DNA of 64,000 bases. Origin: Trichoplax adhaerens. Lineage: Eukaryota > Animalia > Placozoa. The stretch is from positions 6,525,648 through 6,589,647 of the forward strand of contig NW_002060947.1 of the NCBI RefSeq assembly GCF_000150275.1, in the 5' to 3' direction. Numbering within the stretch: position 1 is the first letter of the stretch; each line of letters starts with the position of its first letter. The translations under genes were made by a program, and so were the position numbers. The notes beneath the pieces were generated by a model. That model saw only the letters and a list, made by a program, of their open reading frames with translations. It ran no database searches and was not told where the DNA came from. Below, one piece after another: positions 1 through 64,000 of the stretch.

Positions 1-49
1 ATGCTATCCGTATTGTAACTGAACCATATTAATTTTTATCAAGTAAAAC

Positions 50-870
50 TACTGATATCTATTAATTAAAGTATCATTACTGATTTCAGATTTAACAGCA
101 ATCACACTTGAAAGAGTCAAAAGTGGGTTTTGTACCAATTATAACTAATTAGCGGAGCAAGGTCTGCACATTTAATTGAATGAGAACAGCAGATGAGAAC
201 GGTAAAATGTATCAAATAATATATTTTGCTAAAAATAAGAAATAGTAATAGATAAAGATATTCGTATTTGTAATCAAACTATAGTAATCTTTATCAGGTA
301 ATACTATATATATATATATCAATTAAAATATTGTAAGGAATTTTAGATCAAGTTGCATATTACACTTAAAAGAGGAAAAAAGGGATTTTTTTCCCAATTA
401 TAAACAATTAGAGAAGCAAAGTCTGCTCATATTTTACTGGATGAAAAGAGTAAAATACCTCAAATAATACATTTATAAAAATAAGATATGCAGTCGATGA
501 GATTATCCGCTTAGTAATAGAACTATAGTGATCTTTATAAGTAATACTTTAGGTATCTATTAATTAGATTATCATAATTTATGAATATAATAAATGCAAA
601 ATGCGAAGTAATGATAAAATTGATGTTGCTACTGCTTATATGTCTGGTTTAGAGGTAGCCAAAGATAAGATATAGTCGATGAAGTTATCAGCATCGTAGG
701 ATAAATGTACCCGTATCAGGTAATAATATAGATATCTTTTAATTAAAACATCATGACGGATTTCAGATTGGATAACAAGTCAAGCTTAAGCAAGATAAAA
801 GTGGACTTTGTTTTAATTATAGATAATAAAATTAGAGGAGCAAGATCTGCTCAAGTAACTGGGTGACAAC
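50..870. repeat. Degenerate tandem repeat, ~250-260 bp unit, about 3 copies
   Basis: Recurring blocks such as attag(c/a)g(g/a)agcaa.gtctgc.ca (~148, ~406, ~831) and atc....tcaggtaata.tata (~287, ~531, ~711). Confidence 0.6.
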
Positions 871-988
871 AGTATTGTAGTAAAGGACTAGAAGTATAGT
901 CCTTTATAGCTTTTAGTATTTTAAGTTTCACCCTGCTAAATCATCATGTCGCCATCTTTTCTTCTTCATTATTTTACAAGGTATTATA

Positions 989-1228
989 TACTAAGAATAA
1001 TTTAACTATGTGTAAAATAAGGTAAAACGTTGCCATGCGGATTGTAGCTGCGAATGCTACGAAAAGTATAAAAGCATGCAACTTTAGATTATTCTGTTAG
1101 TTCGTTCTAGAAGTCTTTAGTAGTAGTATTCGGCTATAGTAGAGCTGTGTGTAGTTAATCTTTGTATAAGACTCAATAAAACCCTTATTTTTCTAAAATT
1201 TGGAATTTCGTGATCAGAGTATATCACA
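989..1228 (+). mobile_element. 5'-truncated copy (3' 240 bp) of LTR family A
   Basis: Near-identical to 1867-2106. Ends in the same ...TATATCACA terminus and contains AATAAA. GPCR-derived sequence resumes immediately after it. Confidence 0.8.
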
Positions 1229-2565
1229 ATTGCTAAGGAACGGCCATCTCGATGTTGCTTCAAAACCAATATTGATTAGTATCGCCAGTATCGCCTTTGC
1301 CATAGCGAACGTTTTACCTCGATGTAGTCTATCTTATTTCTATCAAATACTATCTTATGTCATTTTCTGCCTGCACTCGGGCAATCCCTGGTATTGGATA
1401 TAAATTTTCACGCCTGGATGATTGCGATCTATCGATATATGTTTATTGTGCACCCACTGCGCCACCATGCATATTGTACCAAAAAGCTAGTTTGCATAGC
1501 ACTTTTCGTTAATTGGATTGAAACATTAATTACACCCTATATACCTTTGATGACTGTAATGTAACTTAGTATTATGATTGTAGACTGTTAGCCATGTGTA
1601 GTATAATGTACGGTAGATATTTTTCCTAAGAGATATTTGGTAGCTATAACTATAGACTGTAGTAGTAGAGACTCTATGCTAGAGTACAGATGACTATATA
1701 CAGTAAGCTGTTGAGTTACTAACATGGCTATAGGTAAAAATAGAACTGTAAATCATATATTAGGATATGGTTAATTCATTGTACTTTGGCTGGTGTGAAT
1801 AATGTCTACGTAAGTACTGTAGTCGTATCCATATTGGATTAATGATGGTCCGCAGTAGAATAGTCTTACTAAGAATAATTTAACTATGTGTAAAATAAGG
1901 TAAAACGTTGCCATGCCGATTGTAGCTGCGAATGCTACGGAAAGTATAAAAGCAAGTTACTTTAGATTATTCTGTTAGTTCGTTCTAGAAGTCTTTAGTA
2001 GTAGTATTCGGCTATAGTAGAGCTGTGTGTAGTTAATCTTTGTATAAGATTCAATAAAACCCTTATTTTTCTAAAATTTGGAATGTCGTGATTGGTATAT
2101 ATCACAATGACTTATAGTCGCATCGATCCAGAAAATTGCAATTATATTGTCCGAGAAAATCTTTCCAATAAGATTTTCTATTTACTTTTCTTTATACTGT
2201 TCTTTTTTATAACGGTTACTATAATATCAGCACACTCTGGTATTTTAATTACGCTACACATAAGGTATAAGTATTTTCGGCATCGATGTATGATAAATAA
2301 TCATCGTTGTATTATTAGAAATCATGCTAGAAATGGACGTGCATTGACCAACATGTTAATATGTATTGGCGTATTTGCTCTATTTTGGCTGCCATTTGTC
2401 CTCAAATTTCTCATTTTGCAGCTGAAACTTAAAAGAGCATTTCAGTTGAATGTGCTCGGAATAACTCAATATATTGCCTTTTCTGATCATGCTATTAATT
2501 TATTATTATATTGCTACTTTACACAAAAAAATCGTCAAGAAGTAGCAGGCATATTCCGGCTCTGA
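1229..2565 (+). pseudogene. Class A GPCR pseudogene, paralogue of 7429-8481
   Basis: Colinear with 7429-8481 (ILISIA, LPR, NFHAWMIA, IVHPL, MTYS.IDP..CNY, NKIFYL, LFWLPFVL). It is frameshifted, has DRY changed to YRY, lacks its 5' end and is split by the 1555-2106 insertion. Confidence 0.9.
1555..2106 (+). mobile_element. Solo LTR-like element, family A (552 bp)
   Basis: Termini TGTAATGTA...TATATCACA (TG..CA, imperfect inverted ends). Exact 5-bp TSD ATGAC at 1550-1554 and 2107-2111. The intact paralogue has a single ATGAC here (cctttaATGACttatagt). AATAAA near the 3' end. Confidence 0.88.
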
Positions 2566-5130
2566 AAGAAACGATCTCGCTTAAGTCGCATTCTATGTCG
2601 GCAGTCTTTAATAACACCCGACCAATTAATCATATTGAGACGTTGCGATACGATGTCGCAATAGCATGTATTATTAATTTAAAGATTCGTTTTACATAAA
2701 TTGCTAAAATCCTCTCTTAGATGGCCTTCCAGAGCTAAAATTTTTAAATTAACACATATCGATATGAAATTAGATCAATTTAGCGCTTCTTGCGTCGAAA
2801 CAACTGCTAGGATTGATACCCTTTAAATATTGGATACCCAACGTGGAAATCTTATTAAAGCATTAAGTGATTAGCTCAATAAAATGGTACAACTAACTTT
2901 AATGTCTGCTTGACTTGTAGCTTATTTCTAGCTTATTTCTTAAGCCTTATACAGAAGCTGGTTAGATATCCGCAATGGGATGCATCATTATATGATATAA
3001 GTCATCATTATAGAAAATTTGGTATCGAATTTCTTTGGATACGTGCAAATTTTATTATTTGTCATTATCCATAATAAAGGAAATATACTATCCGTGTTAT
3101 GGTGCCTTAGTAGATTCACTTAACCAAGTATAATGTGGTTTGCATTTAGGCGTAATAATTTCTCTCCCTGAATGAATAAATAGAATAATTATTAAAGGCT
3201 ACTTGATTTAAAACAGGATAAATTACTACATAGAGTAAATATGGACCAATATCATTATTATTATTTTAAGCTAGTAGAGCAAAAGTAGTCCAGAAAAATC
3301 TAAATTTTCATATCCCGTTCATTTCATGAATATCTGTATGATAAAAAATTGTTTCCTCGTTTTTTAATCGATGCATACATGAATAGCAAAAGGATATCTA
3401 AATTTAATTATAGCACCTTCAATGATGGAACTACGAATATGTGAACTGTTTTAACTGTTCACTGGTCATCAATAAAATAAATTTTAAATCGGCGAATCAT
3501 TTCTAATTCTTATTGTGACTATAAATGAGCGATGCCAAATCTGGGAAATATGTAATGGTAAGTAACGTAGCGTTCAATCTAGTAATATCCGTGACGAGTC
3601 AAGAAGATACCTTTTAATTGATTATGATAGTTTTTTTTCTAACAGAGAAATCTTACATCATTAAACAGGAGCTCCTATCGAAGTTTAATTAATATTCATA
3701 AATTATGAAATAGAAGGACGACATATTCGTTTAATAGGATAAATTTGATTCAACCATATACTCTGATGTATCCTTCGAGTTCTATTTATGTTTAGTTGGT
3801 GGTTTATTTACTTAAAGGGCTGTGTTTCATCAAGGTTTTGAAGCCGTTTTGAAAATTGTTACAGATTTTCTAATAAAATATAATGTAAAAAGTTATAAAC
3901 TAGCTGTAAACTACATCGATTAAGATTTCTACTGCCAACTAATTGGCACTTGTTTGCTTTCAATTAAGTTAACTATATGTGAAATAGCCCGTTTAGAAAA
4001 TTAAAAGTGGCAAATACTTTACGGAATAGAAGTGAATCGCTTTTCGATACTATTCCGTACAGCCATCACGTTTACTACAATTATAAGTTTGCCTCCAGTT
4101 ATATTTTCTGTTTAAATAGATGTTGATAATAATTGCGTTGACATTCTTTAGTAGGCGTAAATATTCCACTGGTTTTAATTATTTAAATTCTGCTCTTAGT
4201 ATACATTAATACTGGAATATTTGTAGATCTTAATTTGGGTACCTAATTGAAGTTGTAAAAGTCTTTACACAATAGATAAAGCTAAAAACAATTTTAGCGC
4301 ATTGTTGGAATAGTCAATTTAAGAATAAATGACTATGAAGAGTAAATGTCTTTTTCTGTGATATCTATGGACAAAGATTGGTTTCGGAAATTTTCAAAGG
4401 CATTATTTATCTTATCTTAATTACAGCGTGGATGTTTAATTGTTTTTCTTGCATGAACATGGTAGTGCATGTTTTTAAAGCCTTTGACCTCTATCCTATA
4501 TAAAGGAATAGCCTTATTCAATAGTAAAATTTATTTTCAAGATATCATACGTTCTAGATATAGTACAGTAAACTAGTCGTGAAGTTCAATCAAAAACTTT
4601 TATAGGGCAAATCGATGCAATTTTAATTAACTTTTAGGACCTGGCAGTAGAAAAGGATCTGAAATGGATGCATTAAATCATTCTTTCTGTAAAGAAATTG
4701 TATTATTTTAAAAACTTTATCAGCTTGAGATCTCTGCAAATTTTCTAGGAGAGAGGAGAGGTGAAATTATCTTAAAGTACAGGATTGCAGTCTAAATTTT
4801 TAATGACAAACTTGCGGTATTGATTGCGCAGTAGCAATTACTAGCACAAAAATAGAACTGTTGAAAAAAATCTAAACTGATATGCAGTAACATTTCCCAT
4901 AATTATCAGCATTACAACCAGAAAATAAACATTTAAACTTACTTCTATAGTAAAATAACATATGTTCGCCGGGCTTAATCATGGATTTAATTAAGATTAC
5001 AATAAATCTTGGATAGTAAAGGCCAATTACAGTTGATAAACGAATTCATCTTTTTACTATAACAATATAAAGTAAAAAAATAAAATTTTCTGAAGATGCT
5101 GCTTTCAGTTTTAATCTTGTTCGAGATTAC

Positions 5131-5552
5131 AGAGCAGTTCTAATTATTGCCTTATTTATAGTTTTATGCAGAATCATTTATGTATTATTGGGCAGAAGCA
5201 ATGGTTGATAAAAGAAAATTTCCTTCATTGTTATAACTTTATCTCCTTGATATCTTGATGACTAGCGCTATGAAGTCAGTTCTAGTTATTATTATAGTTA
5301 TAGTTTTATACAGAGTCATTTACGCATTACTAGATAGAAGTAAAAGTTAATAAAAAGCTATACCGTATATCGTGATGACTTTATGTTCTCGATATAATGT
5401 TGAGCCTTAGGATGGCTAGCGCCATGAAGGCAGTTCTAGTTATTATCATAGTTGTAGTTGTACAGAGCCATTTATGCATTACTGGATAGCACTAAAAGTT
5501 AATAAAAGAAATACCCTGTTTCGTGATAACTTTATCTACTAGATGGCTAGTG
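5131..5552. repeat. Degenerate tandem repeat, ~145-155 bp x3
   Basis: cagttcta(a/g)ttatt...caga..catttat/cg.atta...gtt(g/a)ataaaa recurs three times. Confidence 0.75.
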
Positions 5553-6509
5553 ATATAAAGTAATGGAATAATCTAAATTATTTTAAAAGCGTATACTACC
5601 TTTCAGAAATTATTTTATTATATGAATACATCAATTATTACATTTTATCTATTTGGGATTTTAAAAAAGGGTGCCGACTGATACAGTACTGTATGGAAAC
5701 TATAGGGCAAGAAAATTATTTCCGTACCGAAAGTTGCAATTATAATCTATCTAAGTATGAATGCTATAGAATTCATATTTTAAATACTAATATTTATGAA
5801 GGCAAAATGATGATTCAAACCGCGTTATAATAAAATAATAGGCTTACATAGATAATCAGAAATTGTGTAATTTCCAAGTCTTTTATCTAACTTTCTCTTC
5901 TTCAATTGATTATTATGATCAAAGTCAAAACGAAGGAATTTAGTTATGATTCCAACTCTAGTTATGAAGACTAAAAAAAGAAGAGACGATTATCACTTTT
6001 AATTATCATCCGTTATTAAGTCCAGCTATGTATTATGAGATAGATGCCTCTTCGTTCCATTCAATAATAACCTTTGTATCTTTTAGTTATTATCCTATAA
6101 CAGCCGTAGCAATTTAAGCTTATAATCATCTACTCCGCGTCAACTGATATATATTTTATCGTTTTTAATGACTTTAAGACTAACAATTTTTAACTTATTA
6201 TTTATAGTAACCAAACTGATGAATTCTTATCATGCTAAATAATAACAGATAAGTTAGCTGTCCTTATTTACAAGTGGATGTTTAGATTACTTTTAAATTA
6301 GTGAATTACTGTTAATAATGCCATATTCTACTACAGATTCGGATTGTTATTTATAGATAAGATGTAATGAAAATTTATTATAACAATAGCGCTGAAGTAA
6401 ATTTGCCTTATTTTCTATTATCGAGGGGACATTTATGACCCAGCCCAGTTAATTGAAATACTCAAAACAATACTATACCCTTGACTTTAAAAGAATACCA
6501 GAGTCCTGT

Positions 6510-6990
6510 ATTTAGTGCTCTGACCTTAGCTAACAAAACATGCTAATTTGAAGATATTAATGATTAGAAAGTTTGCCATAGAAGGTATTTTGTCAATTTA
6601 TTATGTAATTTATCTGCTTGTGCTGCGATAATATATTTTGATTGTAGTGGTAGTGATATCGCTTATAGAATGGCGTGTGTTGAATTATCGTCATGGATGG
6701 TCAAGTTAAATCTTATATGAGGATATTTTAATAAAACAATAAGGTCCGCTTGTATTTAGCGCTTTGATATTGGCTAACAAGGCAGACTTATTGGAAGATA
6801 TTAACGATTAAAAAGTCTATTACAGAACACATTTTGCCGATTTATTATATAATTTACCTGCTAATATTGTGATATTATATTATGTTTATAGTAATAAACA
6901 TACCGTTGGTAGAAATATGTGTTTGAGGTATGGATACAGATCATAAAATTTTCTATATGTAGATACTTTGATAAAACAATGATTTCCTCT
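6510..6990. repeat. Degenerate tandem duplication, ~243 bp x2
   Basis: gctaacaa...gaagatattaa.gatta.aaagt at ~6530 and ~6773. Confidence 0.6.
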
Positions 6991-7428
6991 TGATTTATAG
7001 GAAAATCGATTGCATCCACAATTTGTCATTTAAATGCCATTGTTCATATTATTTTTAATGATTGAAATTAACAAGGAGCTAGCAGTTTACTTGCATTATG
7101 TAAATTAATTTATATTTACTTTATTAATGACGGAGAAGATGAAGCTACGGAGACTTTTACCAGATTAATTATCATTTTTTTGGGTAGCATTAAATTAGTA
7201 ACTGACAGTCAGAAATATAAATGAGAGCGCAGTTTGATGCAGTATTATACAAGTTTATTGGGGATAATTAATTGTAAGGTGCAAATTTTTTTACGGTCAT
7301 CAATATTTTAGTTCAAGACTTAACAGTACTGGCACTTTATATTTTGGTAGAATACTTCAAAGCGTATCGTATATACTTCGGATATCTTTTCTAACCAATT
7401 TTATCATTGGATATTTAATTATACCATC

Positions 7429-8481
7429 ATGTTGATCATCAATATTTCAACAACCTCTACAATATTGGCCGATAGCATAGATGGAATAAAAGATGGAGGT
7501 ATTATCAAATGTGTCCTATGGGGGATAATATCCATCTTAACTATTATTACCAATGCTGGGTTGCTTTTCATTTTACTCAAGAAACGCCATTCAGAGATTG
7601 TTTCTAGATCAATACTAATTAGTATCGCCATGGCAAGTATTCTCTTTACTATTTTATACCTTTTACCACGTTGGAGTATTCCTTATTTCTATCTCAATTC
7701 TATCTTATGTTACATTCTGCCTCGACTTGGCCAATCGTTTGTACTCAATATCAATTTCCACGTCTGGATGATTGCTGTCGATCGTTACTTATTTATCGTT
7801 CATCCTTTGGGCCATCGCATATATTGTACTAAAAAGACAACTTACATAGCACTAATCGTTGTCTGGATAGTAACATTAATTATGCCATTCGTACCTTTAA
7901 TGACTTATAGTCCAATTGATCCTGGTAGTTGCAATTATACAGTACCTGATGTTCTATCCAATAAAATATTTTACTTGGCCTATTTTATATTATTTTTCTT
8001 CGTACCGGTTACGATAATTATAACAGCATACAGTGGTATTTTAATTATGTTATATACAAGACGTAGGCGCTATCGGCAACGATTAATTATAAATATTCAT
8101 CGGTGTGCCTTAAAAAGCCAATCTAGTAATAGACGAATTTTGGCCTACATGTTAATATTTATAGGTGTGTTTGTTCTATTTTGGCTACCGTTTGTATTGG
8201 TATTTCTAATCTTGCAATTGAGACCGAAAACTGAATTTCAGTTATATACGATAGGGATAACCCAATTTCTTGCCTTTTCATATCCAGCAGTTAACCCTTT
8301 AATATACTCGTATTTTACATTGAAAATACGGAAAGAAATCACTTCAATGCTAAGACAATGTCTAAATAAGGATGAGTGTCAAATCAGTTGTATTTCATAT
8401 CGGCGTTCTCCCTCAATATTGCCAGAACAATTAATGCGACGACGATGTGGCTTTGAAGAGATGCGTATTAGTGAAGTCTAA
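7429..8481 (+). CDS. Intronless rhodopsin-like (class A) orphan GPCR, 350 aa
   Basis: Seven hydrophobic segments; TM3 Cys; DRY; TM4 W; TM5 FFVP; TM6 FVLFWLPF; TM7 NPLIY; ECL2 Cys. Confidence 0.95.
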   Translation: MLIINISTTSTILADSIDGIKDGGIIKCVLWGIISILTIITNAGLLFILLKKRHSEIVSRSILISIAMASILFTILYLLPRWSIPYFYLNSILCYILPRLGQSFVLNINFHVWMIAVDRYLFIVHPLGHRIYCTKKTTYIALIVVWIVTLIMPFVPLMTYSPIDPGSCNYTVPDVLSNKIFYLAYFILFFFVPVTIIITAYSGILIMLYTRRRRYRQRLIINIHRCALKSQSSNRRILAYMLIFIGVFVLFWLPFVLVFLILQLRPKTEFQLYTIGITQFLAFSYPAVNPLIYSYFTLKIRKEITSMLRQCLNKDECQISCISYRRSPSILPEQLMRRRCGFEEMRISEV

Positions 8482-10699
8482 TATCCTTATTCGATCGCAG
8501 GGAGTTCTAAGTCCATGGAAAAGATAAGATAGAAATCAAAATCGAATATAGATTTATGTTCAACTATGAGCAGTAAATTATTTCCTTCTCCCAATCATTC
8601 ATATTTAGTAAATTAAATTTATAGTATGTATCAAAAATCGGTGCCAGTGTCGTATATAGGATTATGATGACATACAGATTGGCTGATCATCAATTTACAG
8701 TTTTGTAAGTTTATATTAATTAATAGAATATTCTATGTCTGGAAAAAATATCTTAACTATCATGATAGCTAAATTCGGTTCGAATACAAACTGTTTACTT
8801 TAGTCAATTTTATAAGAAAACAAAAAATTACTTATAATCATCCTATCGGACTTGTTTGATAGATTGCCAAACTTGAATAGCTAAGCTGTTTTGATTCATA
8901 ATTTGTAACATTGACAGATTTACAACGGTAAATTGTTGCCGGAAAGTTGCATAATTTAAGGGATATTAGAACGACATAAATATTGCCATGTTCTCAAGTG
9001 ACTATCACACGTTGTCAGATGTACGTACTTAAGATAGTTTTGGCCTACGCTGTAAATATAGTTATGATCTTTCTAATATCCAGATGCTTTAGCGGTAATC
9101 AGATATTAAAAGTACGTAGATTAGACAGCCGCTACTTAAATAAAAATTTCGGTTTTTGGATGATAACATGGATAATAGAATGATATACCGTAAATATCAC
9201 CAGTTTCTTGCTTGTCTATTGAATGTTATCACATGCACGTACTCAAGATAGTTTGTGCTTATCTTTTTAATGTATTGTCAAGACCTTACTAATATCTAGA
9301 CACTTTAGGAGTAAACAGATATCAAAAAAAGTGGGTAGATATAATGGCATCTACTGCAGCAGTTAACTTTGAACGGTTACTACTTATGATTAAATTATAA
9401 TTATGTTATTATAACTGCTTAAGCTTGAATTTTAGTTTTATAATACTTGATGCCGATACAAATCTATTGTTAATTTAACGGTAGTAGTAAAAAATCTATT
9501 TTCTGAGCAACGTTTAAAGACATCTACTGATATTCATTCGAATTGTTTTAAGACATTCTTGATACATAGATTCACTTCTGACACTATATTATATTATTCT
9601 ATTTCGTTGATTCTATATTATTGTCTGCCTAAAATTAAGCTATAGGTAAAATATATGATTGACTGCAATTAAGTTCTTGCTTGACAAATTAAATGTTTTA
9701 CGGACATATCTAAGAAAAATTGAAGTCGCCGATAATTAGGAAATGTACTTACTTATTGTGAAAGCTTAAAGGCTCTAGGCCACATCAATGATACAATGAT
9801 ATAGTTCTTTCCATTTTATAGTATTTTGGATCTAGCCAATTTAAATTGGAGTACGATACTTACTTGCATCATATCCTACTCTTTAAATAAATTAATTAAC
9901 CGATTAATGAAGAAGCTTGCTGGGTTTTAAGCTGACAGTTTGTTTTGCATCCATAGATCTGCTAGGAAAGGACTTTTTATAGCAATAATGCTTGTATTTG
10001 CTTAATTAATAGATTAGAGGTATTATAGTTTAAATTGAGGATCCTTACTACTGTGTAATAATAGCGTTTGAGATTTGCAGGAAAGAAATAAACCGCATTT
10101 AGTAAGTGTTTTTTTATTGAAATAGTTTACAAAAGCTATAAATAATAACAAATTATTGTAATAAGCGCAATAGCTATAATGGCATGGAGTCTTAGTTTAA
10201 GCGCACCATGAATGGCTTATTCCTGTAGATTTATTTTGCTTTCCTTGTTTACTGTACATTATTTTTACGCTTATGGTTATATCTGTTATCTTATAGTAGC
10301 GCCATGGGATTATGACATCGCACTATGGTAGTTAATTAACTAATACTGATGCTCATTCAATTTTAATATCATAATGCTCATAACAGATATGATAGTCTAT
10401 GTGTATTATTATTATCTGAATTTCTGAAGCAGTATAACATTCTCTATGTGCATTAAGTTTGGGAATGCATTCAAATACTGACATAATTATGCATATGCAT
10501 AACTATCAAAATGTGGCCTTGCTTGGTATTATATTTATGTTATTATTATAAATACAGCTGAATTTAAAAATATCAATGCAATTAGAATTTGAAATTTAAT
10601 ATTGTATATTCGTATTGAGCTGCGCTAATTCTATTAATAAAAACCTACTATGACAAGTTGGATAGTAGGCACAAGGATTGTAAAGAATACTGACTAAAA

Positions 10700-11130
10700 A
10701 TTTTAAAGTAATAGATTCCTTTGGAGGCTTCAAAACAACTACCCCATTAGGATTTAGATAGTCAATGTAGTATATTAGCTCATCTATTTTAGAACTTAAT
10801 CTAGATGAATAAAAAATCTAGCAATTGCATTAGCAAAATTTGTAACCGATAATAAAATATTTCCTTAGGAGGCTTTAATCAACTACACAACCAGGATTTA
10901 GATTGCTACTGTAGTAATTTAGCACATCTATTTAAGAACTTACTCTAGGTTAACTGAACAATCTAAGCATTGCATTAGTACAATTTGTGAGGGATGATAA
11001 AAGATTTCCCTCCGAGGCTTCAAAACTAGGGAATGAGGATTTAGATTGCCTGTGTAGCAGTTTAACTCATGTAATTAAGAAATCAATCCAGTTAACTAAT
11101 AAATCTAGCTATTGGATTAGTAATATTTAT
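10700..11130. repeat. Degenerate tandem repeat, ~145 bp x3
   Basis: ttcc....gaggctt...aggatttagat.g...tgtag recurs three times. The ORF 10987-11247 is incidental. Confidence 0.7.
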
Positions 11131-13770
11131 GAGAGATACTCTTACTTGATTACTAGCTTTAATGTACACTTTAATTGTTACTCACTCCGTAAATGCTGCA
11201 TGATTAACCAGAATAAATCTTTCAATTTTTCTGTTATCACTTCATAAACCACTACAAGTATTTTATCGCAAGCTTAAAAAGCTCTCTTATTAACAGTTAA
11301 GCAATTTCTCTATTTCTTAGCAGATATTCCTTTCACAATGTCCATTTACCACAGTATGATGTGATTATATATCATATAATACCAGTGTTTTACGCTTCAT
11401 CATCAAAGAAGATTAAATTAACGTTTCGCTTAGTGATCTGATCGTTTTGAAATTGTAATCGTGCTAGCTTAAGTGATAGAACTGTTTACGAAGTTTCAAA
11501 ATTTGTAGAAAATTAGAACTTTATTAGATCTTTATACAAAGATGATCTACATGCAGCTCTACTCTAGCTGAATACAATTGCTGAAAATGGTTCTAAAAAG
11601 TACTACTGAATAATGTAAATTTGCCTGCTTAAATACTTTTCGTAATATTTCAAGGTACGATTAGTATAGCAACACTTCACCTTATGGTACGGTCTGAAAT
11701 ATATCTAAGAATAAAATTGTTAGATTATACGAAAAGAGAACAATTGTAAACGAGATTGCAAATTACGTAAATGTCTAATTGCAGTAGATTATTGTTATAT
11801 TTAGATGATTGAGATTCTGATATATATACAGCTTGCATAGAGAATGTCAGTCAGTACTATGCGATTTGTATTTTGACGCTTTATTTAGAAGCGCGATAGT
11901 AAATTTAGATCTGATCTTGCGACTTAAATGACAAGACATAATAGTGTTGAATAAAAACCATTCTGTAACTAATTCCATATAAATCATGAATATTTCTGTA
12001 ATAATTTAGATAGCCTAGTGATGGTCCGATTGTAGCTAGATAGTCATTGATAGCTGTTAGGCGTACATAACTCACGCAATAAAGTCAAGTTTACAAGAAG
12101 CTGTAGATCTGGCTTTATTAATTTAGCGAAAAGGACTTGATTACGCGCACATTACCGTACTCTACACTTATTCAGATTATTATTAGTAACTACATTTTAC
12201 AGCGGACTATCTATAATTCAATATGGCAAAGCTATAGTATTTATTTTGAAAATATTTCAGCCAGCTAAAGTACTATGGACTAACCCTATCATAATATATG
12301 TGTTATCTTAAGAACAAAATCATTCTTGGGAATGGCCGTAACATATGAATGGCTATTCTACTTTTACTTCGAAAACCAATAGTGATTCAACTCTCTACTG
12401 CATATAATCATCGGTACTAGCTTAAAATAGAATCTTTGATTACATCCTACAGCTATGAGCTACTAAACAAGGCTTATAATAATTATAGAAACCTACACTA
12501 TCGCACATCAAACTAAGCATGGATATTAATCTATAATTCAATACTAAATTACATTAGATAATAGTAATTTGTTCAATGAAGCTGTTGCCTACATTACAGT
12601 TTATTTACCGCTAGCAATGACAAGTCCAAGTATGATCATGTTGTTAGTAGGAAGGATACGCCAGTTATAGTTTCGTGTGAAACTCTAGCAATCGTAAGTT
12701 TTTTTTTTATACTATAGTAAATTAATAGATGTCATTCAATAATTCATTTTTATGATTTTCAGATTGTAAACAAATTAAAGATACCAGTAGTTATAGAGGT
12801 TGTCTTCTTCATACTTGAAATTGTAATCTGTATCTAAAGAGATTTTGTTAAATTAAGTCTCGTAATAAACTGTTTTACTACCAATCGTCTTTGATTAGAA
12901 TTTTTGAAGGATTCAAAGAAGCAGATTCATTTTAGAAGTATACTTTACAAACCTCTAGATGGAATAATCTACAGCAATGTGCTCAGGAGGTATTAAAGAG
13001 GATGAAATTATTCTTAGTATAAGAAATGATTCGGGCATAGTTAACGAGATAAAACAAACTGTGTTTATAACTGATTAAAACCATACTATAAATTTCGATA
13101 TTGTAAATCTTTTCAATAGAATAGGTATCCTTTAATTTTGAGCTACTAGATTATACGTTATTTATTCTAGTACGAATAATAAGATCGATTTCAATAATTC
13201 ATGAAGGTCATCAATTTCTAAAATGCGAATTACTTTATAGTAATTATTTTACGCCGTTACTCCTGCAAATAAATATTAGCCAAAGCAGGTGTTTGACGTA
13301 TTGTTTAAATCAACAATCTGAAAAATTGCAACTAAATTGGTGTATTAGAATACAATCGAGCAGCAAAATAGCTTAAATGCTTGCAATGATGTAGTTGGGA
13401 ACAAAGGAAAATATTGGTAAGGATACTGTAGTGAATAGTTCACCACTTCCAATTTAGAGAACTAAATAACAATGACAATGAATTACTGTAGAGCAGAGCC
13501 CGCTGGCAATATTAACAGTCTTCTTATTATACCAGGACATAAAGGTTTCTTCTATCCGTTTATTCTCTAAATTTACCTAGCACAGGCGCCCATTATTCAA
13601 AGCTCGCGACAGCACGACATTTTATGAAATTTCTGACTTATACGAGAATTAACACGCAATTTTTTACTCGCATGCTATGAGTTGAAGTAATATCTGAGGT
13701 AGATGAGATTGATAGGATGTTGTTGCAAATAGTAATGAAGCATTGCAGTGAGAATGATCTTGTAGACAGG

Positions 13771-14211
13771 TGTCACGGTGCGAACTACCGTGAAGAAATA
13801 GATATCTAAATTTGGTTAATATAATATAGTGATATTATATTACAACTAGTTACTTACAATAGGAATTACTCTAATTATAAATGTGTTACAGTAAATTTAT
13901 TGCTGTGCTGTAACGTGTGCTGAAATGATTCTGTGAATGGACATATTGTAGTCCGACTCTGAAAAACTAGTTAGTAGGTGTTCTCACCCAAGTATTTTTA
14001 TAAGATGACTTGTGAATGTTAGCTGCTGTAGAAGGGTATATAAACCCGTCAGATAGTTGAATAAAGCAGTTCTCAATTGTATAGTTGTTTTAACGTAGAA
14101 GCAAAGGCGTCTAAATTCTTGTGAGGTAGTTAAGGGATACTGAATCCCGGAGACTATAGTAATTTAGAGATTTGTTTTACGTTATCCTTGTCACGAAGCT
14201 GGTTTGTGACA
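13771..14211 (+). mobile_element. Solo LTR-like element, family B (441 bp)
   Basis: TGTCAC...GTGACA termini. 5-bp TSD ACAGG at 13766-13770 and 14212-14216. TATATAA at ~14037 and AATAAA at 14060-14065. Second copy inverted at 61897-62325. Confidence 0.9.
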
Positions 14212-17200
14212 ACAGGTAAACTTAAATAAATATATAACAATGATATTCGATCGTAGAATAGTTTCTGACATAAATATGGTAGTCTATGTTTCTACTGGAT
14301 TGTATCAAACTGATATAATCACTTTACTGCTATGGTAATTTTAAATAAAGTGTACTTTATTTATCATCATCTAGCACTTAAAATAGTAGAATGTGATCAA
14401 TAAACGCTAATCAAGCGCTTAATTTCTAGGACTGAAATACAATAGGACGAAAGTCAACGTTTTTTATATAAAGATTGAATTATCGTGAAGTAGTCAGCTA
14501 TCCTATCCAGTCACTTTTACTATCCTTGAGATTACCGGAACAAAACAACTTGAAATAAAATTAGTAAAATATCACTATCAAAATTATATTTTATTTATAT
14601 AAACATATTTACACATGTGCACCAGTCTTAAGGCTGAAAATTCGCTGAAATAGCAGAAACAAATATAACACTTAAATTAGCCAATAGTAAATCTTTTAAT
14701 TAAATATACTAGTTTAGGGTAAAATATAATACGAATTTTTTGAAGAAAAATAGAACATTGAATTAAAATTGTAGAATCAAGTGCAGTATTAATAGATCAT
14801 TCACTACCTCTTACAAATTATAGAGCAAATTATGTTGCATATACATTCCGATAAAATATTTCCGATAATATCGCTGTAATTGCACGTTCAAACTTTAATT
14901 ATGACCAGATACAAAAGTTTCCTGAAAACCTTTTAGATCTAAAGATTTTTAAGCAAAAAAATTTTAGAAGTACCGCATAAAGATATTATTCCGGATATTG
15001 CTATTAATTTGAACCGTGTACTTTTAACTAGGTAGCTGTGTCTTGTTTCCCGTTTACTAAATAGCAAGGTAAACGGTAAGAGGTTAAGGATTTTTATTTC
15101 ATATTTATTGCTGAAATTCCGAGGGAAATTTCTCTACTCTGATAATTATAATATTTAGTTACCGGTAAACAACGTATGAAAATAAATAAAAATAGAGGTC
15201 ACTACAAAATTCTATTCCTGAATTAGTATCTAAAACGTCATTACATTAACTAAGCTGGGATCTATTTTGTATGGATTACTACAATTATTATTTCATACTT
15301 TGATTATAAAGAATTCAACAGCTACAAAAGAATAGCTTTAAAGTGAACTAAATAATGATGCTTTCTACCGAACACTTATAAAATTATAATTAATTAATCA
15401 GATAATTTATCAGTTGAATGCCTTATTTTTGTGGAAGGATACGATAGCTAGTCGATCCATTTAAACTTTAAAAATAAAGGGAGGCATTTTACAATTCAAG
15501 TTTGAATGCTTTAATTGGTATTGGAATATATTATATTTAATTATTAAACATTATTTGATATTCTAACTGGATTCAAATTTGATTTAAAATAAGAGCTTGT
15601 ATATCGGTACCAGTATATGATAAATATGTAGATAAAATATTGGTCACTTATCGGCAGCTATAAAAATCTGATTGTAATAGTAGCAATTATGAATTCTCAA
15701 ATCTCAATGCACTCACCTGGCTAGGAAATGATCGAGATCAGTTGTATTAACGTGTTTATTAGTAACCAAATGTTTACAGAAAACAAATATGCATTTGTTT
15801 TAATTACACAAAATTGATTTCAATATTAAATTCATAAATATGTATTTACAGGCCTTCACAACCAGTAGTGTTAGAGAAAATATTTGAATACGACTCACAT
15901 TTAAGATTTCATAAATACATTAGCATAAATAACAATTATAAAGGCTATTAATTAATAAATTTTATTAAAAAATTGTGGTATTAAATTATTATATATCAAG
16001 ATGGAGCATAGTGTTCAAGATGCTGGCAGAAATATAGAATGATACAATCTCCTTGCTTGCAAAATTTTATTTGCAGGATTTATTTTAGTACTATCAAAAA
16101 ATTATTGTTGAATCAAGGCATTCTTTTATGCAACTAATTAAGATGCATAAAGTTGATAATTGATTCATGCTAGTCTTTATTATTGCACTCAATCGCATCA
16201 TTCTACTGCAATGAAATATTATTTTGTCAGTTTGATAAGTCTGAGGATTTTATACTGTATAGCCTAAGAAGTAGACACTGCTCCCTACTTTTACAGACAG
16301 ATAATACAATACTGTAATGATTGTTAAATGAACATTGAATTTTCTAACGTAAACAAAAATAATATATTCTGGTTTATAATGTGCGTTTTATATTGTAGAA
16401 CATTCCTGAATAAATTGTAAAAACATTGTGATCTAGTTTGATTGGAATAACATCTGTTGACAGAAATTGAACATAAGCTTAATAGAGATAAATCGAGACA
16501 TCAATAACAAAGCTCGATGAAAGTCCTTTAATAAATTGATTTACCTACTTATTGTAGCAGTAGAGAATTGTGGCTATATATTAAATTAAGTTATGCATGA
16601 TTGATGATAATCTATATTCTGTACAATTTTGCTAATATCTACTTTTTTCAAGGCCATTGGATGTTATTTAGAAAAAAGACACTCAATAAATTCATCATTA
16701 TATTAGCAATAGGATAAATACATTTTCGCAATGTTTACTTAAAAACATTGCCATTTTTATACGTGCTTTAATTTAATTACTGCTACAGTTCAGAATGTAA
16801 GTAATAATAGATGGAGAGACACAAAATACTTATCGCTTCCACCTTAATAGTACCGAAATAATGATAATACAATATTAGAGACCAATTTAATAATTTAATG
16901 AAATGGAAAGCAATTTAGGTAATAATCTTTCACATCTGCATTGCACGATGTGATTCATCCCTTCTTATTTATAATTAAAAACGAACTATAAAGAAAATTT
17001 ATTAGAGTTCTTCCTCATATTGACTATTGGAACGTAATCAAAACCTGTTTCAGTATCATGTATCAATTTAATAGCGGAAAAATATCCACATTCTGAATGT
17101 AGTATTTGTTTTATATGACAAACAAAATCAGGAATACTGCACAATGAATGAACAATGGCTAGTTGAAATAGTCAACTGACTGAACATGACTAGTAACAAA

Positions 17201-18549
17201 TTCAAGCTTTGTTTATTTACAATATCATCCGTCCTGCATATTCAGCTAGAAATTGAATTATCTGCTAGACAACTACATTTTTAATTATATACAGTATATG
17301 TAACTGTTTATAATTATTCATGCTTGAGATGCATCAATAGTTATGATTATTATAATAAAGAACCGATATCGTTACAATATCTCATTATTATTCTATTAAG
17401 CACCGTATGTACTCCTTTACTGCTTTGCATGTTACATTAGAATTGAAGTTACTAGTATATTTGATTGATCATCCTTTTACTTTTAATGTACGCATAATTA
17501 TCTATACATTTGTAAGGATCTATTCCCACACCTTACTATGTTTACTGAATCATCTATATTGCTAGCTGAAAATTTTTCCTGACATCATCTTACAGCTTAC
17601 TGAAGTAGCTTAAAATGGAGATAATCCAAAAAAGGACACTGTTGATTTCAATTCATACGGTGTACAGACAGTATACTATAATTGATTAAGAATGCTAGAA
17701 CTAGAAATTTGATTGCATATACAATATTACTTTGTTATTTATTTTACCGTAGTTAGCAGCAGCGTATCTCCGTTTGTAACTACTTTTAATTAGCAGAGAT
17801 ATCGTTAATAATAATATAATTTAGTTTAAATAACAATAAAGGGGGAAATGCAACAAACCATGATTGTCATGATACTACTATAGCATATTCGCATTATTTA
17901 CTATAAAAATCTGGCATAATTGAATTCAATCTATTAAATTGCGAATAGAATAATTTACTATTGATTTATATCATCTATTTAGCCCCTACACATTATCAAT
18001 AATGTTTGATTATGGAATAATAATGTTCATATTACATTAAAATATGAAATTATATTGAAGATTGCAATTACTTATACTGTACTTTACTGCTTGCTTACAT
18101 AAATTTATTGCGAACCATATACCGATTACAATGCAGTATAGCAGGGTGGTCATTATCACGATATATAGAAGCAATATCAGATTTAAAATAAGTGAAAGTA
18201 ATATTATATGATCTAGTAAACAACACTGTTACGCTTGATTAGATTGAATAAATTTAAAATCTATCAATAATTAATGACGTAATATGCCATAAAATTTTTA
18301 ATTACAGGTTGATGAGAAAATCAAGACGTGATCATATCGTTTATACGAATATAATTTTTGATTTTAAATTTACACGTACAATCGTATCATCATGTAGCTA
18401 TATTTTAAATTTTTAACAAAGCAATAGATGAGTGTCGAAATACTGTAGATCAATTTAAATATACATTCTATATTCATTGTAATTTGAAAGGTGATAATTA
18501 CCTTAACGACTAATAAATAAGGAAAATTGTTACTACGAAATCGCGTTGT

Positions 18550-19623
18550 TTATACCAATGTACTTTTACTTTTTGAGGAGGCCATATAGGAAATTTCTGT
18601 AGCAACTTTGTTCGATTGATTTTCATTATTAAATAACTTCTTGGCTGATAATTGTCGGCTATGCATGTAAATAACTGTCCGAGTTGGTACACCATTCGGC
18701 TCATCAATTCGAATATCAAAGCCACATTTGATAAGCAATATTTTAATATTAAAGATGATTTCCTCTCGAATACTGTTGGTGTAATAAGTATAGAGAAGAG
18801 GATTGATAGCAGGATAAGAGAAAGAGATATACTGAGTTACTGTCAAAACATCTAATTGCGCTTGAGTTTTCTCTCTCAATTGTAAGGCAAAAAATGCAAT
18901 AACAAACGGCAACCATGTTATAATAAACAAACCAACAATAATGCTAATATGACATAATGTTTTACGCTTACGAACAAATGGACTATTGGTTTTACTAACC
19001 TTAGATTCACCTGACATTATTTTAGAAAATATACATGTATAAGTTGAAATTAAAATAGCTACAGGGAAGAAGAAAAAAACTGAAAAATAGATATAATACA
19101 TAATCAAGTTAGGTGCTTTATCTACTACTATGTAATTATTACAGCCATGTTGACGTATAGGTTGATAAGTCATTAACGGAATAAATGGAAATGATACCGT
19201 AAAAAACCATACTGTCAATAAAATCCAAGATAGTACTTTTTTACAGCAATATTGACGATGCCAAAATGGATATAAGATGATAATATAACGTTCTAAACTA
19301 ACTAAACAAACATGAAAATTTAAATTTAATAACAAGCCCTGACCAAGAGCAGGTAAAATTTGGCATAGAAATGGATCTCGATAAAAGATTGGGATGGTCC
19401 AACGTGGTAGTAAATAAAGTAATGCTATTAAAATACCAACAAAACACATGCTGGCTATGATATAATTCGATATTATACGTAGGCGTTTACAACTGACAAT
19501 CATTGAAAACAGAAAGATATTTGTTAACAATGTCATCACACCGATACTCCCCCATAACCCATGTTGAAATTCGAGGCTGCTTGAATTCGACTGGGCCTGA
19601 TTACTATAATTCTTCGATTCCAT
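18550..19623 (-). CDS. Intronless class A orphan GPCR, 357 aa, paralogue of 7429-8481
   Basis: 7TM; ERY; FIITWLPF; SYPAINPLLY; N-terminal sequons NYS and NSS. Shares LYLLPRW, LNLNFHV and PLMTY.PI with 7429-8481. Confidence 0.95.
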   Translation of the reverse strand: MESKNYSNQAQSNSSSLEFQHGLWGSIGVMTLLTNIFLFSMIVSCKRLRIISNYIIASMCFVGILIALLYLLPRWTIPIFYRDPFLCQILPALGQGLLLNLNFHVCLVSLERYIIILYPFWHRQYCCKKVLSWILLTVWFFTVSFPFIPLMTYQPIRQHGCNNYIVVDKAPNLIMYYIYFSVFFFFPVAILISTYTCIFSKIMSGESKVSKTNSPFVRKRKTLCHISIIVGLFIITWLPFVIAFFALQLREKTQAQLDVLTVTQYISFSYPAINPLLYTYYTNSIREEIIFNIKILLIKCGFDIRIDEPNGVPTRTVIYMHSRQLSAKKLFNNENQSNKVATEISYMASSKSKSTLV

Positions 19624-22600
19624 TTGATATTGAACTTATGCCAGACGATCTGATTAATGAATAACTACCATATTTCTTTTCATATTTTAAAAAGGAATAA
19701 AGAAAAATTTTATATATTAAGTAAAGCAAAACTAGGAAACGGAATATTTTAACTAACGATCTTGATCAATCTTGAATATTTTGAGAGAATGCTTGTCAAT
19801 GATCAAGGGATTTTATAGTCGCTTAGTGACTGTAATCAATTCAAATAATATTCTTAGATATTTTAAAATATAATTGGTAAATTTAAGCTTGCAATGATAT
19901 AGATAGGTCTAACATGTACACGCCAATCTCGGGAATGATGGTTTAGAAATTTTTATAATTACTCCTAATACCGATAGCAGCTTTTTAGAATGTTTAAAGA
20001 TAGCAACTCTAATGAAAAAATTTCGTTTTAGTTTACTAACTTTAGGTAATTGAATGTCTTATAAGCGTATAAATTTTCTAGAAATATTCATTACTAATCT
20101 TTACCTATAATAGACAACCAAATTGGCTTACATCGATATCGATTCCTGTTAAAAGGACTTGATGTATTACTTGATAGTAAAATTATCATTGCTTGTTAAT
20201 TAATAGCCATAATATCGATTCGACTGAGCAACAGCAGTATATCATTTGATATTTAACGATTGCTAGATAGAATTTCGAATTTTTGAATATTCTTGACCAA
20301 ATTGAATTAATGCTATCAAGCTTCCAAATTTTTCAAAGCGACTGCGAATTATGTAACCTCTGCCGGTACTTATTTGATTCTGAAACAATTATCTATTTGA
20401 TTTACTTGTATCCTAATAGCTCAATGATTAGACTTATAGATATAAATTATTAACCAAATGAAAATTTGTCTTCCAATAGAAATGGAAGCAGGTTAATACC
20501 AAGTAATGGCAACTAATAAATTTTAATGATGGTTGTGTGTAATTGAAAGCGCCACGAAACTTTCTTAGAATTCTATTTCCTCATGTAATTCTCCTAACCG
20601 ATTACTTGACCTGCAGCAGCGTTATCGATTAAATTAATTTATCACAGAGACAGAATGGATGGATAAAGCCGAATAGAGTAGGTAATAGCCTATTAGCTAT
20701 AATGTCTTGAAGTTAATAATGGCTAATTACTTAGTCAAACTGCAAATTATTCGGTCTAAATAGCCGTTGAACTAAATATTAAGAAAGATCGTCAGCAAAG
20801 TAAATAAGCTTAGAAAACTTTAAACTGGAAGGAAGCAAATAACACTTACGATCGACGAATCAAGTTACGGCATTATACTGTAGGTATCCGCTTATTTTAG
20901 GTTATATACTCCTTGCACAGTATTTTTAATAAGATAGGTCCGCCTAATAAATGATACGGTAGTTAATGTTGGGTAAGTAAAAATAATTATAGCATCATGC
21001 TAGCTTCTAATCATGATATTGAATAGAAGTTATTAATGAATAACAATAGATTTTTGAGTCTCCAATAAAATATGAATAGATCTTGTAGATTATAGAAAGA
21101 AGAGGTCAGAAGATAGCGTAAATTCAAAACAATGATTTTAAATCTTACATTAAATTGTATCTTGCATAGAATAGAAATAAAATCGATTTATTTATAATTT
21201 ATGTTGCCTTTTATATAGGTAATAGAATTTAAAAGTTTTACATCATTGCTTACAAAAAATGACAAAATACAAGGATATAATATATGTTATAGAAGAAATC
21301 AATTAAAGGTTAAAATTTCGTATTCATGTTCTCATTAAGGAAAGAATCAGATATATGAATACAATATCATAATATACCAATAGGTTCTATTCATGACTGC
21401 ATCATCTGTTTCGTTAATTTTTCTTTAATTTTACTTAATTTTAGATGACTCAAATGGGCTAAAAATATTTAATTTATCCTCTACAAATGTTTCCAAGCAT
21501 ATAGCGAAGTGATAAATGAGTCATAGTTATCGTCACCTGGATCGTTGAAATATCTAATCCATATAGGAATATCATTAGTAAATTCAAATGCTAATACAAA
21601 TTTGTTGAATATTTTATCCAATAACTCTTATCTCCTAGAATTTTATGTTATTCATAATTTGCAATATGCAACATTGTGTCATCAGAAGAAATTTATTTCA
21701 TATCTATACAGTACAATAAAATTGAGCCAACGTTTGGAACTGTTAAGCATATGATGAAGTGGATTTTATGTTATCGATTGAATCATTGCAGTGTTCAAGA
21801 TTAATAATTAGTAAATACAGACAAAATAATTTACGTCTGATCTAGGCAAATTATTTTTATAAATTATCAAATTGAATTAAATATAGTAATAAAAAACATC
21901 TTTCTAACAAATATAGGGCAATTTATGTGAGCATTATGATTTATTATGATATCAATTGTTTTAAGAGTGGATTTAGGAAAAAATTGATGGATAGAATACT
22001 GTGGTTAATAAAAATTATAGATTTCTGTAATGGCCACCAATTTAAATTTATAGCATCGATAGATTTTACATATGTAGCCACGATGAATGTAGTTTAAATT
22101 GCAGCGTTGTAATTGAGGAATATAATGATAGAAAGAAAACCTGCTGTCGTCTCCATAATTTTAACTCACGATTACTCTCTCAAGTACAGGTAGTGGCATT
22201 ACTTGACAAACATGTGCCTTCCCTGCAAAATTCAGCTTTCTTCTACAGTCTTACATCCTTTAAAACGAATTTTATTAAAATAATTTCATCCCAATCTATT
22301 GTATTCGTACGTATAAGTTTCGAAAAAGATTTACGGTTACTATTGAGACTAATTTTGTAAATTAGCTAACCTAATTCATCTACGGTTGTTTGTCGACAGC
22401 TTCCGAAATATGGCGATGAAAATTAACGGTAACATTAGACAATACTAGGTCATTCCGGTATTAAAAGATTTTAGAATTAAATGTACTGGATATCTTACAG
22501 AATAAAATATAATAAAATATCAATAATTAAAGTACTCTAACCCAACTAAATTAGCTGATTCAATATATATTTCCGATCCTAAAAAAATAATCAACAAGGA

Positions 22601-23517
22601 AAATTATTGCTTGACCTAATATTAGCCATTTACCAGTAAAATCTATCTACACATTGAAAGACTCAGCAGTAATCTTCCATTAAATTTTATATATGTATCA
22701 TGTTAATAAATATTAAAAGACGACTAATGCTACGTAGATCGGTTTTACAGGATGTTACTTATTTAGGTAATTCTTTGATATATAGCTTTGAATAGAATTT
22801 TATTAATTTATAATAATTGTCTGATGTGATAAATACTCAGTCTGTCGTACGATATTTTTGCCTACTATAAATTTGTATATATAATGAATAAAAGAAACAA
22901 TCCACATTATGTATGTGTATCATAAATAGGCTTATAGCAAGTCGTAAGAGTTAAGGCTGGTGAAACTGCACTACATTTTACAGTATGTGAGTGAGTCTAT
23001 AAATCTATAACTATTCATACTTTAAAGTCTAAGCAGTTATTAAATTTAAAATAGCGAATTTGCTTTCATACGGTTATTATAGTATCGTTCGTTGAATAAA
23101 CGATCTATACAATTGGGTTGCAAATTTTTCTAAAGTAAAATGCCATAATATTAACAAGAGAAAGTAAATGATTTGATAGTATTTGCGTTAGCATCCGTAC
23201 GGACTTGATGTCTACCATTTTGAATGTATCGTTGATATGACGAAATAGATCTGAGAAAAACGGTTAAAGTTGATGCTCTTTAAATATGTCTGATTGTGTT
23301 CCCAATATTAATTAATTATTTAGACCTTTATGTATTTTAGCCTATATTGCCTTCAATAAACAGTATATGATGTATTGTAGCTATGAGAACACCATAACCT
23401 AATAGTATTTGTTTAGTAACTCTACAAGCTTAGAATGAAATTATTACGTCAATTTTGAGACGTTTACAATATTTGCTGACATAATTGAATTAAACTTGTT
23501 CATAGACAATTATAGCT

Positions 23518-23872
23518 ATTATTTACTAGCTGTAATTTGAGTTGATAATCAGAAATGCTATTGATCATGATTTAAATGCGCTCTACTTATAAGTATGATA
23601 CAAAACGTTAACTGGTGCGCAACAATGATGGCCATTAGGTCCAGTGTGTTAAGATTCAGTTAATTCAATTAATTATTACTAAACACTCGTTCCTATATTT
23701 ACTAGCTGTAATTTGAGTAGATGATTCGAAATTCTATTAATCATGACTTAAAAGCGCTCTGCATAAAAGCGTGATACCAACGTTGATTGAAACACAATAA
23801 TTGTCGCTATTAAGTCCGGTGTGTTAAGATTTAGTTAATTTAATCATTACTATATGCTCATTCCTATATTTA
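23518..23872. repeat. Tandem duplication, ~176 bp x2
   Basis: tatttactagctgtaatttgagt...gtgttaagatt.agttaatt at ~23520 and ~23696. Confidence 0.75.
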
Positions 23873-25837
23873 ACTTGCAATCTTTTGATTACTAAATGAT
23901 TAACTTATAGGCTAAAAAAAATAATACTTTATACTCTATTCTAAATTAGTGACATTAGAACCAAAGCTAGATATCACTAAGTAATACTGCTACACGTATA
24001 GTAGAAATCTTGTTAGACTTTACTGATATATTTAAGGGTCATTAATTGAAATTTTGATAAGAAATCATTTGTGATAGAACAGAAAAAGGTCAAGCTGTCG
24101 CTTTCTGATGGCATGAATGTTAACTGGAATGACTAACGGGTTTCTAATAATTAGCGACCTATGGCGCGTATTGATAGAATTAAAAGTTAAACAATGTCGG
24201 ACAGTATTATTTGATGATATAAAAAATGTAGAAGCAATAATTATTCAATCAAAAATAAAGCCGAAATGACTTAATTTTGAGTTAGCACTTCTCAAAAGCT
24301 AGATTATATGCTGATGTGATATTTAGAGATCCTTAACAGAGCTTAAGAGACATAGCCAGATGTAATCTACTTGTCAGGATCCTTTATTTACGTGCTTAAC
24401 CTAGATCTTTTGGGACGAAGCTTATTTGATAAAACTAATACAAAACGCATGTTCACTTTCATAAAATTGAAGCGTTAGACACCAGATGAAATCTGAAATT
24501 GCTTCATCATAAATATGTTGAATTAACTGTATTTTGGATAAGTACTTTTTAATAGCAATGTCATAAAGCTACGGCTACTAAAAATATTTTGCTCGTATAA
24601 AATTCAAAATGTAATTGATTAACTTTATTCGCTGGGATAGCTTTACAAACCACAGTATACCTATTTCTTTAAGTTGAAGATATATTCATCAAAATGATTG
24701 GATAACTGTCATTCGCCTTCGTAACTTACGATATTACAGGTAAATATCGATAATGTATAGAAATAAACTGAATAGGGATAATTAATAAGCGAGCGCAATA
24801 TTAATATCTTGCAGTATTGTCTATACAGTAAGATAGACATCTCATAACTAATTTAAAAGTCTACTATAAATAATTATAATCAAGCGAAATCCGCTTACCA
24901 GGGTGTCTGTTGTTATGAACTACATCAGTCTTTTTAAAATGAGGTTTTAGCGACAATGAAAGAATGGTACGAACTTTCATGAACATAAAAGATCACGAGA
25001 AGTTAAAATTCACAAATTATTCGATCAAAATATGCTGAAATGATTGCCTTTCGTGTAATTACTTATTAAAATATAGTACAATTTTACAAAAGTGTCTAAA
25101 AAAATTTTAAACAAATTTAGAAGCATAAAATGCATAGTAACATGAAGTCTAGCTATCAGAATGTATCACTCACAAATGACGCGTATATCTATCGTAATTT
25201 GTTTTGAGATAAGAATTATCTGATCGAACGAATCAAAATTTCACTGGACACTTTGGTAACATATGCTTTCAGAAAGTAGATTTAAGGATTTTCCATTCTG
25301 CAAATCATTTTAAAATTTTATTTTCAAAAGTTTTTATTATTGACATTTTTAACAAATTTGGCTGCAGCAAATGTATTCCAGTAATTACAAAATACAGGCA
25401 ATAGCTGCCTTGTCATTTACCATTTTGGAACAAGTCGTAATAATTGAACTCTTCGTAATCATTTTAATCTTGTGAACAGATCAGACATGACATCAAAAGT
25501 ACGCTAAAAATAGTATTATCTCAAAATACTTTCTATCAGATTCACTTGATCTTACGAAATACGAATAGTTCTTAAAATTGCTACTGTGAGTTGAAGAAAC
25601 AAAATATTTGAGTATTTCCGAGTACAAATTTCATAGAAATTATTCAATCATGGCGCAAAGATCGTACTTGCTACCCGTAGAAATAACTTATAAAATATAA
25701 AATGGTAGAATAAATATTAAACAACTAATTACAGCACACTTTCATACGAAAGTGAAAGAATATAGTTTATACGTACATCGTGTTCAGGTGAACTATAATA
25801 TTTTTTCACTTTTTTGTAATTACAAAGTATTGACGTT

Positions 25838-28800
25838 TCATTTATTAAGGTGATGCTGTATTTTTTCAATTGCGTCTTTAATATTAGAATTTTTATTAAT
25901 TTTACAATATTCACCTTTACTAGTACTAAGAATAAATAGCCAATCCGTTGTAATTTCCGTAAGTAGCCTTAAATGTGATTCTACAGCATCTGTAATAAAA
26001 TTGTAATAAAAGTTTGCGATAAGAAAGATATACTCATATGCTACGATAATATTCCAGTAGTTATGTTGATGTAGTCACCTGCAGACAAACTTGGACTGTA
26101 ACTTTCGGATACCTTTTCACAAACCGCAGGTACAGGCATAGCAATTTTCCGTTCGATAAGAAAGTGACTATTACCAATATTAGAATACATTTTCAGGATA
26201 AAGTCCAGTGGATAAATACGCTTATACAACGTAATTGTTACATACTTACTTTTTAATTATGTTACATATATTTGGCAGTCGTCCTAACATTTCAAACTTT
26301 TTCTGCTCGCTCGGAGATCGAGTGAGTTGCTCTTTCATATTCTGGACTTCCTTTTCTCTAATCTACGTTTATAAGTCACGGATTAGTAAAGTTAATTTCG
26401 TTCGCATATGTACACAGAGTGGAAATTTCGGAAGAACCTTATCAATTAAGGATTGTGGTACACCCTTAAGGATTTTTGATAGATGACGGCTATCATTCTG
26501 TGTATGCAAAGAATGTGGTAAGTTGTATTCAACAATTGCGGACAAATAAAATCAAGTTAGTGCGAGGCAGACGACAATAAACAAGATAAAATAATCTTTA
26601 ATTCAATGACTATCCCATATTAAATTAGCTTAGTTTTGCTAACATTAGTATCGGCGAGTTCTCCTGCATTTTTGCTACAGTAACTATCCTCGATAGGAGT
26701 CTCTGCGTTAATGTCTTTACCACGAGAGAGTTTTTCTAAAGCCGAAATCGCCTAATTAAGTAGAAAGATAATATGAAATCAAGTTGAATCGCAACTCGGA
26801 TAATACAACTTCAAGCCGGCATCATGTCAGTAGTCTCACTTTTGGCTGTAGGAAGCTACGAGCTTTCTTGAGAACGTCTTTCGCCGTATTATAAGTTTCT
26901 ACTTTCGGTGGGCTTGGTAATTCAGCCTCACATATATCGGGAACCTTATCAAGCTTAAAACTTGGATGCCATCTCTTGATATCGGTTATTGTCGATAGCG
27001 CTGGATTGATGTTATGAAGGAATTTCTGAATCAAGAAATTACGCATGATTAGAAAATTTTGACAGGATGCACTCGTATTACATAATTATTACTATACAGT
27101 TGAAAGATAAATTATGTCTTATGTGTCAACAATACTTTGTCAGCGTGTCACATACTTTATGATGATCTTTTACAATCCTTATTAAATTGTCTCGAAATGT
27201 TGTCTGCCTTTGAATTAGCGTTGATACAGTAATCTTGCTAATGATTTCTCTTCCCCTTGCTATAAATGCGAAAGTAAAGATAGATTATGTAATTTAGAGA
27301 TTTTCATAACACACACTGCATCTGTACACGTACACATATACAAACATCGGTGTCAGTGTACTCGTATAAATGAAATTTAATATTATGGCTAGAAAATTAC
27401 TAGATTGAGACCCATGACTAGCGTCTTCGGAGCCAAAGTTAATGGTCAGGTCGTAACTAGATGATGTATTCGTGTTCTGTGTCTTATCTTTTGCTAATCC
27501 TCTTTCCTGTTCGAAGACGTAAGCCTTCGGATAAACCGTCTTAATCTGAGCTAAATGCTTCAAGTCAAAGTTTCTGTTGATTCAAAAGAAAAGAATATTA
27601 CAAAAGCGTGAGTCAATACAAGTAATAATAATATATTTAATTTTTACTGTAAATGCGCTGTTAGTTTACAGTTCATAAGGAAAAAAGTACAATTTCAACA
27701 GCCAATTTCATCCTTATTTAATACTTACTTTTTACAAAATCTTTGTACCGCCGGTTTAAGCTTGCTAAATGTACAAACTTCATTTCTATTATGCAATAGA
27801 TTGACAACGGTGTCGATACTATGAAAAATTTCATACAGATCACTGAACTTGCTTGGTATTGGTAATGAAGCATCTGCTGGCTCAGGAGTAATGAGATTTT
27901 GGTATTTTTTATATGCTGGAATACTTTTACTGCAAATAGAAATACGTTTTCATAGCACTGTTAACAAATTTCACCTAATCAGAATCCTATATCATAACCA
28001 AAAGCTTATTTATTAACCAGTTTCGTTAGTATGCAACTTGTATGAAAATATAGACTTTTTCAATTCAAGAATTCACTAATTCTAAAATTATTAGCAACTG
28101 AAGCACTAGTCTATGAAGAAGTAGTAGAAATCAGGCATTGCTTGACCAGATCATAATGATTCCTTATGACCTATAGGATACTGTAAGTACGTATGATGAT
28201 GCAGTACAGTAATTGTGTTATCAATCATACGTGCAGCTAACCTTGTAGAACTAGCTAATAACCGTCCACGTGAACGACTAACATCTTGTTTGCTTTCAGT
28301 AGATTTATTGGAATTCGCTTCAACAGCAGCACCACTGATATCATCCTTGCGCTGGCGCTATATTTTAAAAAGTTTTGAATTTAATTTTCGTGCGTAAGCA
28401 TGGTCAAGCTGTAAAATTTCGAGACTATTCAATAGGATATTTAGAGGAAATATAAAGTTATTACCTTAGTTTTTGTCTCGGTATTATTTGATAATGACGA
28501 GCTTTGCAGTTTTCGCTTTTGACCTGGGGAATTCAATGGCGATTCCGCTGTTGCCTTCTCTGGTTGCTGGTTTATAACATCTGAGGTGGTTTGGCACTTT
28601 GATTCATTCCTTTGATCATTTATATTATCATTAGTGGTTAATTTTACGGATACCGTTGAACGAGTTGATGGACGTTTACTTTCAGAACGATCCTGTACAG
28701 GTGCTGTATTATCTTCGTTATAGATTCTATTGCACATAAAGCATGAAAAATTGAGCACTAAGATATTTAGGCTTTGCCCTAGCTTTTAACGAAGGTGTTT

Positions 28801-29705
28801 ATTATCTAATACCTAACTACAAGTGTAATATTCTATCCATTTTAATATATCAAAGCCCAAAATTGATAATTCATTGTAGAGTGTGGCATATTAAATCATG
28901 AAGAGATGGTAAACAACAGTTTAATTGATTCCAACTTGTTGATCGTATTCAATCGCCATTGACAAATTGATACTACCCTAATAAGGCTGTCATCATCGCA
29001 TGGATCATGATGTTACAAAGGTGTCCTGAGTTTTAACTTTGTCAAGTATGCGATGCAAAGATGGCCATGATCAAGCTCAAGCTACTGTTGCAATAAGAAT
29101 TCACATGTACATTTTCTCTATCATAAAATTGGTGCAATGTTTGGTTACAAATTCGCGAGATTATGACAGAGAAATGATCTCTCTTGTTTGACGAGATTTG
29201 AACAAGGAATGTACTTAGCCCTACCGGTGGAAAAAGTAGGAAAAGGACGATTTTAATCCCTGATCGTACTGTCGTTGCACCTTATTAGCATTGCTGTTAC
29301 AGTCACTTGAAAAGACTGCTTCTGCCGATCAATAACAGTTATGAGCAAACCCGCTGCACATGTCTGCATTGGAAGATCAATACACGCGTTATCATGAACT
29401 GTCGTTCATTCGTCCTCTATGTAGGTGTTAAGAGTACGAATCGATGAAGGCATCGGTTAAAGTGTTCCAACTACCGACACAGATCTGTCATTATTTGCCA
29501 TCTACCGACAGTCTGAAGTTCTTCATCCCGTCATTCAGACATTACTTACTATTTAACAAGGATTATTGATACTATAACTAAACCAACATCTGGTGGAGTA
29601 TTTACATGCTATTAACTCAATCCGTTACCTTTCCTTGGTGGCTATACGGCGATAATTTCTTCTTGCTGTCCAATATTGATTTACTAATTTCTGTTTTCCA
29701 GACAT
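25838..29705 (-). CDS. CDT1: DNA replication licensing factor Cdt1 (multi-exon)
   Basis: Exons include 29629-29705 (MSGKQKLVNQYWTARR, PIP box), 28465-28726, 28242-28357 and 27729-27929 (PAYKKY..LPIP..FHSIDTVVNLLHNRNE..TF). An exon from 27573 gives HLAQIKTVYPKAY. Later exons give KRWHPSFKLDKVPDI, LKGVPQSLID and a C-terminal winged helix (ESHLRLL..DWL..KGEYCKINK), with TGA at 25838-25840. GT-AG junctions are phase-compatible where checked. Confidence 0.92.
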
Positions 29706-29899
29706 TGGACTAGTTCCTATTGGATGCAGTACACCAGTAGACAGATAAGCTTGTATAATGGAGAGTATTTCAAGAAATTCAATCCGACATGGCGACGATT
29801 AACTAGCTTTTACATCAGGTTGATTGATTTTTCCGGTAGCCTTGCAGTTCATCCTATCAGCATCGATCCAGGGACGCTACTCTTTTATCCCATTCAAGC

Positions 29900-30025
29900 C
29901 ACGTGAACTCCATACTGATATTGTAGCAATTTGCTATTGTTTCAGTAGTCCTTGTCATTCACTATCAGCTGCGTTGGACAAGCGTATCAGCTGCGTGTAT
30001 TGGTGTCACGTGCAACTGTCACGTG
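29900..30025. promoter_or_regulatory. Three E-boxes (CACGTG) 200-320 bp upstream of the Cdt1 start codon
   Basis: CACGTG at 29900, 30007 and 30020; the last two are TGTCACGTG. Located in CpG-richer sequence. Confidence 0.5.
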
Positions 30026-30400
30026 TATCCGGTTTCGCTACAGTGCAGAAATAAATATCATTGTAAAGCACAGTATATAGTACTGTAGACGATTGTTTAT
30101 TTGGAATTGTTTACCAAGGTTGTGTTGAGAGGTTAACTGATGTTGACGACATTTTCAGCTCATTTTAAGCTCATTTTTTGTTCATTTTTGTAGCTTTTAG
30201 TAAGGAATTTAGCACCGTTTACACTCGAGGCCTTCCGCTAGGCCAACTTACAGAGTTCATTTTGTACTGTACTGGTAGTCTTGTCTATTTCTACAAGTCC
30301 GTGTCGATAACTGTCATTAACCATTGACTGTGCTGTTACTACTGTATACTGTATTCAATTGCTGACTCATACAGTACTATGGGAGGGATTTCACTGTGTT

Positions 30401-30452
30401 GGTATGGGGCGGGTGATGGGGATGGTATGGGGGCGGGTGGTGGGGATGGCGG
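30401..30452 (+). other. G-quadruplex-like motif
   Basis: ggtatggggcgggtgatggggatggtatgggggcgggtggtggggatggcgg contains six runs of 3 or more G. Confidence 0.55.
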
Positions 30453-31737
30453 AGATAGCGCATGTCGATAGTGGTACTGTAATAAGAGGGATTGCGACTG
30501 TCATGAGAGGAATACCTCTTGCAGAAATTGGAAACGACAATTTTCTAGCACTCCATTGCATAATATTGAATTGTCCACCAGTGTAAGTCTAAATTATGAC
30601 GTGTACTGTAGCATAAACTACTCGAAAAACACTATGAATACACCGCTCATCGTGTAAACTACTCATGGAGCGTATAGTACAGCTGCTATCCATGACTAGC
30701 TAGTTTGAGCTGTGCAATTCAATTTATTCAATTACTCATTTATGGCGAATAGAATTGACACCAGTGCGTAAACAGAGACATTGCCCAGTCCTTTTCAGTA
30801 TTGATTCATGGCTGATAATGTCCAACACTTGCATAGGCAGTGATTTCCCGATGCCAAGGGTAACTTGATCAGCGATGTACAATGTTGGAAGCTCGCACCT
30901 GCAAGCCACATCAAGGCAAAAACATCTTTTTCATCCTCTTGTCGATTCATTCTACATTGTTGTTGGCGATGATATCTGTAGACCGGAAAGCCCAATGCAG
31001 TTTTATTGGACTGGGATAGTCATGATGGATTGATTGATTTATTAGTCCGATGTGCACAGCAATCGGAAACCGTCGCGCTATCGATTTATCCAGCGCAACC
31101 AATGCATTGGTTGAAGACGCCATTTTCATGATTAGTTTGCACCATCATCAGTACATCTGTCAACATAACATGTAGAAAGGTATCGCCAACTAGATATACA
31201 CTCCACTGTCTGTACATTGTACAACATAAGGGACATCAGGAAAAAGAAATCCTTTTTTGTGCAAGCCATTGTCGTTCCGACATGGGGGGGGGGGGGGGGG
31301 TAAACAGGCCCCCATTTTCCACCCTTTACCTACAATATCATTGTGTACATCGTCCAAGCAGGGACAAGTACAATGGTCTAAGTGGTTCAGTTGCCCTGGC
31401 ACGGTAGCCCAACCCCAATTGTCCTACTACGACTGTTTACATTAATTATTCTCCTTGTCTTGCTTGGACACGCGGTCAAGACAGAGTATGGTAGCGGAAA
31501 CAAGCAAGACGTGAAAGAGGATAGTAGGAGAACGCTGGAATAACCTGCAGGGAGGATCAAGCTTGACCCATTGGACTTTTTTCTTCTTCGCCTAAAAGCA
31601 GTCTAAACAAGGACTAAAGGACATGCTTAAAATTGAAATTAACCACATCGCCGATTAAGATTGCTCTTCTTTTCTGCCTTTTTACCTTGCTTCAAGTTGG
31701 AAGAGCCAGCCATTCGGTAATGTTGATTAATCTCGTT

Positions 31738-32577
31738 TGTGATCGTAATATTCCATCCATAATATCCTATGTTGCAAGGGTCTGATCATAACAACTCCAT
31801 GTTATGATTGGATCGATCGTAATCTAGTTCAACGATTGTTTTTGATGATTTCTTGCCTTGATTTCTCAACAACCATCGCATTCGACTTGGATAATAGTAT
31901 CCTCTGCTAGTTATTCCTAATTGAAATAGAAGTTACTGTGATCGCAATATTCCATCCATAATATCCTATGTTGCAAGGGTCTGATCATAACAACCCCATG
32001 TTATGATTGGATCGATCGTAATCTAGTTCAACGGTTGTTTATGATGATTTCTTTTGCCTTGATTGCTCAACGACCATCGCATTCGACTTGGATAATAGTA
32101 TCCTCTGCTAGTTATTCCTAATTGAAATAGAAGTTACTGTGATTGCAATATTCCATCCATAATATCTTATGTTGCAAGGGTCTGATCATAACAACTCCAT
32201 GTTATGATTGGATCGATCGTAATCTAGTTCAACGATTGTTTTTGATGATTTCTTGACTTGATTGCTCAACGACCATCGCATTCAACTTGGATAATCGTAT
32301 CCATTGCTAGTTATTCCTAAATTGAACTTGGATAATAGTATCTACTGCTAGTTATTCCTAATTGAAATAGAAATCACTGTGATCGCAATATTCCATCCAT
32401 AACATCCTATGTTGCAAGGGTCTGATCATAACAACTCCATGTTATGATTGGATCGATCGTATTCTAGTTCAACGGTTGTTTTTGATGATTTTTTGACTTG
32501 ATTGCTCAACGACCATCGCACTCGACTTGGATAGTAGTATCCATTGCTAGTTATTCCTAATTGAAATAGAAGTTACT
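31738..32577. repeat. Young tandem array, ~200 bp unit x4
   Basis: Units start at 31738, 31937, 32138 and 32378 and differ by only a few substitutions. Unit 3 carries an extra ~40 bp internal duplication. Confidence 0.95.
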
Positions 32578-34918
32578 TTACTACTGACTGTTCAAGGTTG
32601 AAAAAGAAAGATAAAAGAACTTATGCTATACTGTACAGTGTATAGGATAGTCAATAACAAGCGTAGAATATGTAATACCAACGACAATCTACCATGTGTT
32701 TCGTCATTTTTCACATGATTGCATGGCAAAGTATATCGATATGATTGCGATGCACTTTGACGATTCTTGCATGGACAGTACGGGTAAAATTGGATCAATA
32801 TGCCTGTAAAGTTATACTATGCAAAAAATGATCCAACACCGGATAAAAATTGATTTAATGTGCTTACCGTTATTGCTGAAAAAATCGCCATAACACTACT
32901 TTGATGATTTCAATTTGTTTAGAAAAGAATTTCTACGAGGAAAAAATTAAATTTTCCATAGCAAATACTATGCTTGGTACACTTTGAAGGACATTGCCTG
33001 TCTCATATTTTATGCACGTTTTGACCGTATTTCTCAGCACTGAAATCAACAACTCTTTTGCTCTATGGCTTATCGACTTTAACCAATATTATTTATTTAT
33101 ATGCAATTAGTCACGATGATACACTTGATACCATTCTCCACGGTACTCTATACTAAATGATCATGTCAATCGCATTTTTCACGACAGTACTGGATGATTG
33201 AAAATGATTCCTTCATCATTCTCGTTCGAACAAAACTGTCAGAAATTCCCATCGTGATTCACAGTGACTCTTTACTAATGAAATCAACCATTGAATTATC
33301 GCTGTTAGCTAAAAATGAATCATATGATATTAGCGATCGTCGTTAACCCAACGCAAGCAGAATAACAATTTTGCCAAATAAATAGCAATTGATTTGCTGC
33401 TGTTATTATCCAGTACGAGGACTTCATAGTCATACCACTTGAAAATAAACAACAACAATTAAGATCGTTAGCAATATAGTAGAAAAAAAATGTTGACTCT
33501 ATGTGGAAGAAAGCAATACACGCGCTGATTCTACCAACAAAAGACTAACTTAATAATGGATACTTGCCTCAAACTTAACGTAGTTTGTTACGTAGTAGAT
33601 CATGCAGATACATCAATATTTATGCCAGTAAACCAATCCCAATAAGGCAGTGGTAGAAAAAATTCCTTGCATTTATTAAGGTTGACATAGCTAGCCTTTA
33701 CTTTCAGAAAGAGAACATTTCAGGTGTAGTCCATGCTATCTTCAATATCGGGAAAAAATACCAAAGTACCGTAAATAAGGTGGCACTTGAGAAATTGGCC
33801 ATTGTTTCATGACGTAGGCTTTGCCTTCGGAAAGATATCCTTTAGTTGCCGTAGATACTACTTTAAAGGCTAGAAAGCAAATAATTATATATTACACGAG
33901 TCCAATACAGTGTTGTATAATTGTTTGTGCCTGAAATTAAAAAACATGGTAATCTACCGGTGATAAGGATGTATACTTAGCAGCTATTGCCAATTTGTTT
34001 ATGAGGCCAGTGTGTTTGTACTCCATTGGTTTTCTATATTCTATTCGTGACAGGTTAGCGAATAATTGATGGATACTATGATCGTAAATGTTATGGCTAC
34101 ATTTATACGGTATTAGGCCATCAAACATCAAATCAAACCCAGTCTTTATCATGTCTATCGTCGATGCTTGACAAAAAATATTCGCGTCGTATATCGCAAT
34201 ATTGCTACCGTTTCTAAGAAAAAATTAATTTTTTTTAATGATAATATTTGCCCAATATACAGTTGCTATCCTCAACAGAATCAATTTGATATGATAGACT
34301 AGCAAAACAACAGTTCAACTTTTTTTCTGCCTTTAAATGCAGTTTTTGACTTTCTTACGCTTTCCTACGTACACTATCAGTAAATCTATAAAATACCTAT
34401 GATTGGATGAAAATATAGACTGTACAGCAATCTATATTGCGTTGCTATTGAAAGTTAGATCCACACATAAGAGCAAAGAAGAGTATAACCTTATCACGTC
34501 CTTATGTTACCAAAATCTTGAATTAAATGTTGTTATGGTGATTAATCAAGCATTTAATTAAAGTACAATTCTAGTCAAATGATGGATTTTGTAGAGGCTA
34601 GAGGAAGGAGTTGATTCTATCTTAATCTGTGTTGTAATTTTGTTTCTATCTAGACGTGAAGTCAAATATCATTGACACTCAAGTTGGATTAACATCGGTT
34701 GGATAAAACGGCGATTCTATTTTGAGTTTATCAGAAATCAACAAATACAACATACAAGGATTTGATCATGGCAGACTATTTCCGAAAGGTTGTGGTTTCC
34801 TTCAAATTCTGTCATAGAATACAATAAGCATTAATAGCATGCGAGCAAAAGTTTCCGATATGCTAGATACATTCAATTTGTAACGATAGCTGAAACAGTC
34901 TATTTTTGCCCACTCTAG

Positions 34919-37223
34919 TTCTTTGCAAAATTATCATTGCAACGTTTAGAAGGTAGCCTAGATAAAGATTTACAAGTCTGTGACGAAGTAAGTATTAATT
35001 CTGGTGGTAAGGTATTTGCTGGAATCATATGGAGAAAGTCAATAAGACCTTATGTAAAGTTTTGTTATCGTTGCCAATATGACAAGTAATCAAGTATCTT
35101 TGAATCCCCTAGGATATTGAGATGGCTACAAACAATCGTAGTGAGGCTAACTTCCTTGGTAAAGGCTCTTTTGGAATAGTATATCGTGGAAAATTGAAAG
35201 ACACAATCGTAGCCATTAAATTCTTAAAACCTGAAGTAAGTATTCATCTTGCATGCACAAATGTTTAATAACCGACATCATTCCAGCAATAGTCCCTGAT
35301 TCTAGTGCCAGCTTGTTTGAAATCAATCTGTCCTGTTAGCTCCTTTATCACAATACACCTTAGAAATTATCTGCTACAGATACCTCCATAGGATAATTAC
35401 GAATGTGGCTAATATTGCAAAACTAATGTTATTAGAATGCCGATGTTGTATTATTTGCTTAATGAATTAAATTTATTTATTCTCATATTGCTATTTTTTA
35501 TAGTTTGCTGCAGTCATTAAGAAAGAACTGTCTTCCCTCGTACGGTAAGATGATTGCCTTCTTTGCAGACTGTCACGGCTACTCTACTAGACTATTCGTC
35601 TTGATAAAATTAAACACCCTTGAATACGATTTACGTAGATTCCAACATGAAAACTTAATTCGATTATATGGCTATAATCGGAAAAACGTTTGCCTGGTCT
35701 TAGAATTTGCAGCATTGGGTCCCTTGAGAAATTCGTTGGAAGCTACGGTACGAGAATCATAAAGTTAAGCTCTTTCAATAGCAGTCTATCTCAGTAACTT
35801 CAAATATTAACTATAGGAGGCCGACGAGATTCTTACTGCTACACAAAGAATAGATATAATATTAGGTACCGCTAAAGGTTTAGAATATTTGCATACTGCG
35901 TTTTCAAAGGCATTAGTTCATCGAGATATCAGCAGGTACCAAAATTTTCATGATATAGATCGTAACATTTTATGTTGTAGCCTATATAAATTAAATATTC
36001 CCCCAAATTTCATTACTAAACACATAAAATTGCTATCTTAGTGGAAATGTCCTTCTCGATAAAAATCGTAAGGCGAAAATATCTGATTTTGGATTAGCAC
36101 GATCAGTTCAAGTCATAGAAAGAGAGTCGATTTGTGCTACTGCCTTCAAAGCTTGTGGTACTCATGGTTATATGCCACCTGAAGCCAAATATGGAGTAGT
36201 TTCCAGAAAGTATGATGTCTACGGATTTGGTGTTGTAAGTATTACTTACCATCAATTGTTTACTATGTTTCAATTGTACTAGAGTTAAGATAATATCACC
36301 ACTATACTGTACTAAAATTAAACTTACTAACATAATGATTGCTGTGTCCTTTTATTATGTACTTAGCTGGTACTGGAAATTATATCAATTCTTCTGCCAT
36401 ATTCAACCAAGAGATCACCTCATATGCTGGTAAATTAGCTATTATGTAGCCTATTCAATCCTTTTAACATTATCAGATCTACTGCATCAAATTTTACTTT
36501 CGAATTGAACGTTAACAAATTGTAGAGTGATATTTACTTTCAAAAGAAAGAAAGAAAACTTCCATTTCCATCGGATAAGAAGATTAAATGGCCAGCCAAA
36601 TGTGTATCAGGATTATTGGAAATTGCAGAAAAATGTTTACATATCAAAAGTAATAGACCTTACATCGATGAGGTATAGTAATATAGCCATCGCTTATAAG
36701 TACCTATGCCAAATTTTTTAAGTAACAGCCTTTTCATGATATTATTTAATCTCAATAGATACGTGAAGATTTAGAGGTTTTCATCAAGCACTTGGATGTT
36801 GATAAATTGAGTAAAGATTCTTCCACTACATCCTTTACACAACAGGACGAAAATAAAAACTTAAAGAAGGTTATCGTTCTAAAAGATGATACAGTTAATA
36901 TTAGACCTACGAAACCATCAAGCAAAAAACAACGCCGGCCGGCTTCGGCGCCTGTTACAGCAAAAAATATAAATATAGATGCTAAACCTCCTGAAAAGAG
37001 CCAATTAAAGATTTTTTTCATAGATGATCAAATCTCCACGAAAGTACAAGATAAATCACCTACGGATGAGGCTAAAACTGTTAAAGAGAAAAATGCTATA
37101 AATAAAAATTCCGCCAAAGTTCAAGATAAAGCATCAACGAATGACACTAAATCAGCAGGACAAACGAGTCCGATGACACCAGGAGAATCACCAGATCTTG
37201 CACTGTATACTACAGATGTCTAA
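34919..37223 (+). CDS. IRAK/Pelle-family Ser/Thr kinase (kinase 1), catalytic motifs intact, 5' end unresolved
   Basis: Exons 34919-34987, 35113-35235 ([22 protein letters not shown]), 35504-35544 (KKEL), 35639-35747 (QHENL), 35817-35935 ([17 protein letters not shown]), 36042-36234 ([32 protein letters not shown]), 36367-36429, 36526-36672 and 36759-37223. All junctions are GT-AG and in frame. Confidence 0.9.
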
Positions 37224-39820
37224 TCTGCTAACGTGCAAACCCGTCTTTTATCTCTACATTTACATCTAAATTTTGACTTCTTATCAGCAAACATGACGTA
37301 AAATAAATTGCTAACATTAAATCTACCTTCTATAACTAAAAATGATGTTCAAAATAGATACTAAACTTATAAATTGATGTGTTTATGCTGCGCATTAAAT
37401 CATGGATTGAAGAAATCAACTATTTGCAGATAAGAATTACTGCAATCCAGTTCATTTGACTGGTATCATTTCACATAGCATTTGAAGTTGCTAGGAAAAG
37501 ATCTTTTTGTATGATGTTATTTTAATCTAAATATTAGACTGGTTCGTTACTGTATCATTAACTTATTTGATCGGAATTTATGGTATAATATTTGAAACAT
37601 ACCAACTAACAGTGAAAATTCATGATATTATATTTAATTATTGAAAGAGTCCTTCAGCAATAATGTGCTAAGATCTTTAGTATTAATTATAATTACAGAT
37701 TGACTGAGCTTAAAGGATAAGTTTTACTGGTGCAACACTTGCAGCAATATTGGAATATTTTAAGCAACAGGAAATGGATATTTTAAATTCCATAACACCT
37801 GTTTATCGTGTAATTAAGTTGCTTTGAATCAAATTATAACCTTTTATTTACCATTTTGTTGGAACATTGATTTTAACTTTAAACGTTAAATGGCACCAAT
37901 ATTTACAGCAATTGAAAATTCTGATAGAATATGGTTATAGAATTCTAAAAAGCCTCTGAGGAATAGGATATTTGATTTCAATATGCCTTATATGCATTTA
38001 CATAGTTCTACTAGCTTTAGAATCATTGATCTCTTGAACAGATAATCAATAGGCTGCATACTGTGGTTAACAGTCCTGTAATAGTGTTCAGCTTTACTTC
38101 AAATCATTGGTTCTTAGAGTAAGGCTCAGTAATGTATACGCTGGATTCCATATCAATTTATGTTTTATACAGACATTCTTTGCACTATCGTTTTGTTCGT
38201 TAAACATATAAATAGAGCATATCCCTGAAAGCTCTTAATCAAAAATTAATTTAAGAATCATACCTAAATCTTGTCTCAATTCATATTTCTATGACTTACC
38301 TATTTATAAGCTTGAATAAAGTACGATTTTAGCCAAAATTCATGCAATCTACAATTACCCCTAAATAGTGCAGATTTGATAACGACTCCATCTTACTAGC
38401 TAGGATTAATTTTTTAAGCGGAATATCGATTAATTCTAAGATATCAACTTTCTTAATCCAAAGCCAGTAAAAACTAAGCATATACGGTATACAATACTAG
38501 AGACATTAGTAAACATACGTACAATTAACAGCAGGAAATTTTAATCTACCATATGATCTTTCATATTATTCGCGTTGTTTTCTCAGTGTGATAACAAGCC
38601 TTTATCATAAATACTATAAACAGTACGTATTCATTTGGCAATGCTTTTAATATCAACAAAACACTATTTAAAAACTAAACGCTATTTATTGATACCTGCT
38701 TGTCAGCTAATAAGTTACAGATATAGAAAGATGTAAATAAAATCCACATTTACTGTTGCATAAAGATCATATCATGGGTGCATAGATAGAATGAACTCAT
38801 TCATTGATGAGTAAGTACCGTGAAATAGTTTAAAATTATGAAAAAATTATATATATTTATGTACGGATTGTAAATAATAGTTATATAACGAGTATAAATG
38901 CTGTACTTATAAATACTGGATACACCCCCAAAAAATTATATTTTAGTAATAAAATTTAAGCGTAATACTCGTACTTACAACTAGGGTATGAAGATAAGTA
39001 ATTCCAAGCGGAAGTATGCGATCATGTAAAGATCAGTAATGAATTCACAGATAGACTTTTAAAGAAGTCCACGGCTTCTAATGATAAAATCAAATATTGT
39101 ATTAACTCTCACATTTGTTACAGCATCCACTTTGAAGTTTTAATTTGCACGTCCATCAATAAAATGTAAAGTCAATCTAAACATTCAACACAGTGAAAGT
39201 ATGGGGAAATTGCATCTGTTTTTCGATGATACTGTACGTATAAATTAGTACTGTTATCATTAGCATCTTTAAAGGATAACAGAATCATAAATAATTTCTA
39301 GTATAAAAAGGGAAACACCTATATGCTATATTATAGAATAAAATTTTTAACATTTTTACCATCTTATGGAAAGTTCTAATACACGAGGAGCCAAGACAGT
39401 CTATAGAAATGAATGTTAATAAAACGAAAACTTTCTATCTCCTCCGAAGTTCTGATCATTTATGATCGTATAGAAACGGTACTATAATAAGCATGATTAA
39501 TCAATTGGTTAAGTGCCGTCTGACCGATACTATAGCACATATTTTAGCTTCTAGCTTGGCTAGAAAAGTAGTCGTTATCAATTTATATTGTTCTACTTAC
39601 GATCAGTACATAAAAATATTTAATTGATTTCTCAAATAAACAATTTAAAATATAATTTATTATTAGTTTATATATAATTATCCGTCATCCTATAAGCTTA
39701 TGTACTCATTGTCGTCCTAGGATGTGATTTAGTTTAGTTCTCATCCCTTCCCATTTCTCATAAAGTACCAAAGGTTGCTTGCCTTTGGTATACTTCATCT
39801 TGAGTAAAGCAAAACCGGTC

Positions 39821-42800
39821 TTAACCTATTACAAATGATAAATTATTAAACTTAATACCTCAATAATTTCCGTCGCCCTATTGATCTCACATTGGCAGCT
39901 AGATTTAAGAGTGTGTTTCAACTTAGATGAAGTTCTCACAAATACCTAAAATATAGTATGATTCTAAATGCTATTAACTAATAAGGCATTGCATTTTGAA
40001 AGGATACAAGTGAGTGAAGTTAGCTAAATTTTCTTTTCTACAAAGCAAAGTATTTATCATTATTATCATTTCTAATCATTGCGTCATTTACAGTGTACGG
40101 TATTATAGAATATATGTATAGATAGCATAGGTAGGTCAACACTTTTCACTAAATAGAGAGATTAAGATTAATCGATTAATTAAATATGAATTCAGTATCT
40201 TACTTCCACCAGCGAAGGCCTATTCGTAGCATGTTCACTGCAACATTTATTACAAATTTCTAGCAATTCAACCCGAAAAGTTTTGCCAGAAATAGAAGTG
40301 GAAAACAACTTTTTCTCCTGATGACGTGAGCCAAGACGTTTATCGTTCAGATATTTCCAGTATTTTTCGTTAGCTAGCCAATCACGCTATTAAGTTAAGA
40401 TATAAATATTTTGTAAACTCCAGATTATTTAAGATTGATGAATGTTAACATTGTAATCATTCCAAACTTGGGTAACTTGATTACTCAATAAAAATTCAGT
40501 CAAGTTGAACAAGCTAGCAGTGAACATAATTAGTTTACTGTTTATAAATTTCGTCATGTGATCGACAAAAATGAAAACTAAATAGCTAGCTAAGGCTAGA
40601 TTTAATTCAAAATTAATATTCTACATAGTTTTTTAGCTAGATTTAAGATTCATCATTATTTAAATGAATTATAATATTTTCTAGAGTGTCACTACATAAA
40701 ATTTTTAGTGAACGAAATAATTTTATCTCCTTTGAACTGACTGTTTGCTCAGTCTATAAATTATAAACAATATTAATGTTACACTGCCAACATTACTGAT
40801 ATTGAGCCATTATTAGTACTGATATTAATCATATTTACCATATTTTATATTAATTATTATTTTTACTTTACGTTTTAAACTCAACTATCTACTAAAGCAG
40901 TTAAAGAAATTCTGTAGAACTGTCTCGTTCGGTACATAATACAATTATGATTATCGGCTGTATGATTTAAGTATAATCTCTGACATACCAGATATTGGGG
41001 GATCCTAAAGGCATCGTAAGCTTGCTTTCCTGATATAACTTCGGTGGCAACCTATTAATCAATTTAACGCTAAACTTTTAATATTAAATTTTTAATTTTA
41101 ATAAAGTGTTTCTTATAATTCTAAGCTAAAATAATTGAAATGACTATACAGTAACAATTACAAAAATCAAAAACATACAATTGCAAAGCTATAAATATCA
41201 TTTTTCTTGCCAACGTGGCCATTTAGAGCATCCTGGCACATATAAGCAATTTTATGATGGTGATATAATGCTTTCTTGGATAGTGCTAACTTCGTTTGAA
41301 ATAAGCTAACATATCCAAAATCGCTTAATTTGGCTTCTCCAGTGTTCGTAATCAAAATATTCTTTCTACAAACAATTAAGATAGAATAAAATGGAATTTG
41401 AGTAATTTATACAGATAGAGCAAGGCGGATTTATAGTACCTAATGCAATTATGATTTTATCGTTATAAAATATTTTGCAGTCATGCAACATATCTAAAGG
41501 TATACGATTAGCTAATTTGGTCTAGATGGGAATGAATTATTTAGCGATAATTTTGATTTCAAACCACCTTAAAACAAAAACTTCGACTTCTTATCATATG
41601 GACTTCTACAACGAATTATGACAGATTTAAATCAATCCTACACCTACGTGGTTAAGTTTTCATGAACAATACCATGATCATGTAAATATTCCAAGCCATT
41701 TAATATATCGGTAAGAACTTGATAGCGTTGTTGTGAATTTAGGAAGATTTTTTTTGATTGCTAAAGTCAAGATGAAGGAAATGGCAATTACTACAGAGTA
41801 TTAAAATTGGCACTTTATGGCACTATTATTATTATGACATACCTGAGCCTTAATATGATCTCTTAAAGTATGTTCGAAATAACACTCCAATACGCCTCCA
41901 GGATAGCGATAGTACCGATAGGATTTTAAAATATTATCATGTTTTAGCCTGTATATTCAGATAAAAACAGCAGCTGCAATAAAACAAAAGCCATAACTTA
42001 TAGCGACGGATAATTTATTACCTAATCAGCTTCCTAACGGCTGTTCTCGTCTCTTTGCAATCATCTAGCTGTAAAAGCAATATTTATCTCAGTTTTTCTG
42101 CATTCTTTAATTTCATTAGCATGATATTAATCTCAATTTATTAGTATTAAACATTCGCCGCATAAAAATATTAGATAGTCATATTGAAATATAATGAATA
42201 TCAGGAGCAAGAACTTATTACGTCTTTTGGTTACTCCTAAAACGGCCTGAGATTTAGCTAAATATCATATGTTATACGTACACGAAAATTCCACACTTTA
42301 TAAACAAAGGCTTTCCCATCGTAGCGTATGATCAAATTTTGGCTATAATGGCCGTCACATTGTTTCTTGCCTACTTTATTATAAACTAGAGTAATTTCCT
42401 ACGTAGAGTGATAATCGAAATAGAATATGAATCCTTTTTAGCGAATGTTCTATGATAACAAACAAATGAATCGCTAATCTTATTTTAACCGCAAAAAATA
42501 AATGATTTTTAATTAGGTTACCGTCTGAGGTGGATAATCATCTATTTCATTCAACGTATCAACACTAGAACTTCTACTTGCACTTCTTGGACGAAGCAAC
42601 ATTACTTCTTCTGCTTGACTCTCTCGCCTTTTTTCAGGCTTACTTAGTACCTAATAGGATCGTACGATTTGAAGCAACGTAACTTAGGTAACACTGTACA
42701 ATAACATAAGATTGAGTTATCGTATTTAGCTACAGTATATAAGCAGAATTACAACAAGTGAGATTGATAATAGGATATCAATTTTCAACTGCTATTAGTT

Positions 42801-42882
42801 CTATATTGCTATAACTTAATACCCCGCAACATGTAAAATTATTAGCGAATTCAGATAAGCGGTATAATAATTTCTCCACCAT
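39821..42882 (-). CDS. IRAK/Pelle-like pseudokinase (kinase 2)
   Basis: Exons 42823-42882 (tentative), 42522-42650, 42282-42398, 42022-42068, 41843-41948, 41648-41760 (GLEYLH..IVHENLT), 41179-41365 (AKLSDFG..DIYSFAI), 40989-41051, 40204-40386 (CC..NRPS), and a last exon from 39945 with an ambiguous end. The frame is open throughout. Confidence 0.82.
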
Positions 42883-45800
42883 CCTATTTCAATCAAAAAA
42901 AAAATTCTTGACTTGATTGTGACTAGATAAGTACATCTGATAGATAGAGCGACAGATAATCTTTAAAGTAACAAAAGAGTACAAGCTGTATCAGTGAAGT
43001 AAATTATTTTAAAAAATTATTTGTCGTAAAAGATTTCTATAACAGACGCAGACTACTTCAGCATTGGCTCAGTTAGCAATCTCATCTAATTGTAAATATA
43101 TAAGAAACATTTAGAAAATGTCCCACTGTTAGTAATTTTTTAATACTGTCATATCGTACATCAGGAATGATATACAGTAATGATCATCGCACAAGTCTAA
43201 TATCGATCGATAAAGAATAAACTTTAAAATACGTGAAGATAAAAAATTAAAAAAAGACTAGCAACTATTTTACTCAATGGTATCATATTCGTGCATTAGG
43301 ATTTTTACATATAATAATTATTGCACAATCTAATAAAGACACATCAGAATAAATTGAATAATCTGTAAGATGAAAGTGTACACAGCAGATAAGGTCGAAA
43401 AATTTTCAGAATTGCCAATTCTTAAATCTAAAGGGGATTCTAACCCACGTTATGTGCGCTAATTTGCTAAACTTAAAACTATATTGAAAATAAGATCTCA
43501 ATTTTAATATTGTCGTGCAAGAGAAGAAAAGTAAACTATAATAATTCATTAATATTTACAAGAATTAATCCATTATACCCGCACTCTGTCTTATTTACGT
43601 AACAAGATCGGAAAGAAGTATGCCATACCCTTTTAAAATTTTAACTTTGAATGCAGCTAATTTTAATTTGGTGGTAAAAATCTTACTGCAACTACTGAGC
43701 TCACCATGGCATAATTTAATTAATTTATAGCACTTTAATATTTTATATAAGCAAATGTTTGCTAATTATGATCAGCTGTGTATTACATTATGACAAATCC
43801 ATGCAAACTAATCTGGCATTATTATGTTTAAAAATTGTATTTTTAGCAATAATATACTTTAGAAATCAATAGCTACTGCTCATAATTTCTTCCAATTTGC
43901 TAGTCTTCAAAAATAACGCGTACTGTTATTGATTTCACTATTACTATGCTATATCATAACAGTTAATGCTGAATAATTTGCACTATCTTGCTATAAGATT
44001 ATATCAGAAAATAACAATTATCTACTTTACTATTCTAACTGCTAAGAGTAGTACTTTAGTTCTGTGTGTATGCTCAGGAAATCAATATCAGCGCTTCGGG
44101 ATTTCTCTCCTCCCTTGAGGTTTCTAATAATATAATTCCGTCATTGTTTATGTAGTATTTATATAGAAGTTTTTACAATGGCTAATTTTGAGCATTATTA
44201 TAGCTACAAGATCACGCGAGTCATAATAATTTATTCTTTCTCGATGCTTGCTTTACTGAAACAGGCTTTGGTATAGTATTCCTGAAAATTAATATCGGTT
44301 AAAAAAAGTTGACTAAAATATTCTTCACGGGACGACCTAACTTACAAATTGTCAGCTTTTATAGGCTAGTACCGAGGACTACATAGTTACTAATTGAGTT
44401 ATGCCACTAAGATATGGGTAATTAAAATAAACTAACTTAGGACCCCATCTGAATACGAAGTTTATCTAAATAGAATACATCGCAAGCATTAATATGCGCT
44501 AAAAGGATTTTACTTGGCTAGAATGATTTTTATGACAGAATGAGATTATGAGTGTACCTTTTCACGGAATTTAGCTATGAATAACTCTATAGATTATTTA
44601 GCTTTGCATACTATTTAGATAAAATGAAATCAATTTGTAGGTATGCATAGTAAAGCTCCGATAATCTAATTTTTTCTGACTGCCAGTACCAGATAAATGA
44701 TTATCGCACCTGTATATTGGTGATTTGCCGCGACTATAGGCGCTGGTTTTTAAAATTTACAATTCTGATGACCACACCACAATTTCTGATTAGCTTTATC
44801 TGTCAAAATTTTAAAATCAGACACAAAGGTAAACGTCAGCGATGATTAGAATCCATTTCATAGCAATGATGAAAGTTCTTCCTAATCTAATTAGTACAAA
44901 TACATCGAATGAGGGTGAAAAATGACACTTCTGCTTGATTTTATTTACCGAATCTAAAATGTTGATTGTGCTCCTTGTTTAACCAAGGATAGCATTAGAT
45001 AAAGATGATTCTCTGCAGATAGCCAGATGAATACAAGTATTAAATTAGCTTCATCAGTAATAAATTATTATTACCGAGATATAAGTAATCTAATAATAAA
45101 GCAAAAGGGAACACTGTTGTGCAACAACTACCTTATTCTATCTTGGAATCGAATCAGACGAAGATAGAAAAGTAAAACAAATATTAAAAGTTCCCTCAGG
45201 ATTTCACTAACACCTTGTTTATCGGCCAGAAAGAGACAATGATCTAGTATATATTGTATTTAAAACAACTTATTGTAAACGTAAAGGCTTGTTGTTGGCT
45301 ATTACGTATTGTTTAGATTACAAAAGTTTTTGCCCTTACATATCCATGAGTTAATCAAATGGTAATTAACTTGCAGAATGATGGTTATTATTGAATTAGT
45401 CCATCAATAGAGTGAAAACAATCCTTGACTGACTTCCCAGCTATTCAGCACCTAAGCTATTGCTTTTAAATCAAATTTGTTGAATGAATAACATCGTCGG
45501 CTAGACAATAATTTCTTTGATGGCAATTCGATCACTAAAATGGCTATTGGAAGTTACAAGCAATTAATTGGTTTATGATTGAATACAGAAAAAGAATGAC
45601 AAGAGATTGAGAATAAGCAAATACAACTCAAAAGCTATCTTTCATCATTTTCTCTCTTTTTAATGATAATTTGATCGAACGATTGGATTCAGAATAGAGC
45701 CACCGTTCAGAATTATTTTATCAATGAACAAGGCAAGCATTTAAATGTTAGATATAACTTTCTTCTTTCGCTTACGTCTATCGAGTTATCATGATTGACG

Positions 45801-46319
45801 ATGAAATGAAAACTCGGTAGATTAGAAGTAGTTTATGTATTGGCCTTACCTTGTGCCCTATGATTGTCCTACATTTGAAATTTATATCAGTAGTACATAA
45901 AACGATTAGCCTACGGTCTAGAACTTTGCCAAGATTACTATAATTAAATCATCTTCATACAAAGTATCCAACAATGAGCTTTGATGATATGTTAATGTAA
46001 ATATCTAATCAGGGCAATTTAAAAATAAAAATTGAATATTGAGACAAGATCTGTTTAATTTAAAAACTGAAAGCTGATCAACTACCAGTTCCATGAGTAA
46101 ACTTTTCTATCCAATGCTAATTCCATTAATACAAAGTTATGATATCTTTGTTACGAAATTTTTGTTCATTAATGCACTAGTAGCTGGTCTGATAGAACTG
46201 CACTTTTATATTAAGGCTTCAATATGTATGACATGAGTCATGATAGGTACTAGAGAAAAAACCACTTATGGTTGCCAAATAATCGTTTCTAGCTACAGTC
46301 ATATATAGCAGTCCTCGTA

Positions 46320-47440
46320 ATTTTGTTTTTAATATCTTGTCTATTTGCTACTTTAATAACCGACTAATTTACACCATTACTGAGATAATAATTGATCCTA
46401 ATTACATATAAAAACTGGCATAAATGTCGTTCATTAATTTACAAGTAGTTGATCCAGTAGTAGTACTACTTATACAAGATATAGCAACAATCAACAGGTG
46501 TATTGTTACTTTCATAAGATACATAAACAAAAAAGGCGTATATACGCATAAATAGGATTGGAAGATCCATACAAAATTAGTAGAGAAAACAAAACATAAC
46601 CGATATGATTTAGTAATAATAGCTATAGGCTGCTGTCTATGAAGAGTTACAAAATCCTTAGCTTTACATGAAGAATTAAATGCTTCATAAACTCGAAAGA
46701 AGATTTATCTAATAGCTATCTAAATAATTATCACCTATCACCATGAAATAATTTTGTTTAATATCCTGCCTGTATTGTTTAATTTTTAATAACCGACTAA
46801 TTCACACCATTACCGCATGACAATTGGTCCTAAATATATACAAAAACTGCCGTAAATGTCATTTATTAATTTACAGGCTGATCCAGTAGTACTAATACAA
46901 GATATAGCAATAGGTCTAGAGGTACTTTTAAAAAATGTTTAAATAATAAAAGCATAAATTTAATTGATAAGATCTACAACATATTACTGGAGGAAAAAGT
47001 GCATACAGGTGTAATTTTTCTAATAGCAGCTATATGCTAGTGTTCAAAAATAGTAACGGAACCCCTGGCTTTACATAAAGCATTAGAAGCTTCGTAGACT
47101 CAAGAGAAGATTCATCTAATTGATCTCCAGATCATTTCATCTATCGTCATAATATAACTTTGCTTAATTCTCTGTCTATATTATTTTACTTCAATAATCG
47201 ACTAAAGTACACCGTGACAGAGATGATAATTGGTACTAGATATAAAAACTGCCGTAAATATCGTTTATTAATTTGCAGATAGCTGATCCGGTAGTAATCA
47301 TACAATATACAGCATCCGGTCTAATAGTACCTATTAAAAAAGACGTGTACAGTAAGGCATAAATGTAATTTATAGGGTTCATAATATATTACTAGAGGAA
47401 AAAATTATTTACCGGTATAATTTTCCAATTAATAGCTATA
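46320..47440. repeat. Degenerate tandem repeat, ~405-430 bp, about 2.7 copies
   Basis: aataa.cgactaa..tacacc...aaaaactg.c.taaat at ~46355, ~46790 and ~47195. Confidence 0.8.
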
Positions 47441-47849
47441 ACTACAGCTCGATGATAACATCCTATATACTAGTCATCTGTTTGTTTGGATATTCTACCC
47501 TTGTTGCTTATTATTTAATAAGCGATTAAATCACATCCTTTACTGAAAGATTTTATACTACTGCTTCAGTGATACTTATTTACCCTTCTTGATTACTTGT
47601 GGTCTACTACGAATACTCCATTAATGGAATTGGTTCTGCCAGGCATTAATATCAATCTCCAGACTGAATTATAGTATAGGACATAGTTGGTAGTGGATCT
47701 TGGTTTGTTATGGCGAAAATTAATTCTCTCCAGGGAATTGAAACCCTAATTCTCGTCTTGTCATGATTTTGATAGCCAGAAATCAGCAGCATACCGAGAA
47801 ATGCTTTCAGCTTTCGAATGAATCATATCGAGCGTTGGATATTAACACC

Positions 47850-48490
47850 TTCAACTATTAGACATAGATCGACATAGCTTAGCCTAAGATTTCCAGACCA
47901 AGCGAAAAATGGGTATTTATCAATCTACTATCCCCGTTATTCCCGATTTTCTCTTGGAAGGTCCTAGAGATCTTGAAGTTGGATAGGTTAAAAGACTCGA
48001 TTACGATTCTAATATCGACGAAAGAATTGAATGCATCAAATTAGCATCTTCAACCATTGGGCATAGATCGAGATCGCATTCTCTATAGCATTCTTGACAA
48101 AGCGAAGAATGAGCAATGATCAACCCATTTTCCCAGTTATTCTTGATTTCCTCTACGAAGAACTTTGGACACAGATCGATAGAGCATACCTACAATTTCT
48201 TGATCAAGCAAAGAATGAGCAGTTATCAATCCATTATCCCTGTTGTTCCTGATTTTCGCTTCAAAGAACATCAAGATCTTGAAATCAGGATTAAAAGACT
48301 AGCTTATGATTCTAACATCGATGAATAAACTAAATGCAACAAATTAGCACTTTCAAATTTTTAACTATTGGATATGGATCGACAGAACATTCCATACCAT
48401 TTCTTGACCAAGCGAAGAATGAGTATTAGTCAATCCACTATCCCTGTTATTCCCGATTTTCTCTTAGAAGGATACAACGATGTATAAATC
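47850..48490. repeat. Degenerate repeat, ~115 bp core x4, spaced ~200/112/200 bp
   Basis: gatcga...gac.aagc.aa.aatg.g...tcaa.c.a.t.tccc.gtt.ttc..gattt recurs four times. Confidence 0.75.
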
Positions 48491-50094
48491 AGAGAGATTA
48501 CAATTGCATTAGTGACGAAGGACTTGAATTTAACGATTGCAGCCCAGTTCCTCTACTTAAACAAATCTTAATATTATTATTATTTACTTAACTCTAGCAC
48601 CCCGGTTACTAGCATATAGGCTGCTTCTACAGTATTAAGATTAAGACCCATCCTCGTGTACAACAATTTTTATTATGACTTAATACTGTAACTAAAAGAA
48701 TTTTGACACCTGCAGTGGTATCTACATTTCCAGAGCATCTTTGCTCAAAAGCAAGTCTTAAAAACCTTAGGTACCTGCTTCTATGTAACACTTTTACTGT
48801 ATCATTCATCATGACAGCAGACATACATCCCAGTTAAACAGTCTATTTGGAAAGTAGCGAATATTCTCTTATTTCAAGACGTTTTAATTTCGCATATCTT
48901 TATGGAAAGTGGCAATAAATAGTCAGTCCTTGCGTTGAATAAAAATTAGTTGCATCTGAGCCGTAATATCAGTCAAGAATAGAAATTGCTTTCAACGATG
49001 CCAAACTTGTTATCGTATCTAAAAGCAGTCAGATCATAACAACCTTACTCATCGGTCATGTTCAGCAAATTCCTTTAATTCGAAAATATAGCCACGACTA
49101 CTAAGAATTACTACCGGTAAGCCTTTCTCGCTTAATTGAAAATTAAGGAGACTATTAGAAACGAGCTATACAAATGATTTTCTTTTATTTCTGCCTGTAT
49201 TAGATTCACTATAATATATGATCGTTTTCGCTACCGATTGCCTAATCCTTTTGCAAAAAGTTAAGCTTTGAATAGTTGTCGTCATTCTATACAAATTTTA
49301 TGAACTTTGATTCAATTGCCGTTATGAAGTTTTTATCCACACGGTTGAGAAAATGGAGACATACCTAGCTATGCAATCTTTAATCCTTTTCTTAAAAGCT
49401 AAGCATTGAATAGCTTTCGTCATTCTATACAGGTGTTAACCATAAATAAATCACCATCACTAAGGACTTATCCGTGCACTGGAGAAAATCATGCCATAAG
49501 TATGCTTCGATATCGTTAGTATTATCGATCATCTTTGATTGTGTTCATTATCATTAGAAATTGATGAGGATAAAGGAATCTACTTCACACTCTAGTATCT
49601 TTGATCTCCTGCTTTGCTCTAAATCTGATTGCTATCCTTTGTCCTTCCCAGCTAAGCTGCAATAACTGGATCTTGATGTATCTATTATGGCAGTCAGGAT
49701 AGTGATATTTTTATGCCCTGTATCAAGTAAATCTACTCCGCAAATATAGTATCTTTGATTTCTTGCCTGGGAAACTATCACTCTCTAGAATAAAAATGAG
49801 ATGGAGATTTGTAAAAATAAGTGTTGGTAGTTTTCTGTCTAAAGTCTAAATCCGAGTTCATGATAATTATATCGATTAGAAATGAGAATTAAATGGAAAA
49901 TAGGGTTCTATTATCTACAATATTATCAGATTATGGCAGATAATTTATTAGTGTAAGAATTATATTATTAAATATAGTATCAGCAATACTGTATTTATTG
50001 TCGAAATGAGAAAATTTGTAATTGGCCTTGAAAAGTAGTAAAGTAATGTAATGTCTGATATAGGGGGATCACCGATAATCCTATGAAGTAGGAA

Positions 50095-51260
50095 GGCAAA
50101 GCTACTATAGGCTATAAAGTGATCTTAGTAGTATGATACCCAGGATTAAAAAGTAGAAGATTGTTTGGAGAAGAAAATGAGAAAAGCAATTTCATCAGTA
50201 GGTTTAGAATAGGTCTTTTAAATATTTTCAGTCTGAGAGCTAATTCTCATCAAAACTGAACGCTAAGAGATCAGAAGCAGGACCAGATTATAATCATTTA
50301 GTAGATGTGTTCTTCTGCTCGACGCAACTTTTTGCCATGACCAGCAGGGGTGAACTTTTTAAGTTCAATTAATCAATTCAATGTACAGTTGACTGCCGAT
50401 TGATTACAGCCTTTTCTATTCAGTTTATTATTTATAGCAAAGTATTGCAATGTCAAAAATTTTAATACAGGGAAGGGATCATAGATCATCATTCTATGGA
50501 GTATGGAAATAAAGCTACCCTCAACTATAAAATAATCTTAATATCATGATACCCACGATTAAAAAGTAGAAGATCATTTAGAGAAGAAAATGAGACAAGA
50601 ACCTTTTCATCAGTAGGTTTAAAAAGGGTCTCTTAAATTCAGCCTGCGAGCTAATTCTTATCACAGTTTAAAGCTAAAAGATTAATATGATTAGGATCAG
50701 AACATAATCATTACAGTATATGTGTATTTATGTTCGTATCTAATCGCCTGGGCGAATAGAGGTGAACATTTTTCAAATTAAATTAGTCGATATAATACAC
50801 CATTTGCTGGCAATCGATAGTCATTTTTTCTATTCAGTTTATTACTATAGTAAAGCGTTATAAAGTCTACGATTTTAATTCAGGAGGGAAATTATAAATC
50901 ATGATTGTATGGATTAAGAAATAAGCTGCCATCATTATAAAGTGATCTAATAGCGTGATACCTACGATTAAAACGCGGAAGTTCATACAGAGAAGAAAAT
51001 GAGTCAAGCATTTTTTCATTAGTGTTTAGAAAAGGCCTCTTAATAAATAATTTCTACCTGTGAGCTAATTCTCATTAAAACTTGAAGCTAAGAGATTAAT
51101 ATAAGCTGGACCAGATCATAATTATTACGGTAGACAAGTACGGCTTCTCCTATCTTATCGCTATGGCGAATAGGAATAAACTATTTTAGATTAAATTAAT
51201 CAATCCAATTTACAATTTACTGGCGATTGATAGTTCCCTTTTCTATTCAGTTTATTATTA
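50095..51260. repeat. Degenerate tandem repeat, ~415-425 bp, about 2.8 copies
   Basis: tgatacc.a.gattaaaa...agaagaaaatgag...gagctaattct...ttttctattcagtttatta recurs three times. Confidence 0.85.
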
Positions 51261-52082
51261 ATATGTCAATATTTCGACTGTGCTGCATGATCTTTACCGG
51301 CGATAAATTCAAATTAGGGATAACATTAGTGTTACAATATGCTATGTCAATATTACGGAATTGGAACTCGAAGTAAAAAGTTGTGAAAATCTCCATCATA
51401 TTAGAAAAGTGTTATATGATCGATTAAATTGATGGCTAAATCGCGGTAATCAACAAATTAGAAAATAAATTGATTGCCAAAACCTAAATTGGATTTATAG
51501 CTATATTAGGTTGAATGAGAAACATTCCCATCATAATTGCTTTATTAAGTGGTTGTTTGTCCGTAGCCCAGAATAAAAGTTTTCCACGGGTGGAATAGAG
51601 AGATTCTTGAACCATATGGTAGCAAATGATGAAGGTTATTCATTGCAAGAACGTAAACTCTCCGTCATATGGGCTAGCAAACAAACTCGATTGACTTTAT
51701 TGTCCGTAGTAAAGGTTTAATGACGTCTGATCTACTTCCTATAGGACGCCAAGACTTAAAGAGCTAATAACGCTAAATGATGTCATTTGATGATTACTTT
51801 TCATTGCTTACGTCGCCATATTGGTTGGTTGTACAACGGACAATATTTCACTCTATTTGATTTATCGGTTGTATTATCACTCTGCTAGCCAATTGACTGC
51901 ATGAAAATTGCATCTTTTTATTGACAGACTCGATCAAGTATTTTGCTACGGACGCTGTCTAATCTTCTCCACTCAAAGCACCATTTTAAACTGTGATAGC
52001 CATTCAATTTGAACGAAAGAAATCAGAAATTTCTATTAAAAGTTCTCCTTCTAATTGCACTATCCATCATTGCTGAGATCCA

Positions 52083-55000
52083 ATGGGAAACGCGTGCAAG
52101 AAACCATCAACTCCTATATTCAAGGTAATGCAAAATGCAGTAGGAGTGCTAATCTTACTTGAAAAGATAATCACTGCGATTACTCCATTAGTCACAGTTT
52201 TCAGTTGTAGGATTATTTATTTGTGTGGTAAAAGTGATTAGTACGCGAAATTTGTGTCCATTTCCTTGATCTATTTTCCATGGGTACAATTTTGAATTGA
52301 TATCCAAGATGAACGTTCAATTTTTCAATTTCTAGATGCTAATCATGCTATCTTTCTTCAGGCGTACTGACACTCAAATTTTTTCAACGGTCTTCGATAT
52401 AGATTGTCTACTTTTATAGTATCCCTCTATAAAATATATTAATTTAAAGCTAACTGATCAATCGCTTATTCTCTCTAATTAAAGCTAATTACGCTACCTT
52501 TATTCAAGATTTAAAATGGTAGCCACCTAACACTCAACATGAGGCCTATTCTATCTAAATAATGTCATAACAGATCTGTAAATCATATTAGCATAAACCT
52601 TTACTTCTCTAAGTATATATCTTAGGCACCTATTCGCAATATGATATCACTATTAACCCTGTTGACTAGAATGCGATATTGAATGTCACATCCACCAAAA
52701 CTAATTCGTTTATATGGAGTAAAATTTTGATGTTTGTGGCATGGTCACTTTTAATTCATCTATGTCTACCATTTAATCTTATTTATTATCCATTTAAGCT
52801 TTCAAGATCAATGCCAACATCATCATTTATATTTGATCACTGATACTAATTTAATGAAATAGCAGGTTGAAACTAATTTACCACAACTAAAGATTAATTT
52901 CAGTTAATACGCTATTTCAGTATTCCAAAATCTTACTTTAAATAACACAAGATTGAATTTTACTTTAGACCTGAGTTCTGAAATTATGGAAAAATAGTTC
53001 TTGGTTTTGGGGTTTCTGTTTGGTTCAATATCCAGTAGGATATTCATATTGAATGTTTACCTGTTTGAAAATAAGACTGTTTGAGCAGTTAATATAGATA
53101 TCTAGTTTGTAAGATTTCTAGGACTGAATATAGATATCCGATTCGATGATTCTAGCTTTATTATTCATGTTGCACTTAGATTAATTCGTGCTTAGATCAT
53201 AAATATTGAAGTAACTAACAAGGAATTTTTTAAATTGTGTCTATCGTTTTTGGCCAATATCGTCCCATAACAATTATATTGATTTACTTTTATTTATTGG
53301 CAAAGTATTTAGTTATCTATTTACATATTTATTTCTAGTCTTTATTGAATCTTTACATAGATGCTTTACGATCCTAAAGATACTGTGGATAAATCGAATT
53401 TACTGTACTGATAATCATACATTAAATTGAATAATTGTATTGCAGTTGAACCACCCTTAAGCTTGTGGATAATTTTAAAGGAATTGTAATTACATATAGC
53501 TAGCTTGGAACCATTAAGACCTCATTTATATCGTATACTACGCTATTAATCAAATTATGGTTATTTTTTATATCGCAGCCAGTCAATCCTCATCGAATAC
53601 TCAGATCGGTAAAAGATAATGTGATAACATAAATTGTATAGCGGATGCAATATCTAAATGGATACTTGTTATATTATGATGGCGTTAAAGGACATTATTA
53701 CGTCAAGCGAAATTAATTATCCAGCCTATCTCGGTGAGGGTGAATTTGGTCAAGTTTTTAAAGCTGAAATTCGAAAGCTAGGAGCTGTTGCCATTAGAAA
53801 GCTGAATCTGGAGGTTATTAATTGTAGTATTAAGGATTCTAAACTCATGCTTCCGGATCAATTTTCTAGCAAGATAATACTCGATGCTAATACTGAAATG
53901 ACAGAGTAGGATGAGCTTCATAGTTGTTATAGAGGAGTTGATGATATTTTTATACTCAGAAAGATATGATGATGTAGTATTATCAACAGAGGAAACTACC
54001 AAATTGGTGCTTTACAATCATTCTGTGACACATTGTGAAAATAGTGAATTAGTTTTTCATAGCTATGAACTTCTGGTTTAGGGTTTGACGCATTTTTTCC
54101 CTTTTGAATGATGACCCAATTAAATGTAGGAACAATCTAGAATTAATTGCTGGCCATTTAATTTGGTAGTATGAAACATCTGAGTAGGATACGTATAATA
54201 TACGTATCTAATAAAATTATTTAAAAATTATCTTTATTAATGACTGGCCATGTGATATAGCGACTAATATTAAACATCAGCGTAGAATAGACATTTTATA
54301 TCTCATGATACTAGATTATTTAGCTCCCATTCTTTCTGTTTATAATTTACGTATCCTATAAAGGCAAAGTAGTAGAATATAACATTCTTTTTATTGCAAT
54401 TAACTGAATTATGTTTTATTATTGCATTTTCGTATCCTATAAAAGTAAGTAAAACAATCTGCATCAATGACTAGCCAAGCGATATATCGTACCAGTATAC
54501 GACATCAAACAAGAATATATAATTTACTATCTCATGAGACTGGATTACTTAGCTCTCATTCCAGCTGTTACAATGCACATACTAGGCCTATAGAGATAAA
54601 GTAGAGGCATGTGAAATTACTCTATTGCAACTAGCTGGATTATATTTTACTGCTGTATTCCGCTGTGATACTTTTCATTTATTATAAATTATCCTACTCT
54701 ATCCATATTACATCGGCCGCTTTGGACGAATATCAATTTTTGTATTATATCGAGATAATTTTGTCTAGTGTAACGACTAAGGTATTTTTTTATGACCAAT
54801 ATAGTATGCAGAATTATTACCTACCTTTGCCGGACTTATCGAGTAAGACGATAATAAAATAGTTCTAAATATTATAGCTACAAATGTAATTATCTTATAA
54901 ATTTCCTTTGAAAGTTAAGCTTGAATAAAATACTATGTATTCACGATTTAATCCACTCTTATTTAAACAGCTACAATCATATTAATATTGTCAAACCGAT

Positions 55001-57268
55001 TGCATTACTCAAAATTGACCGACAGTGGTGCGTTTTAACTCAGTTTATCGATAATGAAAATCTACGAAAAAAATTAGAAGATAAGGTAAATATCAATATG
55101 GCAAACAACATCAAGCAGTTTTTCTATTTAGTACGGAGTAGAAATACCCTCTTTCGGAATTATTTATATCAGTGCAATGTACATGACCTGCTTTAAAATT
55201 CAGTTCTGGTATAATAGCCTACCATCATGTCCAAAAACGTACTATCAGTGGCATGGAATTGCAATAGAGCAAATGATACCAAATTTAGAATGCATCTTTT
55301 GAATTACCTTGCTGTATCTACTATTGTTTCAACAGTACTTTTCTTTTCCGCTATTTAAATTTGCGTTCATATTCAAATCTATGCTTTGAATTGTGTCGTT
55401 GTATCTATTGTTACTCACAAGCTGTTTTTCTTATCCTCCTTTTAAACTGGCTTTCATAAACATGAATCGGAATAATCGACGTCTAAATCATAGACTAAGC
55501 CTTTATCCTTTGATATACGTATTAAAATATTAATGGGAATTGCAAGTGGTTTAGCTTACTTACATGATGCATTTTGCAAGAATAAAATGCATCTGCTACT
55601 TAATAGCAACAATGTTCTACTAAATCAAGCTTTGGAACCCAAGTTGTCCGATTATGGACTACTGAAGCCAATTGATTTACAAGAAATATATTATAGCCCA
55701 ACCCCAACAGAACGTCAAAAATATTTGAAAGGTTACATGCCGCCCGATCTTGATAGTGGAATCGCATCTGGTAAATTTGATTCCTATAGCTATGGAATTG
55801 TAAGTTCTTATACCAATAATATAGTTTTTATATCTAAATTACACCGCATATTTCAGATTTAAATTTTCTGCATTTCCATAACTTACTGAAGTACTGACGG
55901 AATTCTAAATGTTATTTATTATTAAGATTGTGCTAGAAATCGTTTCTGGCTTATCTAGCTACAAACCGGATATTTCAGGTCCATCAGCCGACAAGCCTGT
56001 CTATCTAGTAAGCATATGCATACCAATATATGAGCACTCTACTCTTCGGTTTCAAGAGGAATACTAAAAAATCAGATTCTCGATCGTTAGGGATATTTAT
56101 TAGCGTCTTCTATTGATCATATTACAATACTATTTGCTTGGTAGATTAACTTGATATAGTCTACGTGATGAGTTTAGCCAAAACTCAATAGATATCTAAG
56201 AATCAATATAATATTTCAACTTATGCATATGTAGTAAAGTTATTATATCAATTCTATACATGGTCTAGAATAAGACTGAAGAAAACAGATTTTAGGATAA
56301 GTTATCCTACGCTCAGCATTATCCAGGTGTTATTAATGGTATACTTCTTGAGAAGAGTTTTTGTTAATGGAAACGATCGATCGTATAAGAATATCTTAGA
56401 TACGATATTCTATTAAAATATGTATCAATATTCTAATACAAATATTACACTCACTGCTTTATTAATTATAGGTATTAAACCTCATAGATATTTTGTGTAA
56501 CATTAAAATTACAATTTAATTAAGAAATTCATCGCCCGAGCGCTTGACCATATAGTATACAAATAAAATTTTCATTCTTTTACTTTAGTTGTGATGTACA
56601 TAAATATTTCTTCTATTCTAATACATAAATATTTAGTGTCACTCATTACGCTAATAAATATTAATCTTTGATAGGGTGATCATTTCTTGCAATGCTGTGG
56701 AAATCCGGAAATGTTATTTTATTGTGATGAAGATATTGAGTGGCCAAGCAATGAATACGTCTTTTCATCAGAAGAAATGCAAGAAATTGCATATGAATGC
56801 CTGAAAAAGGATCGTCTTGAACGTCCAACGATGAGTGAAGTAAGTGGCAACAATACTGTTTAACTTTGCTATTGCATTTTCGTTTCATAAGCTATCCTAG
56901 TATATGCTAATGACCTTAAAACTTTTAAAAGCTCTCGGCAAGTTTTATATCAACTTTTACTTCCTGAAGTAAACAGTCAATCACATTCTTTATAAAATAC
57001 TGTAATATTGAACTATTTAGAGCTCAAGTCTTGATAAAAATAATCTATCGATAAAACGATTTAAAAATATTGGAAATTTTTTAATCTGAGCCTTGATTTT
57101 ATTTTATGTCCTAAATGCTGAATACACTATTTATCTCACTTCTTGAAATTCTCGATATTCGGTACTACATGTAATCTTGCGTAGCAACTTAAAGTGTTTT
57201 CATTCTGTTTTCAGTGCTACAGAACCTTGTTAGAGATTAAGAATTTCCTCGCAGATCCTCCAAATTAA
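52083..57268 (+). CDS. IRAK/Pelle-like pseudokinase (kinase 3) with predicted N-myristoylation/palmitoylation
   Basis: Exons 52083-52124 (MGNACKKPSTPIFK), 53579-53608, 53691-53813 (LGEGEFGQVF..VAIRK), an alphaC exon not resolved, 54971-55085, 55494-55799 (GIASGLAYLH..HLLLNSNNVLL..PKLSDYG..GYMPPD), 55927-56007, 56675-56839 (ECL..RPTMSE) and 57215-57268. Confidence 0.82.
54290..54665. repeat. Intronic degenerate duplication, ~230 bp period
   Basis: tatctcatga.act.gatta.ttagctc.catt at ~54299 and ~54528. Confidence 0.6.
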
Positions 57269-58399
57269 TACTAGGATTTAAATAGGAAATAAAACCTAAA
57301 CGATAAAATTATGACGGGAACTTGAAGTAGTTGTCAATCTGTTACGGTAGATGTTGTTCAAAACTTAGCATCGTGTCCTTATTAACAATCATTATTTCGT
57401 TGAAAATTAATTCATTAGTTTACTAAAATTTCGCCAATCGAAATTGTGTCAATAATTTTGTAATACTTTACTTATCATTGACTGAACTCTGCTTCCATAT
57501 AGCAAATAGATTGTAAATGATAGAGTCCATTAAATTTCATGTGATTCATAACCTTAGTTAAGAAATAATGCAATTCTGTCTTAAAATTCCGATCGATTTA
57601 TTTCACGATTTACCTTTTTTCATAATATGAATTAATTCACATAATCTGAACCTCTCTATACATATTTATTTGTATTTACGCTGGTATAACGTTTATCTAC
57701 TTATTCTGAGTCCTTAAATATTTGAAAATATTTGTATAATTAATTAAGGATATCGTGTATGAATATTTGTATTCAGTCTGGTTTAGTCCAATATCTCTAA
57801 AAGTCAAGAAACTAAACTAAAATTGCACCTGATTAATCAAGCTAAAAAATATATCAGCTGGGTGAATCGAATATTGTTAATTAAAATCTGTGATTATAAT
57901 TAATTATAAACTGGCTTTATTGTTATAAATGGCAAATAAACTATACAAAGCAGCTGTAATTGCGCATATTTTGTACTATATATAAATTAAGGTTATGCTT
58001 AATCATGTGAACAAGTAACTGTGTTTTATATTGCCAATTCTTGTAAAACTATTAGAACGCTAAGATCCTTTACATGCAAGTATACCTTTATGGTCCTTCG
58101 TATGTCATATTAATGTAATATGCAAACTACTGAATCATTTAAGCAAGAATGCATCAATTCCCAACCATTAAGATTTAAAATGTACATATTCTATAGATAA
58201 CGATTAAAGAATGGCTATACCTTCTAGCTAACAGTTTACTCGTATGATCATTTTTATTTTCCGAATCTTTCATGAACGACAGGAAAGGGATTATTCATCA
58301 TCACAATCGTTCACTGATACATATCCTGTAGTTAGCATATCATCAGTACCGCTGAAATAAATATCCAAACAGCTTCGCAGTGTTTTCTTGATCTATTGG

Positions 58400-61300
58400 A
58401 GGCCATCAAAGGTTACAACATAAGGTTGAATATTTCTAGCGCTACACTTGACTAAAATCGACAAGGTAGCGACGGATATCATCAAGATGTATATCCATCA
58501 CCATAGCAGACATGAATGCTTTCAATCAACTAAAAACTGAAATTTACTGATAGTTTGTATATCTTTACCTGATAAATACTCAGTCTTTCGCTTAATTTTT
58601 CCTTCATACAATTTTTAGCGATTGATACTAAACATTTTCTATATGTAGTAGTAGAAAGTTGGGGATTTTTCGCCCATTTGATCCGTTTATCTTTTAGAGT
58701 TTTTCGCTTTTTCTTGTCTTGAAGTATTGATCTCTATGATGATCAACGAGAATTCATAACATGTCAAAAAGGGAATAATTTTTTCATACAGATGCTAAAT
58801 TAAAAGGCGAGTATTTATGGCCTGTTATTGCATGCTAACATATCGACAATTTATGGCTTACGCTAAAATAAACTATCGCAGTCTAGCGATAGATCATAAT
58901 TGAAAGGTAATATTTTATATGAAATAATCGCTGACTATACGAACTAATTTTAGAATGCTATCGCGAATTCACTAATAGATCTACAAACGCTTGATATCTA
59001 TTTTAGCTGTACATTTTAAGAAACAAGATGACAGATCCAGATTCTTAAGACATAGTTGAATATCCTTGACTTGAAAACATTTAAAGTAGTTATTGTAAGT
59101 TGATTTGTAGACTGTGACATAGTTGAGGAAATTTCTATATGAAAATCATATTATGATCGATAGGTATTCAATAGATTGAATCTAAAGTAACTAGGAATGG
59201 TAGGAACAAATTTTTTTTAAAGCAGTTATAAGGAATCCATTTTAGCTTGGAGAGTAACCTACCGCATCAACATCTTTTCCGTTTTCAGTACACAAATATG
59301 GCTCTTTCCCACATAACAGCAGAAAGATTACCTTCCAAAATTAAAATATTCAAATGTTATCAAGACTGGCTACCAATACGATACACATTAGCCTATTTTA
59401 ATGGCAATCGCTTGCAGTAACAACATATGTAGGATAAAAATTGAAGAAGTATTGAATAGAAAGAAGAATGAAGGACTTACCGCCCCTAGACTGAATATGT
59501 CATTGGATTTTTCAACTATTCCATTGTATGCGTTGGAACTGTAATAACCTAGTTTGTTCTGAGAATTTTTAAATCCATCTACTTTGATATTAGATATTGC
59601 TTCTGGAAAGACCGTATAATAGCCACCATGAGTTATTTTAGCGGTGCCATCACTGGTGAGAATTATATTTTTCCTATAATCAATTCATAATGGAGAGTAT
59701 AAGTCTCTATAACGGTCATTCGATGATTGGCTTTAATGAAATTTACCCTGTTAGGTTGTTATGAACGATTTCTTTCGAATGTAGGTGGGATAATCCTTCA
59801 ACCACATTGGAAAGGATTACATAACGTTGGTAGCACCTTAATAATCTGTTTGGATTCTGCAATGGAATGGGTAGAGCATAGCTTAAGAACAAAGTTCCAA
59901 TGAAACTTAATCCAATCCTTATCAACAGGTGTGTATGTGATCTGTCCTAAAATGGTCCTTAAAGTGCTATATACTAGAATAGATTGTAATGGATTCATTT
60001 TCTTTTAATTAACTGTCATGATGGGGCTCGCATTAAATTTGAAATTAGTCTTTACCATATCAATCATACGATCACTTAAACTTTCAGCTCCAGATTCCTC
60101 TACAACTCCGTTGAATTCTAGATAGAATTGTAGTACCCTGATAACATTTCTATGCTCTAATCTTTAACAGAGATAACCAACGGGTGTTAATATGCTGGTG
60201 ATCTAAAATGGAAAACTATCTTTACAGTTATAAAAGATTATTTAAAAACTGGATCAAGTTAAAGATATACTTAGATAAACGCATTGCTCCTTGTCGAAGA
60301 TTTTTTCTAGCTTTAATTACGATCTGAGTCAGATTTCAGATGATACATTATTTGTAATCACAAGAATGAATTGATACGAAGTGATCAGGATTATTTAAGT
60401 TTAGGCATTAGGTTAACGATGCTTAAATCGTACTAGACTAGATGCATTAGTCATGACCAACCTGATAATGCCACTGTTTGAAAACGAAACATTGATTTAA
60501 ATATTTAATTCCAACACAGGTTTTGCCAAAATAGCCTTCTGGCTGTGGCAACGTGAGGGACTTACGGATAGCCTATAGGGAAAGTTAAAGCAATGCTTAT
60601 CGAACAACGTAGATATCGAATTTTAAAAGAGATATTGTCGCTGCAAGTGCTCTAAAACAGGCTAAAATTTATTCAAATAATGATCCGTTTCAAGAGTAAT
60701 AACTTGTAATAGGTAAGCAAAGTCTCGGCCGAATAATTCAGCCTACAAGAAGAGTAGAAGATCGAAACAAGCTTATACGTTCATTCTATATCTGTAAATT
60801 CAATAAAGTTATTTCATAAGAAACCAAGCCGGTTAAGGATTGGGTTTATCAAGTAAATTATATTTACAACTTACATTAAGGTCATTTTACATTTTCATTC
60901 TTAATTTCATCGATGATAGTATCAATGCTAACCTGATAAAGACCAGACTCAACAAAGTCGCTTGCACCTTCACTGGAATCTTGATCCACTAGAGGATCTT
61001 CGTTTGTAGACGGCCATGAACAATAAGCGAAAGAGTTGGTGATGGATTTTGCTACACATTTATTTTGATATAGAGATCTCTCATGGTCTACATCAGTTCG
61101 ATAATAGCTTTCCTCGTTGTCGTAGTTTTTGCGGTTTCCATTATCTCCCTATTAATTGATTTTAATAAAATGACAAAATAGACCTAGTAAGCTATGGAAG
61201 ATATGTCTTAAAAATTCATGTACATGTTATATGAGTTGCAAATTGCCTTGGCCATTTCATCCAATAGGCAAAACTACAGTAGTTACCAGCTGAAAAGAAT

Positions 61301-63351
61301 TGTTATATCCTGATAGATTCGAGGTAATCCATCTTAGTGGATCAGGCTATACAGTAGTCTATTCAATCAATCTTACTATAGTGTTAATTTTGCTAGTTTT
61401 TGTGCTCATCTGATTTACCTTTAGTGTTTAGCAGCAGAAATTTTGACTGAGGGTGGAATTTTCTACCCCAACCTTCAGTATAATTGACTAATTTATCCTG
61501 TAAGCATGATATGATCGTCTGCCTAAGAGATCTTAAGAGACTAACCTGCTCGAATTAATTTACTGTGATACATATCGTTATTATGTGTTGCATAGTATGG
61601 TTTATCAAACCAGAAATACGAATTTCAAGTTATCATCATACGTATCAGAGCGTTGCTTCTATTATCGAGGAGATTTTTATTTTCTAACATTACGCGATTG
61701 ATCAATTAGAGAGCATAAGATGCTGCGATTCTCAGTAAACTAGTGAATAGTAGTTAGGTATATTCTGTGTAACAGGAAGTTATAGAATTATTCATGCAAC
61801 ATGATGATTCATTTTACTGTGATAGGGTTAATTCTATACCATCACTTTCTATTCCTGTGGCTTTGTACCTTTCAACCTTGCATACAGGTATAATATTGTC
61901 ACAAACCAGCTTCGTGACAAGGATAACGTAAAACAAATCTCCAAATTACTATAGTCTCCGGGATTCAGTATCCCTTAACTACCTCACAAGAACTTAGACG
62001 CCTTTGCTTCTACCTTAAAACAACTATACAATTGAGAACTGCTTTATTCAACTATCTGACGGGCTTACAGCAGCTAACATTCACGAGTCATCTTATTAAA
62101 ATACTTAGGTGAGAACATCTACTAACTAATTTTTTACAGTCAGACTACAATATGTCCATTCACAGAATCATTTCAGTACACATTACAGCACAGCATTAGA
62201 TTTACTGTAACACATTTATAATTAGAGTAATTCCTACTGTAAGTAACTAGTTGTAATATATTATCACTATATTATATTAACCAAATTTAGATGACTATTT
62301 CTTCACGGTAATTCGTACCGTGACAAATATACATAGAGTAAAGTAAAAAATGGTTCTATCTAAAAATTGTTAGTTTCTCTCTTAGCCCTATTTCTACCCA
62401 ACAGCATCCAGCTGTAGGTATGGCTTTATATCTATATACGTGTATTGGAAATCAAGGGCAGTGGCGACTGAGAATATATAAATAAGTTATCGGCATATTT
62501 AACGTTCAAGATCAAAAAGTAGAAATAACTCTCAAGGTATCTACCACTAATGATATTAAGACATTTAGAGAAGCCCGGGACGGTCTACCGTGATTTTGCA
62601 TTCGTAGAGAGGATGGGTTATCATAAGTAGGATAACAATACGAATATGCGCTTCCAAGCAGATGATGATTTTCTACAGCAGTATAACCGATTAATTAACC
62701 AATAGGACATGGAAACTTAGCATTTTTTGTTGGAATAATAGCAAAAATAATAAATTACAGCATCTAAAATGGCTATGCCTATGGATGTGCAAGCATTTGA
62801 TCTATCAATGTATAAAAGGAGCAATTCAATTCTTTGTCATATCACATATCCCACTTCTAGTAACCTCGTAGACTTACTATCGCGATGCCAAAATTAATTA
62901 TTACTTTTTACTGTAAGACGATTTATTGTCAGATATGGACAATATACGTTCACCGCTATTAACTTTGTAGACTTACTACTACGATGCATGAATTAATAAT
63001 TGCTTTTACTGTAATATAATTTATTCCGACATATAGACGATTTATTGGCATCAAAGTAATCATCTTGAGCTACGGATCACCAATGAATAATTAATTGCTT
63101 TTTCTGTGATATTCTCGATTTAATTATAGTAATCTGCGTACAGTGCATACAGCTAAAAAAGTACTATACTGGTACATCACGTACAAACATCTTGACTGCT
63201 ATTTACTAAAGCAGCCTTAACCAACAATTTTACCTATATTCATTATTCTAATCTCAGATAGGTTCCAGCATACCTTGTTCTCTCCATTATAGAAGCAGCA
63301 ACATGTCCTGATAAAGGAGTTTTGCGTCTTAGCTTGATCGTTGTTAGCCAT
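58400..63351 (-). CDS. IRAK/Pelle-like pseudokinase (kinase 4), closest to kinase 2
   Basis: Exons 63274-63351 (MANNDQAKTQNSFIRTCCCFYNGENK), 60933-61148, 60462-60572 (FVFKQW), 60271-60323, 60056-60161 (LEHRNV), 59747-59856 (GLSHLH..IVHNNLT), 59481-59673 (AKITHGG..DIFSLGA), 59263-59331 and 58569-58733. The last exon and 3' coordinate are approximate. Confidence 0.8.
61897..62325 (-). mobile_element. Solo LTR-like element, family B, second copy (429 bp), in intron 1 of kinase 4
   Basis: Reverse complement of 13771-14211 with TGTCAC/GTGACA ends. Its own 5-bp TSD is AATAT (61892-61896 and 62326-62330). Confidence 0.9.
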
Positions 63352-63764
63352 ATTTTATGACTTCTCTGTTGATCCGGTAAGCTGACTGCTGATATGAAAT
63401 AGTATTAATTTGATTTACTTTTAATCAATTTTGGCAATCTTGCTATGGCGCTACAAAACTATGAAAAAGGCGGAATTAAAGTAAAGGCTGGAGAATGGGA
63501 TATAGATAAAATAAACTTATTTTACGCCGTAAAAATAATAGTAAAGAATGAATGTGAGAGAAGAAAAAGAAAGAATACGAGTAAATATATTGACAATAAT
63601 ACTAGGATTTCTAGGGAACACTGTCTGTTATAGAATTAGTACTGTATACATTTAGCCTCGATCTAATCAAAATAGGATGTTGAAATGACTAATTTCTGTT
63701 TATATGCTTATGAATACAGTTTAATTATTATACCACTTCGATGCACTCACCGAGCCCGTTTGCG

Positions 63765-63955
63765 TATAAATTAAATATGGAATGGATAGCTAATCATCGA
63801 AAATTGTTATGAATAAATGTCATTGTAGTATTTTCGATTTATGCATTCATTAAGCCTGTTTACCTATAAATTAAATATGGAATGGGTTGCTAATTAAGTT
63901 TGTTACACATAAATTTAATATAAAGTGGATTGCTAATAATCGATAATTAATTATC
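63765..63955. repeat. Short degenerate repeat, 2-3 copies
   Basis: tataaattaaatatggaatgg.t.gctaat at ~63766 and ~63866, with a diverged copy at ~63910. Confidence 0.6.
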
Positions 63956-64000
63956 AGTAGTTTCCTTATTATATTTTTGATATAGACATCTTCTTATTGA

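What the first reader, a model, noticed from the sequence alone, without database searches (positions are those of the whole stretch)
34919..63351. Cluster of one active IRAK/Pelle kinase plus three death-domain-less, lipid-anchored pseudokinases: a possible animal counterpart of plant RLCK/ZRK decoy clusters
Seen: four paralogous kinase genes in two convergent pairs (+,-,+,-) that share intron positions. Kinase 1 keeps GxGxFG, VAIK, the alphaC Glu, HRD and DFG. Kinases 2-4 keep open frames across their reconstructed exons but lack the catalytic Asp. Their N-termini (about 25-100 aa) show no recognisable death domain and instead carry acylation motifs. Established: animal IRAK/Pelle/Tube kinases are recruited through death domains. 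Their plant relatives, the receptor-like cytoplasmic kinases (PBS1, BIK1, Pto), are membrane-anchored by N-acylation, and clustered ZED1/ZRK pseudokinases act as adaptors/decoys for the NLR ZAR1. Inference: this locus may encode a Myddosome-independent, membrane-tethered kinase/pseudokinase signalling or guard system in a basal animal.
Basis: partly seen in the sequence, partly recalled or inferred. Interest (0 to 1): 0.85.

Follow-up and report, generated by a model that had tools for sequence, protein, structure and literature searches.

The report
Cysteine-tagged dead IRAK kinases of Trichoplax
In the simple animal Trichoplax, one intact and three catalytically broken copies of an immune-type (IRAK-like) kinase sit side by side, are spliced into mRNA without the usual death domain, and two of the broken copies begin with a conserved cysteine cluster that likely attaches them to membranes, where they would act as scaffolds or regulators.

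Summary
The four genes are real: Trichoplax TRIADDRAFT_56774-56777; a fifth paralog (56778) is next by locus number and is not in the window. RNA contigs confirm the splicing (fully for K1 and K3, partly for K2 and K4). In-frame stops lie 1-16 codons upstream of each ATG, so no death-domain or transmembrane exon is joined on (for K2 this is inferred). K1 keeps the catalytic motifs. K2-K4 lack the HRD Asp and the alphaC Glu, yet fold as IRAK4-like domains. K2, K4 and three further paralogs form a clade with its own fixed pseudo-active-site residues, and 5 of 5 carry a CC/CCC cluster in the first 35 residues (control 4 of 113). K3 starts MGNACKK, which public models miss, but fails the myristoylation consensus at position 6. 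All seven Trichoplax kinases form one clade outside plant RLK/RLCKs, so any likeness to plants is convergent. Death-domain-less, clustered placozoan IRAK-like kinases are already in print (Kamm 2019). The pseudokinase status and cysteine clusters were not found in print. Nothing supports a ZRK/ZAR1-type decoy: placozoan NOD proteins lack LRRs. Best reading: likely S-acylated pseudokinase scaffolds or regulators. New variant of a known kind.

The parts
31290..31716 (+). K1 non-coding first exon (3' end shown; 5' end approximate)
   Evidence: The loose end at 34653 in 4 of 4 runs maps to 31699-31715; stops in all three frames
34768..37223 (+). K1 = TRIADDRAFT_56774: intact IRAK4/Pelle-type RD kinase, 449 aa, 10 coding exons, about 30-aa N-terminus with a predicted amphipathic helix, long low-complexity C-tail; polyA at about 38338
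   Evidence: in-frame stop 14 codons upstream of the ATG
39706..42882 (-). K2 = TRIADDRAFT_56775: pseudokinase (HEN, no alphaC Glu, DFG kept), 374 aa, N-terminal helix then TCCG at residues 17-20
   Evidence: Skipping of 39859-39945 is inferred from X11 depth arithmetic and matches the H2 public model P0012
44710..45100 (-). K2 non-coding 5' exons (about 45100-44950 and 44799-44710; inferred)
   Evidence: Loose end at 44800 in X6 and depth arithmetic; all 15 possible GT donors give an in-frame stop within 16 codons of the ATG and no upstream Met
48750..49116 (+). K3 non-coding first exon (5' end approximate)
   Evidence: Loose end at 51927 in X9, matched by eye to 49088-49115; stops in all three frames
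52083..57268 (+). K3 = TRIADDRAFT_56776: pseudokinase (VAIR, no alphaC Glu, HLL, DYG), 317 aa, true start MGNACKK that the public models miss
   Evidence: in-frame stop 2 codons upstream of the ATG
58291..63351 (-). K4 = TRIADDRAFT_56777: pseudokinase (HNN, HGG, no alphaC Glu), 400 aa, TCCCF at residues 16-20
   Evidence: joint 61147/63273 in 3 of 4 runs; in-frame stop 1 codon upstream of the ATG

Best explanation
This is a placozoan-specific expansion of a death-domain-less IRAK/Pelle-type kinase in which one copy (K1) keeps the catalytic motifs and three expressed copies (K2-K4) have lost them; K2 and K4 carry a conserved N-terminal cysteine cluster that is likely S-acylated, which would tether them to membranes, where they would act as non-catalytic scaffolds or allosteric regulators, most likely of K1. 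Shown: gene models, splicing (K2 only in part), absence of a death domain, loss of catalytic residues, one Trichoplax clade, fixed substitute residues in the K2/K4/K5/K6 pseudo-active site, and the cysteine clusters. Inferred: S-acylation, membrane location, K1 catalytic activity, binding to K1, and a role in innate-immune (TIR/TRAF/Pellino/TAK1) signalling. In working logic this is IRAK4 with IRAK2/IRAK3, but with a lipid anchor in place of death-domain assembly, converging on plant BKN/BSK-type acylated pseudokinases.
For: RNA joints and upstream in-frame stops. Best solved-structure matches by sequence: IRAK4 for K1 (E 7e-39) and for the K2/K4/K5/K6 profile (E 1e-32 against 2e-23 for the best plant kinase). 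AlphaFold models of K2 (pTM 0.76) and K3 (pTM 0.86) have a full kinase fold with IRAK4 as top Foldseek hit; their alignments were rich in IRAK4 rows, so this is not independent. Tree of 46 rows: 7 Trichoplax rows one clade (96/91), the 5 cysteine-cluster paralogs one clade (100/99), 26 plant rows a separate clade (99/96). At 27-58% identity K2, K4, K5 and K6 share 10 residues that K1 lacks and under 20% of IRAK4/plant rows carry, including Asp>Asn at the catalytic base, Lys>Thr at HRD+2 and Thr>Lys before the P+1 loop, which points to selection on a non-catalytic surface. CC within the first 35 aa in 5 of 5 clade members, against 4 of 113 fetched control kinases and 3 of 64 other 35-aa windows of the Trichoplax kinases; the paralogs are not independent draws. 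Neutral substitution to 60% identity left 0 of 300 simulated frames open for each of K2, K3 and K4. K3 RNA-versus-window coding differences: 5 synonymous, 3 non-synonymous of the 8 listed (P 0.014-0.045; list cut at 40 rows). Precedents: IRAK2 has Asn for the catalytic Asp, and IRAK3 is proposed to regulate IRAK4 allosterically (PMC7955167, passages); tandem BKN pseudokinases reach the plasma membrane through G2/C4 lipidation (PMC6907349, passages). Trichoplax H2 has Pellino, TRAF, TAK1, Tollip and TIR proteins.
Against: No lipidation, localisation or activity data exist here. The cysteine clusters lie at residues 14-31 with no Gly2 (K2, K4-K7), so a first membrane-targeting signal is not evident beyond predicted amphipathic helices in K2 and K6. 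K3 fails the position-6 myristoylation consensus, and its best sequence matches are plant LysM kinases (E 3e-23) ahead of IRAK4 (4e-19). K1 has Ser for the HRD+2 Lys found in 35 of 35 IRAK4 and plant rows, and Leu for the Tyr gatekeeper found in 33 of 35, so its activity is inferred and may be low. Neighbourhood reflects tandem duplication and does not imply a complex. No ortholog from another placozoan genus turned up among the listed hits, so conservation is shown only among paralogs and two close Trichoplax strains. Grouping with vertebrate IRAK4 is neither shown nor rejected (AU p 0.3).
Confidence: 0.45

Rival explanations
1. The pseudokinases are membrane-anchored scaffolds that work independently of K1, with other receptors or kinases (for example GPCRs, TIR/SEFIR proteins or other Trichoplax IRAK-like kinases), possibly outside immunity; clustering only records their origin by duplication.
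For: Paralogs are 17-33% identical apart from K4/K5. Two clade members lie on another scaffold, away from K1. Kamm lists 10 IRAK-like genes, so other active partners may exist. Plant BKNs were found in pollen-stigma signalling.
Against: Human IRAK pseudokinases act within IRAK complexes, and all four genes are transcribed in the same whole-animal libraries, which is weak evidence.
Confidence: 0.25
2. The cysteine clusters are not lipid anchors but bind metal or act as redox or disulfide switches; the pseudokinases are soluble regulators.
For: No Gly2 in 5 of 5 cysteine-cluster proteins; K6 and K7 have 4-5 cysteines in 35 residues; IRAK3 dimers use conserved cysteines and disulfides.
Against: CC/CCC next to Phe, Trp or Leu in a disordered N-terminus (pLDDT under 50 for K2 residues 1-59) is the usual setting of S-acylation sites (established knowledge, recalled); spacing differs between paralogs, unlike a metal site.
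Confidence: 0.15
3. One reading: the pseudokinases are baits or adaptors for microbial effectors, guarded by an NB-ARC/NACHT protein as ZED1/ZRKs are by ZAR1.
For: Tandem cluster; the same Asp>Asn change as ZED1 N173; 42 NACHT/NB-ARC genes, many Apaf-1-like, and a rickettsial endosymbiont in H2. K4 differs at 7 of 400 residues between the window and H2, against none in the K1 kinase domain.
Against: The ZED1-dependent complex needs the ZAR1 LRR and no placozoan NOD protein has LRRs. Asp>Asn is also the IRAK2 change, so it is not diagnostic. The genes fall outside the plant clade. Strain differences are small (K2 2 residues, K3 2 in the shared part). No NB-ARC or NACHT hit among the 50 window segments scanned.
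Confidence: 0.08
4. Some of the 'dead' copies keep an atypical, low or metal-independent transferase activity.
For: The beta-3 Lys, catalytic-loop His and Asn are kept in K2, K4, K5 and K6, and a new invariant Lys lies before the P+1 loop.
Against: The catalytic Asp and alphaC Glu are absent in K2-K6; the DFG Asp is absent in K4 and K5.
Confidence: 0.05
5. K2-K4 are decaying duplicates with no function.
For: Long branches, above all K3 (2.59 changes per column).
Against: Open frames, GT-AG splice sites and splicing in RNA; 0 of 300 neutral simulations stayed open for each gene; clade-specific invariant residues; intact models in two strains.
Confidence: 0.02

Closest known systems
Placozoan IRAK-related kinases without a death domain (Kamm, Schierwater and DeSalle 2019, PMC6321704)
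   Same: Same gene family in the same genus: IRAK-like, all without a death domain, placozoan-specific paralogs, many in a tight cluster.
   Different: The paper does not mention pseudokinases, catalytic loss or acylation (0 occurrences of six terms in the main text; 'pseudokinase' 0 in 6 supplements). Its flagged cluster (TrispH2_009235-242) is probably not this one: product names and accession order fit K1 = 008689 and K6 = 009076 (my inference, about 75%), in which case K2-K5 are not in its table. Its FASTA supplement could not be read.
Vertebrate IRAK4 with the pseudokinases IRAK2 and IRAK3 (Myddosome)
   Same: IRAK-type kinase domain; an active member plus catalytically dead paralogs; Asp>Asn as in IRAK2.
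   Different: No death domain, no Tyr gatekeeper, alphaC Glu lost (kept in IRAK2 and IRAK3), N-terminal cysteine clusters; the dead copies arose within the Trichoplax clade in my tree, which holds no IRAK1-3 rows.
Plant acylated RLCK pseudokinases (BRASSIKINs; BSKs)
   Same: Tandem, lineage-specific, cytoplasmic Pelle/RLK-family pseudokinases with N-terminal lipidation motifs (BKN: passages; BSK1 S-acylation: search listing only).
   Different: Separate origin; BKN lipidation is shown and uses G2 plus C4, while here it is only predicted and mostly lacks Gly2; no receptor-kinase partner is known in Trichoplax.
ZED1/ZRK (RLCK XII) with PBL kinases and ZAR1
   Same: Pseudokinases with degenerate motifs beside active relatives; Asn at the catalytic base as in ZED1.
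   Different: No LRR-bearing NLR in placozoans; no effector or NLR link; not in the plant clade.

Membership tests
IRAK/Pelle (animal) | Kinase domain closest to IRAK/Pelle/RLK | tested here: met
   IRAK4 is the best solved-structure match for K1 and the K2-class profile; plant RLKs then IRAK4 for K3
IRAK/Pelle (animal) | N-terminal death domain | tested here: not met
   No Pfam death hit in 8 of 8 proteins; upstream in-frame stops; an HMM from 21 vertebrate IRAK4 N-termini gave a best E of 3.5 on six frames, while 10 of 10 pieces of a pig IRAK4 were found (a close control only)
IRAK/Pelle (animal) | Tyrosine gatekeeper (hallmark recalled) | tested here: not met
   Tyr in 8 of 9 IRAK4 and 25 of 26 plant rows, 0 of 6 Trichoplax rows that cover the column
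IRAK/Pelle (animal) | One clade with animal IRAKs | tested here: inconclusive
   The free tree puts the Trichoplax clade outside IRAK4+plants with weak support (89/60); the joint clade with IRAK4 is not rejected (AU p 0.3). No IRAK1-3, Pelle, Tube, sponge or cnidarian rows were available
Pseudokinase | Loss of one or more of the VAIK Lys, HRD Asp, DFG Asp | tested here: met
   K2 lacks the HRD Asp; K3 lacks the HRD Asp and has Arg for the VAIK Lys; K4 lacks the HRD Asp and the DFG Asp
Pseudokinase | No measurable phosphotransfer | not testable with these tools
   Needs purified protein
Plant RLCK | No ectodomain or transmembrane helix | tested here: met
   The most hydrophobic 19-residue windows lie inside the kinase domains (positions 126-301), none at the N-terminus; no upstream coding exon
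Plant RLCK | Nested in the plant RLK/Pelle clade | tested here: not met
   26 plant rows form a clade without the Trichoplax rows, 99/96
Plant RLCK | N-myristoylation and/or S-acylation | tested here: inconclusive
   Motif level only: CC in 5 of 5 K2-class proteins; K3 has Gly2 and Cys5 but Lys6. The modification itself cannot be tested here
ZED1/ZRK decoy system | Pseudokinases in a tandem cluster | tested here: met
ZED1/ZRK decoy system | Partner NLR with an LRR that holds the pseudokinase | tested here: not met
   From the literature: LRR required; 0 of 42 H2 NACHT/NB-ARC proteins have LRRs
ZED1/ZRK decoy system | Effector-induced complex with an active kinase | not testable with these tools

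The most novel reading that the evidence does not exclude
Placozoans replaced Myddosome assembly with lipid anchoring and built, independently of plants, a membrane-tethered kinase/pseudokinase sensor: S-acylated IRAK pseudokinases act as baits or adaptors for effectors of their rickettsial or other microbes and are read by the expanded Apaf-1-like NB-ARC-WD40/TPR proteins to trigger cell death, an animal counterpart of the ZAR1-ZRK-PBL circuit.
Probability: 0.08. Interest if true: 0.85.

Novelty: new variant of a known kind. Interest (0 to 1): 0.4.

Why it matters
Kamm et al. left open how TLR-like signalling can run in animals whose IRAK-like kinases have no death domain, as in placozoans and apparently cnidarians. 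A conserved cysteine cluster on five pseudokinase paralogs gives a concrete, cheap test of one answer: membrane tethering by S-acylation in place of death-domain assembly. If true it is a convergence with plant acylated RLCK pseudokinases and a second, independent origin of IRAK pseudokinases in animals. The work also corrects public gene models (N-termini of K3 and of T. adhaerens K2, 8 extra residues in K1), which hide the motifs.

Tried and rejected
No whole genome is held, so the full Trichoplax family and flanks beyond 64 kb were not surveyed. Three word-seeded protein searches and one full HMMER scan (top 150 swamped by tandem plant-type kinases) listed no ortholog from another placozoan genus and no named cnidarian, sponge or insect IRAK; only the best 120-150 hits are listed, so this is not absence. 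The search for related loci could not use the alignment. Complex prediction for K1 with K3 was not available, so binding is untested. In one search the RNA contigs barely cover the 3' half of K2 (40013-41515) and X5 does not cover K2's coding exons; X11 does not cover K4's coding exons; contig holes prove nothing. An extra K2 exon (39859-39945, in the T. adhaerens model and my first model) was dropped because X11 depth fits a direct joint; this is arithmetic, not a displayed joint. A K4 start at 'MGDNG' (61151) was rejected because RNA joins 63274 to 61148. The idea that the decayed repeats at 47850-48500 are death-domain relics found no support: one Pfam bDLD1 hit at E 0.17, none, no IRAK4-DD HMM hit, Atlas hits under 0.9. 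A loose end at 43001 has no match in the window and was set aside. Rfam: 0 hits. The Atlas look-up of K4 gave generic TKL and plant RLK clusters. In one search the row labelled E88 is off by one residue; alphaC Glu statements rest. K7's public model lacks middle exons, so its motif row was not used. One partial whale IRAK4 was left out of the tree. Plant-to-animal gene transfer was rejected by the tree. Literature searches for placozoan IRAK pseudokinases or acylated animal IRAKs found only Kamm 2019 as relevant; most subscription journals are not in the library, and kinome-wide pseudokinase surveys may list these proteins.
Full report
Identity. The window is AT-rich eukaryotic DNA with short introns. 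A profile of single kinase exons found the public proteins TRIADDRAFT_56774, 56776 and 56778 and their Trichoplax sp. H2 counterparts; cluster look-up added 56775 and 56777. The four genes are K1 = 56774, K2 = 56775, K3 = 56776 and K4 = 56777. K5 = 56778 is on the same scaffold and next by locus number, outside the window. Two more paralogs (51556 = K6, 51563 = K7) lie on another scaffold.

Gene models and RNA. Four runs from four studies were laid on 33500-48500 and 51000-64000. One is on record as RNA and three are guessed RNA, but all show GT-AG joints. K1: 9 of 9 coding introns in 4 of 4 runs, a polyA tail at 38338, and a 5' exon ending at 31716. K3: 8 of 8 introns in 3 of 4 runs, plus a 5' exon ending at 49116; the true start is MGNACKK at 52083, which both public models miss. 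K4: 7 of 9 introns displayed, including the joint from the first coding exon (63351-63274) to 61148. K2: 4 of 9 introns displayed, one more as a loose end and one by depth arithmetic. Both joint tables were cut. The final models are 449, 374, 317 and 400 aa with no internal stop. In-frame stops lie 14, 2 and 1 codons upstream of the ATG of K1, K3 and K4. For K2 the upstream joint is inferred, and all 15 possible donors give a stop within 16 codons. Pfam finds no death-family domain in 8 of 8 proteins, and an IRAK4 death-domain profile finds nothing in six frames. Seven of 8 kinase-domain intron positions are common to all four genes.

Catalytic motifs. K1 has GKGSFG, VAIK, the alphaC Glu, HRD, DFG and PPE. 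It also has Ser in place of the HRD+2 Lys (Lys in 35 of 35 IRAK4 and plant rows) and a Leu gatekeeper (Tyr in 33 of 35), so activity is likely but not shown. K2 has HEN and keeps DFG; K3 has VAIR, HLL and DYG; K4 has HNN and HGG; none has the alphaC Glu. AlphaFold models of K2 and K3 show complete kinase folds with IRAK4 as top match, with the caveat that the alignments were IRAK4-rich.

Selection. The dead copies are maintained. Neutral substitution to 60% identity left 0 of 300 frames open for each of K2, K3 and K4. K2, K4, K5 and K6, 27-58% identical, share 10 residues that K1 lacks and that under 20% of IRAK4 and plant rows carry, several in the remodelled active site. Of 8 listed RNA-versus-window coding differences in K3, 5 are synonymous (P 0.014-0.045; list incomplete). 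Protein differences to strain H2 are 3 in K1 (all in the tail), 2 in K2, 2 in the shared part of K3 and 7 in K4.

N-termini. K2, K4, K5, K6 and K7 all carry CC or CCC within the first 35 residues (5 of 5). Controls: 4 of 113 fetched non-Trichoplax kinases starting with Met, 3 of 64 other windows of the Trichoplax kinases and 28 of 2602 windows of the control proteins. The N-termini otherwise align poorly, so the cluster looks conserved, though paralogs are not independent. This fits S-acylation (recalled general knowledge); it is a motif, not a measurement. K3 has Gly2 and Cys5 but Lys6, outside the recalled myristoylation consensus. K1 has no acylation motif; its first 12 residues form a strongly amphipathic predicted helix (top 1% of its windows).

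Ancestry. K1 and the K2-class profile match IRAK4 best among solved structures; K3 matches plant LysM kinases slightly better than IRAK4. In a 46-row tree (7 Trichoplax, 9 vertebrate IRAK4, 26 plant, 4 fungal outgroup; one partial IRAK4 left out) the Trichoplax rows are one clade (96/91), the five cysteine-cluster proteins one clade (100/99) and the plants a clade without them (99/96). K3 has a long branch. A Trichoplax+IRAK4 clade is not in the free tree and is not rejected (AU p 0.3). The likeness to RLCKs is therefore convergence or shared deep ancestry, not membership.

What is known. Kamm et al. 2019 (PMC6321704; abstract, passages, section 16, supplements 1 and 4 read; FASTA supplement unreadable) state that all placozoan IRAK-related kinases lack a death domain, that many lie in a tight cluster as placozoan-specific paralogs, that cnidarian IRAK-like genes also lack it while sponges have it, and that none of 42 NACHT/NB-ARC proteins has LRRs. 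The text has no occurrence of pseudokinase, catalytic, inactive, palmitoyl, myristoyl or acylation. Their flagged cluster, TrispH2_009235-242, is probably another one: its Swiss-Prot best hits (SD16, CRCK2, EMS1, IRAK4, IRAK4, MSP1) do not match the NCBI names of the H2 proteins here (CRK40, LYK5, PXC2, LRK10L1.3, putative Ser/Thr kinase), while accession order and names fit K1 = 008689 and K6 = 009076 together. This mapping is my inference, about 75%. IRAK2 and IRAK3 are pseudokinases, IRAK2 with Asn for the catalytic Asp, and IRAK3 is proposed to regulate IRAK4 allosterically (PMC7955167, passages). Tandem BKN pseudokinases are plasma-membrane bound through myristoylation and palmitoylation (PMC6907349, passages); they are a closer analogue than ZRKs. 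ZED1 has Asn173 at the catalytic base and its complex needs the ZAR1 LRR (PMC6634424, passages). Searches found no paper on placozoan IRAK pseudokinases or acylated animal IRAKs; the library lacks most subscription journals.

Earlier scan notes. Two notes on another assembly reach similar readings: an expressed pseudokinase cluster, and the corrected MGNACKK start with weak support for a lipid anchor. They are not independent evidence. One takes the cluster as Kamm's flagged cluster, which I doubt for the reasons above.

Verdict. Most likely (0.45) these are S-acylated, membrane-tethered pseudokinase scaffolds or regulators of a death-domain-less IRAK-type kinase. A K1-independent scaffold role (0.25) and a non-lipid role of the cysteines (0.15) are the main rivals; the NLR-decoy reading has no direct support (0.08). 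New variant of a known kind; interest 0.4.

Noticed in passing
window 61897-62326: Element of about 430 bp in intron 1 of K4, bounded by short inverted ends; many RNA contigs match it and run off into unrelated sequence at both borders; no Rfam hit. Looks like a MITE-type interspersed repeat.
   Followed up: partly
window 46400-47300, 47850-48500, 50075-51263: Three sets of decayed tandem repeats between K2 and K3, full of stops; the first reads like a GPCR fragment by eye, the second like a decayed coding repeat; no convincing Pfam, death-domain or Atlas match.
   Followed up: partly
window 31681-32560: Four tandem copies of a 200-240-nt unit at the start of K1 intron 1, overlapping the end of its non-coding first exon.
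   Followed up: no
window 26000-29000 (-): CDT1 replication-licensing gene (Pfam hits in two exons), transcribed away from the K1 first exon about 2 kb off; possible shared promoter region.
   Followed up: no
window 1300-2650, 7351-8478, 18553-19635: Three related rhodopsin-type GPCR genes; two are intact single-exon ORFs with 7tm_1 hits, the first is in two pieces.
   Followed up: partly
window 57953-58062: RNA contigs of the convergent K3 and K4 genes overlap at their 3' ends.
   Followed up: no
public models P0011, P0014, P0122, P0123: Annotation errors shown by RNA: K3 models lack the first two coding exons, the T. adhaerens K2 model lacks the true first coding exon with the CC motif, and K1 models carry 8 extra residues after exon 2.
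   Followed up: yes
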